64,000 bases of DNA from Elusimicrobiaceae bacterium. GTDB taxonomy: Bacteria > Elusimicrobiota > Elusimicrobia > Elusimicrobiales > Elusimicrobiaceae. The stretch is from contig JAZUSQ010000021.1 in NCBI GenBank assembly GCA_045606825.1, forward strand, positions 86,706 through 150,705, in the 5' to 3' direction. The notes beneath the pieces are model-generated. The model worked only from the letters and a program-made list of their open reading frames with translations. It was not told the origin of the DNA and did not search any database. Position numbers and translations under genes: made by a program. Numbering within the stretch: position 1 is the first letter of the stretch; the number at the start of each line of letters is the position of its first letter. Shown here piece by piece: positions 1 through 64,000 of the stretch.

Positions 1-1511
1 CCCAAGGAATATAACGTGGCTTTTAGTTTTTCAGGTGCAATTTTAGGGCCCACCACAAATAAATTACCGTCCGCCGTTTTTAACAAAACCGCATTTTTGT
101 GCCATTCATCCAGCACATATATGTGCGTACCACGGTAGTAAAAGGCTTGCAGGGCCAGTGCCCCTACACTCACTAGCACCACCGGAATTACCCATTTTTT
201 GGCCAACCCTTTTAGGGGTATATTGAATAGCCAAAACAGGGCTGTATAATAAGCCACCAAACTGCCGGGTTTCCACGCCGTTACGGCAATGGACGATATA
301 GCAAACGAGGCAAAAAATTCTACAATCCACTTAAAAAGCAGTAACCCCGCATAAAGCGGGTAAAATACCACTTGCCCGGCATGCACCCAGGACAATGCGT
401 AATAAGCCGCGCTGAGCCCCAGCAACACCGAGGCCAATGGCACTAACAACATATTGGCCACCAGCCCCGTTAAAGAAACTTTATAAAATACATTGGTAAA
501 CACCGGTAGTAGCACCAGTTGCACGCAAAGCGTGGCCAAAAAGATTTGTGCAAAAAAGCGCACCAGCCGCGGCCAACGCATAGGAACCGGATAATTATTC
601 AAACAAATAATCAATGCCGCCGTAGCCAAGAAAGACATTTGAAACCCTGTTTCAAATAAACTGGCCGGGTTGATTAGTAAAATTATAAAACATGAAACCA
701 AAAGCCCTTGAAATACACCACTATTACGCCCCAAGTAATACCCGGTACACGCACACACTGCCATAAAATACGCCCGCACCAGCGGGGCATCCGCCCCTGC
801 CATAAGCGTGTATATCCCGGCCACCAGTAATGCCGCTACCAACGCCTTTTTACGCCGGATACGAAAAAGCCCGCACAGGGCCAACGTCATGAGGGTAACA
901 AAGCCCACGTTCCCGCCGGAGGCCACCAGCAAATGAATGGCCCCGCTATCTTGAAACGCCGTGTAAAGGGCCGGGTCTAAATCGCCGCGTTCCCCCAGCA
1001 AAATGCCGCCGGCTATGTGGGCTAAATCCGGCGGAAAACTGCGCTCAAATAAATGCAATATATCGGCCCGCACATCACGCAATACACGCCAAAACCAAGC
1101 GGCCGGTTTTAACACACGCGCACGCGAACTTTTTATTTCTGTAAAGATATGTTTGTAAGCCAAAAACTGACGCCAGTTAAAATTGCCGGGCAGGTTGGTA
1201 CTAAAGGGTTTTTGCAAGCGGCCGGAGATTTCCAGTTCGTCTTTCCAGGCAGGTTCAATGTCTGTCAAACGCGCGTACACATAGCCTGTGGCCGGTGCCC
1301 CATTTACAGTAGAAACTTTTACAATCACGTTGTTGGAAGTTGGCTTTTGGGTGTAGAAATTTTCCACCCGCCCGGTAAGTGTTACCTCTTTTTGCGGCAA
1401 GAAATGATAGACATCCGTTTCTGTAGGTACCGGCTTGTACCCTATACAAAGCCCGCCAATAAGCAACATGAGGGCTATTAAAAGCGGGCGTTTATAAATA
1501 TCCGGGTGCAT
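1..1511 (-). CDS. comEC: ComEC/Rec2 competence protein (runs off the window edge, 3' partial)
   Basis: Manual translation from ATG at 1511 (MHPDIYKRPLLIALMLL...) contains GILLGERGDLDPALYTAFQDSGAIHLLVASGGNVGF, the ComEC competence-domain signature. The frame is still open at position 1. Not in the ORF track. Confidence 0.85.
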   Translation of the reverse strand, partial: MHPDIYKRPLLIALMLLIGGLCIGYKPVPTETDVYHFLPQKEVTLTGRVENFYTQKPTSNNVIVKVSTVNGAPATGYVYARLTDIEPAWKDELEISGRLQKPFSTNLPGNFNWRQFLAYKHIFTEIKSSRARVLKPAAWFWRVLRDVRADILHLFERSFPPDLAHIAGGILLGERGDLDPALYTAFQDSGAIHLLVASGGNVGFVTLMTLALCGLFRIRRKKALVAALLVAGIYTLMAGADAPLVRAYFMAVCACTGYYLGRNSGVFQGLLVSCFIILLINPASLFETGFQMSFLATAALIICLNNYPVPMRWPRLVRFFAQIFLATLCVQLVLLPVFTNVFYKVSLTGLVANMLLVPLASVLLGLSAAYYALSWVHAGQVVFYPLYAGLLLFKWIVEFFASFAISSIAVTAWKPGSLVAYYTALFWLFNIPLKGLAKKWVIPVVLVSVGALALQAFYYRGTHIYVLDEWHKNAVLLKTADGNLFVVGPKIAPEKLKATLYSL

Positions 1512-1542
1512 AAGCGGGAAGAAAATTCGTACAGGGAAATGG

Positions 1543-2145
1543 CTAGAGTTTGGTGCGCCCCTTCAAGGAATATCCCAGGGTCATTTCGTCCATGTAATCC
1601 AAATCCCCGCCCAAAGGAACCCCATAGCCAATGCGGGTAATTTGCGGCACTAAACCGCGCAGTAAATCAGCCAAGTAAAGGGCGGTAGTTTCGCCTTCAC
1701 TATCCGGGTCAGTAGCCAGGATAATTTCCGTAATGGGCTTGGGGGCGTTTTGTACACGTGCCAACAGTTCACGTACTTTTACCTGTTCGGCCCCGCGCCC
1801 TTCTAAGGGGGAAATGGCCCCGTGCAAAACGTGATAGACCCCGTTGTAAAGTTTGGTTTTTTCCAGGGCTTCAATATCTTGCGGGTCTTCCACCACGCAA
1901 ATTTGGGTGGTATCCCGGTCCGGGTCTTGGCAGATCGGGCAAAGACCGTCTTCGCTATACGCAAAACAAATAGGGCAAAGCATAATGCCCTGTTTGGTTT
2001 GTGTAAGAGCCGTGATAAATTCTTCTACTTCCCCCTGGCTGGCGCGCAGAAAATAGGCGGCAAAACGCTCGGCTTGCCGGGGGCCGACCCCGGGCAGCCG
2101 TTTTAAGGCACGTACCAAACGATCCAAGCGTTTTAAATTAGGCAA
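1543..2145 (-). CDS. recR: Recombination mediator RecR
   Basis: LPGVGPRQAER HhH motif, C4 zinc finger (CPIC...CPIC), Toprim VVED and ATDPDSEGETTA. Confidence 0.97.
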   Translation of the reverse strand: MPNLKRLDRLVRALKRLPGVGPRQAERFAAYFLRASQGEVEEFITALTQTKQGIMLCPICFAYSEDGLCPICQDPDRDTTQICVVEDPQDIEALEKTKLYNGVYHVLHGAISPLEGRGAEQVKVRELLARVQNAPKPITEIILATDPDSEGETTALYLADLLRGLVPQITRIGYGVPLGGDLDYMDEMTLGYSLKGRTKL

Positions 2146-3922
2146 GCAGTTCCCCCGGGAACATCTCTAAAATATCTTTTACTTCTTGCGGCGCATCCGC
2201 CGGGACGGCAGACGGCGCAGTAGGTTCGGGCTGTAGGTTCGTTACAAAAGGCTCTTCATCCGAAATCAAATTGACCTTTGCCTGGGGGGCACGTTTGGTA
2301 GGGTGATCCGTTCCCTGGGAGGTTGCCGCGGCAGGTTTGGCCAGGGCAGGGTCTTCTGCCAAAACTAATGTTACCTTGCGCCCGGCAAATTCCGACGCGG
2401 CAGCCGATAATTCAGCCAATTTGTGCTGGGCCGGAATTTGATAAAATTCTTTGCCTTTGGCAAAAACCAACGTCCAGGTATCTTCTGAGGTAAACGAAAC
2501 ACTACAGTTGGTCATGACATCATAAACAAACGGGCTGGACGCAAATTTGGACAACATTTTATCCCATACCTGGCGGTTGGAGATGGCTTTATCCAAGGCA
2601 GACATGCGCGGGGTGGCAGTCTGCGGGACTACTGCCGGCTGAACCGGTAGTGGGGAGGATTTTTCTACAGGGGTTGCCGCCATTTGCCCAGGCTTTGATT
2701 GGGCTGTTTTGGGAGTTGCGGCCGGTTGGACAACGGCCTTGCGGACAGGCGGCACATTCGGGGTGGATGGCGGTAAAGCAACCCCGCTTTCTAATGCTTC
2801 CAAGCGGCGGATAAATTGGGCTACATCCAGCACGTTATCCATAATGGTAAACAAACCAACCTCGGCACTAATCAGTGCGTTATCGGCAAATTTTACCTCG
2901 TCAATCAGTTTGCCTAACTTGCGGGTTAAGCGGGCTAAAAACCCAGTGGAAATGCCGGATAACACCTCACTCGCCCCGGCAAACGGTTCCACCCCTTGCC
3001 CCAAGGAAAAATAAAACAAATCGCTCAGTGTATTTTTTAGATCTTTCAAGAATGTGTTGGCATCAAAACCTTCCGCCTGCAAGGTTTGAAAAACCTGGTG
3101 CATTTGTGCATTATCTTTATGGCACAGAGCCCCAATGGCATCTTTAACCAGTTCTTCTGGCGTAAGGCCCAACATATCGGACACTGTCTTTTCATCCACG
3201 TGATTACCGGCATAAGCAATAGCACGGTCCAGCAACGTAAGTCCGTCGCGCATGGCACCGCCTGCATTTTTGGCAATAATTTTGGCGGCGGCGGGTGTTA
3301 AATCAATCCCCTCTGCTTCAGCCAGTTCCACCAGATGCGTGCTGATTTCTTCCACCGTTAATGGGCGGAAACGAAAGGTTTGGCAACGGCTGACAATCGT
3401 GGCAGGTACTTTGTGTTTCTCGGTAGTGGCTAAAATAAATACCACATGGGCCGGGGGTTCTTCAATGGTTTTTAAAAGTGCATTGAATGAACTGGCAGAA
3501 AGCATGTGTACTTCGTCTAAAATAAATACTTTAAAACGGTCGCGCGTGGCGGCAAGGGCCACCGTATCAATAATGGCCTCACGCACTTTTTCTACTTGGG
3601 TATTGCTGGCCGCATCCAGTTCTAATACATCCAAATCTGCACTTTGGGCAATTTCTAAACATTGCGGGCATTTGCCGCACGGCTCAGCGGTGGGCTGATT
3701 GCCCTCATGCCCCGTACAGTTTAAGGCTTTGGCTAAAATGCGGGCTGTGGTGGTTTTACCGCAACCGCGCGGTCCATAAAACAAATACGCATGCCCAATG
3801 CGCCCTAACTTAAGGGCATTTTGCAGTGTTTTGGAAATGCTTTCCTGCCCTACCATATCCCCAAAAGTTTGGGGGCGGTATTTGTTGGCAAGGCTTACGT
3901 ATGGAGCGGATGATTGTTGCAT
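2138..3922 (-). CDS. dnaX: DNA polymerase III subunit gamma/tau
   Basis: LANKYRPQTF, GPRGCGKTT Walker A, LDEVHMLS, SRCQ; Pro/Ala-rich linker and tau C-terminal region. Confidence 0.97.
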   Translation of the reverse strand: MQQSSAPYVSLANKYRPQTFGDMVGQESISKTLQNALKLGRIGHAYLFYGPRGCGKTTTARILAKALNCTGHEGNQPTAEPCGKCPQCLEIAQSADLDVLELDAASNTQVEKVREAIIDTVALAATRDRFKVFILDEVHMLSASSFNALLKTIEEPPAHVVFILATTEKHKVPATIVSRCQTFRFRPLTVEEISTHLVELAEAEGIDLTPAAAKIIAKNAGGAMRDGLTLLDRAIAYAGNHVDEKTVSDMLGLTPEELVKDAIGALCHKDNAQMHQVFQTLQAEGFDANTFLKDLKNTLSDLFYFSLGQGVEPFAGASEVLSGISTGFLARLTRKLGKLIDEVKFADNALISAEVGLFTIMDNVLDVAQFIRRLEALESGVALPPSTPNVPPVRKAVVQPAATPKTAQSKPGQMAATPVEKSSPLPVQPAVVPQTATPRMSALDKAISNRQVWDKMLSKFASSPFVYDVMTNCSVSFTSEDTWTLVFAKGKEFYQIPAQHKLAELSAAASEFAGRKVTLVLAEDPALAKPAAATSQGTDHPTKRAPQAKVNLISDEEPFVTNLQPEPTAPSAVPADAPQEVKDILEMFPGELLA

Positions 3923-3924
3923 AA

Positions 3925-4365
3925 TTAACCTCTAAATTGTTGTTCGGCGCGGCGGCGTGCGTGCACAAAATCTAAACTAATACGGCCCGGCCCCAGCAGA
4001 GCACCCGGTAAAAGAGCCGCTACTAATAACACCAGCAAGGCTACATATAGTTTATTAAAATTGGAAGCAAAAAACACAATTGCTAAGAAAGCAGTGCTTA
4101 ATATGAGTAGCCCCGATACCCACCGCGTGTACCAGCCCAGCACCAAAAGCAACGATAAAATCAGTTCCACAATTATAATCCCCATTCCAATGTGCAGGGG
4201 CATAGGCAACCCAATAACCGTAGCGTTATATAAAAACTCCCGGTAATACAACAAACACCCCAGGCAAACGTATATGAGCGTAACGGCGGTTAAAAAACGG
4301 GTCAAAAAAACAGTCCACGAGAAGAAAGTTTCATCTATATTACAACGTAACGTTGGTGTTGGCAT
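3925..4365 (-). CDS. DoxX-like membrane protein
   Basis: Four hydrophobic segments with LLVLGWYTRW and GPGRISLD motifs typical of the DoxX family. Confidence 0.7.
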   Translation of the reverse strand: MPTPTLRCNIDETFFSWTVFLTRFLTAVTLIYVCLGCLLYYREFLYNATVIGLPMPLHIGMGIIIVELILSLLLVLGWYTRWVSGLLILSTAFLAIVFFASNFNKLYVALLVLLVAALLPGALLGPGRISLDFVHARRRAEQQFRG

Positions 4366-4374
4366 AACAACTCC

Positions 4375-5229
4375 TTATAAAGGGGCTTCTACCGCTAATG
4401 AAAAAAAAGTTTGGCGGCTATTATCGTGCCGCGGTTCCAAAATTTCCACCCCGCCGGTTACATCCACTCCCCATACACGCACATGTAACCCAGCAGTAAC
4501 GGCCGTTGATACAGCGCGTGCCCATTCATAGTGAAAGCGAACTAAGGCCACATACGGGGTAACTACATGGGTCTGGTAACTAATCTTGGCGCCCATACTG
4601 TCTTTTAAATAGCCGTTTAAAACGGCCGTCATATATGGCAAATCGGCCCAATTAAAGGTAACATTGGCCGGCACCCGGCTACTATATTTTAACACTTTCC
4701 GCCAGGTTGCTTGCAAGTGCCAGCGGCGGGCCAAGTCCGCCGTGGCATTTAATTCAGTCCAGGTGCTTACTTGCCGCAAGGCACCACCTGGCAAATCATG
4801 GCCGGATATATCCACGTAACTGCGATTACGGCTTTGCCCTGCTTTAAGTTGAAAAACAGGATACTTAAATCCACCCCAATAATGAAAAGGTTTAAGTTGC
4901 AAACCGCTTTCGTAACCAGTGCCTTCATGCCCCAACGTCTGCGGTTGCAAATAAGCCCCCGCCAACCAGGCAATGCTATCGGTTAATTCGTATAGTGCCT
5001 CCAGATTATAACGTGAGGTAGACCCATTTTCATCGGGCTTATCATCAGAAGTGCGGTAATAACCAAATTGCGGGATTAAAATCCAACCGTTGTCCAAATC
5101 GGCCGTGTATTGGGCACGCATGGCCGCGTAACCATATTTTCCGCTAACACTTGCAAAACGCAACTGCCCGTAGCATAAAGCACACGGGCAGAGCAGTAAT
5201 AAACTTACAAGTGCGGTTTTTAAACGCAT
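4375..5229 (-). CDS. Hypothetical exported protein, possible outer-membrane beta-barrel
   Basis: Signal peptide, alternating aromatic/polar beta-strand pattern, terminal ...FFSLAVEAPL. Confidence 0.5.
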   Translation of the reverse strand: MRLKTALVSLLLLCPCALCYGQLRFASVSGKYGYAAMRAQYTADLDNGWILIPQFGYYRTSDDKPDENGSTSRYNLEALYELTDSIAWLAGAYLQPQTLGHEGTGYESGLQLKPFHYWGGFKYPVFQLKAGQSRNRSYVDISGHDLPGGALRQVSTWTELNATADLARRWHLQATWRKVLKYSSRVPANVTFNWADLPYMTAVLNGYLKDSMGAKISYQTHVVTPYVALVRFHYEWARAVSTAVTAGLHVRVWGVDVTGGVEILEPRHDNSRQTFFSLAVEAPL

Positions 5230-6302
5230 TATTTCTTTTTGGCAGTTTTGGCCTTTGCCGCTTTGGCATCTTCTTCTTGCAAGAATTTAACGTAGTTGGT
5301 GGCTTTACGTTTTTTCCAGGCCCCTTTGTGATAACCGTAACCAATGATAAGCGGAATGAGTGTGGTGCATTCCCCATATACCATCTGCTCCAGTGCGGTA
5401 GAGACTTTTCCCCAACTGGACGCTTCCTTTAAGGTAGATCCGGACAAGGCCCCGTCACGCACGTCCGCCACGGTAATTTGCACCGCATATTTGTGCATGG
5501 GGATTTCGGCCCCTAAGGCTTCGGCGGCCACTACGGTATCTTGGGCGAAGTTTTTCGGCACCCCGCCGGACCACATCATCAGCCCGGTTTCTTTGGCTTT
5601 CATTTTAATTTTGGTTAGTTCCAAGAAATCTTTGGCACTGTCAATGGAGATGTGGGCACCTGGGTTTTCTGCCTGGTGCATCACAAAACCAAACCCGGCA
5701 GAGCAGTCGCTAAACGCGGGTACAAATACCGGCACGCCGTACTTGTAGGCATTATAAACAACAGAGTCCTTGCCTTTGCCTTTTTTCTCCAACCATTTCC
5801 CCATTTCCCAAATAAACTCGCGCGAAGAATAGGGGCGCGGCTCTAAAGCGTTGCAGATTTTATAAATCGTTTCGTCGCATACTTTGAGTTGGTCTTCGTC
5901 AATATACGTATCGTAAATGCGGTCAATGTGCAAATCGCGCAGTAAATTATCGTCTTGGTTGTAGGGGGTACCAATATAATGTTTAAAACCCAAGGCTTCA
6001 AAGAAATCTTGGTCCACAATGTTGGCCCCGTTGGAAACAATGGCATCTACCATGTGGTTTTGGATCATATCCACAATGATTTTTTTCATCCCGGCGGAAA
6101 TTAACGAACCGGCAATACACAAAATGACAGAGCAGTTTTTGTCATTTAGCATCATGTTGTAGATTTTGCTGGCCCGGGCAACCTCGCGTGATGCATAGGC
6201 CATATTCTCAAATGCTTCCACCATGGGAACCACATTGTATTTTTTCATATCAATGTGTTTGATTGTGTTTTTGAGAAAGTCTTTTTTGGTTAATTTTGCC
6301 AT
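5229..6302 (-). CDS. Deoxyhypusine synthase-like protein (probable homospermidine synthase)
   Basis: GSLISAG, GGVPKNF and DGALSGSTLKEASSWGKV (catalytic Lys region) motifs of the DHS family. Confidence 0.88.
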   Translation of the reverse strand: MAKLTKKDFLKNTIKHIDMKKYNVVPMVEAFENMAYASREVARASKIYNMMLNDKNCSVILCIAGSLISAGMKKIIVDMIQNHMVDAIVSNGANIVDQDFFEALGFKHYIGTPYNQDDNLLRDLHIDRIYDTYIDEDQLKVCDETIYKICNALEPRPYSSREFIWEMGKWLEKKGKGKDSVVYNAYKYGVPVFVPAFSDCSAGFGFVMHQAENPGAHISIDSAKDFLELTKIKMKAKETGLMMWSGGVPKNFAQDTVVAAEALGAEIPMHKYAVQITVADVRDGALSGSTLKEASSWGKVSTALEQMVYGECTTLIPLIIGYGYHKGAWKKRKATNYVKFLQEEDAKAAKAKTAKKK

Positions 6303-6407
6303 TTGTTGTTCACCTCGTACTAGATTTTTGCACTGCTATTTAGTAAATTATATGAAATAACAACGTAAAATTAAATAAAAATTTTTAATTTTTTAGGAGG
6401 TTTTCCC

Positions 6408-7655
6408 ATGTATCCCAACTTGCAACAAACTGACCCGGAAATTTTTGCCGCTATTTCTAAAGAATTATCCCGCCAGCGCGAAAAACTGGAACTCATCGCC
6501 TCTGAAAATTTTACCTCGCTTGCCGTCATGCAGGCGCAAGGTTCTGTTTTAACCAACAAATACGCAGAAGGCTACCCCGGCAAACGCTACTATGGCGGAT
6601 GTGAATTTGTGGACCAAGTAGAAACATTGGCCATTGAACGTGCCAAAAAACTCTTTGGGGCACAGCACGCCAACGTGCAACCCCACTCCGGCGCACAAGC
6701 CAATATGGCGGTGTATTTTGCTTTACTAAAACCCGGGGACACCGTACTGGGGCTAAACCTCTCCCACGGCGGACACTTAACGCACGGGCATCCGCTTAAC
6801 TTTTCGGGCAAACTCTATAACATGATTGCCATGAACGTCCGCCCCGATACTGAAGAAATTGATTACGAAGAGGCCGCCAAACTGGCTAAAGAACATCAGC
6901 CCAAACTCATTCTGGCGGGGGCTTCCAACTATTCCCGCATTTTTGACTGGAAAAAACTGCGCGAAATTGCCGATAGTTGCGGTGCGTATTTAGCCTGTGA
7001 TATTGCCCACTATGCGGGTTTAGTAGCGGCAGGGGAATACCCTAGCCCGGTACCCTATGCGGACGTAGTTACCACCACCACCCACAAAACATTACGCGGC
7101 CCGCGCGGCGGCTTAATTTTATGCAAAGAAAGTTTAGCCAAAGCCATTAACTCGGCCGTGTTCCCCGGCGCGCAGGGGGGACCTTTAATGCATGTCATTG
7201 CCGGTAAAGCCGTTTGTTTTGGTGAGGCGTTAAAACCGCAGTTTAAAACCTATCAACATCAAATTAAACTAAACGCGCAGGCACTCGCCGAAGAACTTAA
7301 AAAACGCGGGTACCGTTTAGTAGCGGGCGGCACGGATTGCCACGTGATGTGCGTAGATTTACGTAATAAAAAAATGACGGGCAAAGTGGCCGAAGCCGCC
7401 TTGGATAAAGCCGGTATTACCGCCAACAAAAACACGATTCCTTTTGACCCGGAAAAACCGTTTGTTACCAGCGGCCTACGCATTGGAACCCCTGCCATTA
7501 CTACGCGCGGGATGAAAGAGGCGGACATGGCCCAAGTAGCCGCATTTATTGACGACGCGCTAACGCACCATGAGGACGATGCCTACTTGGCCAATATAGC
7601 CGCGAAAGTGAAGGAATTTTTACAAAAATTCCCGCTGTATGCGGAATTGAACTAA
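6408..7655 (+). CDS. glyA: Serine hydroxymethyltransferase
   Basis: [39 protein letters not shown]-lysine motif. Confidence 0.98.
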
Positions 7656-7656
7656 A

Positions 7657-7689
7657 CAAAAATGCCCGGTGTTTTACCGGGCGTTTTTG
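7657..7689. terminator. Bidirectional intrinsic terminator between glyA and a convergent pilin gene
   Basis: aaaaaTGCCCGG-tgtttta-CCGGGCGttttt hairpin with A and T tracts. Confidence 0.7.
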
Positions 7690-7697
7690 TGAAGTGT

Positions 7698-8342
7698 TTA
7701 ATAATTATATACCAAGAAAGAAGTCCCTGTTTCATCCGCTTCACTCTTTCCGGTTTCAAGTTTACACAAGCGGGCTCCCCTAGAATTGGTGTTTGTACTA
7801 GCACCTAAGACACATTTATGTTTTCCAGGATCTCCTTTTTTTCTATGTATGGTATTTATTTGATACATTAACCCCTCACTTCCTTTTGGACAATAACAAC
7901 CAGATTGTTCGGTCCCTGCAAAACAAGAAACAGAGTTACCATCAACCTCCACTTCCAAATCCGCAATATTATTGGCATAGTATCCGTTGGCTAAATAATA
8001 TACTTCTTGCGCCTGAGCTATAGCTTTGGCTGCCATTTTCGCTTGCGTAAAACGGCTCTTCAGTACAGCCATTTGATACTGCGGCAACGCCACCGCCGCC
8101 AAAATGCCAATGATGAGAACAACGACCAACAGTTCAATGAGGGTAAACCCGCCGGTATTTAATAAGCCCGTCATCCCGTATTTGATACGGGATCTCACTT
8201 TAGACAATAAAAAGCGGTGAGATTCCAAGACCCCGTACAAAAACATTACGGGGCGGGGCCAAAGGTAATGCCCCGATTTGGAATGACAATTTTTATTTAT
8301 TACTAGGTGCGTATTACCCCGCCGGGTATTTTGGTTGTTCAT
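7698..8342 (-). CDS. Type IV pilin (PilE-like) #1, with extended leader peptide
   Basis: [26 protein letters not shown]-methylation motif and Cys-rich C-terminus; about 60 extra residues before G|F. Confidence 0.92.
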   Translation of the reverse strand: MNNQNTRRGNTHLVINKNCHSKSGHYLWPRPVMFLYGVLESHRFLLSKVRSRIKYGMTGLLNTGGFTLIELLVVVLIIGILAAVALPQYQMAVLKSRFTQAKMAAKAIAQAQEVYYLANGYYANNIADLEVEVDGNSVSCFAGTEQSGCYCPKGSEGLMYQINTIHRKKGDPGKHKCVLGASTNTNSRGARLCKLETGKSEADETGTSFLVYNY

Positions 8343-8612
8343 ACGTTTTCCTCACTCTCTTAAATTCAATTTGTCCGTTTGGAAAACGCACCCATAAAAC
8401 AACGGCTGCATAGCCCCATGAATTATCACACCCATGAAACACAAACAGCCGCAGCTCTCCGCAAAACGGAAAACATTTGGCGCAAGATAAACGGGTAATT
8501 AGTCCGTTTCCCTTGCACCCGATTGGGTTGTTTCTGGAGTGATAATTGTTGCCCTTGGCAACGGTGCCTTTCGGCTTCCAAAAACAGATTAAATTGTATC
8601 TATAGTATAATA
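8343..8612 (-). ncRNA. Conserved structured pilin 5' leader, copy L1
   Basis: TTATTATACTATAGATACAATTTAATCTGTTTTTGGAAGCC...CGGCTGTT...CAGCCGTT...AAATTG...GAGG..ACGTATG blocks shared with eight other copies. Confidence 0.7.
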
Positions 8613-8742
8613 AAAAAATCCGTTTGCGACAAGAAGAAACACAGCAAACCCTGGCCTTTTAAACTGAATTGGTAAAATTTTATAGAATTAAGGTTGTTAG
8701 ATAACATTGCAATATATTTATGGGATATGGGGTTATATACGT

Positions 8743-9588
8743 ATGAAAAAACTAATGCTAGCCGTTTGTTTGTTGGCCCCTATGGGGGCCTATGCCGCCC
8801 AGCCGGCCGCTACTGTGGCTGTGCTGGCTTACTCGGCAGATGAACTGGCCGCCAAATTTGCAGGCAAGAACCGCAAAGAGATAGTGGCCGCCATTACCAC
8901 CATCCCCGTGTATGAACAAACTTTTACCGCCGCGGACGGCACCGAATACGAGGCCGTGCGTTACGGCAAAACCAACCAGGACTACCGCTTATTTTTGTAT
9001 AAGTTTGCCTGGCCGCAACCGCTGGTAGGGGTGGTTGAGAATGCCAAAGGGATTTTGGCTCTCAATGCACGTTATCAGATTGACATCCCGCTGACCGAGC
9101 AAGACATTGCCAAAAACACATCCGCCGCCACGCTAAGCACCGTTACCGACGTAGGCAACAACCGTACCTATAACGTTTATCAAAATGGTAGTGAGTTCTT
9201 GCTCTTTCATAACGGTGTGTTGGTGCAACAGTTTGACAACGCGCAAGATTATGCCGCTTTTATGGCTACGCTAACCGCCTCTAATTCCGCCTATACGGCC
9301 GAGCAAGCCCAAGAGCAAACCGCGCTGGAAAATGCCCGGCTCAACCAACAAAAAAACTATTATACGCGCCCGCGCTCTTATTGGGCCCCGGTGGTAGGCA
9401 CGGCTTTATTGGGTGGACTGGTATGGGGGAGCGTGTATCATCATAATCACCACCGCCACCGCCATCATGCGGCCCCGCCCCCGGCACCGCACCACCGCCC
9501 CGGGCATTTAAAACCGTTGCGGCCCGGCGGACCGCCGCCCGGTACCCCTCTCATACGTGACGTAAACGGCAGATTTATGCACCGCTAA
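8743..9588 (+). CDS. Hypothetical exported protein with His/Pro-rich C-terminal tail
   Basis: Signal peptide MKKLMLAVCLLAPMGAYA (ATG 8743 preferred over the track start 8707); tail HHNHHRHRHHAAPPPAPHHRPG. Confidence 0.7.
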   Translation: MKKLMLAVCLLAPMGAYAAQPAATVAVLAYSADELAAKFAGKNRKEIVAAITTIPVYEQTFTAADGTEYEAVRYGKTNQDYRLFLYKFAWPQPLVGVVENAKGILALNARYQIDIPLTEQDIAKNTSAATLSTVTDVGNNRTYNVYQNGSEFLLFHNGVLVQQFDNAQDYAAFMATLTASNSAYTAEQAQEQTALENARLNQQKNYYTRPRSYWAPVVGTALLGGLVWGSVYHHNHHRHRHHAAPPPAPHHRPGHLKPLRPGGPPPGTPLIRDVNGRFMHR

Positions 9589-9689
9589 AACTTAATGAAC
9601 TTCCCCCGGCTTACGCCGGGGAAATTGTGCACAACAAGATTAAAAAGCCCCAACAAATTGTTAGGGCTTTTTAATTTTTAAAACTACAT

Positions 9690-11150
9690 TTATTTGTTTT
9701 TATTTTCGTCCAACGCGCATTTCACTTTGGGGCTGTTGGCCACCAGGTCCTTAATAGGCTTAATCACTTGCGCTTGGGGTTTTAATGTGCATGGGCCGCC
9801 AATGCAACCGCCTTTGCAATTCATCACTTCCAACAGTTGAAAATCCCCCGCACCTTTGGCAAATGCCGTAAGCAAGGCCATGGCTTTTTTATCCAAGCCG
9901 TTAATGGCCATTTTCTTGAACGGCTTTTTGCCGGCAATGGCATTTTCTACCGCTTGGGCTACGCCACCGGTTACGCCGTAGTAGCGGGCCTCGCCTGAGA
10001 TGGCAGGGTCCAAAGGCATTTCTTCACATTCGGCCGGGTTAATGTGTTTGGCATCAAACAAGGCTCCCAATTCTTCGTAAGTCATCACATAATCAATGTT
10101 GGGGTCTTCCATCCCTTCCGCCCGTTTGGATACACACGGCCCTACAAACACGGTTACATGGCCTTTTTGTTTTTCCAGTTCGGCGGTATAAGCGGCCGGG
10201 GTTTTGGTGTGCGAAACAAATTCTTTCAGCGCGGGCAAGTGTTTGCGTACGGCACGCACCCAGGCCGAACAACAAGAAGTGGTCATAAACCGCGCACCGT
10301 TTTCCAACCGTTCCACCAGTTCGCGCGCTTCGTTAGCGGTGGTAATATCGGCCCCCAGGGCAACCTCCGTTACCAGCGGGAAACCGGCTTTTTTGATAGC
10401 CGTCATTAACTGGGGCAAGGTACAATCAAACTGCCCCACAATAGACGGCGCAATCATAGCCACCACTGGGGCCCCTTTTTTGATTTGGCCCAAAATGTCA
10501 ATTAACTGGCTACGTTCCATAATGGCCCCAAACGGACAGGCTTCCATGCAATGCCCGCAGGAAATACACTTGTCAAAATCAATTTCCGCTACACCGTTTT
10601 CCCCTTTGTGGATAGCATCTACCGGGCAAGCCTGTTCACACGGAACCGGGATAAAAGTAATAGCATTGTACGGACAAGCCATTTTGCACGCACCGCAATT
10701 TTTGCATTTATCTGCATCAATAAACGAACGTCCGTCAATAAAACTGATGGCCCCAAATTTACACGCCTGTTGGCAAGGGCGTGCTAAACAACCCTGGCAA
10801 GCCTCGGTTACCATGTGGCGGGCCTTGCGGCAACCATGGCAGGCAATATCCATAACCGTCAGCGGCAGTTGCGGAATTTGTGTACGGGTAAGGGCCTTTT
10901 TGGCGTAATCATTTAGCGAAGTTGCCTCGTCATCTTCTTCCACACTGCACCCCAAAGCGGCCAATGTGCGGGCACGAAATACGGCGCGCTCTTTGTAAAT
11001 ACAACAACGCACGGAGGATTTGGAATCTTGCGGGATAACATCATAAGGAATGCGGTAGGCTTCCGTTTCTAGGGAGTTTTTATCAAAGGCTTCAATAATT
11101 TTGCGAAGCGCGGTACGTCTGAAATAAATGGCTTTATTGTCTGAGTTCAT
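9690..11150 (-). CDS. Monomeric [FeFe]-hydrogenase-family protein with N-terminal 4Fe-4S domains
   Basis: H-cluster motifs TSCCSAW (L1), GPCVSKRAE (L2) and EVMNCKGGCIGG (L3); several CxxCxxCxxxCP ferredoxin motifs. Confidence 0.88.
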   Translation of the reverse strand: MNSDNKAIYFRRTALRKIIEAFDKNSLETEAYRIPYDVIPQDSKSSVRCCIYKERAVFRARTLAALGCSVEEDDEATSLNDYAKKALTRTQIPQLPLTVMDIACHGCRKARHMVTEACQGCLARPCQQACKFGAISFIDGRSFIDADKCKNCGACKMACPYNAITFIPVPCEQACPVDAIHKGENGVAEIDFDKCISCGHCMEACPFGAIMERSQLIDILGQIKKGAPVVAMIAPSIVGQFDCTLPQLMTAIKKAGFPLVTEVALGADITTANEARELVERLENGARFMTTSCCSAWVRAVRKHLPALKEFVSHTKTPAAYTAELEKQKGHVTVFVGPCVSKRAEGMEDPNIDYVMTYEELGALFDAKHINPAECEEMPLDPAISGEARYYGVTGGVAQAVENAIAGKKPFKKMAINGLDKKAMALLTAFAKGAGDFQLLEVMNCKGGCIGGPCTLKPQAQVIKPIKDLVANSPKVKCALDENKNK

Positions 11151-11212
11151 ATGGCTTATATTTTAGCATATTTGATGTAACTCCACCCGGTGCAAATTTG
11201 AAAGAAATTATG

Positions 11213-11495
11213 TAGAATGAAAGAGAAGTAAAAACACAATTTTATCCTGTTTTTGGAAGCGTTTAAGAAACGCGAACCCGAAAGGGGGCTAGTTACTCCA
11301 AAAACAACGGCCGATCAGGCATAAGAGCACGGACCTTCGAAACCCGTATTCTTATGCCGAATGTTTATCGTTTTGACGGTAGGCTACGGTTGTTGTATTT
11401 ATGTTCTGTAACTAGCCCATAAGTACAAGCAGCCGTTTCTTTTATATGCGTTTCCTGGGACGGATAAGTTGGAAATTAAAACAAGAGGTGAACGT
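11213..11495 (+). ncRNA. Conserved structured pilin 5' leader, copy L2 (most divergent 5' end)
   Basis: ACAATTTTATCCTGTTTTTGGAAGC...TCCAAAAACAAC...GCCGAATGTTT...CTACGGTTGTT...CAGCCGTTT...GGATAAGTTG...AAGAGGTGAACGTATG. Confidence 0.7.
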
Positions 11496-12014
11496 ATGAA
11501 CCAAAACAATACCCGGCGGGGTTTTACGCTTATTGAGTTGTTAGTAGTGGTGCTCATCATTGGCATTTTAGCAGCCGTGGCCCTGCCGCAATACCAAAAA
11601 GCAGTTGTTAAATCCCGCGTTGCGAGTATTTTACCCATTGTTAACACCTTAAGGAATGCAGAGGACGTTTATTATTTGACAAATGGAAATTACACACATG
11701 CTATTCAGGATTTAGACGTGGCTATCCCTTGTATTGAAACCTTTGAGGATGATACATATCATCCATATTGGCAATGTGGAGATGTTTTTTTAGTACAAGT
11801 TAGTGATACTGGTTCTTATGCAAGCTACTGTCCAGGACATAATGATACGGTTGCAACATGCAAGCAACACAGAGATTTTCAAATAGCTTATAACTATTCA
11901 CGTATAGGTGGAAGACGATACTGCATAATTAAAAATGATAGTTCATTGGGAGAGTCTATTTGTAAAACAATAGGGCAAGCTACAAAGATACTAGGTGAGT
12001 ATCTCATCAGGTAG
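11496..12014 (+). CDS. Type IV pilin (PilE-like) #2
   Basis: [37 protein letters not shown]; ATG 11496 follows an AAGAGG RBS. Confidence 0.93.
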   Translation: MNQNNTRRGFTLIELLVVVLIIGILAAVALPQYQKAVVKSRVASILPIVNTLRNAEDVYYLTNGNYTHAIQDLDVAIPCIETFEDDTYHPYWQCGDVFLVQVSDTGSYASYCPGHNDTVATCKQHRDFQIAYNYSRIGGRRYCIIKNDSSLGESICKTIGQATKILGEYLIR

Positions 12015-12079
12015 AGAGTACAAAAGATTATGCTGATACATGCCCCCAAATTTTCCAGGGGGCATTTTCTACTAAAACC

Positions 12080-13459
12080 TTATTTCTTCCCTTCCCGTCG
12101 GGCTTTGCGCTTGGCTAACCGTTCGGCCTTTGTTTCGCGGCGTTTGTAGCCGGCGTGCTGGGGGGCTTGCGGGGCTTCTTGGTCAAAGTCGCCGTTCCAT
12201 TCAAATTCTTTGCCGCCCACTACCAGCAAATCGCCGTCTTGCACGCCTTGTTTTAACAAGGCTTTTTCCAGGCCGATTTTTTTGAAAATCCCTTTTAACC
12301 GCGTGACGGCCTCGGGCTGGGTAAAATTGGTCATGGCAATAAATTCTTCCACCTTTTTACCCGTGATGTGGATGACGTCGTTTTCGTCGCGCGTAATAGT
12401 AAAAATAGGCTCTACTTTATGCACCACGGGTTTTTCTTCTTCCGCCGCCATTTGTTCCACCGGGGTGGCAGAAAGAATTCTTACCACTTCATTTAATACT
12501 TCTTTCACACCCTCTCCTGTGGCGGCGGAAATCAAAAATACTTTTTGTTTCTTGCGCTTTTTACATAGAGCCTTATACACTTTTTCAGCGGACGGTAAAT
12601 CCGCCTTATTTACAGCTAAAATGCGCGGTTTATCAAACAGTTTTTTGTTAAATGTTTTTAACTCTTTTTCAATGACCTTTACACTTTCTTCAGCAGATAG
12701 TCCGTCAAATCCTTCCGGGTCCACCAGGTGCAAAAGTACACGGGTGCGCTCAATATGTTTTAAAAATTGCAGGCCAAGGCCCTTGCCCTCGCTGGCGCCT
12801 TCAATAATACCGGGAATATCGGCCGTAGCAAAACTGACCCCTTGATGCAGGGTAATGCCCAGGTTAGGGTTCAACGTCGTAAAGGCATAGTCGGCAATGC
12901 GCGGGCGCGCCGCGGAAATGCGGCTTAAAAAGGTACTTTTGCCCGCATTGGGGAACCCTACAAGCCCCAAATCAGCCAAAATTTTAAGTTCCAAAATCAA
13001 AGTTACTTCCTCGCCGGGAAGGCCGTTTTCGGCAATGTGCGGGGCGGTGTTTTGTTGAGTTTTAAAAGATTGGTTACCGCGTCCGCCCGCACCGCCTTTG
13101 GCCACGGTAAATTCCTGGCCGGGCTTGGTCATATCCACTAAAAATTCGCCTTCCAGCGTGCGTACAATGGTGCCGCAGGGTACATAGACGTAGCGGTTTT
13201 CGCCCGCGCGGCCGGTTTTGTTGTACGAGCCACCTTTCTCGCCATTTTGGGCCTCAATATGCGGGTGATAGGCCAGTTCTAAGAGCGTAGTTAAATTGGG
13301 CTCGGCCTTTAAAATAACGTCCCCACCACGGCCGCCGCATCCGCCGTTGGGGCCGCCAAATTCAATAAATTTTTCGCGCCGAAACGACAAACACCCGTCC
13401 CCGCCTTTCCCGGCGGTTACATAAATTTTAACACGGTCTAAAAAACTGCCTGATTGCAT
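12080..13459 (-). CDS. obgE: GTPase ObgE/CgtA
   Basis: Gly-rich Obg fold (GGKGGDG), GFPNAGKST, DIPG, NKAD; C-terminal extension. Confidence 0.97.
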   Translation of the reverse strand: MQSGSFLDRVKIYVTAGKGGDGCLSFRREKFIEFGGPNGGCGGRGGDVILKAEPNLTTLLELAYHPHIEAQNGEKGGSYNKTGRAGENRYVYVPCGTIVRTLEGEFLVDMTKPGQEFTVAKGGAGGRGNQSFKTQQNTAPHIAENGLPGEEVTLILELKILADLGLVGFPNAGKSTFLSRISAARPRIADYAFTTLNPNLGITLHQGVSFATADIPGIIEGASEGKGLGLQFLKHIERTRVLLHLVDPEGFDGLSAEESVKVIEKELKTFNKKLFDKPRILAVNKADLPSAEKVYKALCKKRKKQKVFLISAATGEGVKEVLNEVVRILSATPVEQMAAEEEKPVVHKVEPIFTITRDENDVIHITGKKVEEFIAMTNFTQPEAVTRLKGIFKKIGLEKALLKQGVQDGDLLVVGGKEFEWNGDFDQEAPQAPQHAGYKRRETKAERLAKRKARREGKK

Positions 13460-13523
13460 AACAAATCCTTACGTAACAAAAAAAGCGGCAGGATAATTCC
13501 CGCCGCTTTTACTGGCCAAAAGT

Positions 13524-13898
13524 TTATTTGTCCGCTTTTTTGGCAGCCGGTTTTTTGGCGGCTACTTTTTTAGCGGGAGCCTTGGCGGCTTTGGGGGCCG
13601 CGGCTTTTTTAGCAGGCTCTTTTTTGGCTTGTTTGGTTTCCGCAACTTTGGGGTACACGGAAATTTGTTGTTTGCCTCTTCTTACCCATTCAAAGGTAAC
13701 AATGCCGCTTACGCGGGCAAAGAGGCTGTCGTCGCTGGCGCGGGAGACGTTGGTTCCAGGCAGGAACTTAGTACCGCGCTGGCGGACGATAATTTCCCCA
13801 GCGTTTACAAACTGGGAGCCGTAACGTTTAATACCTAAACGTTGGCCGTGGCTGTCTCTTCCGTTAGAGGAAGAACCTTGTGCTTTTGTATGTGCCAT
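13524..13898 (-). CDS. rpmA: 50S ribosomal protein L27 with Lys/Ala-rich tail
   Basis: [24 protein letters not shown]. Confidence 0.97.
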
Positions 13899-13914
13899 GG
13901 TTTATTCTCCCAAT

Positions 13915-14223
13915 TTATAACTGGATATCCGTGATTTTAATTTGCGTTAAGTTTTGTCTATGGCCCTGGGTGCGTTCGTACCCTTTTTTGGGGCGGCGTT
14001 TATAGACAATCACTTTTTGACCTCTCAAATGTTTTACCACTTGAGCGGTGACCTTGGCAGCCTTGGCTGCTTTGGTATCTGCTGAGGTACCTTCTTCGTT
14101 AGCGGCCCAAAGAACTTTCAGTTCTACCTTGGCACCTACTTCCGCGTCCAGCTTTTCAACCTGCAGATCTTGACCGGGTTTTACCCAGTACTGTTTTCCA
14201 CCAGTTTCAATAATTGCGTACAT
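13915..14223 (-). CDS. rplU: 50S ribosomal protein L21
   Basis: MYAIIETGGKQY...GHRQNLT. Confidence 0.97.
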   Translation of the reverse strand: MYAIIETGGKQYWVKPGQDLQVEKLDAEVGAKVELKVLWAANEEGTSADTKAAKAAKVTAQVVKHLRGQKVIVYKRRPKKGYERTQGHRQNLTQIKITDIQL

Positions 14224-14353
14224 AAGTTTAACTCACTAATCGGCGCGTTTTTAACAGCGCGCTCTTTAGCTCTTATATTATAGCATAAAATACAACATGA
14301 GGGGAAGGAGAAAAATTCTTACCCTATCTCTTCCCCGATTTGTTATAAATATA

Positions 14354-14845
14354 TCAAGGGCGTGAAGCCCGATCACAATCGCCTAATTGTTTGGTAAAGC
14401 CCAATTTGGAAACCTCGAAATTAAACAAACTATTTGTAGAGGCATATAATTCTCCCAGAACAGGATGGTATCTACCACACAAAATTCGATCCCTCAGATA
14501 AATCTGGAATAACTGCGAGGTCCCACAACACTTGGTGGGAACCGCGTAAGAAACATACCCGTAATTAGAAACATAATATTCGCAAGATGAAATTCCTGGT
14601 AGAGCAATACATTCGGGAATTTCAATATCCAGTTGGGATATGTCCGTAGCGTATTCATCATGCTCTAAATAATATCTTGCTTGCGCTTGCGCGATTGCGT
14701 GCAAGTTGGTTTCAATTTCCGCAAAGCGCGCTTTTTGTACTGCCTTGTTATACTGTGGCAGGGCCACCGCCGCCAATATCCCAATAATTAACACCACTAC
14801 TAACAACTCAATGAGGGTAAACCCTCTTTTTCTTTTGTACTGCAT
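14354..14845 (-). CDS. Type IV pilin (PilE-like) #3
   Basis: [31 protein letters not shown]. Confidence 0.93.
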   Translation of the reverse strand: MQYKRKRGFTLIELLVVVLIIGILAAVALPQYNKAVQKARFAEIETNLHAIAQAQARYYLEHDEYATDISQLDIEIPECIALPGISSCEYYVSNYGYVSYAVPTKCCGTSQLFQIYLRDRILCGRYHPVLGELYASTNSLFNFEVSKLGFTKQLGDCDRASRP

Positions 14846-15113
14846 AACATCCTCCTAAGTTTAATTTCCAATTTACCTGCCCTCGGAGTTGCACGCAAAA
14901 ACGGCTATCCGCCTTGCAAATCATTACCCTTGCAAAACAAACAGCCGCAGTTTCCTTATTTTGTATTACAAAACGGAAACATTGGGCACACAGGGATGGC
15001 CGTCCCTATGTGCCTTTCAGTCGGCTATTTTTGGAGTAATGATTGTTGCTTGGCAACAGGACCTATAAGTATAGGCTTCCAAAAACAGATCAAATTGTAC
15101 TGATAGTATAATA
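14846..15113 (-). ncRNA. Conserved structured pilin 5' leader, copy L3
   Basis: TTATTATACTATCAGTACAATTTGATCTGTTTTTGGAAGCC...CCAAAAATAGCCGA...GCGGCTGTT...TAGCCGTTTTTG...CAGGTAAATTG...AGGAGG. Confidence 0.72.
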
Positions 15114-15157
15114 AAAAAGGGCCCGTTTTTCAACGGGCTACAAGTTACAAAACCTTG

Positions 15158-16273
15158 CTATTTGCCAAACAAGTCCTTAAAAAAACTCTTTTTGCCGCCC
15201 GTTTCTTGGGCCAGGGCTTCTAAAAGTTCCTTTTGCTTGGCCGTCGGCTTTTTGAGTACTTCTATGCGTACGTTAATCAGCAAATCCCCAAAGCCTTTTT
15301 TGCCCAGTTTGGGCATCCCGTTGCCTTGCACTTTAAGCACCTCGCCAAAGTCAGTGCCTTTGGGGATAGTAACTTCCATTTCTTTGCCTTCAATAGTGGG
15401 CACCTTTATGGTGCCGCCCAGTACGGCTTGCGGGTAGGTAATGGGAGCGTCAATAATTAAATTGTCTGCATCCCGGCGGAAAATTTTATGGTCTTTGACG
15501 TGCACTTCTACGTACAAATCCCCAAAGCCGCCGCCGTTCTCACCAATGTCCCCGCCGTTGGACACGCGCAGGGTTACGCCCGTACGCACACCGCTAGGCA
15601 CTTTGACCGTGATTTTTTCCTTCACACGTTTATGCCCGGTACCGCGGCACTCCGCACACGGTTTTTCTACTACGGTGCCTTTACCACCGCAATCGGGGCA
15701 GACCTGGCGCATGCTGAAAAATCCTTGTGCATACGTTACCTGGCCAGACCCATTGCACGAGCGACACGTTTTGCGCGCACTGCCGGCAGCCGCGCCGGAG
15801 CCGTCGCACGATTGGCAGTTATCCAGGCGGGTGTAATCTACCGGCACGTCTTTGCCGCTAAACGCTTCTTCCAGCGTAAGGGTAACGTCTAATTTCAAAT
15901 CTTCGCCACGCACCACGCGCGGGCCGCGGCTACGGCCGCCACCAAACGCACCGCCGAACATGTCGCCAAATACAGAGCCGAAAATATCGTTAATATCGCC
16001 AAAGCCATTGGCGTTAAACCCGCCAAAACCGCCGGCACCGTTTACGCCTTCGTGGCCGTATTGGTCGTACATTTGTTTTTTTTGCGGGTCAGACAAGACG
16101 GAAAACGCCTCGTTTACTTTTTTAAATTGTTCCTCGGCTTCTTTGTTGCCGGGGTTCCTATCCGGGTGGTACTTCATGGCCTGTTTGCGGAAGGCCGATT
16201 TTATTTCAACCTCGGTAGCAGTACGTTCTATACCAAGGATTTGGTAATAATCTTCTTTCATAGTTGTAGGCAT
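15158..16273 (-). CDS. dnaJ: Chaperone DnaJ
   Basis: J domain with HPD, G/F-rich region, four CxxCxGxG repeats. Confidence 0.98.
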   Translation of the reverse strand: MPTTMKEDYYQILGIERTATEVEIKSAFRKQAMKYHPDRNPGNKEAEEQFKKVNEAFSVLSDPQKKQMYDQYGHEGVNGAGGFGGFNANGFGDINDIFGSVFGDMFGGAFGGGRSRGPRVVRGEDLKLDVTLTLEEAFSGKDVPVDYTRLDNCQSCDGSGAAAGSARKTCRSCNGSGQVTYAQGFFSMRQVCPDCGGKGTVVEKPCAECRGTGHKRVKEKITVKVPSGVRTGVTLRVSNGGDIGENGGGFGDLYVEVHVKDHKIFRRDADNLIIDAPITYPQAVLGGTIKVPTIEGKEMEVTIPKGTDFGEVLKVQGNGMPKLGKKGFGDLLINVRIEVLKKPTAKQKELLEALAQETGGKKSFFKDLFGK

Positions 16274-16302
16274 AATGATGTATTACCTATATTTTAGCAA
16301 AT

Positions 16303-16329
16303 GTAGCACTCGTTGTGTTAGCATGCTAA
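16303..16329. promoter_or_regulatory. CIRCE-like HrcA operator upstream of dnaJ
   Basis: GTAGCACTC-N9-GCATGCTAA versus consensus TTAGCACTC-N9-GAGTGCTAA; lies next to a TGcTAAAAT -10 element on the minus strand. Confidence 0.7.
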
Positions 16330-16330
16330 A

Positions 16331-16415
16331 TTACACAATCATGCCGCCGCCTAACACGGGAGATATATAGGATAAGACTTCATGTTGTGTCTTACACAAT
16401 CATGCCGCCACCTAA
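16331..16415. repeat. Direct repeat of the mnmA 3' end
   Basis: ttacacaatcatgccgccgcctaa (16331-16354) versus ttacacaatcatgccgccacctaa (16392-16415). Confidence 0.85.
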
Positions 16416-17471
16416 GACAATGTCTCCAGCGTACAATACCGCGCTTTGCCCGGCCGTAATAGAGAGTTGCGGCTCTTGAAACTTGGCCACAAAACTGCCG
16501 TCCGCTTGCACGGTAATATGCGCTTTTGCCGGCACGTGCAGGTTGCGGATTTTTACGTCGCAGTCAAAGGCGGAGGCCGGAGGTTCACCCGCTACCCAAC
16601 TAACATTTGTGGCGCGTAACGTGTCATTATACAGGGCACTTTTGGGGCCGATAATGACTTGGTTTTTCTCGGCATCTATTTTAACTACGTACACCGGCTC
16701 TGCAAATCCGCTTAAGCCCAAGCCTTTACGTTTGCCAATGGTGTAATTCCAAATCCCGTTGTGGCGGCCAACTATTTTCCCATCCAATGTTATCATATCC
16801 CCGGGTTTGTTGGGGAAGTTTAAGAGGTCGTTATAATCGCCGCAATAAAAATCCATACTGTCTTCTTTATCGGCCACTTTTAGCCCGGCCTGGCGGGCTT
16901 TCTCGCGGATTTGCGGCTTGTGTTGGCCCCCTAACGGAAACAACACGTGCGCCAGTTGTTGTTGGGTCAAGCGGTGCAAAAAATAACTTTGGTCGCGCGA
17001 CAAATCCACTGCTTTTTTTAGCAGATATTTCCCGGTTTTATCATCTTTCTCCACGCGGGCATAGTGGCCGGTAGCAAATTTATCAAATTGAATTCCTTGC
17101 CGGGCAGCCGCACTGGGCAAAAGGCCAAATTTAATGAGACTGTTGCACAACACACACGGATTGGGGGTACGCCCACAGGCATATTCCAAACGGAAATTAT
17201 CCAGCACGATGTGTTTGTATTGGGCGCGGCAATCCACTGTTAAAAAATCAATACCAATGGTTTTAGCAATGGCCTGCACCTCTGACAAATCTTCTTTTTC
17301 CGGGGACAGGCAGGCATTTTTTTGGTGCTCCCCTTTGGGTACAGGCAGGGAAGGATCCCAAATAAGCATAGTGGCCCCAATTACATGGTAGCCTTGCTCT
17401 TTTAAGATAACAGCCGTAGCGGCAGAATCCACGCCGCCGGACAGGCCAACTAGCACGGTCTCTTTTTCCAT
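16392..17471 (-). CDS. mnmA: tRNA 2-thiouridylase MnmA
   Basis: GLSGGVDS, TPNPCVLCN, ATGHYAR, RDQSYFL, YTIGKRKGL. Confidence 0.97.
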   Translation of the reverse strand: MEKETVLVGLSGGVDSAATAVILKEQGYHVIGATMLIWDPSLPVPKGEHQKNACLSPEKEDLSEVQAIAKTIGIDFLTVDCRAQYKHIVLDNFRLEYACGRTPNPCVLCNSLIKFGLLPSAAARQGIQFDKFATGHYARVEKDDKTGKYLLKKAVDLSRDQSYFLHRLTQQQLAHVLFPLGGQHKPQIREKARQAGLKVADKEDSMDFYCGDYNDLLNFPNKPGDMITLDGKIVGRHNGIWNYTIGKRKGLGLSGFAEPVYVVKIDAEKNQVIIGPKSALYNDTLRATNVSWVAGEPPASAFDCDVKIRNLHVPAKAHITVQADGSFVAKFQEPQLSITAGQSAVLYAGDIVLGGGMIV

Positions 17472-17598
17472 CAGAACCTCTCAAGTTATAAATTTGTACT
17501 TAAGGTTGAAAGCCAAAAGGACACTACATTGTACCTTTTTACCAGCGGCCAAAACAAACGGCCCGCCGATCGGCAGGCCGTAACGGATTGAAAAGAAA

Positions 17599-18849
17599 TT
17601 ACTCTTTGTCGTCTTCAATCATACGGCGGAAGGTTTCGTCGTGCGCGGAACTGTCTGTACTGGCAAATGCGGCCTGTGTTTCTGCACTGCCAGACGGATT
17701 TTGCACCGGTTTATTAACAGAGATATGTGCATATAATTTGCGGATAGACGGATAGATTTTTTTAAATGCCGCCACAATACGCGGGTCAAACGATTTACCC
17801 GATTCACTTAAAATATATTCATACGCTTCATCTGTCTTCCACGCGTTTTTATATACGCGGAACTGGCACAGGGCATCAAATACATCCGCCACCGTAATAA
17901 TGCGCGCTTCCAGGGGGATATCTTCCCCTTTTAAGCCATTGGGGTACCCGGCTCCGTTCCATTTTTCGTGATGATACAGACTCATTTTGTGGGCAATTTT
18001 AAGCACTTTTGAGTGTGCCCCTTCCAAAATGCGCCCGCCATAAACGGTGTGCGATTTCATGATTTCAAATTCTTCCGTGGTTAATTTACCCGGCTTTAAC
18101 AAAATGTTATCAGCCAGGGCTACTTTGCCAATATCATGCAAGGGACTGGCGTTTTTAATCAGTTCAGAGTCTTTTGTGCCCATTCCCAATGCACGGGCCA
18201 GCAAATATGAAATGATACTAATGTTCTTTAAGTGGGAACGGGTATCTTGCTGGTCGCGGTACTCGGCCGTAACGGCCAGGCGGTAAATGGTTTCTAATTG
18301 GGCTACGCGCACATCCTGGTAAAGTTTGGCAATTTCAATAGAACTGCCTGCCAGCGTGGCCAAAAGTGTTAGAATACCTTCGTCATTTTTATCAAAGGGG
18401 GTCCCGTCTGCCTTGTTGGCTGTTTGAAATACGCCCACCACTTTGCCTGAATTATTTTTAAGCGGAACGGCCAACATGGTATGTGTGCGGAAATCCGTTA
18501 CCATGTCCACATCCATGGAAAAGCGCGGGTCCTCGTAAGCATTAGGCAGATTGATAATTTCCCCGGTACGCGCCACAATGGAAATGGCATTGTTGCCATC
18601 TAGCGGGACACGGATTTCTGTATGTTCCAAACCGCGCCCTTGGGCTATTTTAGACCATAATTCATTTTTTTCTACGTCTTTTAAATAAATCGTACAACGG
18701 CCCACATCTAGCAAGGCCGTAATTTGCTGGGCGATAATGTCTAAGAGTTTATCCAGGCGGATTTCGCCGGACACACGGGACCCGAACTCCACCAACAGGT
18801 TAAGTTTCTGTTCGGCAGTTAGTTTACTCCCCGGAAAAATATATTGCAT
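17599..18849 (-). CDS. GAF + HD-GYP domain protein (cyclic dinucleotide phosphodiesterase family)
   Basis: GAF region with NKADGTPFDKND; LHDIGK and HHEKWNGAGYP motifs. Confidence 0.9.
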   Translation of the reverse strand: MQYIFPGSKLTAEQKLNLLVEFGSRVSGEIRLDKLLDIIAQQITALLDVGRCTIYLKDVEKNELWSKIAQGRGLEHTEIRVPLDGNNAISIVARTGEIINLPNAYEDPRFSMDVDMVTDFRTHTMLAVPLKNNSGKVVGVFQTANKADGTPFDKNDEGILTLLATLAGSSIEIAKLYQDVRVAQLETIYRLAVTAEYRDQQDTRSHLKNISIISYLLARALGMGTKDSELIKNASPLHDIGKVALADNILLKPGKLTTEEFEIMKSHTVYGGRILEGAHSKVLKIAHKMSLYHHEKWNGAGYPNGLKGEDIPLEARIITVADVFDALCQFRVYKNAWKTDEAYEYILSESGKSFDPRIVAAFKKIYPSIRKLYAHISVNKPVQNPSGSAETQAAFASTDSSAHDETFRRMIEDDKE

Positions 18850-18852
18850 GTG

Positions 18853-20091
18853 TTACCCTAGTTGCACAACATGATAAGCCCGGGCCGTTGGATAAAACCG
18901 GCGCAACCCATATTCCAACTCCAGGGCGGCCAATCCATCCAGCACATAGATGCTTTGTGCTTGGTGGCTGGCGGCACTACGTACCGACTCTAACAGTAAG
19001 CGTGGATTAGCACGAAAGGTAAATCCATATCCAAACGGAGCAAGGTCCGTTTGCTTATACTCACACTGTACAAAATTTTTCTTAAAATGTGTGTGCAAAA
19101 TTTGTGCGGCTTGCGTAAAAGGTTCACCTTCACATACAAACAAAGAGGCAGGCATCAACAGGGCCGGACCCAAAACCGAATGTTTTTGCATTGTTTTTGA
19201 GGGGATATATGCCGTTACAAATTGCACGCAAGAGGCAAAATGAGTGGCCTTGGCTTGCCATGCGGGAAACCCTTCAAAAAGTTGGGCAGCCTGTTTCCAA
19301 AACAAATAGACGTTTATACTATCCGTTACCAGCGGCAATTTGCCATTGCCCGTATGTGCATGGCGGGTCATCAAATGGCGCAATATTTTTTGGGCACGGC
19401 GCACATCCCCATACACGTATTCAAATACCCCGCTGGATACATTTGACCATACGGACACCCGGTGTTTTTTGCGGATTAAATCATAGGTTTTTTGGGCCAG
19501 TTGCGGCAGTAAAAATTCCGCCTCTAACGAAGGCACATAAATACGGGTGGGTTTTTCCGTAGCCGGGGCTGAAAAAGGGCGTTGGGGGTTGGCAGGCAAC
19601 AACTTATGCACACGCCGTACCCACCCCAAACCGGAAACACTTGAAAGAAAAGGCAACATTTTCATCCGTTGAAGTAAAATTCCGCACTGCATCCATACCT
19701 TAAACAAACGCGGATAGTGTTGGCGCAAGCGTAACAGGGCTTTTAATGTATCCGGCAACACATCTATCCCCAGGTAGCGGCGCAACTCCAACATGTGTTG
19801 GGCTGTGGGCACTTTGCCGGGGCATGCCCGTGTACATTGCCCGCATAATGTGCAAGAACGAGCCAATTTTTCAAGGGAGGCCCTATCCCGCTTCTTTTGT
19901 AATTTTCCTTCCAACACAAACCGCAACGCCTGGTTGCGCCCGCGCGGAGAATTACTTTCTTGCGGGGCTTGTTGGTAAACCGGACATACATGGGCACACA
20001 TCCCGCACCGGTTACAATACGCTACCGATTCGGCCACTGTACGCACCCCAAACGGTGTATGCAACACGCGCAACCCGGTGTGTTTAACCAT
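18853..20091 (-). CDS. (Fe-S)-binding oxidoreductase subunit, GlcF-like
   Basis: CNRCGMCAHVCP and CTLCGQCTRACP, SPRGR motif; ATG 20091 overlaps the upstream stop codon. Confidence 0.8.
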   Translation of the reverse strand: MVKHTGLRVLHTPFGVRTVAESVAYCNRCGMCAHVCPVYQQAPQESNSPRGRNQALRFVLEGKLQKKRDRASLEKLARSCTLCGQCTRACPGKVPTAQHMLELRRYLGIDVLPDTLKALLRLRQHYPRLFKVWMQCGILLQRMKMLPFLSSVSGLGWVRRVHKLLPANPQRPFSAPATEKPTRIYVPSLEAEFLLPQLAQKTYDLIRKKHRVSVWSNVSSGVFEYVYGDVRRAQKILRHLMTRHAHTGNGKLPLVTDSINVYLFWKQAAQLFEGFPAWQAKATHFASCVQFVTAYIPSKTMQKHSVLGPALLMPASLFVCEGEPFTQAAQILHTHFKKNFVQCEYKQTDLAPFGYGFTFRANPRLLLESVRSAASHQAQSIYVLDGLAALELEYGLRRFYPTARAYHVVQLG

Positions 20092-22078
20092 GCAATCCCC
20101 CTGCGGACGCATGTTGCAACAGTCCTTCCGGGTCTAACGCACGGTGTACCCGCACAAATAGTTCATTTTCCTGCAAGCAGGCAGACACAGGTTTAGGGGT
20201 GCGTTGCGGCGCGGCAAAAATTTTAAATGTAAGTTGCGTTACTAACCCCAAACAACCTTGCGACCCGGCAAACAAACGCGTTAACGGGTAACCGGCCGCG
20301 TTCTTCATCAGTTTGCCGCCATAACGTACATAAGAGCCATCGGGCAAAAGGGCTTCTACCCCAATTACATGGCCATAAAACACCGGAAATTTGCCGGAGC
20401 AAAACGCCCCGCCTACTGACCCTGTACCCGCTGGCAAAAGTGAATATACCCCCGCCCGGTTCAATGCACTACGCAACATTTTAAGCGGTACGCCGGCTTG
20501 TACCGTGGCGGTGTAATTGGCTTTATCAATTTCTACAATCTTATGTAACGTACGCGCCGAAAGCACGTTAGGAAACGAAGTGTTTAACTGCGTGTTAAGT
20601 CCGGCAATTACATACGGCGTTTTTTGGGTACGCCAGGTAAGTAATTGGTCATGCAGACGTTGTATTTCCGGTGTAAGAGGTTGTGAGGTAAGTGCTTTTT
20701 CTTGAAATTGATAAGGCAAAATCTTAAGCGGATTGGCCACGTATTGGGGGTCCAGCGCGTGTTTGATGCGGGCCATCAGTTCCAAGGTAGGAACATCATA
20801 CTGGCGCGAAAGTAACGCGCGTTTTTCCACCCCAATGCCATGCTCGCCCGATACTGTACCGCCGCAATCAATACATACTTGTAAAATTTCACGCAGTACG
20901 CGTGCTACCTGCTGCACGGCTGCTTTTTGGCGTTGGTCGCACAAAATTTGCGGGTGAAAATTGCCATCTCCGGCGTGAAATAACAAACTGGCACGCACCT
21001 TGTTTTGTTGCAAAATGGATTGTACCCGCTTCAGCGCGCGTGGCAATTCACTACGCGGTACGGTACCATCCCCCACAATTACGTTAGGGGCCAAACGTGC
21101 CATAGCGGCGTAGGCACTTTGCCGCCCGCGCCATAAATTTTGGCGTTGTTGTTGCGTCTTAGCCGTTATAAAATTAAGCGCCTGGTGCTCTTTACAAATT
21201 TGTGCAAGGGCGGTTTCTTCACGCTTGATTTGGGCGGGGGTCCCGTCCAATTCCAAAATCAGTAATGCCTCGGCATCTGTAGGATACCCGGCCTGCGAAA
21301 AAGCCTCTACTGCTTGTGTGGTTGTTTTATCCATGGCTTCCACACAGCGTGGGATAATGCCCTGCGCCGCCAAGGAACTAACCGCCTGTACACTTTTTTC
21401 TAACGACGGGAATGTAACCAAAAATGTACGGATATGTTTAGAAACGGGTAAAATTTTTACGTTAAGTTGTGTGATGACCCCCAGTGTTCCTTCACTCCCC
21501 GCTAACACCCCCAGCCAATCCGGCCCGCCGTTGGCACGGGAAAGCACTACAGGTGTGCCGTCCGGCAGAACTATGTGTGCTTCTAACACGTGGTCCAACG
21601 TGCCGCCGTATTTCATACAACGGGCTCCACTGGCATTTTGGGCCAAATTACCACCCAGCGTACTCATGGCTTGGCTGGCCGGATCCGGCGCGTAAAAAAA
21701 ACCAAGCGGGGCTAATGCGGCTTGTAAATCCCCGGTAATTACCCCCGGTTCTACCACGGCAAACCCTGCACGGGTGTTTATTTGCAAAATATGGTTTAAC
21801 CCGGTTACATTTAAAATTACGCCGCCTTTTAACGGCACACAACTGCCGGCATGGTTGGTGGCACTGGCGCGCACTACAAACGGCACACGATATTGATTGA
21901 GTAAGCGTAGTACAGGGGAAACTTGGATAGGGCTGGTAAGCAAAAGCACGCAGTCGGGCCGAGTGTAAGAAAGCGAACAATCATACCCATACAATGCCAA
22001 TGCAAGCGGATCTGTTTGTACATTTTCAGTTCCTAAAATACGGGCCAATGCGTGTATGAGGGCGGGCGAAAGTTTCAT
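20084..22078 (-). CDS. FAD-linked oxidase, GlcD-like, with a C-terminal GlcE-like FAD-binding fusion
   Basis: YAPDPAS, GSEGTLGVIT, HAGDGNFHP, GEHGIG, followed by a second FAD region with GGKLMKNAAGYPLTRLFAGSQG. Confidence 0.88.
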   Translation of the reverse strand: MKLSPALIHALARILGTENVQTDPLALALYGYDCSLSYTRPDCVLLLTSPIQVSPVLRLLNQYRVPFVVRASATNHAGSCVPLKGGVILNVTGLNHILQINTRAGFAVVEPGVITGDLQAALAPLGFFYAPDPASQAMSTLGGNLAQNASGARCMKYGGTLDHVLEAHIVLPDGTPVVLSRANGGPDWLGVLAGSEGTLGVITQLNVKILPVSKHIRTFLVTFPSLEKSVQAVSSLAAQGIIPRCVEAMDKTTTQAVEAFSQAGYPTDAEALLILELDGTPAQIKREETALAQICKEHQALNFITAKTQQQRQNLWRGRQSAYAAMARLAPNVIVGDGTVPRSELPRALKRVQSILQQNKVRASLLFHAGDGNFHPQILCDQRQKAAVQQVARVLREILQVCIDCGGTVSGEHGIGVEKRALLSRQYDVPTLELMARIKHALDPQYVANPLKILPYQFQEKALTSQPLTPEIQRLHDQLLTWRTQKTPYVIAGLNTQLNTSFPNVLSARTLHKIVEIDKANYTATVQAGVPLKMLRSALNRAGVYSLLPAGTGSVGGAFCSGKFPVFYGHVIGVEALLPDGSYVRYGGKLMKNAAGYPLTRLFAGSQGCLGLVTQLTFKIFAAPQRTPKPVSACLQENELFVRVHRALDPEGLLQHASAGGLHG

Positions 22079-22116
22079 ATTTGCTATACTATATTATAGT
22101 ATTTACGGGCTTTGGT

Positions 22117-22893
22117 ATGCAGAAAAACACACGTAAACTGATAGCCGTTGGAGATGTACACGGCCAATTTGACGGCTTGGTTCAAATCTTACAACGAGCC
22201 GAAGTGATTGATGCTAACCATCATTGGTGTGGCGGACATAGCCGCTTACTACAAATTGGAGATATTTTAGACAGGGGACCCTTTTCTTTGCGGGTAGATT
22301 CTTTGTTAGATAGAATACAAGCAGAAGCCTTGGCCGACGGGGGCGAAGTAATCCGCTTGGTAGGGAACCACGAGTTGGAACTAATGATGGGAAATTATCT
22401 TATTTCCGAGTTTCAGCGCGAGCAGGCCGAACGCATGCGAACTAAACTAATTGGGCAAGCCTTGGCCGGAGCGTTAAAAGCGGCTTTTGCGTACAAAGGT
22501 TTTTTGTTTACACATGCCGGGGTTACACGCAAACTGATGCGGATTTTCAAACTGCAATTAGAAGACCCCAACGCCGCCAACTTGGCCATTTTAATAAACC
22601 TGATTTTTAAAGAATCCATTAAACACGATTTTTTTAAACACCCCATTTTTAACATCAGCCTTAGCCGCAAAGGGCCTGACCGCTTTGGCGGCATTTTTTG
22701 GGAAGATTTAGAAGATTTAATTGACTCCTACCCGCAAGGCAGCCCCGTGTGGCAAGTGTTTGGCCATACACCCGTGGAAACAATGGTCATTGACCGTGCT
22801 ATGCGTATGATTGCCCTGGATGTAGGAATGATGAACAAACTCCAATTTTTGGAAATTTCCGACCAGGGCCTCCCCAAAGTCATTAGTTTATAG
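22117..22893 (+). CDS. Calcineurin-like metallophosphoesterase (Shewanella-like phosphatase type)
   Basis: GDVHG, GDILDRG, GNHE, THAG, GHT motifs. Confidence 0.88.
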   Translation: MQKNTRKLIAVGDVHGQFDGLVQILQRAEVIDANHHWCGGHSRLLQIGDILDRGPFSLRVDSLLDRIQAEALADGGEVIRLVGNHELELMMGNYLISEFQREQAERMRTKLIGQALAGALKAAFAYKGFLFTHAGVTRKLMRIFKLQLEDPNAANLAILINLIFKESIKHDFFKHPIFNISLSRKGPDRFGGIFWEDLEDLIDSYPQGSPVWQVFGHTPVETMVIDRAMRMIALDVGMMNKLQFLEISDQGLPKVISL

Positions 22894-22944
22894 CGATAGT
22901 ACAAACTATTTTTGTATAAAAAGGCTGGTAAAAACCGGCCTTTT

Positions 22945-23229
22945 TTATTATACTATGGGTACAATTTGTTATCTGTTTTTGAGCCGTATGTAGAATACGG
23001 GATTGCTTAATCAGCACTCGTCGAAGTCAAAAACAACCACAATGAGGTGCAATGGGACCGTACATCCTGTTGCGCCGAATGTTTGCCGTCATAAGATGGC
23101 AGGCTACGGTTGTTATATAAGGTATCTTCGACGAGGCCCCAAATAGCAGCCGTTTTTGCATGCGTTCTTCAGAAGCGGAACAAATTGAAATTATAGGTTG
23201 GGTGCAACCCAACGTTAAAAAGGAGACGT
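22945..23229 (+). ncRNA. Conserved structured pilin 5' leader, copy L4
   Basis: TTATTATACTATGGGTACAATTTGTTATCTGTTTTTGAGCCG...GGTGCAATGGGACCGTACATCCTGTTGCGCCGAATGTTT...CTACGGTTGTT...CAGCCGTTTTTGCATGCG...AACAAATTG. Confidence 0.72.
23193..23213 (+). repeat. GTAG-family REP-like palindrome inserted between the leader and the RBS
   Basis: ATAGGTTGGGTGCAACCCAAC; near-identical to GTAGGTTGGGTGTAAACCCA at 61063-61082. Confidence 0.6.
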
Positions 23230-24102
23230 ATGATGCAAAACAAAAATCAACCCGTCATTGCGAGGAGCACCGCGACGAAGCAATCTAATCAAAACAAAAA
23301 AGCCCGTCATTCCCGAGTGTTTTTATCGGAAATCTACAACGCATGCCGTTGTAAAATTAAGGGAAATTCCTTATTAAATAGGTACGTGGAAGATCCCCGA
23401 CAGAAACCCTCGGGGATGACATCTTGTGTTACAACAGCCCACGGCTTTACCGCCCGCGCCGTCACCCCGCAGGGTCGGTATGCGGGGTATAGCGGGCATC
23501 CCGGCTTTACCCTTATTGAGCTATTAGTAGTTGTCTTAATTATCGGTATTTTGGCGGCGGTAGCGTTGCCACAATACCAACAAGCCGTTATAAAAGCGCG
23601 TATAGCGGAGAAATTGACTGTTTCTAATACTTATCGTAAGGCTATTGAGTTATGGCTTCTGCAGAATGACTGGCCTGAAGAACGTATCATCTTGACGGGA
23701 TTTGGAAACCCTAACCAGGGCAGTTTAGACTTAGATCTCCCTGGGAGAACAACAAGCTCCAAGAGCTCGGTGGATAGTTATGGAGAAAGTTTATGGGTCG
23801 CGGCGTCGATAAGTAATACCGCGGCAACCGTATACGTTTTCTCGCCGTGTGATTACGAAACATGTGGTGAGAAATCTTGTGGTTTTAAGCTTGCTCGTTC
23901 CTTAGACAGTACATGGATGCTTGCTCCAATATTCACATTTTCCCGCGCCAGTGGCGGCGGCTTTAGCACGCCAACCGCTACGGAAGATCAATGTCCCAAA
24001 ACTAAAAAAATAATATGCCAGTATTGGGCTACACAGGGCAATGGGTTAAGTACTGCTAGCGCCAAAACACAATGTGCCCAGGTTGGCGTTACATTAAATT
24101 AG
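23230..24102 (+). CDS. Type IV pilin (PilE-like) #4, with ~95-aa leader peptide
   Basis: [29 protein letters not shown] preceded by in-frame palindrome-derived sequence. Confidence 0.9.
   Translation: MMQNKNQPVIARSTATKQSNQNKKARHSRVFLSEIYNACRCKIKGNSLLNRYVEDPRQKPSGMTSCVTTAHGFTARAVTPQGRYAGYSGHPGFTLIELLVVVLIIGILAAVALPQYQQAVIKARIAEKLTVSNTYRKAIELWLLQNDWPEERIILTGFGNPNQGSLDLDLPGRTTSSKSSVDSYGESLWVAASISNTAATVYVFSPCDYETCGEKSCGFKLARSLDSTWMLAPIFTFSRASGGGFSTPTATEDQCPKTKKIICQYWATQGNGLSTASAKTQCAQVGVTLN
23253..23511 (+). repeat. Cluster of in-frame REP/RPE-like palindromes in the pilin #4 leader peptide
   Basis: GTCATTGCGAGGAGCACCGCGACGAAGCAATCT; GTCATTCCCGAG...; AGATCCCCGACAGAAACCCTCGGGGATGAC; GTCACCCCGCAGGGTCGGTATGCGGGG flanked by a duplicated GGCTTTACC. 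Confidence 0.75.
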
Positions 24103-24435
24103 GTTGAGCGTACTTTTGTCTTTAGGCTTTCAAACTAATTTGATGTAAGGCACTGCACTTCCCCAAGTACAAGGGATATAGAAGATAAGATGATTTTTCA
24201 GATTTGAGCCGTATTTGCGGGGCAAGTTGCCCGCATAGGCGTGCCTGGATGGCACGTCAAGGGCAAGGGACCGCAAAGACGGCCAAATGTGGAAAATTGT
24301 ATCGCTGGAAAGCAACAAATTTTACAAATCTCTTGTTTGTGAAATTTGTGTGCAAAATGCAACGTTGCGCCCGTCGTTAAATCAATAGAAAACCCCCGCT
24401 CTAAAGCGGGGGTCCTGTCTGCAAAAGAGAGTTTG

Positions 24436-25110
24436 TTATTTATTCGTTACAAACACCCCAGGGCCCATGGTAGAGCTGACCGAGATGCTCTGCACATAAA
24501 TCCCTTTAGACGTGCTGGGTTTTACGCGCAGAATAGTTTCTAACACAGCTTTTGCGTTTTCTGCCAATTTGGTAGCATCAAAAGAGGCTTTACCAATAAT
24601 GGCGTGTACGATACCGTAAGCATCGGCTTTGAACTCAATACGGCCGGCTTTTAGGGCCTTAATCGTATTGGCAAGGTCAAACGTTACGGTGCCGGATTTT
24701 GGGTTAGGCATTAAACCGCGCGGCCCCAAGATTTTAGCCGCTTTGGCTAAATCTTTCATGGTGTCCGGCGTGGCTACCAGTACGTCAAAGTCAATCTTGC
24801 CTTTGAGTACTTCTTCTACAATGTCTTCGCATCCTACTTTATCGGCCCCGGCTTTTTGCGCCTCTTGGGCGTGTTCGCCTTTGGCGATAACAGCAATGCG
24901 TTTGGTTTTACCCGTACCGTGCGGCAAGGCTACCGTGGAGCGGACCTGTTGGTCGGCTTTTTTGGTATCAATGCCCAGTTTTACGTGCAGTTCTACCGTT
25001 TCGTCAAATTTGGCTTTGGCGTTATCTTTGACGATTTTTACACCTTCTTCTACGGTATAAACTTTGCTTTTATCGTACGCTTTGGCTGCTGCTTCTAATC
25101 TTTTTCCCAT
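24436..25110 (-). CDS. rplA: 50S ribosomal protein L1
   Basis: KFDETVELHVKLG, GPRGLMPNPKSGTV. Confidence 0.98.
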   Translation of the reverse strand: MGKRLEAAAKAYDKSKVYTVEEGVKIVKDNAKAKFDETVELHVKLGIDTKKADQQVRSTVALPHGTGKTKRIAVIAKGEHAQEAQKAGADKVGCEDIVEEVLKGKIDFDVLVATPDTMKDLAKAAKILGPRGLMPNPKSGTVTFDLANTIKALKAGRIEFKADAYGIVHAIIGKASFDATKLAENAKAVLETILRVKPSTSKGIYVQSISVSSTMGPGVFVTNK

Positions 25111-25123
25111 CTAAATACTCCTT

Positions 25124-25156
25124 AGGTGCTAGCGGGCTTGCGCCCTCCCTCTGGTT
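25124..25156 (-). promoter_or_regulatory. Putative L1-binding (autoregulatory) RNA element between rplK and rplA
   Basis: GGGAG-GGCGCAAGCCC-GCTA-GCACC directly upstream of the rplA SD; resembles the L1 target, which lies in this position in many phyla. Confidence 0.5.
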
Positions 25157-25159
25157 AAA

Positions 25160-25594
25160 TTATTTAACTACGTCCACGCCCATGCTGCGGCAGGTACCTT
25201 TTACCATTTCCGCGGCTTGTTTAATGTCTTTGGTGTTCAAATCGGGCAGTTTGGCGGCCGCGATTTTTTCACACTGGGCTTGCGTAATCTTGCCGACTTT
25301 ATCTTTGTGCGGAGCCCCAGACCCTTTTGCGAGTTTGAGTTCCTTGATAATCAGCGTGGCCATAGGCGGCATTTTGGTAATAAAGGTAAACGAACGGTCT
25401 TCAAATACAGTAATGATGACCGGAATTTTGATACCTTTTTCCATTTTTGCGGTCTTGGCGTTGAATTGTTTGCAAAATTCCATAATGTTTACACCGTGCT
25501 GACCTAAGGCCGGGCCCACAGGCGGGGCCGGGTTGGCGGCACCGGCAGGAATTTGCAATTTGATGTATCCTTTAATTTTTTTCTCTTTTGCCAT
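25160..25594 (-). CDS. rplK: 50S ribosomal protein L11
   Basis: [26 protein letters not shown]. Confidence 0.98.
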
Positions 25595-25632
25595 TTGTTA
25601 CTCCATATTTTTTACTGCTTACGCGGTAAAAT

Positions 25633-26172
25633 CTAGTTCTTTTCTACTTGTAAGAAGTCCACTTCCACCGGGGTGGCACGGTCAAATACCGTTACCATCA
25701 CTTTGAGTTTGTTCTTTTGTTCATTGACTTCTTCCACTACCCCAATAAAATGTTTGAACGGGCCTTCTGTAATACGTACGTTTTCGCCACGTTTAAACTC
25801 TACTAAATACTTGGGTTTACCGCCGGGGTTATTGATGCGGTCCAAGATATCCGCGGCATCCTCTTCCGGCAGGGGGACAGGGGTAGAGCCACCTAAAAAC
25901 CCACTTACGCCGGTAATGTTGCGGATAAACCAAAAAGCCTCGCTGGTCATTTTCATTTCCACCAGCACATACCCCGGGAAGAACTTACGTTGGTGGCGGA
26001 TTTCTTTGTTTTGTTTTACTTCGCGCACCTCTTCCGTCGGCACAATAGCCTGGAAAATGACGTTACCCATACCATGGGTTTCCACGTCCAGCAAAATTTT
26101 CTTTCTTACTTTGTCTTCATGCCCGGTTTGCGTGTGTACCACGTACCAAGCAGTTGGAATTTCTTCAGCCAT
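25633..26172 (-). CDS. nusG: Transcription factor NusG
   Basis: [29 protein letters not shown]. Confidence 0.98.
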
Positions 26173-26360
26173 TAGTGCCCTCCCACTACAGCGCCCAGCA
26201 ACCGGGTAAGGCCAAAGTCAATAAGGCCCACATAGGCCGATACCAACACGACCACAATCCCCACCAAAATGGTTGACTGGATAACTTCCGTCCTGGAGAG
26301 CCAGGTGGATTTTTTCAGTTCGCTGATGGAATCCTTTACAAATTGGATTGCTTTATTCAT
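26172..26360 (-). CDS. secE: Preprotein translocase SecE
   Basis: [10 protein letters not shown] plus one TM helix; canonical position before nusG. Confidence 0.93.
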
Positions 26361-26387
26361 AGAATGGTTTTTCCTTGGTATAAAACC

Positions 26388-26462
26388 TGGCAGGAGCGGA
26401 AGGACTCGAACCTTCAGTCCCGGTTTTGGAGACCGGTGGTTTACCAGTTAACCGACGCTCCC
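26388..26462 (-). tRNA. trnW: tRNA-Trp(CCA)
   Basis: GGGAGCG...CT-CCA-AA...GGTTCGAGTCC...CGCTCCTGCCA cloverleaf between rpmG and secE. Confidence 0.96.
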
Positions 26463-26470
26463 ACAAAAAA

Positions 26471-26632
26471 CTAAGAGGCTTTGCCTTCTTTATGTATGGT
26501 CTGTTTTCCGCAGGCTTTGCAGAATTTGTTCAGTTCCAACTTATATTCTTTCTTTTTACCGCGCACTTTGTAATAGTTTTTGTTTTTGCACTCTGTGCAA
26601 ATCAGCGCGATTGTCATTCTTTCAGTTGCCAT
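26471..26632 (-). CDS. rpmG: 50S ribosomal protein L33 (Zn-ribbon C+ form)
   Basis: Manual translation MATERMTIALICTECKNKNYYKVRGKKKEYKLELNKFCKACGKQTIHKEGKAS*; not in the ORF track. Confidence 0.95.
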   Translation of the reverse strand: MATERMTIALICTECKNKNYYKVRGKKKEYKLELNKFCKACGKQTIHKEGKAS

Positions 26633-26720
26633 CTTATGATTCCTTAACTACGGGATTGTTTGTTCACACCCGCCGGGGCAGCAATCACTGCCCCGGCGAT
26701 GGAGAACTAAACTGTACTGC

Positions 26721-27911
26721 TTACTCAATAATTTTGGTTACTACACCAGCGCCTACGGTGTGACCGCCTTCGCGGATTGCGAAACGCAAGCCTTCTTCCA
26801 TAGCCACAGGCGTAATCAATTCTACTTCAATCTCGGCGTTATCACCAGGCATAATCATGTCTTGTTCAAAAGACAATTCACCGGTTACGTCCGTGGTGCG
26901 GAGGTAAAATTGCGGTTTATAGCCTTTGGCTAGCGGCGTATGGCGGCCGCCTTCTTCTTTCTTCAAGATGTAAACTTGGCCTTTGAAGTGTTTGTGCGGG
27001 GTTACCGTTTTGGGGGCGGCTAATACTTGGCCGCGTTCCACTTGGTTCTTGTCAATACCGCGTAAAAGGATACCCACGTTATCACCGGCGATACCTTCGT
27101 CCAAGAGTTTGCGGAACATTTCAATACCGGTGGCTACGGTGTTCAGGGTGTCGCGGAAACCAATGATTTCGAGCGGATCGCCCACGTGCACCTTACCGCG
27201 TTCAATACGGCCGGTGGCTACCGTACCGCGGCCGGTAATAGAGAATACGTCTTCCACGGCCATCAAGAACGGTTTGTCGGTTTCGCGTTTGGGTTCAGGA
27301 ATCCAAGAATCCAAAGCGTCAATCAAGCGGTGAATGCTGGGTTCGCCCAGTTCGCCTTGGTCGCCTTCAATGGCTTTCAAAGCGGAACCGCGGATGATAG
27401 GGGTGTTGTCGCGGTCAAAGTCATATTTACCCAATAATTCGCGGACGTCTTCTTCCACGAGGTCCAACATGTCTTTGTCGTCAACTAAATCGGCTTTGTT
27501 TAAAAATACCACGAGTTTCGGTACGTTTACCTGTTTGGCCAAAAGTACGTGTTCGCGGGTTTGCGGCATCGGACCGTCTTCGGCGGATACTACCAAGATA
27601 GCACCGTCCATCTGCGCGGCACCGGTGATCATGTTTTTAATGTAATCAGCGTGGCCGGGGCAGTCAATGTGTGCATAGTGGCGTTTGTCGGATTCGTATT
27701 CTACGTGAGATACGGCTACGGTTACGATTTTAGAAGCATCACGTACTACGCCGCCTTTGGCAATATCGGTATAAGCCATGGCTTTGGCTTTACCTTCTTT
27801 GGCTAATACTTTGGTAATAGCGGTGGTGAGCGTGGTCTTACCGTGGTCTACGTGACCAATGGTACCGACGTTCACGTGCGGTTTGCTGCGAGAAAATTTC
27901 TCTTTTGCCAT
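26721..27911 (-). CDS. tuf: Elongation factor Tu
   Basis: [21 protein letters not shown]. Confidence 0.99.
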
Positions 27912-27946
27912 TTGTTTAATTCTCCTAATTTATTAGTTTAATTAAA

Positions 27947-28019
27947 AGCTGGGAGTGGGAATCGAACCCACGACCTTCTCCTTACCATGGAGATGCTCTA
28001 CCTACTGAGCTACCCCAGC
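27947..28019 (-). tRNA. trnT: tRNA-Thr(GGT), copy 2
   Basis: GCTGGGG...TCTCC-AT-GGT-AA-GGAGA...GGTTCGATTCC...CCCAGCT. Confidence 0.95.
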
Positions 28020-28049
28020 ACTACAACTTTACTGCGTACTTCAAATCCA

Positions 28050-28122
28050 AGCTGGGAGTGGGAATCGAACCCACGACCTTTTCCTTACCATGGAAATGCT
28101 CTACCTACTGAGCTACCCCAGC
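28050..28122 (-). tRNA. trnT: tRNA-Thr(GGT), copy 1
   Basis: Identical to the adjacent copy except for a compensatory anticodon-stem pair (TTTCC/GGAAA). Confidence 0.95.
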
Positions 28123-28135
28123 AACTTAAATCCTT

Positions 28136-28206
28136 AGCGGGCGAAGGGAATCGAACCCTCGTCACAAGCTTGGAAGGCTAGTGTTCTACCATTGAACCAC
28201 GCCCGC
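28136..28206 (-). tRNA. trnG: tRNA-Gly(TCC)
   Basis: GCGGGCG...CT-TCC-AA...GGTTCGATTCCC...CGCCCGCT. Confidence 0.95.
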
Positions 28207-28477
28207 AAAAAACTACCTTAACATTATACTAAAATTTACCGTTTGCCTTCAATCTTTTTATGCGGGCACCGATAAAAACGACCCCCGCAGGGGTCAGTTA
28301 TAAGGTTATTATAACAAATTGCAATTTTTTGTGCAACAACGAAATAATCCGTTTTACACAGACAAAAAGAAAACTCCAACGCCCATAACGCCAGAGTTTC
28401 CAAAAGAGAGGGAGGCCGATGTCCCCTACAAGAGACGTTCCCCTTAAAACGGGTCTGTGTGGCACTCCCTTACTGCT

Positions 28478-28505
28478 AGTATAAGCGAGTATGGCAAAAT
28501 GTCAA
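28478..28505 (-). promoter_or_regulatory. Sigma70-like promoter immediately downstream of pilin #5
   Basis: TTGACA (28505-28500)-N16-TATACT (28483-28478). Confidence 0.6.
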
Positions 28506-28526
28506 GGCCTAATTTTGATGTTAATC

Positions 28527-29036
28527 CTACCACGCCCGGCTGTCTACTTTGTCCCAATTTGCAGGAAGAAGGTTACAAATTTCCATCCCTTTATCCGTAC
28601 CTCCCAAACAATAATGAACTCCCCACCCCGTGTGTGGCCTACTCCCTTCAACGAATAGAACGCAATCACTCCCATACGACACCCCAATTTGAGGGCCTAT
28701 ACTCTCATTAAACACGCTATATGTCCAATCTTTGGTTTTGCAATATCCCCCTTCGCAAGAAACAAAGGGAATATCTATATCTAATACACCTTCCTGTAAA
28801 TAATCCCAAGAGACTTCCTTTCCCTCCAATTCTGCCAGATCAACGGCTTTTTTTAATGTGTCAATATTTGTGAGTGCTTCTGAGAGGCGCGCTTTCATAA
28901 CGGCTTTCTGATACTGCGGCAAGGCTACGGCCGCCAAAATACCGATAATTAGCACCACTACTAATAGTTCAATGAGCGTAAAACCTTTAGGTAAACCTCT
29001 TTGCGTTTCTCCCCGCTGGGAAATTTTCAACTTCAT
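28527..29036 (-). CDS. Type IV pilin (PilE-like) #5
   Basis: [25 protein letters not shown]...; ATG 29036 follows GGAGG. Confidence 0.92.
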
Positions 29037-29310
29037 TTTTACATCCTCCAGTTTTGTTAATTTCAATTTCCTCTGTCTGAAAAACGCATGTAAAAACGGC
29101 GGTTGTACCGGGCCTCATTCACAAAACCCCATACAACAGCCGTAGTCTCCCTTCTTGCCAGGCAAAAAGGGAAACATTAACACACAAGAGGAGCGCTCCC
29201 CCTTGTGTGCCTACTACCGACTGTCTTTTGGCGTGAATGAGCACCTTGCGGTGTTCCGTATTCCACATACGGTTCCAAAAACAGATAAAATTGTACCTAT
29301 AGTATAATAA
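29037..29310 (-). ncRNA. Conserved structured pilin 5' leader, copy L5
   Basis: TTATTATACTATAGGTACAATTTTATCTGTTTTTGGAACCGTATG...CCAAAAGACAGTCG...CTACGGCTGTT...CGCCGTTTTTACATGCG...CAGAGGAAATTG. Confidence 0.72.
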
Positions 29311-29392
29311 AGTTCCGCCGCAAAAACAAGCATTCATTTGCACGTATTTTTTGTTTTTGCTATAATAAAATTATAATTGAAGTTATTTTGAT

Positions 29393-29464
29393 GGTGCGGT
29401 GGCCAAGTGGTAAGGCGAGAGTCTGCAAAACTCTTATTCGTGGGTTCGATTCCCACCCGCACCT
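29393..29464 (+). tRNA. trnC: tRNA-Cys(GCA)
   Basis: GGTGCGG...AGAGT-CT-GCA-AA-ACTCT...GGTTCGATTCCC...CCGCACCT. Confidence 0.96.
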
Positions 29465-29499
29465 AATTTGTTAGAATGGAAACTCCCGCAAGGGGGTTT

Positions 29500-30190
29500 T
29501 ATTTTAACAAATTAGGTCGTTGGAGCAACACCAACTGCTTGGTGTTGCGTCGGGAATTTGGGTTGGCAAGGTGTTCTGGTTGCTCTTTGCGTTTAGGCGT
29601 TTTTGGAAAGTGAGGCGCGGCAAAAAAGTGCAGACAATGTAAACATTGGCAAACTTTTTTAACAAAGCCGAGCCCAAAAACACCTAAACCCTTCGGGCCG
29701 CGTCCTTTTTAGCCCACGGCTTCCCTTTTTTGCTTGGCATAGGGGACTATGCCCGCGCAAAAAGCAGTGTGCCCTAACCTAAAAATTACAGCGGCGCAAA
29801 GGCAAAAAGAGCATCTTGCCAACCCCAAGGCGCAGCCATATCCGAGTTTGAGCGCAAGCGAAAGGCGAGGATGGCGAGCCGGGCCTGCAGGCATTTTACG
29901 TCAGTAAAATGACCGGAAGGCGACATCCACCCGCACCTTTCTTTTTGCTTTTTCTGACAGCAGAAAAAGTAACAAAAAGACTGGCCTCCACGCCTATAAA
30001 AAGCACCTAAAATGGGGAATTTTATAAACTCCCTTCGGTCAAACATATAAAATTCCTATTCCATTTTATCGCTTTTTATAAACAGGCAAAGTCGGCTTTA
30101 AACACTTTGCTTCGTTCGCACCTAGAACTAACCCTTTTTGCTTTGAAAGACCCACAAGCGAAGGCGACCTCCACCCGCACTTTTTCTTTC
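29500..30190. mobile_element. MITE/REP-like palindromic array after tRNA-Cys, with duplicated tRNA 3' ends
   Basis: Nested inverted repeats (GGGTTGGCAAGGTGTTC / GAGCATCTTGCCAACCC); core 29827-29921 shared with 41537-41629; CCACCCGCAC(CT) repeated at 29927 and 30171. Confidence 0.65.
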
Positions 30191-30242
30191 TTCCCATTTA
30201 TACAACAAAAAAGCCCGTAAAGGGCTTTTCTATCAATCTATT

Positions 30243-30806
30243 TTAAAACACCAACACTAAAAACCAAATAAAGAAAATTCCTACTAATGTGAACAACACA
30301 CTTACCGGGATAAACCCGAACAACCACGCGCCCAACGCCTCGGCCGCACTTACGTTCCAGGTGCGTTTAAGCCCTTGTACCAAATAAACCAGTTGGAAGG
30401 AAAACACACCTAGCAAAGCCAGCGGGGCCAACCACCCCAAATGGGCTTGGGGTACGGCGGCGGAAATCAATGCAAACGCAATCAGCACCGCCTTAATAAA
30501 CCCGGCACTGCCAATCATCACAAACAACTGGGCGGAAGAGACCTGCACACGGCGCAAGTCCAAAAACAACCCGCACAACGCCGCAATAAAATACCCGGCA
30601 GTCAGTTCGGCCACAAAGACCAAACTTAATTTCAATATCAACGCGGCAACGGATAGATCATCGGCAATATTAAAAAATAATACCCAACTTAATGCGGCCG
30701 TCAAATAACCTAAACACGCCTGGCGGAAAGAACGGCGTGCCATGAGTTGGTGCATGCCTGCCACGGGGTCTCTTAGATAGGTAAAATAGGTGTTTAACAG
30801 TCCCAT
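30243..30806 (-). CDS. Multi-pass membrane protein (Yip1-like)
   Basis: About five TM helices after YLRDPVAGMHQL. Confidence 0.55.
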   Translation of the reverse strand: MGLLNTYFTYLRDPVAGMHQLMARRSFRQACLGYLTAALSWVLFFNIADDLSVAALILKLSLVFVAELTAGYFIAALCGLFLDLRRVQVSSAQLFVMIGSAGFIKAVLIAFALISAAVPQAHLGWLAPLALLGVFSFQLVYLVQGLKRTWNVSAAEALGAWLFGFIPVSVLFTLVGIFFIWFLVLVF

Positions 30807-30807
30807 A

Positions 30808-31866
30808 TTAGTTCATCCACAAGTAAGATACACTGGGCGTGGCCAACGCCTCTACTTGTTTGGCCAGCGACACGTTTTCCATAGATGTGCCAAACGAAAA
30901 AATAAAATCACGCAAATTGTCCGATTTAGACGAAATGATTTTTGGGTTCTCTACCCCGGCCAGTTCCCCGGCCAGTTTCAAGGCTTCTTCTTCACCGCCC
31001 AGTTTATCAATAAACCCTAAATTATACGCCCGTTGGCCGGTAAATACGCGCCCGTCGGTATATTCTAACAAAACATCTTCGCTCACGTTGGGCCGGCCCG
31101 CTTTTACAGCGGCAAAAAACTGGGTATAGGTGTCATTGACCATATCTTGCAAAAGGGCTTTTTCGGCCTCCGTCATGGGGCGGTAGGCAGAACCGATATC
31201 TTTGTATTTACCGGATGTGATCGGCACCATTTTTACGCCAATTTTTTCAAACAATCCTTCTACATTGGCACTTTGCATAATCACACCCACCGAGCCGGTA
31301 ATAGTACCCGGTTCGGCCACAATTTGATCTGCCGCCATGGCAATGTAAAAACCACCGCTGGCCGCCACATCGCGAAATAAGGCCACCACTTTTTTACCGT
31401 TTTCTTTGGCTTTTAAAATTTCACTGTAAATGTTTTGTACAGAGGCCACGGTTCCACCGGGGGAATTGATATCTAACACAATGGCTTTTACGTCTTTATC
31501 TTCCCCGGCGTCATGTATTTTTTTGGCAATGGCACCAGCCCCTTGCGGACGCGCAAACGGGGAGGAAGAATTATCCGTAGCAATAACCCCGCGCACTTTA
31601 ATCCAGGCTACGCTGGGGGAGCCTTCTTTGGTGGGTAAAGAGGACGATAACAAGCCGGAAATTTCTTTCTTCTCTTCGGTAGTGTTGCATTTCATGCCCG
31701 GTTTGACGGTTAAATACAAACCGCACATACTAGATACAAAAAACAAAATGAGTAATGCCCCGGAAAAAAATCCGGGCTTTGCCGCAGCCGATTTGGGCTG
31801 GGCAGGTGTTTGCACGCTGGCAATTAACGATTCTTTCACTTGCGTTGGCATTTCTTGTTCAGACAT
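30808..31866 (-). CDS. sppA: Signal peptide peptidase SppA (36K type)
   Basis: DINSPGGTV, AASGGFYIA, TITGSVGVI, DGRVFTG. Confidence 0.95.
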   Translation of the reverse strand: MSEQEMPTQVKESLIASVQTPAQPKSAAAKPGFFSGALLILFFVSSMCGLYLTVKPGMKCNTTEEKKEISGLLSSSLPTKEGSPSVAWIKVRGVIATDNSSSPFARPQGAGAIAKKIHDAGEDKDVKAIVLDINSPGGTVASVQNIYSEILKAKENGKKVVALFRDVAASGGFYIAMAADQIVAEPGTITGSVGVIMQSANVEGLFEKIGVKMVPITSGKYKDIGSAYRPMTEAEKALLQDMVNDTYTQFFAAVKAGRPNVSEDVLLEYTDGRVFTGQRAYNLGFIDKLGGEEEALKLAGELAGVENPKIISSKSDNLRDFIFSFGTSMENVSLAKQVEALATPSVSYLWMN

Positions 31867-31948
31867 AACATTCCTTTTTTAAAAATAAGTTACTTTATTA
31901 TACCAATTAAATTGTACAATATGGAAAACAACCCTCTTGGAGAATTTT

Positions 31949-32836
31949 ATGTTTACAGGCGTTTTTACCGCACTGCCCACACCTTTCTTGGCAGATGGTT
32001 CAGTAGATACAGAAAATTTACGTAAATTGGTGCGCGCCCAACTGGCCAGCGGGGTGCACGGCCTTGTGCTGTTGGGCACTACGGCCGAAACCCCTACTTT
32101 AACTGAACCCGAAAAGAAAACCATTTTGGATATTTGCGTACCGCTTATTAAAGCACACAAAGCCCAACTTATCATTGGGGCAGGAACCAATAACACCCTT
32201 TCTACTGTGGAAAATGTGCGCCAGGCTGCCACTTATGCACCGGATGGAGTATTAGTAGTTACTCCCTATTACAATAAACCCAACCCGGCGGGGCTGTTGG
32301 CCCATTACCAAGCCGCCGCCCGTGTGGGTATCCCGCTGGTAATGTATCATATCCCGGGCCGCACCGGGCTAAAAGTGCCCGCCCATATATTAGCCGATTT
32401 ATTGGCACAAGTACCGCAACTGGTGGGCATTAAAGAATGTGATTACGACATGGCCCACGTAACCGATACCGCCGTTAAATATGCCGACAAAATCAGTTAT
32501 CTATGCGGCAATGACGAATTTTTACTGCAATACCTGGCCATTGGGGCCAGCGGCACCATTAGTGCGGCCGCCGGTGTATTAGCCCCGGCCTTTGTGCAAA
32601 TGTATAACTTGTTCCAGGCAGGCAACACAAAAGAAGCCTTTGAGGTATTCAAAACGGTATTCCCGCTTATCAAGGCTTGCTACGCCGAAACAAACCCTAC
32701 CTGTATTAAATATATGCTGTCCCGGCGCGGGTTTGGCACAGACATTGTGCGCGCCCCACTGGGGGAAATTTCTGCTGAAAACAAAGCAAAAATAGATACT
32801 TTATTGGCAAATACGCCCAAGGAATTTTTATTATGA
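31949..32836 (+). CDS. dapA: 4-hydroxy-tetrahydrodipicolinate synthase
   Basis: GTTAE, VTPYYNKP, YHIPGRTG, GIKE, ETNP. Confidence 0.95.
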   Translation: MFTGVFTALPTPFLADGSVDTENLRKLVRAQLASGVHGLVLLGTTAETPTLTEPEKKTILDICVPLIKAHKAQLIIGAGTNNTLSTVENVRQAATYAPDGVLVVTPYYNKPNPAGLLAHYQAAARVGIPLVMYHIPGRTGLKVPAHILADLLAQVPQLVGIKECDYDMAHVTDTAVKYADKISYLCGNDEFLLQYLAIGASGTISAAAGVLAPAFVQMYNLFQAGNTKEAFEVFKTVFPLIKACYAETNPTCIKYMLSRRGFGTDIVRAPLGEISAENKAKIDTLLANTPKEFLL

Positions 32837-33714
32837 CAACACTTGGTATTATTGGCATAAATGGCACCGTAGGCCAAAAATTGTTGGCCCAAATGCAATA
32901 TGCCAAACCTTCTTTTGACATCAAAACATTCGGCCGTAACGACGAAATTCCACCTTTGGATATTGCTGTGTTATGCACGGACAACCCCGTTAGTGCACAA
33001 TTAGCCCCTGCCTTAAAAGACCGGGTCCGATTTATAGTGGATATGTCGTCCGAGTTTCGTATGACACCCGGTGTACCGTTAGTCATCCCGGAAATTAACC
33101 CGCATGCCATTACGGCAAATACCCGCTTAATTGCCAGCCCCAATTGCACCACAACAGGGCTTGTGATGAGCCTGGCCCCCTTAAAACCGTTTTACCGGTT
33201 TGAGGAAGTATTTTTCTGCTCCTACCAGGCCATTAGCGGCGGCGGAAAAAAACTATTGGACGACTTCCATACTCCCGGTTCTTTATATGCCAACAACTGC
33301 GTACCTCTCATTGGTTCTATTCAGCCCAATGGGCATACGTCCGAAGAATTAAAAGGGCTCTATGAATCACGCAAAATTTTAGAAATCCCTACGCTTAAAG
33401 TATATTGCCATACCGTGCGCGTGGCGGTGGAAAATGCACACTCGCTGGGAGTTACGCTCAAGGCAAATAAACCCATTGATTTAGACCAGGTAAAAGCATT
33501 ATGGAAGCAATTTCCAAACTTGGTTTATTCAGAAAAAGTGATTACCCCTAAAGAAGCCAGTGGGCAAATGGATACATTTATTTGCCGCTTGCGGGCGGAT
33601 GTAGAAAACCCCAACATTATCCATTATTTTGTTACCTTTGATAACGTATTAAAAGGGGCTGCCATGAACGGGCGGCAAATTGTAGAATTACTGGGGGAGC
33701 AATTTTTTGCATGA
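32833..33714 (+). CDS. asd: Aspartate-semialdehyde dehydrogenase (short form)
   Basis: SPNCTT catalytic Cys, SYQAISGGG, DNVLKGAA. Confidence 0.9.
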   Translation: MTTLGIIGINGTVGQKLLAQMQYAKPSFDIKTFGRNDEIPPLDIAVLCTDNPVSAQLAPALKDRVRFIVDMSSEFRMTPGVPLVIPEINPHAITANTRLIASPNCTTTGLVMSLAPLKPFYRFEEVFFCSYQAISGGGKKLLDDFHTPGSLYANNCVPLIGSIQPNGHTSEELKGLYESRKILEIPTLKVYCHTVRVAVENAHSLGVTLKANKPIDLDQVKALWKQFPNLVYSEKVITPKEASGQMDTFICRLRADVENPNIIHYFVTFDNVLKGAAMNGRQIVELLGEQFFA

Positions 33715-34403
33715 AGAAAATAACACCGATTCGCATTTTACTCAACGGGGCTAACGGCAAAATGGGCCGTGCCGTGGCGCGGTTGATAAGCCAAAACCCG
33801 CAGAAAAATTTAGCAGTGGCCGCCACACGCGAGGCCGGCCAGCCGGATTATTTTGACCCATTTGATATGGTGGTGGATTTTTCCACACCGCAAGGTGCAC
33901 AAGAGGCGTTCTTACTAGCCAAGAAACACAAAAAACCGTTTCTAACCGGCACCACCAATTTGCCGGAGCCGTTTTTGTTTACCTTGCAGTCAGAAGAAAA
34001 AATACCCGTCTTTTTTGCGCCCAACGTTAGTTTAAGCGTATTCTTTTTTACCGAACTGGTAAAACAGGCCTGTACTATGTATAAGAATTACGCCAAAGCC
34101 TTGCATGAAATTCACCACGTGCACAAAAAAGATGCCCCCAGTGGCACCGCCAAACGCATTGCCGAGGAAATGAACCTGCCGGTGGCACAGGTAACGTATG
34201 AACGCGTGGGCGAGACTGTTGGCACACATTGCGCCACGCTAACTTCTGCTTTGGATGAAATTACCTTAACACATAAAGCCACCAACCGGGATCTGTTTGC
34301 GGCCTCGGTATTGGATATTATCCCCTGGCTTTACAAACGTGAAGGCGGTTTTTATACCATGAGTGATTTTGCAAAATTTAAATTAAAGGAAAAACAAAAA
34401 TGA
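33711..34403 (+). CDS. dapB: 4-hydroxy-tetrahydrodipicolinate reductase
   Basis: GANGKMG, DFSTP, GTT, EIHHVHKKDAPSGTA. Confidence 0.95.
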   Translation: MKKITPIRILLNGANGKMGRAVARLISQNPQKNLAVAATREAGQPDYFDPFDMVVDFSTPQGAQEAFLLAKKHKKPFLTGTTNLPEPFLFTLQSEEKIPVFFAPNVSLSVFFFTELVKQACTMYKNYAKALHEIHHVHKKDAPSGTAKRIAEEMNLPVAQVTYERVGETVGTHCATLTSALDEITLTHKATNRDLFAASVLDIIPWLYKREGGFYTMSDFAKFKLKEKQK

Positions 34404-35815
34404 AAATACATTTTATTGGAATTGGCGGTGTAGGCATGTCCGCCCTGGCCCAACTGCACGCCATGGGGCGTGATGAAGTAACCGGTTCAGACCGGCTGAT
34501 TAGCAAAGGCTACACAGATATGGCCCTGTGGGAATACCTTAAAAAATTAAACATTAAACTTTACCCGCAAGACGGTAGCGGCATTGACGAGAAAACAGAT
34601 CTTGTCATCCTTTCTTCCGCTATTGAAGAAGATAACCCGGAACTTATAAAAGCCAAACAACTGGGCATCCGCACCATGCACCGTAGCGAACTCTTAGCCC
34701 AACATGTAGCCCAACACCGCACGATTGCCGTTTCCGGCACCAGTGGTAAAAGCACCACCACCGCCATGGTATATGATATTTTGGCTTTTGCGGGGATGTC
34801 TCCCTCTGTAATTACCGGGGCAGCCATTTTATCCTTACAAAAAGAACAAGGGGTTTTTGGCAATGTTTATAAAGGAAATAGCGATATTTTAGTGATTGAG
34901 GCCGACGAGAGCGACGGCTCTATCGTTAAATACCAACCCTATTTAGGCCTGTGCCTTAATTTACAAAAAGACCACAAAGAAATTAACATTTTACAAGGTT
35001 ATTTCAAAGAATTTATCTCGCACTGCAAAACCGCCATTATTAACGCAGAAGAAGAAAATTTACGTGCGTTAGGTGGGGATAAATCGTTTGGCATTTCCCT
35101 GGGAGACGTACACCCTACGGATATCAAAGCAGACGGATTTGGCTCGGATTTTACCATTAACGGCCAACCCTTCCGCTTGCAAATCCCCGGCGTGCACAAC
35201 GTGGCCAACGCCACTGCCGCCGTAGCCGCCGCACTTCACATGGGAGTAGATTTACAAACCTGTGCCCAAGCATTAAGCAAATTTACCGGGATTGCCCGCC
35301 GCTTTGCCTCTATCGGCAGTTACAATAAAATTGAAGTGGTGGATGATTTTGCCCACAACCCGCATAAATTAGCCGCTACGATTGCCGCCGCGCACCTACG
35401 CGGCAAACGCGTACTGGCCTTTTATCAACCCCACGCGTTTACGTCCATTAAACTTTTGTCGCACGAATTTGTGGACAGTTTTGCACGAAGTATTGGCCCC
35501 GATGACCATCTGTGGCTGACGGAAGTTTACTATCCCGGTGGTACTATCCCGGAAGGCATTACCTGCAAAACCGTATATGACGGGCTTAAAAAACGCGGGG
35601 TAAATGTAGATTATGAAACCTGCCGTGAGCGCATTTTAGCCCAAATGGCCGCCGCCGCCAAACCGGGGGATATTTTACTCGTCCTGGGCGCGCGCGACCC
35701 CACCTTAACGGATTTTGCCCGTAAGTTACTGGCTACCCTGCGTGTAGCACAAGAGATGTGCAACTGCAACAAATGTATGTTGGGCAACTGTTGTATGGCG
35801 TTTGAAAACAAATAA
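34400..35815 (+). CDS. murC: UDP-N-acetylmuramate--L-alanine ligase
   Basis: GIGGVGMSALA, GTSGKSTTT, EADESD, DDFAHNP. Confidence 0.85.
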   Translation: MKIHFIGIGGVGMSALAQLHAMGRDEVTGSDRLISKGYTDMALWEYLKKLNIKLYPQDGSGIDEKTDLVILSSAIEEDNPELIKAKQLGIRTMHRSELLAQHVAQHRTIAVSGTSGKSTTTAMVYDILAFAGMSPSVITGAAILSLQKEQGVFGNVYKGNSDILVIEADESDGSIVKYQPYLGLCLNLQKDHKEINILQGYFKEFISHCKTAIINAEEENLRALGGDKSFGISLGDVHPTDIKADGFGSDFTINGQPFRLQIPGVHNVANATAAVAAALHMGVDLQTCAQALSKFTGIARRFASIGSYNKIEVVDDFAHNPHKLAATIAAAHLRGKRVLAFYQPHAFTSIKLLSHEFVDSFARSIGPDDHLWLTEVYYPGGTIPEGITCKTVYDGLKKRGVNVDYETCRERILAQMAAAAKPGDILLVLGARDPTLTDFARKLLATLRVAQEMCNCNKCMLGNCCMAFENK

Positions 35816-35868
35816 ATTTATTCTCATCAAAGCCCGTCCTACAAGACGGGTTTTGACGAGAAGGGACC

Positions 35869-36354
35869 TCATTGTTTTAAATAGTCACAAGCGACGGCAC
35901 CTTCTTCATTGCCTAAACAATCCAGGTACCAACCATTTGAATTTGGGGTTTTTTCTATCATTAAGTCCATTTTATCACCAGCAAAATTGAGAACGCAACC
36001 CACATAGTCATTGCTATTCTCACACATCCAGCCCGTGAAGTAAGGACTGTCTCCTTTATAATAGTTTATAAGTTCTTGTGTTTTTATTTCATCAAACCCA
36101 ATCGTTAATTCCTTCTTCGGGAAAGTTTCATCTCCTTCTCCCAAAAAAGTAACATTTTCATACCCATGTTCCAGCACGTATAAATCAATGGCTTTTTTAT
36201 AGGCATCCACCATGGATACAAGCTTAACGGCTCGCGCTTTATACACCGCTTTTTGATACTGTGGCACGGCTACCGCCGCTAAAATACCGATAATCAGTAC
36301 AACTACTAACAACTCTATAAGCGTGAAACCCCGCCGGGTGTTTCTTGTTGTCAT
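35869..36354 (-). CDS. Type IV pilin (PilE-like) #6
   Basis: [37 protein letters not shown]. Confidence 0.93.
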   Translation of the reverse strand: MTTRNTRRGFTLIELLVVVLIIGILAAVAVPQYQKAVYKARAVKLVSMVDAYKKAIDLYVLEHGYENVTFLGEGDETFPKKELTIGFDEIKTQELINYYKGDSPYFTGWMCENSNDYVGCVLNFAGDKMDLMIEKTPNSNGWYLDCLGNEEGAVACDYLKQ

Positions 36355-36629
36355 ACGTTTTCCTCTTTGTGTTTAATATGCACAATTCTTCTCCATCACT
36401 GAAAACGCATGCAAAAACGGCTACCACCGTTGTGTCTGTCTGAAGTCACAACAATAACAGCCGTAGTTTCCCGTCATAGACGGGAAACACTCGGCGCAAC
36501 AAGATGTACGGTCCTGTTGCACCTAATTTCGGCTATTCTTGGACTCAGACAGAACTTGGTTTTTCCAAATACTCCGTATTCCGCATACGGTTCCAAAAAC
36601 AGAATCAAATTGTATCTATAGTATAATAA
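36355..36629 (-). ncRNA. Conserved structured pilin 5' leader, copy L6
   Basis: TTATTATACTATAGATACAATTTGATTCTGTTTTTGGAACCG...CCAAGAATAGCCGA...GGTGCAACAGGACCGTACATCTTGTTGCGCC...CTACGGCTGTT...TAGCCGTTTTTGCATGCG. Confidence 0.72.
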
Positions 36630-36680
36630 AAAAGACTGGTAAAAACCAGCCCTTTTTATTGTACACTTTTGAAAATTTTT

Positions 36681-37235
36681 TTACAAAAATGCGTATTCTT
36701 TCCAAAAATTATTTAGTACTTCATCTAAAAATAATTCTTTGCTGGTTTCGCTGCCAAGCACACTTTTTAGGCTGATAAATTGCGTACGTTGGGCAATGGG
36801 CAAGCGGTTGTTTAGGTAAATTCCCGCACCCAGTATCCACGTGTTAGCAGTTGTTTGTTCAGCCAAAATGCCAGCGCATTTCTTCCAGCAACGGGCAGAT
36901 TTGTCATATACGCAAACATCCCCGTTTTTAGCAATTTTGGTTTTTAGATTTAAAATGTTAGTAATTACGTCAGAAATTGCATTGGCCATGGCAGCCGTTA
37001 ATTGTGCAGCCGTAACCGTGGCCTGAGGGGCCAATATAAGGCTAAAATAGATGCCTCCTTCTCCGGCGTAGAAAGGCTTGCCTTCCCGGCCAACGGCTTG
37101 CGTTTGGCGGCAAGCCAAAATCAAGGTTCCGCCGCTTTCCGTGGCAGATAATTGCTTGGCTAGCAAATGGGTGCTGGGGGTTTCTTCTAGCCCGATTACT
37201 TTTTTAACGGTTTTGAGAGTAATTGTTTTTTCCAT
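36681..37235 (-). CDS. Divergent biotin-protein ligase (BPL/LplA catalytic domain)
   Basis: TPSTH, QTQAVGREGKPF, GGIYFSLIL, KKCAGIL; no HTH domain and a degenerate GRGR motif. Confidence 0.7.
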   Translation of the reverse strand: MEKTITLKTVKKVIGLEETPSTHLLAKQLSATESGGTLILACRQTQAVGREGKPFYAGEGGIYFSLILAPQATVTAAQLTAAMANAISDVITNILNLKTKIAKNGDVCVYDKSARCWKKCAGILAEQTTANTWILGAGIYLNNRLPIAQRTQFISLKSVLGSETSKELFLDEVLNNFWKEYAFL

Positions 37236-37306
37236 ACATTATATTTTACTATTTTTTGCTTCACCTGCCCGTTGGATATCTGTTTCCTGCGGCGGGAGAA
37301 ACTGCT

Positions 37307-39295
37307 TTATTTTAGTTTCATTTGCTTAAGTTCAATAATCCGGTCACGCAGTTCGGCCGCCAATTCAAAATTTAGGGCATCGGCGGCGGCGCGCATTTGG
37401 GCTTCTAAGTCTTTTTCCAAGTGTTTGATGTTTTTTACGGTAGGGGTTGGCAAACTTTCACTTAAAATGCCAAATGCACTGGTTTGCGTATTGCGCTCAA
37501 ATTCTTTTAGATCTGCCTCTGTTTTTTGAATGGTTTTGGGGGTAATGTGGTGTTCTTTGTTATACGCTTCTTGTATTTCCCGGCGGCGGTTCATTTCATT
37601 AAGTGCGTATGTAATGGAATCGGTTTTACGGTCTGCATACAGAATTACCTCCCCCCCTACGTTGCGTGCGGCACGGCCGGAAATTTGAATAAGCGTAGTA
37701 GTGTTGCGCAAAAATCCCTCGTTATCGGCCCCTAAAATAGCCACCAGCCCTACTTGCGGGATATCAATCCCTTCGCGCAAGAGGTTAATACCTACCAGTA
37801 CGTCAAACTCGCCGGTTTTAAATTGGCGCAAAATTTCCACGCGCTCTAAGGAATCAATATCACTGTGCAAATAGCGTGTTTTGATGTTCTTTTGTACAAA
37901 AAATTCACTTAAATCTTCCGCCGTTTTTTTGGTTAATGCTAACACTAAAGTGCGCTCGTTGCGGGCGGTGTGTTCGGCAATTTTAGATACCAGGTGGTCA
38001 ATTTGCCCATCGGTAGGGTGCAAAATTACCTTCGGGTCAACTAGCCCTGTGGGGCGGATGACCTGTTCTACAATGTGGTTTCCGCTTACCGTCAGTTCAT
38101 ACGGGCCGGGTGTGGCGGATACAAAAATGGTGGAGGGCATCAGTTTTTCAAACTCATCAAATTTCAGCGGTCTGTTATCCAGGGCCGATGGCAAACGGAA
38201 CCCAAAATCCACCAGCATTTGTTTGCGGGCACGGTCCCCGTTAAACATCCCGCGCACTTGCGGGAGTGCCACGTGGGATTCATCTACAAACATCAAAAAA
38301 TCGTCAAAGCGTTTAAAATAGTCTAGCAGACACTGGGGGCGTTCGCCTTCTTTACGTCCGTCCATATAGCGCGAATAGTTTTCTATCCCGCTGCAAAAAC
38401 CGGCCTGGCGGATCATTTCCAAATCATATTCCGTGCGCTGTTTCAAGCGGTAGGCTTCCATTTCTTTGCCTTGGGCTACTAAATCGGCATGGCGCAGTTG
38501 TAAGTCGCGCTCAATTTGTACAAGGGCGTTTTGGGTATCTTCGTCTGTAGCCACAAAGTGCTTGGCGGGATAAATCCAGGCCTCGTCCAGTTCCGCCACC
38601 ACATTGCCGGTAATGGGGTGGATTTCGTAAATGTGTGCAATGGTTTTGCCCGCAATTTCCACACGAATGGCATTTTGCGAATATGGTGTCATGACGTCCA
38701 CAAATGGGCCGCGCATGCGGAACTTGCCGGAGGTAAACTCCAGTTCGTCGCGCTGATATTGAATTTTGATGAGGTGGCCGGAAAGTTGCCCGCGGGTCAT
38801 TTCGGCCCCTTTTTTAACGTAGATACGCATTTCGTTAAAACTATCCGGCGAACCAATGTTGTAAATGCACGATACAGAGGCCACCACTACCACGTCATGA
38901 CGTGTTAGCAAAGACGTGGTGGCCTTGAGGCGCAGTTTATCAATTTGCTCGTTGACGGCAGAGTCCTTTTCAATATACGTGTCCGTCTGCGGGATATACG
39001 CCTCGGGTTGGTAATAATCGTAATACGAAATAAAATACTCCACGGCATTGTGCGGAAAGAACTGTTTGAACTCGCCATATAACTGGGCGGCCAACACTTT
39101 GTTGGGCGATAAAATCAGCGTGGGGCGGTTTAATTGTTGGATGACGTTTGCCATCGTAAATGTTTTGCCCGAGCCCGTAACACCCAATAAGGTTTGGCGT
39201 TTATCGCCCGCCTGCACACCTTGGACGAGCGCATCAATGGCTTTGGGCTGGTCGCCTGCTGGCTTAAAATTGGAAACAAGTTCAAATCGGTCCAT
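37307..39295 (-). CDS. uvrB: Excinuclease ABC subunit B
   Basis: GVTGSGKTFT, YYDYYQPEAY, DESH, GRAAR, C-terminal UVR coil. Confidence 0.99.
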   Translation of the reverse strand: MDRFELVSNFKPAGDQPKAIDALVQGVQAGDKRQTLLGVTGSGKTFTMANVIQQLNRPTLILSPNKVLAAQLYGEFKQFFPHNAVEYFISYYDYYQPEAYIPQTDTYIEKDSAVNEQIDKLRLKATTSLLTRHDVVVVASVSCIYNIGSPDSFNEMRIYVKKGAEMTRGQLSGHLIKIQYQRDELEFTSGKFRMRGPFVDVMTPYSQNAIRVEIAGKTIAHIYEIHPITGNVVAELDEAWIYPAKHFVATDEDTQNALVQIERDLQLRHADLVAQGKEMEAYRLKQRTEYDLEMIRQAGFCSGIENYSRYMDGRKEGERPQCLLDYFKRFDDFLMFVDESHVALPQVRGMFNGDRARKQMLVDFGFRLPSALDNRPLKFDEFEKLMPSTIFVSATPGPYELTVSGNHIVEQVIRPTGLVDPKVILHPTDGQIDHLVSKIAEHTARNERTLVLALTKKTAEDLSEFFVQKNIKTRYLHSDIDSLERVEILRQFKTGEFDVLVGINLLREGIDIPQVGLVAILGADNEGFLRNTTTLIQISGRAARNVGGEVILYADRKTDSITYALNEMNRRREIQEAYNKEHHITPKTIQKTEADLKEFERNTQTSAFGILSESLPTPTVKNIKHLEKDLEAQMRAAADALNFELAAELRDRIIELKQMKLK

Positions 39296-39364
39296 AGGTA
39301 TATTGTACCTAATATGAGAAACCAGGGATAGGAATTATCTTGGTTCTTAAGTAAGAGCAAAAAT

Positions 39365-40024
39365 CTACGGGTAAATATACCAGGTTCCGTAGGCATTTGA
39401 AAAATCGGCCTGCGTTTTGAGGGTTTCACGTTGGCAGAACTTTACTGCTGCATTTGTCTTTGCCCCACAAACTTGTTTACCTGCAAATGAACGGAATTGA
39501 GAATACGTATTATCTTGTAAAAGCCAACTTTGAAGTGATGCAGATAGGTCAGAAATAAAAAGAATAATACGCGGAGCTGCATCAAATTGCCGGTCAATAA
39601 GAGAAATTTCTCCCCAATCAAACTGATATGTTCGGTGGCCGTTGCCTAAACTTGTTACTTGAATGGGTGTTTCTGAGAAATCAACATTTAAGTTGTTAAT
39701 ATCGGGAGTATATTCTCCATTCTCTAAGTAATAGAGTTCTTCGGCTCTTGCTAACGCTACTGCTAACATTTTATAACGGCTGTATTTGCTTTTTTCTACG
39801 GCTCGTTGGTACTGCGGTACGGCTACGGCGGCTAATATGCCAATAATGAGTACCACTACTAAGAGTTCAATGAGCGTAAAACCCATTAAATTAGGTGTCA
39901 TCCCGTACTTGATACGGGATCTTCCACGCACGTTGTTAACAAACAGCAACGACAAGCGTTGAAGATTCCAAATCAAGTTTGGAATGACTTTATTATTTTT
40001 CACATGTTTTTTTCCTTTCTTCAT
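39365..40024 (-). CDS. Type IV pilin (PilE-like) #7, with extended leader peptide
   Basis: MKKGKKHV...VIPNLIWNL...[19 protein letters not shown]; ATG 40024 follows AGGAG. Confidence 0.92.
   Translation of the reverse strand: MKKGKKHVKNNKVIPNLIWNLQRLSLLFVNNVRGRSRIKYGMTPNLMGFTLIELLVVVLIIGILAAVAVPQYQRAVEKSKYSRYKMLAVALARAEELYYLENGEYTPDINNLNVDFSETPIQVTSLGNGHRTYQFDWGEISLIDRQFDAAPRIILFISDLSASLQSWLLQDNTYSQFRSFAGKQVCGAKTNAAVKFCQRETLKTQADFSNAYGTWYIYP
39897..39988. repeat. Inverted REP doublet (REPIN-like), in frame in the pilin #7 leader peptide
   Basis: GTCATCCCGTACTTGATACGGGATCT (39897-39922) and AGATTCCAAATCAAGTTTGGAATGAC (39963-39988). Confidence 0.8.
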
Positions 40025-40055
40025 ACATAACTCCTTGCTTTGTAATTTACCCAAC

Positions 40056-40218
40056 AAAAAAGCGGCAATCTTATTCTAAGAGCTGTTAGAGATGACCCTT
40101 AAAATAACCGCCGCTGACCTACCTCTTACGAGGCAGGCAAAGCAAGACAATTATTTGATGATCTCTAACATGCGCACCAGGTTTCCCCGGTTTTGCTCGG
40201 CGCGGGCTTCCCCCGCAC
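40056..40218 (-). ncRNA. Candidate GEMM-I-like (cyclic dinucleotide) riboswitch with intrinsic terminator, upstream of pilin #7
   Basis: GAGCAAAACC-GGG-GAAA-CCT-GGTGCGCA resembles the GEMM-I P1 arm. The long stem TGTTAGAGAT/ATCTCTAACA competes with the terminator AGCGGCGGTTATTTTAAG...CTTAGAATAAGATTGCCGCT-TTTTT. Confidence 0.4.
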
Positions 40219-40357
40219 TTCAACAAATAATCTGTAAATAAAACCGCAACCCTTTACTGGGCTTAAATCATTATATAAAAATAAATAGACTCCCTCACAA
40301 TTTTATATACTATTAGTAGCTTTTTATTTTCCCCATTTACAGGAGCCCAACCGCACT

Positions 40358-41038
40358 ATGGATTGGAGTATTGTAGTAAACTCGTTTATCGGTATTATTG
40401 CCATTTTAAACCCGATCGGCAACGTGCCGATTTTTTTGGAACACGTAGAAAATGAAACACCCAAAGTCCAGCGTGCCGTGGCCTTGCTTATGGCTGGGTC
40501 CATTTTTGGGCTATTGCTGGTCTTCTTTTTATTTGGTAACCGCATTTTAACCATGTTTGGTATCACTATCCCGGCGTTTAGATTGGCCGGGTCTATTATC
40601 ATTTTGCGGGTAGGGTTGCGTATGTTACAAGGGAAAAGCAAATTTGAAAACAGCGGTATCCAAACGGCCGCCTCTTCCGGCACTACCTTTGACCAGGCCA
40701 GGAGCAGTTTAAGCCATATTTTAGTGCCGGTGGCTATGCCGCTTTTTATCGGCCCCGGTTCTATTACCACTGTTATTTTGTATGCCGAGAAAAGCACCAC
40801 CTGGACCATGACCATGAGTATGATTTTTGTACTGTTGGTTAGCGCGTGTGTGGTAGGCATTTGTTTGGTAGGGGCGCGTTATATTTTTAGCAAAATTGGG
40901 CCTAACGGAACCCAAATTGTCATCCGTTTTATGGGGATGATTTTGTGTGCGATTGCCATGCAATTTATGATTGACGGCATTGCCCAATTATTGCCTGGCA
41001 CGTTGAATGCGGATTTCATCCACGTGCATACAAATTAG
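40358..41038 (+). CDS. MarC family integral membrane protein
   Basis: LNPIGNVPIF, FGITIPAFRLAG, PLFIGPGSIT. Confidence 0.92.
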   Translation: MDWSIVVNSFIGIIAILNPIGNVPIFLEHVENETPKVQRAVALLMAGSIFGLLLVFFLFGNRILTMFGITIPAFRLAGSIIILRVGLRMLQGKSKFENSGIQTAASSGTTFDQARSSLSHILVPVAMPLFIGPGSITTVILYAEKSTTWTMTMSMIFVLLVSACVVGICLVGARYIFSKIGPNGTQIVIRFMGMILCAIAMQFMIDGIAQLLPGTLNADFIHVHTN

Positions 41039-41079
41039 CGCAATTACACCAAATATGTTATAATAGAAGGGTAGTGATT

Positions 41080-41319
41080 GATTTTAGGGCAGTTGGCGCA
41101 GCGCTTGTAACACAAAGTACGTCCGCCATGCGGACCGCGCAACGCGAGCTAACGCCTAGTAGTAAGTAGTAGTAATTTGAGTTTTACGATTTTAGGGCAG
41201 TTGGCGCAGCGCTTGTAACACAAAGTACGTCCGCCATGCGGACCGCGCAACGCAAGCCAACACCTAGTAGTAAGTAGTAGTAATTTGAGTTTTACGATTT
41301 TAGGGCAGTTGGCGCAGCG
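41080..41319 (+). repeat. 108-bp tandem repeat (two full units plus a partial third) containing the tRNA-Val 5' end
   Basis: Units start GATTTTAGGGCAGTTGGCGCAGCG at 41080, 41188 and 41296; the third continues as the real tRNA. Confidence 0.9.
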
Positions 41320-41374
41320 GTAGCGCGTCCGCCTCACACGCGGAAGGTCACAGGTTCAAATCCTGTACTGCCCA
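41303..41374 (+). tRNA. trnV: tRNA-Val(CAC)
   Basis: GGGCAGT...TCCGC-CT-CAC-AC-GCGGA...GGTTCAAATCC...ACTGCCCA. Confidence 0.94.
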
Positions 41375-41646
41375 TATTTTTCTTCCTAAAATACACTGTT
41401 TCGTTGTTGTGCACTCAGTCGGATACCTCCGCGCTAACGCGCGCGTGCCGCCAGTATACCTCCCTCGTGCACGTCTAGAACCAGTGTATTTTATTTTGAA
41501 AAATTCCCTCTGAACTTGGTGTTGCCCGGGATTTGAAAGGCGCAGCGATGTTTTTGTTTGAGCGAGCGAAAGGCAAAAACCGCGAGCCCGGCCTGCAGGA
41601 AAACTCCGTCAGGAGTTTTACCGGAAGGCAAATCCTGTACTGCCCA
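41375..41646. mobile_element. MITE-like insertion after tRNA-Val, ending in an 18-bp copy of the tRNA 3' end
   Basis: Hairpin AAAATACACTG...CAGTGTATTTT; core 41537-41629 homologous to 29827-29921; CAAATCCTGTACTGCCCA at 41357-41374 and 41629-41646. Confidence 0.7.
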
Positions 41647-41719
41647 AATTTAGAGCACCCCTTGAGGGGTGCTTTTTAATTTGGCAGTAGTGCATAAACT
41701 GCTTTATGCGCGGCGGGAT

Positions 41720-43063
41720 TTATTTCCTCAACTTGGCTACCAAGTCTTTAAATACTTGGCCGCGGTGCTCAAAACTTTTGAACTGGTCAAAACTGGCACA
41801 CGCCGGCGATAATAGCACTACATCCCCCGGGGTGGCCTCTTGTGCGGCGTACATCACGGCCTGATCTAATGTACCGCACCATACAATGGGAAACTCGCCG
41901 CGCAGTTCGCGCTCAATTTTATCCATACACTCCCCAATGGAAAGAACGCTCTTGCAGTGTTCTTTTAAGTAGGGCAACAATACTTCGTAAGAGGCCCCTT
42001 TATCGCGCCCGCCTAAAATAAGCCAAATATTTTGGTCTTTCTCAAAACTTTTTAATGCGGTAATGGTGGAATCTAAATTAGTGGCTTTGGAATCGTTAAT
42101 ATATTTTACGCCGTTGATTTCTGCCACGGTTTCAATGCGGTGTTCAATGGCTTTGAAAGTATCAAACGCGTGTTGCACCTGCGCCGGGGTAGCCCCATCG
42201 GCCAGTGCCATTAAGGCAGCTGCCATGGCATTTTCTATGTTATGAAGACCAATAAGTGCCGGCGGACGGATTTGAAAACCCTTGCTAAATACCAGGGCAT
42301 CCCCGTCATAAAACACGTCTGTTTTAATCCAGTGTTTGGGTTGGGTGGAAAAGGCCAAAATCCGTCCTTTACACTGTTGGGCAACGTGCGCGCAGACGGC
42401 ATCCGCGGCGTTTAATACGGCCACATCTTGCGGTTGTTCAAAGGCAAAAATTTTCTGTTTGGCATGGATATAATTTTGCATGCCGCCGTGGTGGTCCAGG
42501 TGGTCGGGCGTGATGTTTAACAACCCGGCAATATTTGGGTGAAAATAGGTACTGTCTTCTAATTGATAACTGGAAACTTCTATTACCAACTCGTCCCCCG
42601 GCCGGGCCTGGGAAACACAGTCCGATACGGGAGTGCCAATGTTCCCGCATACAATCACACGGGAACCTTTTTGTGCTAAAATTTTACCCAAAAGAGCCGT
42701 GGTGGTGGTTTTTCCGTTAGTACCTGTTACGGCTAAAATGCGTACGTTTGGGGGCAAGAAAGACAGGGCTACTTCCAATTCGCTAAATACAGGAATGTTG
42801 CGTTGGGCGGCTTGTTGCAAAATAGGGCTTTGCGGGAAAATACCCGGGCTTTTGACAATAAAATCCGCCTCAAAAATTTTATCCGTATGTCCGCCGCTTT
42901 CTACAGAAATACGCCGGGCGGTTTCTTCCAGTGAGATTTCACGCTCATCACTAATCAGTACCTCGCACCCGTGTGCGGCCAACAAATTGGCAACGGCCTT
43001 GCCGCTTTTACCACCGCCCAATACAGCGGCTTTTTTATGAGGGAAATCAGACAAATTAAACAT
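41720..43063 (-). CDS. murD: UDP-MurNAc-L-Ala--D-glutamate ligase
   Basis: GTNGKTTTT, EVSSYQL, NDSKATN, SPACASFDQF. Confidence 0.97.
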   Translation of the reverse strand: MFNLSDFPHKKAAVLGGGKSGKAVANLLAAHGCEVLISDEREISLEETARRISVESGGHTDKIFEADFIVKSPGIFPQSPILQQAAQRNIPVFSELEVALSFLPPNVRILAVTGTNGKTTTTALLGKILAQKGSRVIVCGNIGTPVSDCVSQARPGDELVIEVSSYQLEDSTYFHPNIAGLLNITPDHLDHHGGMQNYIHAKQKIFAFEQPQDVAVLNAADAVCAHVAQQCKGRILAFSTQPKHWIKTDVFYDGDALVFSKGFQIRPPALIGLHNIENAMAAALMALADGATPAQVQHAFDTFKAIEHRIETVAEINGVKYINDSKATNLDSTITALKSFEKDQNIWLILGGRDKGASYEVLLPYLKEHCKSVLSIGECMDKIERELRGEFPIVWCGTLDQAVMYAAQEATPGDVVLLSPACASFDQFKSFEHRGQVFKDLVAKLRK

Positions 43064-44510
43064 GGTTACTCCGTAAATAATTGCGTACAGTTTCCTGGTC
43101 GGAAAAATGATGTTTCTGCGTGCCGATTAGTTGGTAATCTTCATGCCCTTTGCCGGCAATAATTACAATATCCTGGGGCTGGGCTTTGGCTAAGGCCAAG
43201 GTAATAGCACGGGCACGGTCCGGCTCCAACGTGTAATTGTTGTGCCCCTGCATGCCGACTAAAATATCATCAAAAATTTGGCGGGGGTCTTCACAACGCG
43301 GGTTATCATTGGTTAAAAACACATGGTCTGCCTCTTGGCAGGCTGTAGCCCCCATCAGCGGGCGTTTGGTGCGGTCGCGCTGGCCGCCACAACCAAACAC
43401 AACAAAAATGCGTCCTTGTTTAAACGGGCGGACCGTATCAAACGCACGTTGCAACGACTCGTTGGTATAAGCAAAATCCACAAACGCAAAGAAGGGTTGT
43501 CCTTCATCAATGCGTTCCATGCGCCCCGGCACACCGGGCAAGGCGGCTAAACCGCGCGCAATTTGTTCCAGCGAAATTCCGTTAGCGTGCGCCGCCGCAC
43601 AAGCGGCCAAGGCGTTATATACATTGTGTTTGCCTAGCAAGTTGATTTGCATGGCAACCCCATTGATTTCAAAAGACGTATGCGTTAAACTTTCTTGAAT
43701 GTGTGTAGCCGTAAAATCTGCTTGTGTATGTATCCCAAATGTTACTACGCGCACCCGCCCTTTTAGTTGCGCTATCAAACGTTGTCCGTAGGGGTCATCT
43801 GCGTTAATCACGGCCGCGCGGTGGGGTTTGGGGTTATGCGGGTTGGCCACATTTTCAAACAGTTTTTGTTTGGCGGCAAAATAATTTTCAAAGGTTTTAT
43901 GAAAATCTAAATGGTCGCGTTGCAAGTTGGTAAAAATGGCAGTGTCATACCAAATGTTGCGCACGCGTTGCAATTCCAGCGCGTGGGAAGAAACTTCCAT
44001 CACCACGTTAGAACACCCCTGATTTTTCATCTGCGCCAGTAATTTAAAAAGTGTAAGCGCGGCCGGGGTAGTGTTAGGGGCTTTGCAAATTTCCTGGCCG
44101 TTAGCGCGGTAATTAACCGTACCAAACACGCCGGTTTTGCGCTGGGCCGTTTGTAAAATACTTTCCAGCAGATAGGCAATAGAGGTTTTGCCCTTCGTGC
44201 CGGTAATGCCATACATGGTTAAACTATCTGACGGACGGCCATAAAACGCATAGGCGGCGTCTGCCATGTCTTTATCAATATCGTGCGATAAGAAAAACGG
44301 CACACCATAATTTTGCACAGGCGGTTGGGCCGATACTACCAGCCCGGCCCCGCGTTTAATGGCGTCTGTAATAAATAAGTTGCCGTCCGCGTTGGCCCCT
44401 TTAAGTGCAAAAAACACAAAACCGGGTTGTACGTCCTGCGAGCGGAACGTAAGCCCGGTTATAGAAACCTTCTGTTGTGCGGCAAAGGCCAGCACGTCAC
44501 TTTTAAACAT
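43056..44510 (-). CDS. murE: UDP-MurNAc-dipeptide--meso-DAP ligase
   Basis: TGTKGKTS, MEVSSH, TNLQRDHLDFH, DNPR (DAP-specific motif), GKGHE. Confidence 0.96.
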   Translation of the reverse strand: MFKSDVLAFAAQQKVSITGLTFRSQDVQPGFVFFALKGANADGNLFITDAIKRGAGLVVSAQPPVQNYGVPFFLSHDIDKDMADAAYAFYGRPSDSLTMYGITGTKGKTSIAYLLESILQTAQRKTGVFGTVNYRANGQEICKAPNTTPAALTLFKLLAQMKNQGCSNVVMEVSSHALELQRVRNIWYDTAIFTNLQRDHLDFHKTFENYFAAKQKLFENVANPHNPKPHRAAVINADDPYGQRLIAQLKGRVRVVTFGIHTQADFTATHIQESLTHTSFEINGVAMQINLLGKHNVYNALAACAAAHANGISLEQIARGLAALPGVPGRMERIDEGQPFFAFVDFAYTNESLQRAFDTVRPFKQGRIFVVFGCGGQRDRTKRPLMGATACQEADHVFLTNDNPRCEDPRQIFDDILVGMQGHNNYTLEPDRARAITLALAKAQPQDIVIIAGKGHEDYQLIGTQKHHFSDQETVRNYLRSNHV

Positions 44511-44632
44511 AGATATATAGTAGCAAATTGGCCAGCCTTGCCACACGGGAATTTGGACCTATTTTTCTAATAGGTTTCCCTCTTGTACGGGCACGCAAAG
44601 AAAATTTTTATTTGGAAAAGTATATTTCACAA

Positions 44633-45364
44633 TTATTTTTGGGTTAGTTTGGTAATTTGGGCGGCAAATTGCGCCAAGTGTTGGCGGATTTGCGGTTGTT
44701 TTTCTTCTAATAATGGTAGCAGGGTGTGGCGCACCCAATTACGGCGGTATTTATCTTGAAAATTGGTTTGGTCTGTTACGCAGGTAAGTTTATTTTGCAC
44801 CAAATATGTTTCTACCTCTTTGCGGGTAACACACAATAAGGGGCGCACAATTTCAACCCCGGCGCACAACGGCCGACGCACAGGAATCCCCCCCAACCCC
44901 TTGGCTTGGGTGCCACGCAACAAATTAAGTAGCACGGTTTCGGCTTGATCATCTAAATGGTGCCCTAACGCCAATTTAGTAGCCCCCCATTTTTTGGCAA
45001 TTTGCTGATATGCGCGGTAGCGCGCTTTACGCGCGCCGTGCTCGGGGCTGAGGTCATACTGCTGGGCCGTTTTGCGGGCATCTACTTGTTTGACAAACAA
45101 ATCAATATCCAGTGCGGCACAGAGTTGGCGGCAAAAATTTTCATCTTGGGCAGCAGCGGCCCCGCGCAGGCCATGGTTGACATGTACAGCAGCCAAAGCA
45201 AAATGTTTTTCTTTGGATAAATAGCGTAAAAAATGCAATAAACACACGGAATCTGCCCCGCCGGAAAGCCCCACCAGCACACTATCCTGGCGGGTAATAA
45301 GTTTTGCGGAAAAGGCCCGCATCAGGGGTAAAACAGAAGCCTCAAAGCACTTTTGTTTAGGCAT
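44633..45364 (-). CDS. tilS: tRNA(Ile)-lysidine synthase (short form)
   Basis: SGGADS, HVNHGLR, HHLDDQAETVLLNLLRG, RNWVRH. Confidence 0.93.
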   Translation of the reverse strand: MPKQKCFEASVLPLMRAFSAKLITRQDSVLVGLSGGADSVCLLHFLRYLSKEKHFALAAVHVNHGLRGAAAAQDENFCRQLCAALDIDLFVKQVDARKTAQQYDLSPEHGARKARYRAYQQIAKKWGATKLALGHHLDDQAETVLLNLLRGTQAKGLGGIPVRRPLCAGVEIVRPLLCVTRKEVETYLVQNKLTCVTDQTNFQDKYRRNWVRHTLLPLLEEKQPQIRQHLAQFAAQITKLTQK

Positions 45365-45401
45365 ATAAAAAAGTATAATAAATTAAGAGGAGTTTTTTAA
45401 G

Positions 45402-45767
45402 ATGAAAAAAAGGATTTTAATTGTAGAAGACGAAACCAGTATCATTGAATTGTTACTGTTGGTATTATCCCGTGAAGGATACGAATTGGCCACCTGCCAA
45501 ACCGGACGGGATGCAATTGCTAAAATGAAAGAATTTCACCCGCATTTGGTATTGTTAGACGTAATGCTCCCGGGGTTGGACGGGGCCAGCATTGTAAAAA
45601 TTATGTCGGAAGACGAAAACCTGGTCAATATTCCGGTATTAATTACGTCGGCCTTAGTGGAATCAAAAAAAATGTTCCAAATGTTCCCGCAAGTGAAAGG
45701 TTTTTGCTCTAAGCCTTTTGTGCTGACGGAATTAGTGGCAAATGTAAAAAAATATATTGGCGATTAA
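45402..45767 (+). CDS. Single-domain response regulator (receiver only)
   Basis: ILIVEDE, LLDVMLPGLDG, SKPF. Confidence 0.92.
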   Translation: MKKRILIVEDETSIIELLLLVLSREGYELATCQTGRDAIAKMKEFHPHLVLLDVMLPGLDGASIVKIMSEDENLVNIPVLITSALVESKKMFQMFPQVKGFCSKPFVLTELVANVKKYIGD

Positions 45768-45814
45768 CTTTTTGCATATACTCCTTGTTCCCCGGTTGCT
45801 AATACCGGGGTTTT

Positions 45815-46100
45815 TTATTATACTATAGGTACAATTTGATCTGTTTTTGGAACCGTACGAAGAATACGGATGGCTTTGGATAAAAGCGATGAGGTACTCC
45901 AAAAATAGCCGATAAAAGCACGATACTAATGAGTTGATCCCTCGGCAGTATTGTGCTGAATGTTTGTCGTTTTATTAAAATGGCAAATTACGGCTGTTTT
46001 TGTGGAGCATGTGCCTCATCCTCTATCAAACCAGCCGTTTTTGCATACGTTTTCAGGGATGGAGAAGAATTGTGCATATTAAACACAAAGAGGTAAACAT
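45815..46100 (+). ncRNA. Conserved structured pilin 5' leader, copy L7
   Basis: TTATTATACTATAGGTACAATTTGATCTGTTTTTGGAACCG...CCAAAAATAGCCGA...TACGGCTGTTTT...CAGCCGTTTTTGCATACG...GAATTGTGC. Confidence 0.72.
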
Positions 46101-46664
46101 ATGACAACAAGAAATACCCGGCGGGGTTTCACGCTTATAGAGTTGTTGGTAGTTGTACTGATTATCGGTATTTTAGCGGCCGTAGCACTGCCGCAATACC
46201 AAAAAGCGGTGGATAAGGCACGGGCAAGTGAGTTGTTTGCTATCGTGAAAAATATAAAAGTACAACAGGAAGTCTTTTATTTAGCCAATGGGCACTATGC
46301 CGCCGATTGTGAAGAACTGGAGGCCGATTTGCCCAGCGGGTTTGAAAAGAGGGAAAATAGTACCATTTATGATTTAGTAAAAGGAAATTATAAAATTAGT
46401 TTACGCTGTAAAAACGGAAATAATCCGCGGATTATGGGTCAATTGAATGCGGAGTCGTTACATGTAGCTATAGAAGCTTTTTTTGATCATTATGCGGATG
46501 AAGATGTAGCCGATAATATAGACACAGGACAGCAAGGCAGAGCGTTTTGTTATTTTCAATACTATGATTCTGCTACTGGTTCTTATCCCATTAATGAGCG
46601 AGGCGGTGCGGTGTGTAAGTCTTTGGGGAAAGAAAAAAGGGACAAGGGTAGTTACTGGCTATAA
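46101..46664 (+). CDS. Type IV pilin (PilE-like) #8
   Basis: [37 protein letters not shown]. Confidence 0.93.
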
Positions 46665-46729
46665 ATCTACCAGTTTATTCCCCGCCTAAGAAGCGGGGAT
46701 TTTTATAGGTTCATTACAACTCATCAAAA

Positions 46730-46806
46730 CTAGCACTCTAAAAAGGGGGTTGACAAAAATAAAATAATTACTTATAATCTTAGCAGGTAGGATTTGGGAG
46801 TGCTAA
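46730..46806 (+). promoter_or_regulatory. hrcA operon sigma70 promoter with two CIRCE-like operators
   Basis: TTGACA (46750-55)-N17-TATAAT (46773-78); CTAGCACTC-N9-GGTTGACAA (46730-56) and TTAGCAGGT-N9-GAGTGCTAA (46780-806). Confidence 0.88.
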
Positions 46807-46856
46807 AATAAAAACAATACTCCCGACGGTAAAATCCCCCAAGAGAGCTAAGCACC

Positions 46857-47951
46857 ATGCGTATTTTAAAACCGGAAGTTGCCAAAGCACGTAAAGAAAA
46901 AATCTTGCGCTGGGTAGTCCAACAATATGTGGAAACCCGCCGCCCGGTCGGCTCACAAATGATTGCCGACGGCGTTTTAAAGGATGTTTCCAGTGCTACC
47001 ATCCGCAACATTATGGCGGAATTGGAAGAAGAAGGATACCTCTACCAACCGCATACTTCGGGTGGGCGTATCCCCACGGATAAAGCCTACCGCTATTATG
47101 TGGACTATTTGGCTAACGTGCAAAAAATGGCCGCCAAAGAGCGTGAGCAAATTGAAAAGCAGTACGACCAACGCGTGAGTGAAGTAAATAATATGCTGGT
47201 GCAAACGTCGCGTTTGTTGGCTATGCTCTCGGGTGCGGCAGGGTTTGTCTATACGGCCCAAGTAGAAGACCAACGCATCCAACGCTTGGACTTTTTACCC
47301 TTGGCCCCCGGCGCTATGCTTACCGTGTTGGTTACCGAGTCCGGCGCGGTGCGCCATTGGCCGGTGCGTATGGGGCAGGTAATTTCCCCGGCCAAATTAC
47401 AGGTACTCAGCCGTTTTATTAACGACGAGATCGCCGGGCACACACTGGCCGAAGCACGGCAGATTTTGTGGCAGTATTTGCACTCGGGCCACCGTGAGTT
47501 AGCCGATGTAGCCGATGTGGCTACCCAGGTGCTAAAGGATATGGAAAAACCCCAAACCGGCGGCGACGAATTATATGTGGAAGGCATTGGCCGCCTATTA
47601 GAAAACACCACGCAAGATGATTATGAAGATTTGAAACAAATGATGCGCGTGGTGGAAGAACGGGACCGGTTTTCCTCTTTATTAAATGCCAAACTGGCCG
47701 AACTGGATAAAAACGACAAACGGGTCAATGTGTCCATTGGCAGTGAAAATGCCACGCCGGAGTTAAAAAATTTAAGTATTGTTTCTACCGCCTGCCGCGT
47801 GGGTGATAAAACAGTAGGAATGTTGGGAATTATTGGTCCTAAACACATGGAATATACGCGGGTAATGTCCTTAGTGAATTACATTGGCAGTTTGCTGGAA
47901 GCGTCCATGAACACGTGGAACGCACTGCCGTTGGAGGACGAAGATTTATGA
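46857..47951 (+). CDS. hrcA: Heat-inducible transcription repressor HrcA
   Basis: PVGSQ, SSATIRN, QPHTSGGRIPTDKAYRYYVD, GIIGPKHMEY. Confidence 0.97.
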   Translation: MRILKPEVAKARKEKILRWVVQQYVETRRPVGSQMIADGVLKDVSSATIRNIMAELEEEGYLYQPHTSGGRIPTDKAYRYYVDYLANVQKMAAKEREQIEKQYDQRVSEVNNMLVQTSRLLAMLSGAAGFVYTAQVEDQRIQRLDFLPLAPGAMLTVLVTESGAVRHWPVRMGQVISPAKLQVLSRFINDEIAGHTLAEARQILWQYLHSGHRELADVADVATQVLKDMEKPQTGGDELYVEGIGRLLENTTQDDYEDLKQMMRVVEERDRFSSLLNAKLAELDKNDKRVNVSIGSENATPELKNLSIVSTACRVGDKTVGMLGIIGPKHMEYTRVMSLVNYIGSLLEASMNTWNALPLEDEDL

Positions 47952-48502
47952 GTAAACATAAAAAACATAACATCAGCCCCGAGGAATTGGCGCAGGAACA
48001 AGCACAGGAGCAAGCCGAAGAATTGACTTGTGAAACTGCCGAAGCTCCCGCTAAAACCGACGAGCCCGATTATCGCGACCAATACGTCCGCTTGTACGCT
48101 GAATTTGACAACTACCGTAAACGCACCGAACGCGAAAAAGCGGCCCTCATAGCATACGGCAAAAAAGATTTTGCCCAAAAATTGTTGCCTATGTATGAAG
48201 TATTGTTACGCCAACAAGCCGCCTTACAACAAGGTAAAGAACAAGACGTAAAATCCTTGCAAGACGGCATGCGGATGATCTTAACGGAACTAAATAAATC
48301 CTTTAGTGCCGAAGGCATCCAAAAAATGGACGTGCTCAATAAACCCTACGATCCTGCCACCCAGGAAGTAGTGGCTACTATTGCCGCACCCAAAGAACAA
48401 GACGGCCTAGTCATAGACGAAGTGAAAATGGGTTTTATGATGAATGGCCAAGTATTACGCCCGGCTAATGTGGTAGTAGGCCAGGCTAAAGAAGAAAACT
48501 AA
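47948..48502 (+). CDS. grpE: Nucleotide exchange factor GrpE
   Basis: RLYAEFDNYRKR, GFMMNGQVLRPANVVV. Confidence 0.96.
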   Translation: MSKHKKHNISPEELAQEQAQEQAEELTCETAEAPAKTDEPDYRDQYVRLYAEFDNYRKRTEREKAALIAYGKKDFAQKLLPMYEVLLRQQAALQQGKEQDVKSLQDGMRMILTELNKSFSAEGIQKMDVLNKPYDPATQEVVATIAAPKEQDGLVIDEVKMGFMMNGQVLRPANVVVGQAKEEN

Positions 48503-48526
48503 ATTTTTAACGAAAGGAGAAGTAGT

Positions 48527-50392
48527 ATGGCTAAAATTATTGGTATTGACTTAGGAACTTCCAACACGGCAGCGGCTGTGATGGAAGGGGGCAGAGGAAC
48601 CATTATTCCGTCTGCCGAAGGTAGTTCTATCGGCGGGAAAGCATTCCCGTCTTATGTAGCATTTACTAAAGACGGTCAACGTCTGGTGGGTGAACCGGCC
48701 CGCCGTCAGGCAATTGCCAACCCCGAAGGTACCGTAACCGCCTTCAAACGCAAAATGGGGGAAAACTACAAATTTAACTTGCGCGGTCAGGAATTTACCC
48801 CGCAACAACTTTCCGCTTTTGTGCTTCAAAAAGTAAAAAAGGATGCAGAGGCCTTTTTGGGGGAACCGGTAGAAAAAGCCGTCATCACGGTGCCTGCTTA
48901 TTTTAACGATAACCAACGCCAGGCTACCAAAGATGCGGGCCGTATTGCCGGGCTGGATGTAGTACGTTTGGTAAACGAACCGACGGCCGCCGCGTTGGCA
49001 TTCGGTATTGATAAAGCTGGCAAAGAACAAAAAATTATGGTCTTTGATTTGGGCGGCGGTACCCTGGATGTAACCATTATGGAAATGGGCAAAGAAGGCA
49101 CCTTTGACGTGCTTTCCACGTCCGGCGATACGAAACTGGGCGGAACCGATATGGATAACGCTATCATCAAATGGATGACGGACGATTTCCGCAAACAAAC
49201 CGGGATTGATTTGTCTAACGACAAACAAGCCGCACAACGGTTGAAAGATGCGGCCGAAAAAGCCAAAATTGAACTTTCCACCACCATGGAAACCGACATC
49301 AACTTGCCGTATATTACCGCCGGTGCCGACGGGGCTAAACACTTGGAAATGCGCCTTTCCCGTGCCAAATTGGAAAGCTTGGTGGACGATATTGTCAAAC
49401 GCTGCGGTAAATCCGTCAATCAGGCGTTGTCTGATGCCGGGCTTACCACCAGCCAAATTGACCGCATTATTTTGGTCGGTGGCCCGACCCGTATGCCGAT
49501 TGTGCAAAAATACGTGGAAGACCTGGTGGGCAAAAAAATTGAACGCGGCATTGACCCTATGGAATGTGTGGCTATTGGTGCGGCCGTGCAAGCCGGTATT
49601 TTAACCGGGGAAGTAAAAGACGTCTTGTTGTTAGACGTTACGCCGCTGTCCTTGGGGTTGGAAACCTTAGGCGGTGTGTGCACGCGCTTAATTGAACGCA
49701 ACACCACTATCCCGGTGCGAAAAACGCAAATTTTCTCCACCGCGTCGGACAACCAACCTGCCGTAACCATTAACGTATTGCAAGGGGAACGCCCCATGGC
49801 CAAAGACAACGTTCCACTTGGGAAATTTGACCTGGACGGTATTCCGCCAGCCCCGCGCGGTGTGCCGCAAATTGAAGTAACGTTTGATATTGATGCCAAC
49901 GGTATTTTGAACGTAACCGCCAAAGACCTGGGCACCAATAAAGAACAACACATCACGATTACGTCTTCTAACAAACTCAGTGATGCAGAAGTGGATAAGT
50001 TCGTCAAAGAGGCTGAAAAATTTGCCGAAGAAGACAAAAAACAAAAAGAAATCATTGAAGCCAAAAACCAGGGCGACAGTGTAGTCTTCCAAACGGAAAA
50101 AGCCTTAAAGGAATATGGCGATAAAGTATCCCAGGAAGAACGCGGCAAGATTGAACAGGCATTAAATGACCTAAAAGAAGCCTTGAAAGGAGATGATGCC
50201 GCCAAGATGAAATCCGCCACAGATGCGGCTTTACAAGCCAGCCAAAAATTGGGTGAAGCCATGTACAAGGCCCAACAAGGTGCAGCCGCCGGTGCCCAAC
50301 AGCAAGCAGGGGCACAACCCGGCCCGGACGGCGCGGCGCAAGCCAACAACGGCAAAGATGACGTGGTAGAAGCCGAAGTGGTAGATAAATAA
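48527..50392 (+). CDS. dnaK: Chaperone DnaK
   Basis: [31 protein letters not shown]-terminus. Confidence 0.99.
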
Positions 50393-50513
50393 GTTCCGGT
50401 TTTACGGAAACTGATAAGTCAGAAAACTCCCCGGGCATGAGCCTGGGGAGTTTCATATCAGAAAACCAATAAACATTTCCTGTGCCTGCAGCATAGCCGG
50501 AAGACAAGGTTTC

Positions 50514-53500
50514 TTAGTAAGCCGGGGCAGCCGTTTCTTCTGTTGAAGCAGTTGTGTTATTATCCCCCGGTTGGTTGTGTTTTATTAGGTGGCGGATTTT
50601 ATCTTTTAAATTTTTACCCCAGTATTTGACGGCTTGCACCATGCTGGAGTTTGCCAACATCCCCGGGGTTAAAGCCACACTACCCGCCAATGCCACCCCG
50701 CATAAGGCCATATCCAACCCCGGGATTGCTTCCAGTGCCCCGGATTTTAAGGCCCCTACCGGCAAGGCCGCCAACGGCATAGTATAATTGATAAGTAAAG
50801 CAATTTCACGTTTATATTTGGGGTACAATCCAATCATATATTCATACATTTGCGAGAAGAAATTGCTAATTCCAAAACAGGCGGTGATAGCCCCGCCTAC
50901 CAAAAGCCCCATGTTGCCGGACTGCATAGCCAGGGCCATTAGAGCCGGGCCTGCTATGCTGGCCGCAGAAGATAGCGCATACATACTGCCCCCGCTCATG
51001 CGTTGGCTTAATACGTTACCCACAATACGCCAACCAAACATACAACCGTATAGCAAAATTCCTACAATCCCTGTAGCGGCGGTACCTTCGCCAACCAGTT
51101 CCCGCATGGCAAACGCTAATCCGTTGGAAAGACCTAACTCGCCAAATGTAGCCAATGTCATAGCGGCCAAGGCAGGTGGCAAGCCTTTCATAGCCGCTAC
51201 CTTATACCACTTTACATCACGCCGTCCCAACACATCAAACGCTTGTTGTAAGTAGTGGTGGGCCGCTTGGGCTTCGTTCCGGGTACGGCCGGCCAATAAA
51301 AGCAAGTTTTCTAATTCCTCACCTACTTCAGCCTCGTGTTTGAGGGTTAAACCGTTAATCCCAGTTTTTTGTTTACGCGCCTCTACAGATACCAAGGCAT
51401 CAATGGCCCCTTTTAATTGTTTAGCCGCATTTACTAATACAGGATGCTGGGCCGTTAAATCTGCTGGGGCCACTTTTGAAATTTCTACCGCCATGTTATT
51501 TTGCAAATCCTGTAAATTATTATTCAGTACGGTTTGGTTCATGGGGAAGGCATCTTTATAGCGCGTTTTATATACTTTTCGCAATGTGTACAAACTATAC
51601 AATGTATAAGGCACATAACTGGCAGAAAAATCTAACCCCAACTCTACCCCCACGGCTTTACCTGCCAAATTGGCTAACCACGGAAAGGACAAGAAAAGCA
51701 TCGTTCCTAAGTTTTTAAACATAGCCCCGCGCTGGTAGTAAACTACATCCCGCAAGGATTTAGTGGATTTTTTAGTAGCCACCTCCCATGCACGTTTGGC
51801 CAAGTGTTTGGCATTATATACTACCGGTTTCTCTTGAACTGTTTCGGCCTGTTTTTGAAATGAATTTACTTGCGGCACAATACCGCGGTTAGCACTGATA
51901 AGTAAGTTTTGTACAAAACGGGTGATGTTGGTTCCCAAGGCAATGAGCACACTAGAGGTTAAAAACCCGGCCAGTTGCCAATTTGTCATCAATCCGCCAA
52001 TATGCCCATAAAGCCCGCTGGCTAGCGCAATCAACCCCCCGGCACTAAACATGGCCGCCCCCACGCGGAAAACAGCGGCCTCGCCGTATTGCTTAAGCAA
52101 CGGATGCACCAACCCCATTAGCGCGGGGAGTACGTTGTTAATGCCCAGCATAATGTTACTGGCATCATCTTTACCTAAGGTGGACATATCGTGTAAAGCG
52201 GGTGCTAATGTTTTACCCAACCCAATTTGTTCCCCGGGTACTAAATAAGTAACAGGAACCATTTTGTCCATAGTGGAAAGTACACGCAGATTAAATTGGG
52301 TATCGGGGTACATCTCAAAAATTTGTGTCCAATATTTGCTTTCTGCTTTAGGCAGGCGGATAAAAGCATCTGCCAGTTCTGTGACTGTTCCATCTTGTGC
52401 TTGGAAATACAAGGACGAACCGTTATACCAAATACGTCCGTTTTGAGGGTTGTTAATACCACTTAACAAGGCCGCATCTACTTCTGCCACCAGGGCAGTT
52501 TCTTCTAGCGAAGGGCCTACTACTTGTAGGGTAATAGCCGCTTTGGGAGCCCCTGTTTTTTGAATTTTGATACGCAACGGCCGTGCCAATTGTAAAGTTT
52601 GTGCCCCCTCTATCAGTTTGGCAAATTCCCCGTTTTGGATAGACAGGGCAAAGTAGAAATGGTCCGGCCGTTTGGCAGGCACCGTTTGGTTCCGCAGTTC
52701 AAAGTAATGGTTAGTGTCTAAGGCCAAGCGGTTATATTCCGGCGAGAAATTTTTAAGAGAAGAACTAACTGTCAAGTCCACATTATGCAAAATATGCTCT
52801 ACTTTGTCTTCCCCTTCCACGGTTAGTTTAAATCCGTCCACTCCTACCGGCACACTGCCCATATCATTATCGGCACCACCCAAATCGCCGCCAATTTGTG
52901 CCTGGGCCGGGATTTCAACCTCTGCATACACCGGGCGGATGTGGCGGTCGTGCAAGCCGGGTTCTTCGTACGGGGCAGGGGAGTGTGCATCCTTTTTAAA
53001 TTGGCGGCGCAACCATTGTGCAGCCCGTTTACCGGCATCTGCGATAGCAAATACGGGAATGCCACTATACACAATCCCACCGGAAGCGGTACTGCGTGGG
53101 GCAGCAACGGCAGAAGCAGGTTGTGTTTGAGAGGCTTGGGTAAGATGTGTTGGAACAGACAAAACAAGCGGTGTGGTGCCCGCCAAAGAAACGGCAGTGG
53201 CCGCAGGCGTGTGAGCCGTTACAGCGGACGGCCACGCTATTTGTTGTAAACTTAACCATTCCCGGGTGGCTGCTAATGAACCGTCCGCGTGAAGTTCATG
53301 CGGCAAGAAAGTTTGACCCAAAAAAGCGGCTAATGAATCATTAGCCGCCGGTTGGGTAAAATTAAATTGCGCCGGGATTTCTACGGGTAAATGATTTTCT
53401 AGCACATACGCCGCTGTTCCGGCCAAAATTTGCGGGTTTTCTACCTGGGTAAATAATTGGGCTAATTCTTCATATGCCCCCATACGCAAACAACCACGGG

Positions 53501-54104
53501 CCGCAATTAAAGCGGCAGTATCAGCAAATGCAGTGTTTTTGGCAGACTGGTAAAATGCCACCAATGTGGCGGCTTGTTCGCGCGGGGCTAACAACGCCAG
53601 GGCCGAAGCATCCGCTAACACATTTTGCACGGCTTGCACGTTGCGGGCGGTGGGATGCGTGGCGGCATAGGTCAAAAATTCAGGCAGGGACATTTGTACC
53701 GCTTGTAAGGCAGAAACTTGTGCAGTTAATTGTGTGTTATAAAAGGTAATGGCTTGTGCGCGTTGGGCATCTGTTACGGCTTGCGGCAACAAAGAAAGGG
53801 CTACAAAATCGGTACGCAATAAAGCCTCGCGTTGGGCGGCAGGACTGGTTAAAATATAGTGGGAAAGACCTTCAATTTGTCCGGTGGCAATACGGCTTTG
53901 CAAGGTACTGTTTGCAAAAATACGTTGGGCAAGCACACCCCGGTTTAAAGCGGCAGAGAAAGAAGATGCAGACACACGGGTCCCGGTAGCGGATAGCCCC
54001 TTTAAATTAGCAAGACTGCGGCCCGCCCGGATTTGCCCCATGGCGGGAGTAATGCTACTGCATACAATACTAACGCCCAGTACCAGCGATAGTAACTTCT
54101 TCAT
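50514..54104 (-). CDS. 1196-aa membrane protein: exported Ala-rich N-terminal region fused to an MFS-like transporter region
   Basis: Signal peptide and about 600 aa of soluble sequence, then two bundles of TM helices (about aa 640-830 and 970-1160) separated by a helical insert. Confidence 0.6.
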   Translation of the reverse strand: MKKLLSLVLGVSIVCSSITPAMGQIRAGRSLANLKGLSATGTRVSASSFSAALNRGVLAQRIFANSTLQSRIATGQIEGLSHYILTSPAAQREALLRTDFVALSLLPQAVTDAQRAQAITFYNTQLTAQVSALQAVQMSLPEFLTYAATHPTARNVQAVQNVLADASALALLAPREQAATLVAFYQSAKNTAFADTAALIAARGCLRMGAYEELAQLFTQVENPQILAGTAAYVLENHLPVEIPAQFNFTQPAANDSLAAFLGQTFLPHELHADGSLAATREWLSLQQIAWPSAVTAHTPAATAVSLAGTTPLVLSVPTHLTQASQTQPASAVAAPRSTASGGIVYSGIPVFAIADAGKRAAQWLRRQFKKDAHSPAPYEEPGLHDRHIRPVYAEVEIPAQAQIGGDLGGADNDMGSVPVGVDGFKLTVEGEDKVEHILHNVDLTVSSSLKNFSPEYNRLALDTNHYFELRNQTVPAKRPDHFYFALSIQNGEFAKLIEGAQTLQLARPLRIKIQKTGAPKAAITLQVVGPSLEETALVAEVDAALLSGINNPQNGRIWYNGSSLYFQAQDGTVTELADAFIRLPKAESKYWTQIFEMYPDTQFNLRVLSTMDKMVPVTYLVPGEQIGLGKTLAPALHDMSTLGKDDASNIMLGINNVLPALMGLVHPLLKQYGEAAVFRVGAAMFSAGGLIALASGLYGHIGGLMTNWQLAGFLTSSVLIALGTNITRFVQNLLISANRGIVPQVNSFQKQAETVQEKPVVYNAKHLAKRAWEVATKKSTKSLRDVVYYQRGAMFKNLGTMLFLSFPWLANLAGKAVGVELGLDFSASYVPYTLYSLYTLRKVYKTRYKDAFPMNQTVLNNNLQDLQNNMAVEISKVAPADLTAQHPVLVNAAKQLKGAIDALVSVEARKQKTGINGLTLKHEAEVGEELENLLLLAGRTRNEAQAAHHYLQQAFDVLGRRDVKWYKVAAMKGLPPALAAMTLATFGELGLSNGLAFAMRELVGEGTAATGIVGILLYGCMFGWRIVGNVLSQRMSGGSMYALSSAASIAGPALMALAMQSGNMGLLVGGAITACFGISNFFSQMYEYMIGLYPKYKREIALLINYTMPLAALPVGALKSGALEAIPGLDMALCGVALAGSVALTPGMLANSSMVQAVKYWGKNLKDKIRHLIKHNQPGDNNTTASTEETAAPAY

Positions 54105-54513
54105 AGCTCCTCCTTTCTTATATGGTTATAATTTTCAAGCCCAAAAAACAGGGCCAAAAGTCCTATTTTTAAATTCCTTTTGGCCCTATCAATAACTTCC
54201 CAAATTGTGCACTGCAGATATATAGAATAGGTTGCAGTTTGGATATTTTTAAAACAATGTGAAAATAATGTGAGGAAAAAAGAGAGTAAATTGAAAATAA
54301 AGAAGGCGTCCCTCCGCGTTTGTGGCTTTTGCCGCTGAGGTAAGCACTGACACACAAATTGGTTTGCGCAGTACTGATACATAACAGTTTAACCTTCTCC
54401 ATCTATATGGTACGAAATTTAGCAACCGCACGCAAAGGGAAAAAGGACCTATTTTGCGGATAGGTCCTTTGGATTAGAAACGGCTCATTTTTGCTTGTTT
54501 TTAGAGGTAAAGT

Positions 54514-54791
54514 TTATTATACTATAGGTACAATTTTATCTGTTTTTGGAACCGTATGTAGAATGCGGCAGAATTTTGGGAAATCCAAAATTGTGTGCGA
54601 CGCCAAAAATAGCCGAACTAGGTGCAATGGGACCGTACATCCTATTGCGCCGAGTGTTTTCCGTTTTCAAACGGAAGGCCCGGTTATTGTAAATGGGGGT
54701 GGTCGCACAGTCCCAAATATGATAGCCGTTTTTGCATGCATTTTCTGGGATGGAGAAAAATTGTGCATATTAAACACAAAGAGGGGAACGT
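54514..54791 (+). ncRNA. Conserved structured pilin 5' leader, copy L8
   Basis: TTATTATACTATAGGTACAATTTTATCTGTTTTTGGAACCG...CCAAAAATAGCCGA...GGTGCAATGGGACCGTACATCCTATTGCGCC...CGGTTATT...TAGCCGTTTTTGCATGC...AAAAATTGTGC. Confidence 0.72.
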
Positions 54792-55532
54792 ATGAACAAA
54801 AGAAATACCCGGCGGGGGAGTACGCAAACAGAAAATGTAGTTCAAAAAAATAAAGTCATCCTGAATTTAATTCTTCCACGCACATTGTTACACCGGTATC
54901 AAAGAAACGACAAGCGTGGAAGATGCCGTATCAAGTACGCCGTGACGGCTCTATGTAACAACAACCGGGAGACGGGAGATCCCCGATTACGACTTTCGGG
55001 GATGACACCCAATTGGATAGCGGCGCGCGGGTTTACCCTTATTGAACTGTTGGTAGTGGTGCTGATTATTGGCATATTAGCGGCGGTGGCCCTGCCGCAG
55101 TATAACAAGGCCGTGTGGAAAGCCCGCGTAACACAGGCCCTGGTGTTTATCTCCGCCATAGAAAAAGCCGGGCAAGCCTATGTACTGGAAAACGGATATC
55201 CGGCTCTAGGGAAAGAAGCCATTTCTCTACTAGGGGCCAACTCCCCACTTGCCTTGGATTTATTTCCTGCCAGCGCATGTGATGATGATATCTGCACTGA
55301 TAACTATTTTGCCTATGTTGCGGAAGTGTATACTCCTATTGGAAAACGTTCACATCTAGAATGGACTGTACGCCTGCAAGAGGATCCTATAGATTCTTTC
55401 TTCTCTTGCGTCATTTATGCTGACGGAACGTCTGATTGTGCGTGCTGGTATAGAACGCCTCGTGCTCAAACAGTATGTGAATTACTGGATGCAAGGGAGC
55501 CCAATAAATATACCTTGCACAACGCAATGTAG
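54792..55532 (+). CDS. Type IV pilin (PilE-like) #9, with ~80-aa leader peptide
   Basis: MNKRNTRRG + palindrome-derived insert + [10 protein letters not shown]. Confidence 0.92.
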   Translation: MNKRNTRRGSTQTENVVQKNKVILNLILPRTLLHRYQRNDKRGRCRIKYAVTALCNNNRETGDPRLRLSGMTPNWIAARGFTLIELLVVVLIIGILAAVALPQYNKAVWKARVTQALVFISAIEKAGQAYVLENGYPALGKEAISLLGANSPLALDLFPASACDDDICTDNYFAYVAEVYTPIGKRSHLEWTVRLQEDPIDSFFSCVIYADGTSDCACWYRTPRAQTVCELLDAREPNKYTLHNAM

Positions 55533-55640
55533 CGAAAAATGCTTAATTTTTAAGCATTTTTTAATAGCATGTACGATGCATAAAACCCACCTCGTTAGGG
55601 TGGGTTTTTTACAATCTTTTCTATGCTGTGTAGACCGCGT

Positions 55641-56543
55641 TTATAACATTTTGTGTTTCAAGCGGCTGGCCAGGTTGTCCAGTTCTTCCAGCGAGTGATA
55701 GGCAATCACTAAAGTACCTTTACGCATATCTTTGCCATATTTGACTTCTACCTTGGTACCTAAGGCAGCCTGTAAGTCATTTTCAAAGGCGGCTACTTCC
55801 ACCGGTTTGCCGGTTTTTTCCGCCTTTTTGGCCGGGGTTAATAAGGCCTGGGCAGATACTTCGGCCTGGCGTACCGACATTTTTTGTTTTAAAATACGGT
55901 TAAACAAATCCATACGCGCTTGTCCGCTGACCATGAGTAATGCACGGGCATGGCCTTCGCTTAGGGTGCGCTCTTGCAAGGCTTGCTGGATTTCCGGCTC
56001 TAATTCCAGCAGACGCAACGTATTGGAGATAGCCCCCTTGGATTTGCCACAGTAGGATGCCAAATCTACTTGTTTAATAAAAAACTTATTCATCAGATTG
56101 CGGTACCCTAAGGCCGTTTCAATAGGATCCAGATCCTCGCGCTGGATGTTTTCAATGAGGGCCAAGGCGCACATTTGTTGGTCGTCTAAATGCTTATGGA
56201 CAATGGCATCAATTTCCGTTAGTCCCGCCAGTTTAGTGGCGCGCCAGCGGCGTTCCCCCACTACAATTTCATACTTATCTAAACTGGCATCATATACGAC
56301 TACAATGGGTTGCGTAAGGCCATGTGCTTTAATGGAGGCGGAAAGTTCTTGCAACTTTTCTTCACTAAACACACGGCGTGGCTGAAAGCGGTTGGGTACA
56401 ATTTTATCTACTGCAATTTTTTGCACGGTTACATCCGGCAAACCAGCCACTGCTTGGGCGGCTTGCTGCGTAGGCAAATTGGCAATTTCCTGGGTTTGTT
56501 TCAGTAAGGCATCTAAGCCTTTTCCTAATGCTTGTCTGGCCAT
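55641..56543 (-). CDS. parB: Chromosome partitioning protein ParB
   Basis: ALGKGLDALL, NRFQPRR, VGERRWRA, LIENIQREDL, HTH, LSEGHARALL. Confidence 0.97.
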   Translation of the reverse strand: MARQALGKGLDALLKQTQEIANLPTQQAAQAVAGLPDVTVQKIAVDKIVPNRFQPRRVFSEEKLQELSASIKAHGLTQPIVVVYDASLDKYEIVVGERRWRATKLAGLTEIDAIVHKHLDDQQMCALALIENIQREDLDPIETALGYRNLMNKFFIKQVDLASYCGKSKGAISNTLRLLELEPEIQQALQERTLSEGHARALLMVSGQARMDLFNRILKQKMSVRQAEVSAQALLTPAKKAEKTGKPVEVAAFENDLQAALGTKVEVKYGKDMRKGTLVIAYHSLEELDNLASRLKHKML

Positions 56544-56544
56544 A

Positions 56545-57378
56545 TTATTCTCCAAAATCATAGGTTAAGGGATTATCCCCCACCAATTTAAAGTCTTCAT
56601 AATCTTTTACGTTTGCCCCGCGACGGGTTAGAAATTCTACCGCTAATTTAATATATGCCTCTGCCCCGCGGCAGGCAGGTTCATAATCAAAAATGGCTTG
56701 CCCAAAACTGGGAGCCTCGGCCAAACGGATGTTACGCGGAATAGGGGTTTTATAGATTTTATCCCCAAAATAGTTACTGACTTCCTCACGCACTTGTTTG
56801 GCTAAATTCAAGTGGCTATCATACATGGTTAGCACACCGCCATCCATTTTCAATTGCGGATGCAGAAATTGTTTAATTTTATTGACTGTACCCATAAAAT
56901 GGGCCAATCCTTCCATAGCGTAATACTCACATTGTACCGGGGTAATAACACTGTCCGCGGCCATCATAGCGTTCAACGTAAGCAACCCCAAGGAAGGCGG
57001 ACAATCTATAATGATAAAACGATACATATCCCGAATAGGGGCTAATGCTTCTTTAAGCATATTTTCGCGCCCGCGCACATTTACCAATTCCACCTCTGCT
57101 CCTGCCAAATCTTTGCAAGCAGGTAATACATCCAAAAATTCGTTTGCGGTTTGGCGTACCACCTGGTCAAACGGGGCTACTTTCGTAAGCAAATGGTAAA
57201 CAGATTTTTGTCCGTCCTCCACGCTTACCCCTAAACCCGATCCGGCATTGCCTTGTGGGTCAAAATCTACTAAAAGCACTTCCTGGTTTAGACAGGCCAG
57301 TGCGTAGGCTAAATTGATAGACGTGGTAGTTTTGCCCACGCCGCCTTTTTGGTTTGCTACTACTACAATTTCTGCCAT
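56545..57378 (-). CDS. parA: Chromosome partitioning ATPase ParA/Soj
   Basis: NQKGGVGKTTT, DFDPQGN, DCPPSLG, IRLAEAPSFG. Confidence 0.97.
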   Translation of the reverse strand: MAEIVVVANQKGGVGKTTTSINLAYALACLNQEVLLVDFDPQGNAGSGLGVSVEDGQKSVYHLLTKVAPFDQVVRQTANEFLDVLPACKDLAGAEVELVNVRGRENMLKEALAPIRDMYRFIIIDCPPSLGLLTLNAMMAADSVITPVQCEYYAMEGLAHFMGTVNKIKQFLHPQLKMDGGVLTMYDSHLNLAKQVREEVSNYFGDKIYKTPIPRNIRLAEAPSFGQAIFDYEPACRGAEAYIKLAVEFLTRRGANVKDYEDFKLVGDNPLTYDFGE

Positions 57379-57483
57379 AATTCCTCCTGCCTATATTTAA
57401 CCATATCTACCCTAAAAACGCAAGAGATTTCTGTTGAAATACCCTTGCGTTTGAAAGATGGATGTTGCGTAAGTAGATTAAAA

Positions 57484-57499
57484 GTTTTCACGTGAAAAC
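57484..57499. promoter_or_regulatory. parS-like site 1
   Basis: Perfect palindrome GTTTTCACGTGAAAAC upstream of parA. Confidence 0.85.
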
Positions 57500-57505
57500 T
57501 TTTGC

Positions 57506-58477
57506 CTATTTAATTCGCCCTATTTTTTTAGGTGGCCAATGGATAAACCAGGCTTTCCCTTTGATGTTTTCCCGCGGCACAGGACCCCAAAAACGGGAAT
57601 CACAGGAATTATCGCGGTTATCCCCCATGACAAAGTAACTGTTCGCAGGCACTTTGACAGGGCCAAAACTATCACGTAGTTCCTCCCCTACGTAGTTGTC
57701 TAATTTATGGTTTTGCCAAATACGCTGGTACAATTTTGGGTCATCAATAATAGGTCCTTCCTGGCGGGTAACATCTTCATACATTTCATAAGGTTGTTGC
57801 GGCATTTCTTTTTCATTAACCCACAATTTCCCCTCTTTTACCTCCACAGTATCACCCGGCATGGCTACCACCCGTTTTACAAAGTCGCGTCCATATTGGG
57901 TTTCTAACCCGCAGTTGACTTGCTGGCGATTTTTAGCCGGGAACTTAAATACAATAATATCCCCCGGAGTAATATCCTCTATTTGCCCAAAACGCCAATT
58001 CGTAAAAGGGATACGAAATCCATACACCGCCTTATTTACAAATAAATGGTCCCCTTCCACCAACGTATTACGCATAGAAGCGGAAGGAATTTTAAAGGCC
58101 TGGATAAAAAAGAACATGATAATAGAAGCCACAAATCCGGCAAAATAAACCGTATTGCACCAATCTAAATCTGCTTTTAAAATATGATTCCGTTTTTCCT
58201 CATCTATGTTAGACATCTTAGCCAAACGATAGAGCGAAAATACTACTACCCCTATTTCCAAAATAAAAAATTTATCGGTAGGGAAAGGGGCCCCCGGACC
58301 GCCATTCATCACAAATACTAAGATATATGCGGCACACGTTAAAATAAACAACAAAAATATACCATGCCAACGGGCAAACGCAATAGGCTCTTTTAAAAAT
58401 TCCCTTCGTTCCAACCATTTCGTGAGCCTGGCAAAACCATACATAATACAAGCCACTATAAATAGACGTTCTTCCAT
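57506..58477 (-). CDS. lepB: Signal peptidase I
   Basis: IPSASM (catalytic Ser), DFVKRVV (catalytic Lys), GDNRDNSCDSRFWG. Confidence 0.95.
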   Translation of the reverse strand: MEERLFIVACIMYGFARLTKWLERREFLKEPIAFARWHGIFLLFILTCAAYILVFVMNGGPGAPFPTDKFFILEIGVVVFSLYRLAKMSNIDEEKRNHILKADLDWCNTVYFAGFVASIIMFFFIQAFKIPSASMRNTLVEGDHLFVNKAVYGFRIPFTNWRFGQIEDITPGDIIVFKFPAKNRQQVNCGLETQYGRDFVKRVVAMPGDTVEVKEGKLWVNEKEMPQQPYEMYEDVTRQEGPIIDDPKLYQRIWQNHKLDNYVGEELRDSFGPVKVPANSYFVMGDNRDNSCDSRFWGPVPRENIKGKAWFIHWPPKKIGRIK

Positions 58478-58492
58478 ATTCTCTCCTAATCA

Positions 58493-58508
58493 GTTTTCAC
58501 GTGAAAAC
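58493..58508. promoter_or_regulatory. parS-like site 2
   Basis: GTTTTCACGTGAAAAC. Confidence 0.85.
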
Positions 58509-58509
58509 T

Positions 58510-59637
58510 TTATTTAATTTGACACGCCATGTTTTCACGTGAAAACTTTTGCGTGTTTACTACATGTTGATAAAGTTGTTGATACTGTTGGGAACTATTC
58601 GCTGAATGGGAAGATATAGAAAGATTTTTCTCCCCCATTTGTTGCCGTAAAGGCGCATTTTCATATAATTCCGTTAACAAACAACTTAGTAGTGTCTCGT
58701 CTTTTGCACTGCATACAAATCCATTTTGCCCGTGTTTTATAATAGAAGGCATATCCCCTACGGCACTTACCACACAAGGCAATCCCACTTGTTGGGCTTC
58801 CAGCAAGGCTAGCGGCAGGGATTCTTCCCGTGAAACGAGCACAAACACATCTGCCATATTTAGCCACGCATTGATATCGGTTTGATATCCGGCCAAAAGT
58901 ACTTTCTCTGTTAAGTTATGGGCTATGACTAATTTTTCTAAATTTTGCTTTTCTTCCCCATCCCCCACTAAAACCAATTTGGCATGCGGACAATGGGATT
59001 CCATACGCGCAAAAGCACGTAAAAGGGCGGCCTGGTTCTTGATTTTGGCAAACCGCGCTACGCAAATATAGACTACATCTGTATCGGAAAAGTTTTTTTC
59101 GTGGCGTAGGCGCGATTTTAGAAAATTATCCTTAAAAAATAAAGATTTTTTTATACTATTGGGCACCAACACCGTTTTTTCTTTTGCGTAACCCTGTTTT
59201 TCCAACAAAAACTGATAAGTACTAACCGATTCCGCACACGAAACCGTATCCATATTTTTTAAAGCCTTATCCAAGGCACGCATCCAAAACGGTTTTTTGG
59301 ATAAATCAAAATGCGGGGTTGTAATCAATTTGATATTACGGCCGGCACAGGCCAGGCGCGTAAATTCTATGGCACGGAAAAGTAGGGCGTGAACGATATC
59401 CGGACGGAAGGTTTCCAGTTCGCGTACGATCTTAGAAACAATTCCTAGCCCTGCGCCTTTCATCTGTAGTGAAACTACTTCTGCACCCGCCGCGCGCAAC
59501 GCCTGCGCCACCGGCCCAAGCGGTTTTAAACAGACTACGCGCACGCTATGACGGGGGCAAACCTCTTGCACAAGGGACAGCAAGGCGTTTTCCGCCCCGC
59601 CTACGTCGGTAGTAGTGATTACATACATCAGTTTCAT
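58510..59637 (-). CDS. GT4-family glycosyltransferase
   Basis: GGAE, VARFAKIKNQ, SREESLPLALLEA (E-X7-E). Confidence 0.9.
   Translation of the reverse strand: MKLMYVITTTDVGGAENALLSLVQEVCPRHSVRVVCLKPLGPVAQALRAAGAEVVSLQMKGAGLGIVSKIVRELETFRPDIVHALLFRAIEFTRLACAGRNIKLITTPHFDLSKKPFWMRALDKALKNMDTVSCAESVSTYQFLLEKQGYAKEKTVLVPNSIKKSLFFKDNFLKSRLRHEKNFSDTDVVYICVARFAKIKNQAALLRAFARMESHCPHAKLVLVGDGEEKQNLEKLVIAHNLTEKVLLAGYQTDINAWLNMADVFVLVSREESLPLALLEAQQVGLPCVVSAVGDMPSIIKHGQNGFVCSAKDETLLSCLLTELYENAPLRQQMGEKNLSISSHSANSSQQYQQLYQHVVNTQKFSRENMACQIK
58531..58546. promoter_or_regulatory. parS-like site 3 (inside the glycosyltransferase 3' end)
   Basis: GTTTTCACGTGAAAAC. Confidence 0.82.
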
Positions 59638-59700
59638 TGCTATTATTATAGCAAGTTTTTCTCATTGACGGCGTACATACAATTTTGTACCGTAAATTGT

Positions 59701-60015
59701 ATGCGAAAAATACTTCTTTTAACAGTAATTTGTACGTATATAGCCGGATGCGGCCTATACGGAACTACAAAATATAATGTGGATCTCAACGCACAACAGG
59801 TAGATTTATCCCACACAGAAGACATCAAAAAAGCCTCTTCGTGCTCGTTTTTACTGCTGGGGTTTATCCCATGGCCGTGGCATAAACACAAAACGCCCGG
59901 CACGTTATTTGAAGCCATGCAACAGGCTGAAATTAACCACATTGTATGGATAGACAGCACGTATGACTACAAATTTACCTACGCCAATAAATGCCAAAAC
60001 GCGTATGGGTATTAA
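59701..60015 (+). CDS. Small lipoprotein (TRL-like)
   Basis: MRKILLLTVICTYIAGC lipobox; ends CQNAYGY. Confidence 0.65.
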   Translation: MRKILLLTVICTYIAGCGLYGTTKYNVDLNAQQVDLSHTEDIKKASSCSFLLLGFIPWPWHKHKTPGTLFEAMQQAEINHIVWIDSTYDYKFTYANKCQNAYGY

Positions 60016-60168
60016 AAAGTATTAAAAAAATCCCCAGTTTTTGGCTAGGGATTTTTTAGTTATGAGTTTATTTATAATAGTTCTACCCGCATATGAGAAC
60101 TCCTAAGTATCTACTCGACAGGTCTTATTTTGCAGCGCATTTTTACTACGTGTCAAGACAATACAAGT

Positions 60169-60660
60169 TTATTTTATTTCACAATGATTACTGCCACATA
60201 GTGTAGTACATGTGGTATCGGAAAAGTTGGTACAGGTTATATTTCCTGTATCTACATTTTGAGCCAAGTAATAGGGCATATCACCATCTGCCATGACCCG
60301 GTTTGCAATCATAACTCTTACTCCATTGAAACCGAAACTCCAATCTTTTGTGTTTAGACACAAATCATCGTCTAGACAATCATTACTCCAAGTTCCAGGG
60401 ATACTAATATCGGATGATACAAATAAATTAGAAGTAGCATCTGTATCAAGACATTGGCTGGCCTGCTTTCCATATTGCAATTCACATAATTGAAAAGATT
60501 TTGTCATGGCATTGAGTATTGTTTTTGCCTCCGTTAATCTACTTTTTTCCACGGCTTTTTGATATTGTGGCAATGCTACCGCAGCCAAAATACCGATAAT
60601 CAGCACGACAACTAATAATTCTATAAGCGTGAAACCCCGCCGGGTATTTCTTTTTTGCAT
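60169..60660 (-). CDS. Type IV pilin (PilE-like) #10
   Basis: [37 protein letters not shown]. Confidence 0.93.
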   Translation of the reverse strand: MQKRNTRRGFTLIELLVVVLIIGILAAVALPQYQKAVEKSRLTEAKTILNAMTKSFQLCELQYGKQASQCLDTDATSNLFVSSDISIPGTWSNDCLDDDLCLNTKDWSFGFNGVRVMIANRVMADGDMPYYLAQNVDTGNITCTNFSDTTCTTLCGSNHCEIK

Positions 60661-60923
60661 AAGGCACATCCTCCTAATTTTGATTTTCACAATTCATCTG
60701 GTTCGGATTTGCACGTAAAAACGGCTCCTTGCTTCGTAAATCATCAAACCCACGAAACAAACAGCCGTAGTCATTCATTTTTTCAAATGAAAAACATTCA
60801 GCATACAAAGATGGCCGTCCTTGTATGCTTTTAATCGGCTGCTTTTGGTTTGATGATTGCTGTATTGACAGCGGTGCCTTTCGGCTTCCAAAAACAGATT
60901 CAAATTGTACTGATAGTATAATA
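60661..60923 (-). ncRNA. Conserved structured pilin 5' leader, copy L9
   Basis: TTATTATACTATCAGTACAATTTGAATCTGTTTTTGGAAGCCGAAAGGC...CCAAAAGCAGCCGA...CTACGGCTGTT...GAGCCGTTTTT...CAGATGAATTGT. Confidence 0.72.
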
Positions 60924-60958
60924 AAAAATGAGGAATTTTACCAGGGGAAAAGGGAAAG

Positions 60959-61212
60959 AGATCTCGTATCAAGTGTGAAATAACACTTTATAAACAAGGT
61001 AGAGATCCTGAGCAAAGACACCCCAGCATGACGGAAGGGGATGAAACCATGGGTTGTTTTATGTAGGTTGGGTGTAAACCCAGCGGCCTGTTTGTCCTTT
61101 TTAGGCAATGTCAGGTTTACACCTGACCTACATTCTTTCCCCGCAAGGGGGACAGAAAAAAACACCCCCTCACCTGCCCAAACGGGCATCTTCTCCCTCC
61201 AGGGGAGAGGGA
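60959..61212. repeat. Mosaic cluster of REP-like palindromes
   Basis: GATCTCGTATCAAGT, AGATCCTGAGCAAAGACACCCCAGCATGAC, GTAGGTTGGGTGTAAACCCA, CCCCTCACC...CTCCCTCCAGGGGAGAGGG. Confidence 0.65.
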
Positions 61213-61276
61213 AATAAGTTCCCCCTCTTTTCTGAGGGGGAACTGTTGTTTTGAATATGCAATTTCGTGTCCGTTA

Positions 61277-61438
61277 TTACTCGGCAGCTTTGAATTGGTC
61301 CTTACCTACGCCACACACCGGGCATACCCAATCTTCTTTTACATTTTCCCACGCTGTGCCAGCCGGGATCCCGTTGGCCGGATCACCGATGGCCGGGTCA
61401 TACACATAACCACACACTTCACATACATATTTCACCAT
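61277..61438 (-). CDS. Rubredoxin
   Basis: Manual translation [53 protein letters not shown]; not in the ORF track. Confidence 0.97.
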
Positions 61439-61447
61439 ATTTTTCTC

Positions 61448-61957
61448 CTATAAATGAGTTGCCCCCGCAGGGGTTTTGCCTTTAATAACCGTATGATAAT
61501 ATTCATACGTTAAAGGGATGCCTTGCGGCTTAAAAATCTGTGCATCCGTTACGTTGCCAATAAACAACGTGTGCGTGCCTACGTCTACCGTCTGTGTTAC
61601 TTGTACACCTATGCACGAAAGCGTATGTTCTTGCACCACCGGGCAGCCGTTAGCGGCCTTTGTAAAGGGTACCTTGGCAAATTTGTCAAAATTGCGTCCC
61701 GTGCGAAAACCAAAGTTTCCTAAAAATACCAAGGGCGTTTGCTCTTCCAGCGGCATTACGTTAATTACCCGGCTTTCTTCTATGATTGCGTGCGTAAAAC
61801 TGTTTTTACATACGCATACCGCCAATTTGGCAGGGTCGGCCGATACTTGGAACACTGTATTTACAATCAGGCCATTGTTTGTTTTCCCGTCAAAAGAAGT
61901 AACCAAATATAGCCCGTAAGACAGAAAATTCAAACTTTGGCAAATACAGACATCCAT
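61448..61957 (-). CDS. Flavin reductase-like protein (flavoredoxin)
   Basis: SYGLYLVTS, FGFRTGRNFDKF, VGTHTLFIG. Confidence 0.88.
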   Translation of the reverse strand: MDVCICQSLNFLSYGLYLVTSFDGKTNNGLIVNTVFQVSADPAKLAVCVCKNSFTHAIIEESRVINVMPLEEQTPLVFLGNFGFRTGRNFDKFAKVPFTKAANGCPVVQEHTLSCIGVQVTQTVDVGTHTLFIGNVTDAQIFKPQGIPLTYEYYHTVIKGKTPAGATHL

Positions 61958-63150
61958 TAACCTAATTTCTCCCGCAGTTTTTGGCTGACTAGTTTACCCA
62001 ATGCTTCACATTCGTGCAATTTGGCCCCGTCGGGTACAAACAAACTTTTTACCGCCGGGGAAACAATTTCCACATTCATTTCTTCCAACATCTTCGTTAC
62101 ACTGTCAACCGGGGCACCGTTCCAGCCATACGAACCAAACGCGGCCCCGATTAAATTCTTGGGCTTTAGTCCTTTGATATAGCATAACACGTCGGCCATG
62201 GCCGGGAAAATGTTGCTATTTAATACCGGCGTACCCACCAAAAAAGCCCCTGCATCTAACAGTTCCGTAATGACATCACTACGGTGGCAAGCGTGCATAG
62301 AGAACAGTTGCACGGTCGTTCCTCCTTGGCGCAGTCCGTCAGCAATTGCACGGGCCATTTTATCGGTACTGCCCCACATGCTGTCATAGACAATAACAGC
62401 CTTATTCGTCGGTTTCTGGGCGGCAAATTGGGCATACAAACGGATAATTTTGGCCGGGTCTTTGCGCCAAATAAATCCGTGGTCCGGCGCAATGAGTTTG
62501 GGGTGTAACCCCATTTGATCTACTTGGCCTAAAAACCGCGTAACAATATCCGAATAAGGCAGTACAATGTTGGCATAGTATTTGCGGGCTTCTTGTTGCC
62601 AGATTTGTTCGTCATTCTCGTCGTCAAAGAGTTTAGAAGTGGCCAAATGCATACCAAAAACGTCGTTGGTAAACAGAATATTTTCTTTTTCCAAATAGGC
62701 CAACATACTATCCGGCCAGTGGAGCATGCGTGCCTCTACAAAAGAAAGAGTATCCCCCCCTACGTCAATTTTATCCCCGGTTTTGACGGATTTAATGTCA
62801 AAAGAAGGGTGCAACTGGGCCATTAAATTTTTTACACCCATGGCAGAGGCATATATTTCTGACGGTTTAAAATCAGCTACGGCCTGACACAACGCACCGG
62901 AATGATCCATCTCCGCATGATTGGAAATGATAATCTCAATGTTAGCCGGGTCTATTACTGTTTGAATACGGGCCAGCATTTCCGGGTAGAATTCTTTTTT
63001 TACTGTGTCAATGAGGGTGGGTTTTTCACTTAAAATTAAGTAAGCATTATAGGTAGTGCCGCGGTGGGTGGCATACCCATGAAAATCCCGCAAATTCCAA
63101 TCAATCGCACCTACCCAATATACTTTGTCAGAAATTTGAACTGCTTGCAT
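61957..63150 (-). CDS. fprA: Flavodiiron protein (FprA-type)
   Basis: GTTYNAYL, NHAEMDHSG, HWPDSM, APDHG; flavodoxin domain YDSMWGST; ATG 63150 follows AGGAG. Confidence 0.95.
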   Translation of the reverse strand: MQAVQISDKVYWVGAIDWNLRDFHGYATHRGTTYNAYLILSEKPTLIDTVKKEFYPEMLARIQTVIDPANIEIIISNHAEMDHSGALCQAVADFKPSEIYASAMGVKNLMAQLHPSFDIKSVKTGDKIDVGGDTLSFVEARMLHWPDSMLAYLEKENILFTNDVFGMHLATSKLFDDENDEQIWQQEARKYYANIVLPYSDIVTRFLGQVDQMGLHPKLIAPDHGFIWRKDPAKIIRLYAQFAAQKPTNKAVIVYDSMWGSTDKMARAIADGLRQGGTTVQLFSMHACHRSDVITELLDAGAFLVGTPVLNSNIFPAMADVLCYIKGLKPKNLIGAAFGSYGWNGAPVDSVTKMLEEMNVEIVSPAVKSLFVPDGAKLHECEALGKLVSQKLREKLG

Positions 63151-63205
63151 AGCAACTCCTTGTTCGGATTTTCCCCCGCTTAGGCGGGGGATTTTATACA
63201 TTATA

Positions 63206-63592
63206 TTATTTTTTACTCTGCCATAACCCGTGCAAATTACAATATTCCCGGGCTGTTACATCATCCGAACATGTTTTAAAGGTGGCTTGCGGGGCATCCC
63301 CGGGTTTTAGATAGGCGCGCTGTACCATCCCACATTGATTGCAAATGACTTCAATAAATTCAATATAATGCTCCGGTAACGAGGGATGTGCTACAGAACC
63401 TACTTTAACCTTATACCCCCCTTCTATTTTTTCCAATACCGGCACATGTTTTTCGGCGGCACCGTCTGTTTCCCCGGCTTTCAGTAATTTCATGGGTTGG
63501 CCGCAACATACCAACTGTCCGGCGGAAGCATGTACTACTTCCACGACATTACCACATACACTGCATTTGTAAATTTCATGAAGATTGGTCAT
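63206..63592 (-). CDS. dfx: Desulfoferrodoxin (class I superoxide reductase)
   Basis: CSVCGN...[24 protein letters not shown]. Confidence 0.96.
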
Positions 63593-63773
63593 ATAACCCC
63601 CTTGTACTGTTTGTTTTCATTATTATAGCACACGTTGTAAAGAATTAAAGCCAAACTAATCAATTTTTTTCGTAATCAAATGTTATATTATTTAAGTACC
63701 CCCCTATTTATTTTAAGTTTTAAGCGTTTTTATGTGTGTTTTTGCTCATTTAATCCCTATTTTAAATATCTAA

Positions 63774-63803
63774 TTGACCCACCCCGGCAAAAAGTAGTAT
63801 GAT
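63774..63803 (+). promoter_or_regulatory. Putative dnaA promoter
   Basis: TTGACC-N18-TATGAT. Confidence 0.55.
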
Positions 63804-63833
63804 AAGAGAAATAGTTGTAAAAGGACAGATACG

Positions 63834-64000
63834 GTGGACCACACTCAACTTTCCCCTTCTTTAATTCCTATTTTTGAGGAAGTGGAACAAATTATTGGAA
63901 AAGAAACGTACGATTTATGGTTTAAACCGGCCGGGTTTGTACTAAACGGTACGGTCCTTACTGTTTCCACTCCAAATGCCATTTGGAATAAGACGTTGCA
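63834..64000 (+). CDS. dnaA: Chromosomal replication initiator DnaA, 5' part (truncated by the window edge)
   Basis: GTG 63834 after AAGGA; MDHTQLSPSLIPIFEEVEQIIGKETYDLWFKP...LTVSTPNAIWNKTL matches the DnaA domain I pattern (YxxWFxP...PN); adjacent to parAB/parS. Confidence 0.75.
   Translation, partial: MDHTQLSPSLIPIFEEVEQIIGKETYDLWFKPAGFVLNGTVLTVSTPNAIWNKTL

Follow-up and report, generated by a model that had tools for sequence, protein, structure and literature searches.

Several type IV pilin-like genes in a 64,000-nt stretch of an Elusimicrobiaceae genome (hereafter, the window) begin with long leaders that appear to be built from palindromic repeats lying in frame upstream of the prepilin cleavage site. 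This raises the questions of how repeat DNA came to occupy the leader and whether it is translated as part of the prepilin.

Prepilin leaders in the window and across the genome

A six-frame scan of the window recovered 10 pilin-like N-termini, 4 of them with long open leaders (Table 1). All 10 carry the class III signature (G-1, F/M+1, E+5 and a hydrophobic helix of ~20 residues), for which a regular expression finds 189 matches in the genome. The scan bore out the initial annotation in its description of four long, palindrome-built leaders with the frame kept and the insert upstream of G|F, as each insert is a multiple of 3 nt and stop-free. The peptides that it had picked out (VIPNLIWNL, RIKYGMT, PRQKPSGMT and VIARSTATKQS) are translated GTCAT-stem-loop-stem-ATCT units or their reverse complements. 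Both flanking duplications that it had noted are present, GGCTTTACC at 23443 and 23503 in pilin #4 and AATACC(C)GGCGGG at the two insert ends in pilin #1 (8330 and 8159, minus strand); the former sequence flanks every C-type copy. The same palindrome family is found in pilins #1 and #9 as claimed, with the left hairpin of #1 interrupted by a nested palindrome, which also occurs in other leaders, and the left-hand units of #9 degenerate. Of six leaders described as short, five are; the sixth has 17 aa and a degenerate second cleavage-site motif, and may represent a "platform" or footprint state. The 5′ UTR and start of pilin #9 are homologous to those of the short-leader gene at 46101 (84%).

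Table 1. Pilin genes, leader elements and duplicated DNA in the window
Feature	Position	Strand	Details
Pilin #1	7698..8342	-	64-aa leader, coding 8151-8342; G of G|F at 8150; MNNQNTRRGNTH...RSRIKYGMTGLLNTG|GFTLIELL; SD GAGGAAAACGT before ATG at 8342
#1 right hairpin unit of element	8170..8195	-	AGATCCCGTATCAAATACGGGATGAC
#1 left hairpin unit	8220..8287	-	GTCATTCCAAA...TTGGAATCT; second palindrome nested in loop
#1 duplicated leader DNA, left copy	8318..8330	-	AATACCCGGCGGG
#1 duplicated leader DNA, right copy	8148-8159	-	AATACCGGCGGG
Pilin #4	23230..24102	+	91-aa leader, coding 23230-23502; G at 23503; SD-ATG at 23230
#4 hairpin unit	23254..23286	+	GTCATTGCGAGG...GAAGCAATCT, translated VIARSTATKQS
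#4 B-type palindromic element	23306..23420	+	left unit 23306-23335, right unit 23391-23420
#4 C-type mini-palindrome	23443..23511	+	hairpin 23461-23490; direct repeats GGCTTTACC at 23443-23451 and 23503-23511
Pilin #7	39365..40024	-	47-aa leader, coding 39884-40024; G at 39883; SD-ATG at 40024
#7 A-type element	39897..39988	-	left unit 39963-39988, right unit 39897-39922; single long hairpin fold
Pilin #9	54792..55532	+	79-aa leader, coding 54792-55028; G at 55029; SD-ATG at 54792
#9 elements	54855..55006	+	degenerate A-type element 54855-54946 and B-type right unit 54977-55006
Reference pilin, short leader	11496..12014	+	MNQNNTRR|GFT; empty site ...CGGCGGGGTTTTACGC|TTATTGAG
Reference pilin, short leader	46101..46664	+	MTTRNTRR|GFT
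Reference pilin, short leader	35869..36354	-	MTTRNTRR|GFT
Reference pilin, short leader	60169..60660	-	MQKRNTRR|GFT
Reference pilin, short leader	14354..14845	-	MQYKRKR|GFT
Leader with degenerate second cleavage-site copy	28986..29036	-	17 aa, then GFT; no hairpin

The source genome, a metagenome-assembled genome of 1.56 Mb (93% complete), contains ~191 type IV pilin-like genes. About a third of these (63) carry hairpin-repeat modules downstream of a strong SD-ATG and upstream of the G|F cleavage site, a set comprising 61 leaders above the threshold of at least 22 aa in a genome-wide scan (22-126 aa) and 2 pilins that the regular expression missed. Normal leaders of at most 12 aa precede 103 genes, and the long-leader pilins depart from the short basic leader, typically of 5-30 aa. 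An A24 prepilin peptidase gene is present (PF01478, 76.6 bits, G000:C19:37383-37724, within a 278-aa open frame).

The initial annotation had proposed comparing repeat occurrence in pilin leaders with that in other coding sequences, and the leaders prove strongly enriched. Compared to the 63 pilin genes, repeats are found at ~12 intergenic loci (~153 kb) and at 1-3 loci in all other coding sequence (~1.3 Mb), where folC is the only clear case. Repeat density in leaders is ~130 times the intergenic density, and most element copies lie inside pilin ORFs rather than between genes. The idea of the leader as a "sink" for REP/RPE-like insertions thus survives in part. Palindromic, mobile-type repeats do sit in frame upstream of G|F, but they do not represent passive capture of a genome-wide REP, since they are nearly confined to leaders; the cleavage-site motif is duplicated beside them, which points to targeted insertion.

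The same architecture occurs in relatives within the genus and in 44 public proteins, nearly all of them assigned to PF07963, with leaders of up to ~185 aa; in the public protein collection, the #4 protein and its homologs likewise carry PF07963. Pilin #4 has an ortholog that is 63% identical in its mature part and has another leader, of 31 aa, and in relatives the leader MQNKNQPVIARSTATKQS... is joined to unrelated mature domains (P0001-P0009). The identical 26-nt hairpin is found verbatim in many phyla as an ordinary intergenic repeat. At the gathering threshold Rfam scans matched tRNAs only, and at the E-value threshold they gave no credible match; a full-text literature search returned no description of the hairpin or of in-frame elements in prepilin leaders, so this hairpin family appears to be undescribed.

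We consider it fairly probable that mobile hairpins have repeatedly integrated into pilin leader DNA, and that the resulting long leader is translated and then cut off by prepilin peptidase.

Element structure and selection on the inserts

The repeat unit consists of GTCAT, an 8-bp covarying stem and ATCT. Units are usually paired in inverted orientation, yielding palindromic elements of 90-160 nt; the alignment of the A-type element gives a length of ~135 nt with terminal inverted repeats of ~45 nt (GTTATAAAAAATAAAGTCAT...ATGACnTCTTTATTTAATAAC). Stem positions are paired in 93.9% of cells, with compensatory changes in 6 of the 8 pairs, a level reached by 0/500 shuffles.

The encoded peptides show no sign of comparable constraint. 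Divergence among inserts is 0.233, 0.198 and 0.233 at codon positions 1, 2 and 3, compared to 0.147, 0.055 and 0.565 at the mature N-terminus next to them. Forward hairpins fall evenly into two reading frames (13 and 13); for reverse hairpins one frame accounts for 26 cases and a second for 3, and the frame containing TGA is never used. With all three codon positions diverging to a similar degree and one hairpin read in 2-3 frames, the inserts show no protein-level selection.

Conservation of the hairpin would also be expected if the inserts were kept for a function in cis. Located within the opening 100-400 nt of coding sequence, the long hairpins could tune translation or mRNA decay, or recombination or phase variation at the repeats could shuffle or silence ~190 pilin cassettes. 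Consistent with this explanation, the #7 leader RNA folds at -46.3 kcal/mol (z = -4.6), inserts occur, in several species, in one third of the members of a very large pilin family whose genes have individual promoters, and the finding of one leader cassette on unrelated mature domains in relatives indicates that recombination occurs around the inserts. However, stem mismatches lack the signature of RNA pairing in the mRNA sense (4 G.U versus 11 A.C), leaving the suggestion of the initial annotation that the hairpins tune translation or mRNA stability without support. Module content, order, number and orientation also vary widely between genes, two thirds of the pilins have no insert, and the same hairpins are ordinary intergenic repeats elsewhere. 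We therefore regard a cis function as unlikely. We note that the retention of 63 inserts could also reflect a benefit, as neutrality is an assumption of the integration model.

Movement, probable target site and predicted translation of the elements

How similar two inserts are shows no correlation with how similar their flanking N-terminal codons are (rho about -0.03). Inserts 157 nt in length share 94-97% identity next to sequence whose third-position identity, 0.30-0.43, equals background. Since near-identical inserts abut saturated third positions, the elements have moved recently and independently. The mature domains are too diverged for close paralogs differing in the presence of an insert to be paired.

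These observations bear on the hypothesis that all long leaders descend from a small number of ancestral ones, propagated through gene duplication and through gene conversion or cassette exchange among pilin 5′ ends, in which case the frame would be preserved automatically because a functional in-frame leader is copied. An identical left junction, RRG-x-TQ, is shared by 33 genes and recurs in other species, the conserved 5′ UTR and N-terminal helix would supply flanking homology, and the transfer of one leader among unrelated mature domains (P0001-P0009) fits this hypothesis as well. Against it, insert similarity does not follow that of the adjacent 90 nt, divergence of the mature domains is too great for recent duplication, every extra element brings its own extra GFT copy, and copies are also present in intergenic DNA and in folC. 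Spread by copying of whole leaders is, in our estimation, quite unlikely.

The junctions point to a preferred site for integration. The left breakpoint, ...ACGC|AA, is identical in 33 leaders (the empty site reads ...ACGC|TYATWGAG), and the right element boundary is always at GGNTTYAC. Leaders contain 33 internal copies of GGNTTYAY, 31 of them in frame, compared to 2.4 +/- 1.6 in shuffled sequences; in one gene, four GFT copies are each followed by an element. This 14-fold excess of cleavage-site DNA within leaders suggests targeted insertion with duplication of the target. The apparent target duplication ranges from 9 to >14 nt and always involves the same motif. A longest-common-substring test for exact flanking direct repeats came out only slightly above its shuffled control, so that such exact repeats are not a general feature by this statistic, and given this marginal result the targeting argument rests on the motif-duplication count and the junction alignments. 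The left G-x-T-Q copy is absent from 28/61 leaders, and variable A-rich linkers separate ACGC from the first hairpin, so that the landing site of some elements may have been an older, extended "platform" and not the primary site. The ACGC|AA junction is common to several species, and a single old event with later turnover fits it as well as site-specific reinsertion does.

Returning to the integration model, we propose that small non-autonomous elements of 45-160 nt in total, made of GTCAT-hairpin-ATCT units (usually two, inverted, with a spacer), would integrate repeatedly into the DNA that encodes the leaders of type IV pilin-like proteins. Integration would take place at or next to the cleavage-site codons GGN TTY ACN C and leave the motif on both sides. 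As the duplication regenerates the target, further insertions could stack to give (G-x-T + element) x n followed by GFTLIELL. Only in-frame, stop-free insertions would survive, because translation of the gene would still begin at its original SD-ATG, and the extra 20-120 residues would be tolerated because the leader of a class III signal peptide stays on the cytoplasmic side. Prepilin peptidase would cut at the last G|F, before the hydrophobic helix with E+5, and the mature pilin would be unchanged. We infer this integration mechanism, the involvement of an enzyme and the selective neutrality of the inserts from the pattern of insertions.

A broader version, which we advance only tentatively, holds that the cleavage-site DNA CGGCGGGGTTTYACGC is the specific target of pan-bacterial, unnamed GTCAT-stem-ATCT hairpins, that leaders grow serially as duplication regenerates the target, and that class III signal peptides of 50 to >180 residues are made and correctly processed. 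The leader would then be a safe harbour within the coding DNA of a streamlined genome, and the elements may secondarily drive cassette exchange or expression variation among ~190 pilins.

Reading-frame statistics bear on whether the inserts are translated. The inserts are open in frame in 63/63 genes (61 plus the 2 missed by the regular expression), while read in frames +1 and +2 only 2/61 and 1/61 of these inserts are open (3/122, ~2.5%), with ~4 stops each; in-frame openness is far beyond chance. No short-leader gene has an out-of-frame repeat between its SD-ATG and GFT, and in only 2 genes does an element lie in the 5′ UTR just upstream of the SD. Long- and short-leader genes have equal SD strength at the upstream ATG and an equal distance from the promoter and 5′ UTR motif to that ATG. 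From these features we infer that translation starts at the upstream ATG and runs through the inserts; prepilin peptidase (PilD) is predicted to remove the leader.

The initial annotation had recognized that a start near G|F would place the inserts in the 5′ UTR. Under this explanation translation would begin, for example, at the ATG inside ...GGGATGAC, and the upstream in-frame ORF would be incidental. Indeed, the element end ATGAC supplies an in-frame ATG 2-20 codons before G in 24/61 leaders, and the resulting MTPNLTTAR|GFT looks like a normal short leader. However, no such ATG exists in the other 37/61, internal ATGs in long leaders lack an SD, and downstream start codons with an SD match of at least 4 nt within 25 codons of G occur in 15/61, which is the background rate. 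An incidental ORF would moreover not be open in every gene when the other frames so rarely are. The SD and frame statistics thus lead us to reject a start at the element's own ATG (ATGAC-...-GFT), and the frame statistics already largely refute the 5′-UTR reading, which we consider highly improbable.

Mis-joining of repeats to pilin 5′ ends during metagenome assembly has a negligible chance of accounting for the inserts: several contigs do end inside repeats (C3, C7, C29 and C38), but 63 genes and independent assemblies of other species have inserts that are always in frame, with gene-specific differences.

Candidate enzymes and known systems

The initial annotation had proposed looking for a RAYT/TnpA(REP) gene, and none was found in the assembly. 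The single Y1 transposase gene is an IS200 equivalog (130.7 bits; 31.7 bits with the RAYT model, cut-off 80) flanked by hairpins, CCCCCAG/CTGGGGG, that are unrelated to the leader elements. Within the genus, Y1 genes are present in 21/61 genomes, and their presence does not track element A. Based on the score, the unrelated hairpins and the lack of genus-wide co-occurrence, RAYT mobilization was rejected. The 93%-complete assembly yielded no matches to DDE_Tnp_1, rve, IS110 or TnpB and, more generally, no detected transposase able to move the elements or parent IS with matching ends.

The leader elements resemble the REPs of REP/RAYT systems (REPtrons): both are short hairpins whose 5′ motif is invariant and whose stems covary, and both often occur as inverted pairs. 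The leader elements differ in the motif itself (GTCAT...ATCT rather than GTAG), in their mostly intragenic location and in having no RAYT that we could find.

Rickettsia palindromic elements (RPEs; Ogata et al. 2000) are summarized in PMC10969869 as palindromic repeats of ~100-150 bp lying in frame in coding genes whose product is functional; RPEs occur dispersed among genes that are unrelated to one another, and the peptide they encode is conserved. The leader elements are also palindromic and in frame inside coding sequence. Unlike RPEs, they cluster in a single short segment of a single gene family, they are read in 2-3 frames with no conservation of the peptide, and the residues that they add are predicted to be removed by proteolysis, whereas RPEs stay in the mature protein.

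In-frame intragenic copies are also known for bacterial MITEs, including ERIC, BOX, Correia and Anabaena MITEs (PMC10969869). Terminal inverted repeats and occasional in-frame fusion are shared with the leader elements, which may also resemble MITEs in flanking duplication of target DNA. However, no parent IS was detected for the leader elements, their apparent target duplication is long and always of the same motif, and they occupy a single site class to an extreme degree (63/191 genes).

The long-leader pilins share the class III signal peptide, G-1, hydrophobic helix, E+5 and A24 peptidase with type IVb and other long-leader prepilins. Leaders in those proteins are ~15-30 aa, whereas here they reach 126 aa, or ~185 aa in relatives, are made of repeat DNA and have no conserved leader sequence.

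If the integration model is correct, prepilin peptidases accept leaders of many times the length so far described, which bears on how class III signal peptides are recognized and on gene calling, as the start codons of long-leader pilins are easily mis-set. The leaders would also provide a natural example of selfish DNA inside coding sequence whose encoded peptide is removed after translation, a solution different from that of RPEs. For an uncultured lineage, the frame statistic offers a simple argument, based on sequence only, for the start codon that is used. The analysis further brings to light a hairpin element whose sequence is identical in very distant phyla.

Long leaders in the window and across the genome

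Ten type IV pilin-like N-termini of near-invariant sequence (25 protein letters) were found in a six-frame scan of the window. Five have canonical leaders of 7–8 aa (e.g., MTTRNTRR/GFT), one has a 17-aa leader, and in four the leader is long and open (64, 91, 47, and 79 aa); the scan recovered these four at the positions reported in the initial annotation. The long leaders begin with a normal SD and ATG, often with the usual opening residues (MNNQNTRRG..., MNKRNTRRG...). Pilin 9 shares 84% identity in its 5′ UTR and start with the short-leader gene at 46101, and the distance from the ATG to a conserved promoter-like motif is equal in long- and short-leader genes. As the start region and promoter distance are common to both leader classes, the extra DNA lies downstream of the ancestral start and upstream of the codons of the G-F cleavage site.

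Almost every pilin gene follows a conserved promoter-like block (…AAATTGTA.CTATAGTATAATAAA) and ~250 nt of conserved 5′ UTR. Elsewhere in the window, two tandem 108-nt units, 97% identical, lie directly 5′ of a tRNA gene.

The same regular expression applied to the source genome (1.56 Mb, 46.6% GC, 43 contigs) identified 189 pilin-like N-termini, and two more pilins, with one motif substitution each, were recovered among "non-pilin" repeat sites. Taking the most upstream SD-supported ATG as the leader start, 103 genes have leaders of at most 12 aa and 61 have leaders of 22–126 aa made of recurrent modules. Long hairpin-bearing leaders are a well-supported observation; we infer the expression, processing, and integration mechanism of the long-leader pilins.

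An alternative is that translation starts at a codon near the cleavage site, making the inserts UTR. The initial annotation had raised this reading against itself, and the frame, SD, and downstream-start counts do not support it. The path from SD-ATG to G-F is stop-free in all 61 long leaders and in the two additional pilins, and read in its two alternative frames the same leader DNA is open in 2/61 and 1/61 cases and contains ~4 stops on average. SD quality at the upstream ATG equals that of short-leader genes. An in-frame ATG lies no more than 20 codons from the G in only 24/61 long leaders, in each case without an SD, and a start codon of any type (ATG, GTG, TTG) that has at least 4 nt of SD match lies within 25 codons of the G in 15/61, the background rate. 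When an insert library was compared by BLAST with the upstream regions of all short-leader genes, no out-of-frame repeat was found between SD-ATG and GFT; three cases truncated by a contig end are ambiguous. In two genes an element sits in the 5′ UTR, immediately 5′ of the SD.

Locations of features in the window and source genome (G000; Cn, contig n), with occupancy of sequence classes by elements
Feature	Location	Strand	Extent	Occupied
Long-leader pilin 1	window 7698-8342	−
Long-leader pilin 4	window 23230-24102	+
Long-leader pilin 7	window 39365-40024	−
Long-leader pilin 9	window 54792-55532	+
Promoter-like block	window 8573-8617, 15074-15118, 22918-22970, 29270-29314, 36589-36633, 45788-45884, 54487-54583, 60884-60928
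Short-leader conserved DNA	window 11505-11530, 46110-46135, 36320-36345, other short leaders
Palindromes in hairpin loops	window 8220-8287, G000:C21:199385, G000:C31:7144
Tandem 108-nt units	window 41080-41295
tRNA gene	window 41303-41374
Orphan-leader-like copies	G000:C27:25645-25814, G000:C6:2586-2702
Mini-palindrome in folC	G000:C13:14726-14774
folC ORF	G000:C13:14560-15906	−
Y1 transposase gene	G000:C21:92-571
Y1 region	G000:C21:1-700 (= L001 1-700)
Pre-insertion leader target			~5 kb	63 genes
DNA outside ORFs of at least 100 aa			~153 kb	about a dozen loci
Other coding DNA			~1.3 Mb	1–3 loci

Repeat anatomy and junctions

The basic repeat unit consists of GTCAT, stem, loop, stem, and ATCT. 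Among all 45 distinct genomic 26-mers of the form GTCAT-N17-ATCT, for which pairing was not required for entry, 93.9% of cells are paired in the 8-bp helix, a level reached by 0/500 shuffles. At six of the eight stem pairs both sides vary (CCTGAA/TTCAGG, CCCGTA/TACGGG, GCTGAA/TTCAGC, TCCAAA/TTTGGA, GGCAGA/TCTGCC, and others). Units usually occur as an inverted pair flanking a spacer; the A-type element (~135 nt) reads GTTATAAAAAATAAA-GTCAT-hairpin-ATCTTCAACGC...GCGTGGAAGAT-hairpin-ATGAC-nTCTTTATTTAATAAC, and the several element families differ in stems, spacers, and lengths. The leader RNA of pilin 7 is predicted to fold into one long hairpin (−46.3 kcal/mol, z = −4.6). Small palindromes (…GACCCCGTA…TACGGGGTC… / GGCC…GGTAATGCC) are nested within GTCAT-hairpin loops, which suggests that the loops, too, are targets of integration.

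Thirty-three long leaders share one left breakpoint (...ACC CGG CGG GGN NNN ACG C/AA...), the empty site in short-leader genes being ...ACC CGG CGG GGT TTY ACG C/TY ATW GAG, and the right boundary invariably abuts GGN TTY ACN. Internally, 33 copies of GGNTTYAY, 31 of them in frame, are present in 28/67 leaders, compared to 2.4 ± 1.6 (maximum 8) in shuffles; one gene on contig G000:C30 has four successive G-F-T copies with an element after each. The flanking duplication described earlier for pilin 4 was borne out, GGYTTYACC lying on both sides of all C-type mini-palindromes. We read the breakpoints, right boundary, and duplicated motif as integration at cleavage-site DNA, which would duplicate ~9 to >14 nt and, by regenerating the target, would permit serial insertion. 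However, exact flanking repeats are not general among leaders, the left copy is absent in 28/61, and variable A-rich linkers follow ACGC; an older shared platform with later turnover is a possible alternative to serial insertion.

In short leaders, N-T-R-R-G-F-T is conserved in DNA, including synonymous positions (AAT ACC CGG CGG GGT TTY ACG C), and ACCCGGCGGGGT is close to a palindrome. In long leaders the former F codon varies freely beside invariant CGGCGGGG and ACGC. Together, these patterns suggest a nucleic-acid-level constraint or recognition site.

Distribution, turnover, and selection

Inserted prepilins have their leader on the cytoplasmic side. Cleavage by the A24 peptidase takes place at the cytoplasmic face, after G-1, and depends mainly on this glycine and the hydrophobic segment that follows it. 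Given this topology, a stop-free extension upstream of G-1 should leave the mature protein unaltered. The genome encodes an A24 peptidase, and prepilin peptidase would process leaders of 50–126 aa.

Leader-ORF repeats homologous to the inserts total 17.9 kb, and leaders are ~130 times denser in elements per kb than intergenic DNA. The proposal that leaders act as a passive sink does not account for this distribution by tolerance alone, since insertions into intergenic DNA should be no less tolerable. Among coding sequences other than pilins, the clearest case is folC, whose C-terminal domain contains an in-frame C-type mini-palindrome that adds ~18 residues (APCVIPQGCNAGYKGRG) by alignment to solved FolC structures. 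Some "intergenic" copies resemble orphan leaders (e.g., MTIKNKVILNLIQDL...SLFNNGTCVEDAQQQPLSIRLI-stop) without a pilin body and may derive from pilin genes that have decayed or been rearranged.

Paralog mature domains are mostly too diverged for alignment, and the conserved N-terminus is close to saturated at its synonymous sites; insert copies are 80–97% identical. Over 1,770 gene pairs, the Spearman correlation of insert similarity with adjacent-90-nt identity is −0.06 overall and −0.03 at third positions. A 157-nt element is 94–97% identical in three genes with adjacent third-position identity of 0.30–0.43, against a background of 0.43. Such similar inserts beside background-level third positions favor recent and independent arrival over inheritance through duplication or long-tract conversion. 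The pilin 4 ortholog in another species (P0045), 63% identical in its mature part, has a different, 31-aa leader, and in relatives one leader cassette is attached to unrelated mature domains, pointing to both element turnover and some recombination.

Seven equal-length A-type copies in the same reading frame diverge by 0.233, 0.198, and 0.233 at codon positions 1, 2, and 3, compared to 0.147, 0.055, and 0.565 in the adjoining mature N-terminus. One hairpin is translated as VILNLIQDL in 13 cases and as CHPELVSGS/CHSRMSLSG in 13; in reverse-complement orientation it yields ...GMT 26 times and ...QDD 3 times, the TGA-containing frame never being used. The flat divergence and multiple reading frames indicate that selection acts on frame openness and the DNA hairpin, not on the peptide. 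Mismatch counts in the mRNA sense (4 G·U versus 11 A·C among non-Watson-Crick positions) give no sign of transcript-level maintenance of pairing.

Candidate enzymes, known systems, and relatives

No TnpB, DDE_Tnp_1, rve, or IS110-type genes were found in the assembly (93% complete). Its sole Y1 transposase gene matches the IS200 equivalog (130.7 bits) and was rejected as a RAYT (31.7 bits versus a cut-off of 80); the CCCCCAG/CTGGGGG hairpins flanking it are unrelated to the leader elements. The gene lies between GAACCCCCAG...CTGGGGGC hairpins, directly 5′ of a long-leader pilin gene. Y1 genes occur in 21/61 sampled genus genomes and the A-type element in 6/18, and Y1 presence does not track the element.

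The closest known case is that of the Rickettsia palindromic elements, which share in-frame palindromic insertion but are dispersed, have a conserved peptide, and are kept in the mature protein (PMC10969869); the leader elements differ on all three points. Of the RPE/REP likeness first proposed, the RPE-like in-frame palindromes stand, whereas the elements fall outside the REP/RAYT system and no RAYT gene was found. Like MITEs, they have terminal inverted repeats; no parent IS was found in the assembly, and the apparent target-site duplication, a duplicated motif (~9 to >14 nt), is not generally an exact repeat.

The same architecture is seen in two genus relatives, as MQKGNEV...RGRSRIKYGMTSLYNTPHLLCGHPLPQGARETAC/GFT (G008) and MKRAFINKNHSRMFLSGIF.../AFT (G009). 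With the pilin 4 leader as sole query, 44 proteins were retrieved from a public collection, nearly all PF07963, with modular leaders of up to ~185 aa. The exact 26-mer GTCATCCTGAAYTTRWTTCAGGATCT is present in >119 contigs (L012-L130), from taxa including Patescibacteria (CPR), Bacteroidota, Alpha-, Gamma- and Campylobacterota-type Proteobacteria, Spirochaetota, Melainabacteria, Firmicutes, and Elusimicrobiota. In these contigs it is mostly intergenic (113/138 copies in stop-to-stop frames <100 aa) and often occurs as inverted pairs; its flanks are not conserved, and only one copy is near a pilin motif. The hairpin therefore appears to be a widespread mobile unit that is concentrated in prepilin leaders only in this lineage. 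Neither Rfam nor the searchable literature contains a match, and the hairpin appears to represent an unnamed mobile element of pan-bacterial range. In four contigs from other phyla (L031, L095, L105, L116), it lies in frame inside large housekeeping ORFs, adding ~9–10 residues (CHPELVSGS / ILKQVQDDK); the hosts include a 1255-aa glutamate-synthase-like ORF (Treponema MAG), a RarA-like ATPase, an aminotransferase, and an alcohol dehydrogenase.

Follow-up and report, generated by a model that had tools for sequence, protein, structure and literature searches.

The window analysed here is a 64,000-nucleotide stretch of the 1.56-Mb genome of a gut Elusimicrobiaceae bacterium, in which nine pilin genes are each preceded by one copy of a folded leader RNA of about 270 bases. 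The preliminary description had reported nine leaders, each in front of a pilin gene. Indeed, all nine align as one family, and the N-terminal methylation motif N_methyl (Pfam PF07963) was found in 9/9 of the downstream open reading frames (ORFs). The copies are listed below with their covariance-model (CM) cores and scores; H3 is the long central hairpin.

L1, 8343-8612, minus strand: CM core 8366-8598, 153 bits; H3 loop palindrome UAAUUA; leads into pilin-like ORF 7698-8342
L2, 11213-11495, plus strand: CM core 11235-11472, 163.9 bits; -10 variant TAGAAT; H3 palindrome UUCGAA; leads into pilin-like ORF ending at 12014
L3, 14846-15113, minus strand: CM core 14868-15099, 179.4 bits; H3 loop GGCC; leads into pilin-like ORF 14354-14845
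L4, 22945-23229, plus strand: CM core 22960-23188, 173.6 bits; H3 loop GUAC; leads into ORF 23230-24102 (pilin motif at residue ~92, after repeat-derived sequence)
L5, 29037-29310, minus strand: CM core 29063-29295, 181.2 bits; H3 apex AGCGCU; leads into pilin-like ORF 28527-29036
L6, 36355-36629, minus strand: CM core 36382-36614, 206.2 bits; H3 loop GUAC; leads into pilin-like ORF 35869-36354
L7, 45815-46100, plus strand: CM core 45830-46073, 184.6 bits; leads into pilin-like ORF 46101-46664
L8, 54514-54791, plus strand: CM core 54529-54764, 184.1 bits; H3 loop GUAC; leads into ORF 54792-55532 (repeat-derived sequence, then the pilin motif at residue ~78)
L9, 60661-60923, minus strand: CM core 60689-60909, 183.5 bits; H3 loop GGCC; leads into pilin-like ORF 60169-60660

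An nhmmer profile and the CM each recovered exactly nine copies in the window, none of them before a non-pilin gene; a tenth window pilin (about 39365-39883, minus strand) has no leader. Genome-wide we found 141 copies, amounting to 2.2% of the DNA, so that the family size given earlier was right for the window and understated for the genome. With scores of 153-206 bits for the window copies and this many copies in the genome, the family lies far outside what chance would produce. A G|FTLIE pilin motif lies at most 420 nt downstream on the same strand in 129/141 cases, every copy is oriented like the gene that follows it, and no further promoter is recognisable for the gene downstream. Copies are present in three genera of Elusimicrobiaceae; outside this species some also stand upstream of surface-polysaccharide genes, so the exclusive association of the element with pilins holds within the window but not beyond this species. 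It is undescribed and new to Rfam: no family matched at the gathering score or at E<10, in agreement with the preliminary description, and no paper describing this leader was found in the literature. Any two leaders are at most 74% identical (median 63%), with star-like distances, so none of the copies is young; the family is old. How similar two leaders are is unrelated to how similar their pilins are (r = 0.005), and the nearest neighbours match in 1/82.

RNA structure and alternative helices

The ordered blocks reported for the nine copies are all present, namely TATACT (TAGAAT in L2), ACAATTTnATCTGTTTTTGG, CCAAAAAYAGCCG, the hairpin GGYRCAA..TTGYRCC, GAATGTTT with its hairpin, CTACGGCTGTT, AGCCGTTTTTGCATGCG, AAATTG and the ribosome-binding site (RBS), and the stem said to close the 5' and 3' ends holds, including the examples quoted for L4, L2 and L9. 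The parts are given here for L7, all on the plus strand.

45819-45824: -10-like hexamer, called as TATACT by the scan; variants in other copies (TATAAT, TGCTATAAT or TAGAAT) remain -10-like
45830-45853: S1 (UACAAUUUGAUCUGUUUUUGGAAC), pairing with S2 (helix P1) or, along its entire length, with S5 (helix P0)
45854-45892: H1 and H2, a pair of hairpins inside P1 whose sequence varies (mean z -2.05 over 86 copies)
45899-45911: S2 (CCAAAAAUAGCCG), partner of S1 (anti-antiterminator P1) or of S3 (antiterminator AT)
45917-45957: H3, long hairpin with many compensatory changes; apical loop 45934-45940, palindrome GAUC at 45936-45939
45964-45986: H4, covarying hairpin 3' of the conserved GAAUGUUU
45987-46002: S3 (AUUACGGCUGUUUUUG), forms the 5' side of the terminator stem or pairs with S2 as the antiterminator
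46030-46042: S4 (ACCAGCCG) and U-run UUUUU (46038-46042), 3' arm of the terminator-like stem with its U tract
46050-46074: S5 (UUUUCAGGGAUGGAGAAGAAUUGUG), many G.U pairs with S1; closes the full-length leader (P0)
46087-46103: A-rich spacer, RBS AAAGAGG and start codon ATG (46101)

Covariation, which the preliminary description had proposed to test, is strong. In CM alignments, which are fitted to the model's own structure, 93.2% of cells were paired over 74 copies; shuffles reached 79.5% and slid controls 43-50%. Double changes were seen in 39/55 pairs (542 cells). In 43 copies from other species, which form an independent set, 94.0% of cells were paired and 38/55 pairs showed double changes. 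G.U exceeded A.C by about 10:1 (509:51 and 252:28), a bias that points to RNA-level selection on one strand, and the sense strand folded better than the antisense strand in 85/86 copies. The element is an RNA, transcribed in the direction of the gene.

Four of the conserved strands follow trp-like logic: S1:S2, S2:S3 (antiterminator) and S3:S4 with the U-run (terminator). Position 9 of S3 pairs with S2 in 86/86 copies (C.G 49, U.A 15, U.G 22, A.C 0; Fisher 4e-7) and with S4 as well (Fisher 5e-5); the 15 copies that vary here form no clade. That a single base covaries with S2 and with S4 means that two helices which cannot coexist are both being kept. Conservation in the leader is restricted to strands with two pairing partners, and the junctions and the loops of H1 and H2 change freely from copy to copy. 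The S1:S5 duplex has a mean energy of -14.6 kcal/mol, compared with -7.4 for shuffled S5, with purines of S5 facing U and pyrimidines facing G. S1 hardly varies, so that the support for P1 and P0 comes mostly from changes on one side of the pair (G.U). Low complexity in the A-run and U-run strands also means that alternative pairings turn up more readily.

Minimum-free-energy (MFE) predictions, which leave out folding kinetics, give a different fold at each stage of transcription. A transcript reaching through S3 forms AT in 83/86 copies of this genome and 42/43 of other species, and one reaching through the U-run forms P1 plus the terminator in 62/86 and 37/43. Through S5, P0 plus AT is obtained in 68/86 here; in the other species AT is obtained in 35/43 and P0 in 31/43. 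The predicted staged folding is thus conserved across species. The terminator hairpin has a mean energy of -24 kcal/mol and an unusually long stem (~19 bp with an internal hairpin), which a simple terminator scan did not call; the U-run directly after S4 is 92-99% conserved and only 5 nt long in this genome.

The H3 loop has about 9-11 nt, with 2-3 nt before a 6-nt palindrome and 1 nt after it. Palindromes of at least 4 nt occur in 89% and of at least 6 nt in 59% of the copies of this genome, compared with 34% and 4.6% in shuffled H3 loops and 0-13% in other loops; in other species the values are 95% and 77% versus 33% and 4% after shuffling. The palindrome differs in sequence from copy to copy. 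A copy-specific 6-nt palindrome in the loop of the central hairpin suggests RNA-RNA dimers of leaders.

Proposed attenuation and competing readings

We consider the leader most likely to be a transcription attenuator, a promoter-proximal 5' leader RNA of stand-alone pilin-like genes that has the same role for some surface-polysaccharide genes in related species; we give this joint reading a probability of roughly 0.6. Of the two interpretations offered in the preliminary description, the structured 5' UTR attenuator is supported, by strong covariation, the strand-specific G.U bias and the selection on both terminator and antiterminator helices, and the end of a spreading cassette is not.

In the attenuator, transcription would begin about 6-8 nt downstream of the -10-like hexamer, at the start of S1. 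S1 and S2 would pair first and form P1, with H1 and H2 inside; as S3 emerges, S2 would swap to it and form the antiterminator, zipped up from the base of H3/H4. Once S4 is out, the state of P1 and the S3:S4 terminator, followed by UUUUU, is predicted to be the more stable one, so that a polymerase stop ~215 nt into the leader would hinge on the speed with which S1 wins S2 back, or on whether it does so at all. Upon read-through, S5 would be made and pair with all of S1; P0 would then lock the antiterminator fold and bury the 5' end, leaving the A-rich RBS open. The 4-6-nt palindrome exposed by H3 differs between copies, and like leaders probably dock by kissing loops; such docking may make the outcome depend on how much leader RNA has already been made.

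A constitutive structured 5' UTR, with a fold selected for mRNA stability, processing or insulation and a terminator-like stem that regulates nothing, is a rather doubtful alternative. The 5' end buried in the S1:S5 helix could then serve as a determinant for RNase III or RNase J/E; in 77/86 copies the full-length MFE fold does hide the very 5' end inside a helix of ~20 bp, and the RBS region is A-rich and unstructured. As a rule, pilins are made in very large amounts and depend on stable mRNAs. Our searches also revealed no sensor: the genome encodes only the housekeeping NusG and no paralog of it, neither CsrA nor Hfq was found, and no leader peptide was detected in the leader. Regulation is nevertheless favoured by the S3 base that covaries with both S2 and S4, by the conserved U-run, by the staged energy design kept across species, and by three functional-looking variants that retain S1-S4 and the U-run and lack S5.

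It is improbable that the leader chiefly yields a ~215-nt small RNA ending at the U-run, which would act in trans through the palindromic H3 loop or the U-rich strands, with pilin expression as mere read-through. Its own -10 box, the stable terminator-like 3' hairpin with U tail and the kissing-type loop would suit such an RNA, as would a truncated S1-H1 fragment followed by a hairpin at C7:27280-27353. However, 129/141 copies lie immediately 5' of a co-oriented gene that has no other recognisable promoter, and the conserved S5:S1 pairing lies 3' of the U-run, where it is meaningful only in read-through transcripts.

A small-molecule riboswitch, e.g. a second-messenger sensor with a terminator as expression platform, looks quite unlikely. 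OFF-riboswitches usually have a P1-closed junction upstream of an antiterminator/terminator pair, which the three-way junction of the leader resembles, and pilA1 of Clostridioides difficile is controlled by a c-di-GMP-II riboswitch. No Rfam aptamer matches the leader, however, no loop or junction nucleotides are conserved, and 141 copies per genome would far exceed what is known of any riboswitch class. Finally, a mobile element or recombination end (a MITE, a mobile promoter, or the 5' end of a pilin cassette spreading or recombining as a unit) is hardly credible despite the high copy number, the S1 and S5 termini that look like inverted repeats and the copies before non-pilin genes elsewhere, which themselves speak against a pilin cassette, because the copies are old and all co-oriented with genes; their similarity is also independent of that of the pilins, and their G.U bias is that of an RNA.

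Comparison with known systems

In the trp/his-type leader-peptide attenuators of Enterobacteria, segments pair as 1:2, 2:3 and 3:4. The leader shares their four strands with mutually exclusive pairing, in which the availability of strand 1 would select terminator or antiterminator, but it has no leader peptide, places S1 at the very 5' end, and adds long hairpins between the strands and the extra S5. The PyrR-controlled pyr leaders, T-boxes and riboswitch expression platforms are protein-, tRNA- or ligand-dependent terminator/antiterminator leaders. They likewise carry anti-antiterminator, antiterminator and terminator in the 5' UTR, whereas the leader has no recognisable binding site, specifier or aptamer and no Rfam match.

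RfaH/ops, UpxY and LoaP leaders belong to surface-structure operons. Like the element described here, they are long 5' leaders before pilus or surface-polysaccharide genes, and they act on transcription elongation, as the element would; our genome, in contrast, has only housekeeping NusG, and the targets are single genes rather than long operons, with no ops-like element. The Correia elements (CREE) of Neisseria are present in more than 100 intergenic copies and can supply promoters, and they resemble the leader in both respects and in co-transcribed terminal complementarity. Their copies are young, lie in both orientations and have inverted repeats at the DNA level, whereas the leader copies are old, strictly co-oriented and G.U-paired.

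The DIS/SL1 of HIV-1 is a kissing-loop dimerisation site, and the plasmids pT181, pIP501 and pCF10 use countertranscript-driven attenuation. The H3 loop resembles these systems in its size and layout, and in the plasmids loop-loop RNA contacts on the nascent leader decide termination; their partner is an antisense RNA, whereas that of the leader would be another sense copy, bound through the self-complementary loop. Attenuation in pCF10 is also cited in a study of cATTpLS20, an experimentally studied zipper-type transcriptional attenuator of the Bacillus subtilis plasmid pLS20 (Gonzalez-Alvarez et al., NAR 2026, PMC13401043). The topology of cATTpLS20 is the same as that of the leader, with a weak upstream stem (cf. 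P1), a long central hairpin (cf. H3/H4) and a downstream intrinsic terminator; in both, the upstream 3' strand is complementary to the 5' arm of the terminator, so that the antiterminator extends the base of the central hairpin, and the two states are of similar energy (PMC13401043). The two come from different phyla, share no sequence relationship and differ in number and targets: cATTpLS20 occurs once per plasmid before a conjugation operon, the leader 141 times per genome before single genes. In addition, the leader has a palindromic loop and a fifth strand pairing to the 5' end, both of which are absent from cATTpLS20.

Copies and genomic setting of the leader family

Aligned in gene orientation, the nine leaders of the window (L1-L9) form one family with the ordered blocks listed in the preliminary description, and all nine end at the ribosome-binding site (RBS) of an ORF with the Pfam N_methyl prepilin motif. 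The minus strand carries L1, L3, L5, L6 and L9; the other four (L2, L4, L7 and L8) are on the plus strand. A profile built from these copies found exactly nine matches in the window and 141 in the 1.56-Mb, 43-contig genome, where they add up to 34.6 kb (2.2% of the DNA). A pilin motif of the G|FTLIE type follows on the same strand within 420 nt in 129 of the 141; the other 12 mostly stand before broken or repeat-carrying pilins or at contig ends.

Leader and pilin motif lie either about 25-50 nt or 100-420 nt apart, a bimodal distribution. In the long-distance class, repeat-derived sequence (e.g. ..PVIARSTATKQSNQ.., ..IKYGMTP.., ..LQPCGVTKRV..) separates the start codon or RBS from the motif, often with the frame kept open. 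On the upstream side, the intrinsic terminator of the preceding gene often abuts the leader, so that its T tail runs into the T-rich stretch before the -10 box (window 45790-45810 and 36636-36649). Examples of the long-distance class are:

Window 23230-23500: gene of L4
Window 54792-55030: gene of L8
Window 7698-8342: gene of L1

Of the 193 pilin-like ORFs in the genome, 64 lack the main leader. Among these, 48 are stand-alone genes preceded by different sequence, 9 are close to a contig end and 6 come after a further pilin-like ORF; in 1 case a leader lies 600-1500 nt upstream. The upstream regions of leaderless pilins formed clusters of 24 and 9. Some carry a second, unrelated structured leader type of high GC content, with the sequence GCCUGCCC-GUAA-GGGCAGG and, at its end, a terminator-like stem with a U-run; it had no c-di-GMP or other Rfam match (best Acido-Lenti-1, 21.6 bits versus a threshold of 37). 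Another group has a plain promoter, GCTTGACGCG-T12-GGTAAATTTGAGG, and a short UTR. Promoters of the sigma-70 type with -35 and -10 boxes therefore exist in this genome, while the main leader conserves the -10 box only. A fragment of the main leader on contig C7, followed by a GC-rich hairpin and a 358-aa gene downstream, might be a degenerate leader or else a small RNA.

Window 40056-40218, minus strand: second leader type, upstream of the pilin-like ORF ending near 39365
Contig C13, ~3000-3364, and contig C21, ~76028-76400: further loci of the second leader type
Contig C18, 4848-5200 and 27497-27850; contig C1, 68000-68375; contig C13, 9747-10100: plain-promoter pilins
Contig C7, 27280-27353, minus strand: truncated leader (S1-H1 only, 57.5 bits)

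Across 82 leaders, the median pairwise identity was 63% (5-95%: 57-68%) and the highest 74%, with no correlation to how similar the downstream pilins are (Spearman 0.005; nearest neighbours matched in 1 of 82). This marks the copies as old, about equally distant from one another and maintained one by one, and it makes the shuffle control of the covariation analysis more meaningful. The preliminary description had considered a pilin cassette that spreads as a unit; the age of the copies, their strict co-orientation and the lack of co-divergence between leader and pilin speak against this. A MITE or Correia-like element was rejected since near-identical copies are missing and 129/141 leaders are co-oriented with a pilin directly downstream. 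Thus, the sequences argue against both a MITE burst and a recently spreading cassette.

A covariance-model search detected the leader in 127 of the 145 genomes of the family, including 89/95 in genus g1, 34/34 in g19 and 3/5 in g14, and in none of the 10 genomes from seven other genera or the 16 genomes from other families of the order. The search set a ceiling on the copies counted per relative, so those counts are lower bounds. Named matches are MAGs of gut or rumen origin with the labels Elusimicrobiaceae, Elusimicrobium or Avelusimicrobium; the samples include human, ruminant and reindeer guts as well as others. In other species, pilins follow 29 of 41 copies and non-pilin genes the remaining 12, so that in those species the element is not exclusive to pilins. 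The other targets encode a polysaccharide pyruvyl transferase, an RgpF homolog, a GT8 glycosyltransferase, an HSDR_N-domain protein and a lipoprotein-like gene product. The HSDR_N protein (type I restriction enzyme R, N-terminal; conserved, ~267 aa), found behind the leader in several species (MAGs L062, L084, L106 and L072), is an unexpected target next to pilins and glycosyltransferases.

Full-text literature searches returned no description of the leader. It would represent a new and very large cis-regulatory RNA family, with over 100 copies per genome (~2% of a 1.5-Mb genome) and thousands of copies across gut and rumen Elusimicrobiaceae, and would control a family of paralogs that accounts for about one gene in eight. 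Hundreds of diverged, functional variants of one RNA switch would be a natural library, ideal for studies of co-transcriptional folding, and the leader would offer a handle on surface-repertoire regulation in poorly known gut bacteria.

A sense-strand RNA with conserved strands and variable hairpins

Pairing was assessed with a 225-position covariance model, trimmed from the full 269 positions, on an alignment of 74 copies from the window, 20 other loci of the genome and 11 other species. Standard pairs occupied 93.2% of the cells, versus 79.5% after column shuffles and 43-50% with slid partners, and 39 of the 55 pairs showed changes on both sides (542 cells). A separate, independent set (43 copies, all from other species) gave 94.0% paired cells and changes on both sides in 38/55 pairs. 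Both alignments were made with the covariance model and are biased towards its structure. In paired columns, G.U exceeded A.C by 509:51 and 252:28, showing selection on one strand only. Furthermore, the sense strand folded better than the antisense strand in 85 of 86 copies (-94 versus -73 kcal/mol), and the variable segments remained hairpins whatever their sequence (mean z -2.05 for H1+H2 and -5.2 for H3+H4). The leader is thus an RNA, transcribed in the same sense as its gene. A palindrome or transcription-factor site at the DNA level was rejected on the 10:1 asymmetry of G.U over A.C, and a sigma-54 promoter within H3 (GGCAC..TTGC) was dropped because the H3 stem covaries freely.

Parts of the leader, from 5' to 3'
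5' end: T-rich tract and TATACT (variants TATAAT, TGCTATAAT, TAGAAT)
S1, UACAAUUUnAUCUGUUUUUGGAAC: next after the -10 region, followed by hairpins H1 and H2
S2, CCAAAAAYAGCCG: 3' of H1/H2, followed by H3
GAAUGUUU and H4: 3' of H3
S3, CUACGGCURUU: 3' of H4, followed by the inner hairpin
S4, AGCCG: followed by UUUUU
S5, purine-rich strand with AAAUUG at its end: 3' of UUUUU
3' end: A-rich spacer, RBS and AUG

The TATACT of L7 was called as a -10 box by a promoter scan. The strongest conservation sits exactly in the strands that have two pairing partners; this need to pair twice explains why conserved blocks alternate with variable hairpins.

Competing helices and the attenuator reading

The predicted terminator stem (S3:S4), a long one, is paired in 91-95% of the cells in both alignments, the UUUUU run behind S4 is conserved in 92-99%, and in other species the terminator hairpin averages -24 kcal/mol and the U-runs are 6-7 nt long. 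The core of the antiterminator (AT, S2:S3), which uses the same S3 strand, is ~95% paired, with C.G replaced by U.A in 11-15 copies and no A.C. In all 86 copies the variable base S3[9] pairs with S2[9] (C.G 49, U.A 15, U.G 22, A.C 0; Fisher 4e-7), and it also pairs with S4[2] (Fisher 5e-5). The 15 U.A copies are no more like each other than random pairs and form no clade, so they do not derive from a single event. The pairing of S3[9] with both partners demonstrates selection on both helices, and two mutually exclusive helices that are both selected are the signature of a switch.

As S1 is nearly invariant, its two helices are supported by one-sided variation: P1 (S1:S2) is paired in 98-100% in both alignments, and P0 (S1:S5), in which S5 pairs with S1 over its whole length, averages -14.6 kcal/mol versus -7.4 kcal/mol for shuffled S5. 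Opposite U, S5 varies between A and G, and opposite G between C and U; the divergent leader C18:11741 retains P1 through changes on both strands.

Minimum free energy (MFE) folds of growing transcripts, with folding kinetics ignored (86 copies of this genome; 43 of other species)
Through S3: AT in 83/86; in other species, AT in 42/43
Through the U-run: P1 and terminator in 62/86 (mean margin 5.4 kcal/mol); in other species, 37/43
Through S5: P0 and AT in 68/86; in other species, AT in 35/43 and P0 in 31/43

Three features by which an attenuator is recognised are present: a predicted stable hairpin with a U-run between the putative promoter and the ORF, a selected alternative helix that uses the 5' arm of the terminator, and an upstream strand (S1) that competes for the antiterminator strand. 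The leader would be a trp-like 1:2 / 2:3 / 3:4 attenuator without a leader peptide, in which termination would depend on S1 recapturing S2 before the polymerase leaves the U-run. S5 may afterwards lock the read-through fold and bury the 5' end.

Three leader variants possess S1-S4 and the U-run and lack S5, so the S1-S4 module can stand alone. Each leads directly into a fast-evolving 68-93-aa ORF without a Pfam domain.

Contig C36, 4519-4950: S5-less leader, then rpsF and ssb
Contig C3, 14495-14914: S5-less leader
Contig C18, 11741-12110: S5-less leader

Candidate signals and similar known systems

The preliminary description had proposed a structured 5' UTR, either a riboswitch or a protein-binding attenuator. 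The selection on both helices and the covariation favor an attenuator; the riboswitch gained no support, as no Rfam aptamer matched and the loops and junctions vary. No Rfam 15 family reached its gathering threshold on the leaders, and six tRNAs were the sole passes in the window; this bears out the earlier impression that the element belongs to no known Rfam family. At E<10, the best matches on L7 scored 12-25 bits versus thresholds of 41-298. Known riboswitches, including the GEMM and c-di-GMP classes, matched neither the leaders nor the different leader of the tenth window pilin. A conserved ligand-binding core was not found: the H1/H2 loops and junctions are variable, and conservation is limited to the switching strands.

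A leader-peptide (trp-type) attenuator was rejected since no conserved short ORF covers strand 1; the sole recurrent start is a TTG inside S1 without an RBS, and the ORFs span 4-74 codons, their stops lying at scattered places along the leader. Control by a NusG paralog (RfaH/UpxY/LoaP) was dismissed because the single PF02357 match in the genome (93% complete) is the housekeeping nusG. Neither CsrA nor Hfq was found in the genome. The 68-93-aa ORF behind the S5-less leaders was discarded as a partner protein, as it occurs in 7/145 family genomes only and has no Pfam domain.

The loop of H3 behaved differently from the others when all hairpin loops were scored for self-complementarity against shuffled loops.

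Palindromes in hairpin loops
H3, this genome: at least 4 nt, 89%; at least 6 nt, 59%
H3 shuffled, this genome: at least 4 nt, 34%; at least 6 nt, 4.6%
H3, other species: at least 4 nt, 95%; at least 6 nt, 77%
H3 shuffled, other species: at least 4 nt, 33%; at least 6 nt, 4%
H1, H2, H4 and inner terminator hairpin: at least 4 nt, 0-13%; at least 6 nt, 0-2%

The H3 palindromes differ from copy to copy (UUAUAA, UUGCAA, GAUC, UUCGAA, UCAUGA, UAAUUA, GUAC, GGCC), and self-complementarity is the sole property that the loops share. They lie between unpaired bases (2-3 at the 5' flank, 1 at the 3' flank) and therefore do not merely extend the stem. A self-complementary 4-6-mer in a loop with unpaired flanks is the arrangement of DIS-like kissing loops, and the computed gain of an extended-duplex dimer was -9.0 kcal/mol versus -5.3 kcal/mol with shuffled loops. 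The loop sequences point to loop-loop pairing between like RNAs. A bolder proposal, which we consider improbable, is that the leader is a self-recognising RNA: a finished transcript would dock through its H3 palindrome on transcripts still being made from its own gene, or from genes of the same palindrome class, and flip their attenuator. If so, each of more than 100 pilin genes would have an RNA-only feedback loop, bistable (ON/OFF) or dosage-limiting, and the cell would need neither DNA rearrangement nor a dedicated protein regulator to choose which pilins of its repertoire it displays.

Among known systems, the topology of the leader is close to that of the zipper-type attenuator of pLS20 (PMC13401043). 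In that experimentally studied attenuator, a central hairpin is extended to give the antiterminator, and the outcome is decided by a weak stem upstream (PMC13401043). To this theme the leader would add a fifth strand, predicted to lock the read-through fold and to bury the 5' end, and, as a second unusual feature, a self-complementary loop suggestive of dimers between sense RNAs.

Follow-up and report, generated by a model that had tools for sequence, protein, structure and literature searches.

Pilin-like gene #7 of the window – the window being the whole 64,000-nucleotide stretch of DNA analysed here – is preceded by a structured region, and the locus raises the question of what kind of RNA this region encodes and what that RNA does to the gene behind it. 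The original prediction described the leader as one half of a GEMM-I-like aptamer followed by a terminator and a structure competing with it. The terminator and its competitor are borne out by the analysis below; the aptamer half proves to be a chance resemblance. Judged from comparative sequence analysis, the minus-strand segment 40234-40054 is a class II member of a superfamily of 5' leader RNAs, some 180-210 nt in length, whose hosts are Elusimicrobium-like bacteria of gut and rumen. The leaders probably gate pilin-like genes, along with some other genes for surface proteins, through premature termination of transcription, the predicted mechanism being that of an attenuator.

The leader is part of a pilin cassette

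The leader lies between two divergent genes, marC (40358-41038, plus strand) and pilin-like gene #7 (minus strand, ATG at 40024, extending to 39365 including the stop codon), the latter with the Pfam N_methyl motif at residues 48-68 of its product. The start codon is situated 32 nt past the T run of the leader, and a ribosome-binding site, AAGGAG, can be read at 40036-40031 of the same strand. A putative promoter occupies 40270-40300 (minus strand), with TTGTGA at 40300-40295 and TATAAT at 40275-40270; if TATATA (40277-40272) is taken as the -10 element in place of TATAAT, the spacer measures 17 nt. In most other class II leaders the arrangement CTTGAAAA-N17-TAnAAT is found approximately 26 nt 5' of the first switch strand. 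The folding scan also flagged a small 5' hairpin, AGCCCAGTAAAGGGTT followed by GCGGTTTTATTT (40248-40263, minus strand), which is confined to the class II subgroup of the window and is present too in three orthologues (L077, L085 and L089).

The genome measures 1.56 Mb, and its nearest named relatives are metagenome-assembled genomes (MAGs) of uncultured Elusimicrobium sp. from rumen and gut. The nearest of those found, RUG486 (uncultured Elusimicrobium sp.), encodes a UvrB that is 92% identical. Its marC-uvrB gap is 92 nt long and contains neither cassette nor leader, the window positions homologous to its two flanks being 40357 and 39316. From this empty site it follows that promoter, class II leader and pilin #7 make up one unit (39317-40356, minus strand, between marC and uvrB) that is present here and absent there. 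A search of eight related MAGs with the class II model found no leader adjoining uvrB.

Four related strands compete in the predicted folds

Four strands of related sequence – a, a', a2 and a2', all read on the minus strand – compete with one another in the structures predicted for the leader. Strand a (40220-40232), the 5' strand of helix P1 and the anti-antiterminator strand, consists of GATTATTTG (40232-40224) and a TGA extension (40222-40220), the partners of which are CAAATAATT (40157-40149) and positions 40161-40159. Both partners belong to the switch strand a' (TCA-T-CAAATAATT-GTC, 40146-40161), which can pair either with a, in P1, or with a2, in the antiterminator. Strand a2 (AGCGGCGGTTATTTTAAG, 40098-40115) is at the same time the 5' half of the terminator stem, and strand a2' (CTTAGAATAAGATTGCCGCT, 40080-40061) the 3' half, the latter running into the T run at 40061-40056, so that this last element as a whole covers 40056-40080. 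Pairing of a (GATTATTTG-T-TGA) with a' (TCA-T-CAAATAATT) gives P1, which closes a junction containing hairpins P2 and P3; pairing of a' with a2 (GGCGGTTATTTT) gives the antiterminator and excludes P1; pairing of a2 with a2' (AATAAGATTGCCGC) gives a GC-based terminator stem, followed by the T run, and excludes the antiterminator. The last of these has the form of an intrinsic terminator – a stem with a GC-rich base and then a T run – and is predicted to act 5' of the start codon of pilin #7.

A further helix, which we term HV for hypervariable, is formed by a 5' arm at 40161-40170 (TGTTAGAGAT) and a 3' arm at 40084-40093 (ATCTCTAACA), both on the minus strand. HV joins the stretch directly 5' of a' to the loop of the terminator and lengthens the antiterminator to an almost unbroken helix of some 25 bp. 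Because its 3' arm sits within the terminator loop, this 10-bp stem and the terminator are mutually exclusive in a nested fold. Their competition had been proposed in the original prediction and is upheld here: the arm lies where the proposal requires, and both structures are conserved and covary in 80 leaders. The strings quoted in that prediction are likewise all found on the minus strand at the places assigned to them, including GAGCAAAACCGGGGAAACCTGGTGCGCA (40198-40171), TGTTAGAGAT (40170-40161) and ATCTCTAACA (40093-40084). The segment it delimited stops short of the 5' strand GATTATTTG (40232-40224), which pairs with CAAATAATT (40157-40149) and is the third partner of the switch.

The region as a whole folds to -76.2 kcal/mol, compared to -52.7 +/- 4.1 kcal/mol for shuffled sequences (z = -5.8), none of 200 shuffles being as good. 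Covariation was assessed in an alignment of 80 class II leaders fitted to a model built on P2, P4, HV and the antiterminator, with P1, P3 and the terminator left out of it. In the antiterminator fold 97.4% of cells are paired, compared to 34-47% when the partners are slid by one to three columns, with double changes at 30 of 41 pairs; the corresponding figures for the fold that combines P1, the terminator and a pseudoknotted HV are 93.2% of cells and 40 of 61 pairs – counts that overstate the number of independent events, since copies within a genome are paralogues and copies from different genomes are kin. RNAalifold arrives unaided at the antiterminator (compensatory changes at 32 of 38 pairs), a MAFFT alignment of the nine copies from the genome gives the same picture as the alignment of 80 leaders, and a blind scan of mutual information recovers HV, P2, P3, P4, one pair of P1 and pairs of the terminator.

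The individual elements differ in the way they are conserved. P1 is 96% paired across the 80 leaders, with changes on both sides at 6 of 10 pairs, the lower helix of the terminator is 91% paired, and the columns of the T run are 94-100% conserved. Hairpin P2 (GTGCGGG-GGAAG-CCCGCGC, 40200-40218, minus strand) is 99.5% paired, with compensatory changes at 6 of 7 pairs, and its five-base loop reads G-N-R-A-G in most copies, the last G being present in 100%. The stem of P3 (CCGGG-GAAA-CCTGG, 40177-40190, minus strand) covaries at 5 of 5 pairs; its loop differs in both sequence and length among the 80 copies and among orthologues. P4 (GCCTGCCTC-GTAA-GAGGTAGGT, 40117-40138, minus strand), which forms the tip of the antiterminator, is 97% paired and shows compensatory changes at all 10 of its 10 pairs. 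The arms of HV are the most variable, with 43 distinct sequences among 80 leaders; its eight varying aligned core pairs are nevertheless standard pairs in 80 of 80 leaders, and at each of these pairs between 8 and 50 sequences are changed on both sides.

At two switch positions covariation is three-way, which supports selection on both of the exclusive folds. Column 97, in a', pairs with column 4 (AU in 67 sequences, GC in 12) and with column 156 (UA 45, UG 23, CG 11); column 153, in a2, pairs with column 100 (UA 37, CG 19, UG 17) and with column 212 (AU 41, GC 27, GU 9). G-U pairs are frequent – columns 5-96 are UG in 25 sequences and columns 150-215 are GU in 37 – which indicates that the strand that folds is the pilin-sense strand. 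Apart from the T run, the unpaired bases conserved at the 90% level are just five, G33, G44, T110, T174 and T190, of which G44, in the stretch joining P2 to P3, is 94% conserved. The double role of the switch strands in competing helices accounts for nearly all conservation in the leader.

Similarity to GEMM-I riboswitches

GEMM-I riboswitches often precede pilus genes. In these RNAs a conserved GNRA tetraloop on one helix docks into a receptor on the other, the ligand is contacted by G20, A47 and C92 (numbering of Vc2), and a G20A change is found in cGAMP binders. The leader of pilin #7 could accordingly be regarded as a GEMM-I homologue, with 40198-40171 as half of the aptamer and with c-di-GMP or 3',3'-cGAMP deciding between the 10-bp stem and the terminator. 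The context is suggestive: as in c-di-GMP-I (RF01051) and the cGAMP-selective GEMM-Ib RNAs, the element lies 5' of a pilus gene, a predicted intrinsic terminator would serve as its expression platform, and GCAAAACC..GAAA..GG..CGCA, a short string, recalls the GEMM-I consensus. The cell moreover has three GGDEF genes and, as had been noted, a GAF-HD protein encoded in the window (ORF 17602-18849, minus strand, with GAF and HD_5 domains). Given these GGDEF and GAF-HD_5 genes c-di-GMP may exist in the cell, yet nothing links it to the leader RNA.

Covariance models detect no such homology. A cmscan of the window with all 4227 Rfam families at the gathering score returned only tRNAs. On 39900-40400 neither c-di-GMP-I, c-di-GMP-II nor any other riboswitch gave a match at E<=10; a relaxed-threshold search with RF01051 (gathering score 35 bits) had been set beforehand as the test of the cyclic-dinucleotide proposal, and on this region it returned nothing at that level. 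Neither RF01051 nor RF01786 matched 20 other class II leaders from other genomes at E<=1, or any place in the 1.56-Mb genome at E<=1. The reading as a variant cyclic-dinucleotide riboswitch is not supported by these searches of the region, the other leaders and the genome. Nor was there an Rfam match of any kind beyond chance, T-box (RF00230) included, on the window, the region or the 20 leaders. A hit to Acido-Lenti-1 was rejected: it scored 21.6 bits against a gathering score of 37, and fell on the plus strand, on the P4 hairpin read from the opposite strand.

Nor are the structural hallmarks conserved. The only GAAA loop in the leader, taken previously for the GNRA tetraloop, is that of P3 (40185-40182), a hairpin with a variable, freely covarying stem; in the closest orthologues the corresponding loops are AA, ACA, AAA, TTTT and AA, which leaves no conserved tetraloop available for docking. 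The leader contains no conserved tetraloop receptor or GCAAAG-type junction, and its conserved unpaired bases number five. The argument that the equivalent of G20 reads A, and hence indicates cGAMP selectivity, lapses as well, since there is no alignment to GEMM-I from which equivalent positions could be named. Unlike GEMM-I, class II leaders are three-way junctions with a hypervariable strand. Homology to GEMM-I is, in our assessment, highly improbable, and the case carries a warning for annotation: a structured leader with a terminator at a pilus gene is not by itself a GEMM riboswitch.

Two classes of pilin leader

Searching the genome with the DNA sequence of the leader yielded two partial matches, both of them immediately 5' of pilin-like genes. 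Profile searches yielded nine full class II leaders together with many weaker matches, the latter being class I leaders of other pilin genes, including the other nine of the window. Eight class II copies have a downstream gene within the contig, in each case a pilin-like ORF that begins 20-50 nt past the leader; the ninth is located at a contig end. The genome encodes 174 pilin-like N-termini, 127 of them behind a class I leader (from 140 profile matches) and eight behind a class II leader. The classes are separated by a clear gap: against the class II model, class II leaders score 71-184 bits and class I leaders 27-50 bits over the full model length. We relied on bit scores, E-values from the short calibration being rough, and the 138 bits of the window copy are so by construction, this copy being in the seed of the model. 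The claim that pilin #7 has a leader different from those of the other nine pilin genes of the window therefore holds, class II scoring at least 71 bits and class I at most 50.

Class II nonetheless appears from its sequence to be a rarer, shorter version of the same pilin leader RNA, and is related to the commoner class I. Both classes share one order of parts – 5' strand, P2, P3, variable arm, switch strand, hairpin, 5' half of the terminator, variable arm, 3' half of the terminator, T run – and both contain the block TTGGAA, past the 5' strand, and the block GGGTTA ... GCT, which brackets the 3' variable arm. Both precede pilin-like genes, and promoter modules have been swapped between them. 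The switch strands differ (GATTATTTG / CAAATAATCG / CGGTTATTG in class II, CTGTTTTTGG / CCAAAAACAGCCG / CGGCTGTT in class I), as do the loops of P2, a G-N-R-A-G pentaloop in class II and quite different in class I. Class II is about 30 nt shorter and lacks the extra hairpin that class I carries between switch strand and P4, a hairpin with a palindromic loop (TTCGAA, TAATTA or TTGCAA) that is followed by a GAnTGTTT box. Class II is also about 15 times rarer than class I in this genome, and is found in only half of the genus. The comparison indicates which parts are indispensable – the four competing strands, P2, P3, P4 and the gene-specific helix – given that one class I hairpin has been dropped; it indicates further that the switch strands can be replaced jointly without loss of the logic.

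Within the genus there are about 140 matches of class II strength (E<=1e-12), distributed over 48 of 96 genomes with 1 to 14 per genome. Three further genera of the family also have class II leaders (20 of 34 genomes in g19, and 2 of 5 and 1 of 1 in the other two, g14 and g13), and none were found in 16 genomes from two other families of the order. Downstream of the 80 class II leaders a pilin-like N-terminus is encoded in 58 cases, and in 14 there is too little flanking DNA. For one of the remaining eight no ORF was called; the other seven precede genes of other kinds, encoding OMP-like, Pmp-like repeat, small BNR-like and ankyrin proteins, a protein of unknown kind and a membrane protein. 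The leader family has no match in Rfam 15, and none is described in the full-text literature searched.

Folding energies and a proposed order of events

Folding energies, from a model that ignores pseudoknots, suggest how the two folds may follow one another during transcription. In the nascent RNA up to a', P1 has a pair probability of 0.89, and the 5' arm of HV is unpaired with a probability of 0.82-0.83. In RNA that ends before a2', 79 of 80 leaders favor the antiterminator over the P1 fold, the margin being 9.7 +/- 4.5 kcal/mol. In the full-length leader the balance is even: the energy gap separating P1 plus terminator from the antiterminator is 0.6 +/- 5.1 kcal/mol across the 80 leaders, and in the window copy the two folds have energies of -72.3 and -72.4 kcal/mol.

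On these energies P1 would fold first, leaving the 5' arm of HV single-stranded; while P1 stands, this arm is the proposed toehold. Once a2 and the 3' arm of HV had been made, the two HV arms would dock in the manner of a toehold and a2 would oust strand a from a'. This displacement would normally be complete before a2' emerges, and read-through would be the default. Whatever locks the P1-P2-P3 junction would leave a2 free, in which case the terminator would form and the gene would be switched off. An H-type pseudoknot could also allow HV to stand together with P1 and the terminator, in which case the kinetic picture would change.

Candidates for the trigger

Among candidates for the trigger we rank a protein first, a ligand second and factor-free kinetics third. 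An RNA-binding protein or other macromolecule that stabilizes the P1 junction is our tentative choice, at somewhat under an even chance. CsrA was considered because GGA forms part of the conserved TTGGAAG as well as of many P2 loops; a search of the 93%-complete genome yielded no gene for CsrA. There is only one NusG, a search for a second having found none, and thus no paralogue of the LoaP/RfaH type. A search of the genome for ANTAR domains gave no match, its controls being equally silent. In leaders controlled by ANTAR proteins two small hexaloop hairpins form the antiterminator, whereas the antiterminator here is a single long helix with a tetraloop hairpin at its tip.

Three arrangements were rejected. 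Leader-peptide attenuation is at odds with the 16 of 80 leaders that have no ATG at all, and no alignment column has an ATG in the majority. In the case of a pseudoknot between the purine-rich loop of P2 and the T-rich linker past the switch strand, loop and linker do not covary. Additional genomic matches to the switch strands, of the kind expected for a trans-acting RNA that bears them, are few, lie in unrelated places and give no sign of an RNA gene.

If the trigger is a ligand, the leader would be a new class of riboswitch unrelated to GEMM: the P1-P2-P3 junction, perhaps joined by HV as a fourth docked helix, would bind a metabolite or else a second messenger, c-di-GMP being one example, and this small molecule would lock P1 and lead to termination. 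With P1 as anti-antiterminator the leader is laid out like an OFF transcriptional riboswitch, a regulon of pilin-like, OMP-like, Pmp-like and BNR-like surface or secreted proteins would suit a lifestyle signal, and invariant non-pairing positions do exist, namely the G that ends the P2 loop (100%) and G44 (94%). Yet five conserved unpaired positions are very few, which argues against a small-molecule pocket; the strand joining P3 to P1 is the HV arm, so that no fixed junction sequence exists on that side; the P2 loops of class I are quite different; and some 150 aptamers per cell would constitute a large ligand sink. We consider a ligand-binding leader doubtful. The switch may instead require no factor, its outcome being a race between toehold strand displacement and synthesis of the 3' strand of the terminator. 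Such a leader would respond to the speed or pausing of RNA polymerase, to NTP levels or to temperature, or would simply hold pilin output fixed, low and noisy. The isoenergetic folds at full length fit this, competing helices alone explain almost all conservation, and no effector candidate was found. At the decision point, however, the antiterminator is favored by about 10 kcal/mol and has a free toehold of 9-10 nt; without a factor the terminator would therefore seldom win, and upkeep of the device in hundreds of copies would be hard to explain. A factor-free switch thus seems unlikely.

It is also conceivable that the leader regulates nothing and hitch-hikes within a duplicating pilin cassette, as a 5' stabilizer and leaky insulator terminator whose copies resemble one another through recent duplication or gene conversion. 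Leader and gene do move as one cassette, absent from the marC-uvrB site of RUG486, and there are many paralogous copies. But the copies differ at most stem positions with pairing kept in both folds, three-way compensation included, and the leader also stands before unrelated genes and has been kept in at least four genera, which together make a passive role quite improbable. Returning to an attenuator set by a trigger, a more speculative extension, which we regard as rather unlikely as a whole, would make classes I and II two specificity classes of one new ribo-regulator system tying about 150 surface-protein genes, each transcribed separately, to one or two signals, with class-specific effectors and gene-specific toeholds. 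The signal could then be a second messenger such as c-di-GMP, or an RNA-binding protein that reports pilus assembly; the toehold helix of each leader would drive antitermination by strand displacement; and class II, without the palindromic-loop hairpin, would be the minimal switch core, answering to a different effector.

Comparison with three-helix attenuators

Three-helix attenuators include the PyrR-controlled pyr leaders of Bacillus subtilis and the expression platforms of OFF-type transcriptional riboswitches. As in these systems, the early helix of the class II leader (P1) would sequester one strand of the antiterminator, stabilization of this helix would lead to the terminator, and a leader peptide is not needed. 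If the attenuator model is true, about a tenth of the genes of these small bacteria – some 170 encoding pilin-like surface proteins – would each be gated by a bistable leader RNA of their own, which would place the set among the largest cis-RNA regulons in any genome. The compact class II RNA, at 180 nt, lends itself to tests of toehold-type strand displacement in an attenuator found in nature, and to the search for its effector. Unlike the PyrR leaders, class II leaders have no PyrR-type binding loop and are not associated with pyr genes. They differ from both PyrR and OFF-riboswitch systems in number, with about 150 copies per genome for the leaders compared to a few, and in possessing a long, gene-specific helix that extends the antiterminator and adjoins the switch strand in the manner of a toehold.

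A pilin cassette between marC and uvrB

The interval between marC and uvrB in the window holds a cassette (39317-40356) made up of a promoter, a class II leader (the rarer of the two related pilin leader RNAs) and the pilin-like gene #7. At the equivalent site of uncultured Elusimicrobium sp. RUG486 (L110 1388-1479) the cassette is missing, and marC is separated from uvrB by 92 nt. Genome-wide, 174 pilin-like N-termini (F-T/S-L-I/V-E-L-L) were found in 1.56 Mb. Two promoter modules are present in the genome, TTATTATACTATAGGTACAATTT and TTGAAA-N17-TAnAAT followed by ..GTAGTTAAAA, and both occur with class I (the commoner leader) as well as class II leaders.

In pilin #7 the GFTLIELL motif is preceded by a 47-residue N-terminal extension (..VIPNLIWNLQRLSLLFVNNVRGRSRIKYGMTP..; 39880-40024, minus strand). 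Other pilin genes of this genome have comparable extensions, whose DNA consists of palindromes (ATTCCAAACTTGATTTGGAAT, TCCCGTATCAAGTACGGGA). The extension of pilin #7 may be an inserted repeat that is read in frame.

Variation among leaders

On the minus strand, the stretch that separates the putative -10 box from the first switch strand (the 5' strand of P1) contains a small hairpin and, after it, GCGGTTTTATTT (40248-40263); this arrangement is common only to the window's class II subgroup (orthologues L077, L085 and L089). Class I leaders, both in the window (8343-60923) and genome-wide, have an additional hairpin. Its loop, in many cases palindromic (TTCGAA, TAATTA, TTGCAA, GGCC or GTAC), could kiss another copy; class II leaders lack this hairpin. 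On the plus strand, 40118-40151 matches the Rfam family Acido-Lenti-1 at 21.6 bits, below the gathering score of 37; the match is probably due to chance and coincides with the P4 hairpin, at the antiterminator tip, read on the opposite strand.

Class II leaders before non-pilin genes

Some class II leaders precede non-pilin genes, at seven loci (L020, L054, L055, L008, L057, L009 and L010; downstream of the leader, ~1500-1690 in each). The non-pilin targets comprise an OMP-like beta-barrel protein, an ankyrin-repeat protein, a Pmp-like repeat protein, small BNR/Asp-box-like proteins and a zinc-ribbon membrane protein. At a further locus, L100 (G157:C6 36305-36730), two class II leaders stand in tandem on the minus strand (806-997 and 1041-1231), 43 nt apart, with a single non-pilin gene behind both. 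Each has a separate terminator, and in the second the variable helix (the gene-specific HV stem) is degraded.
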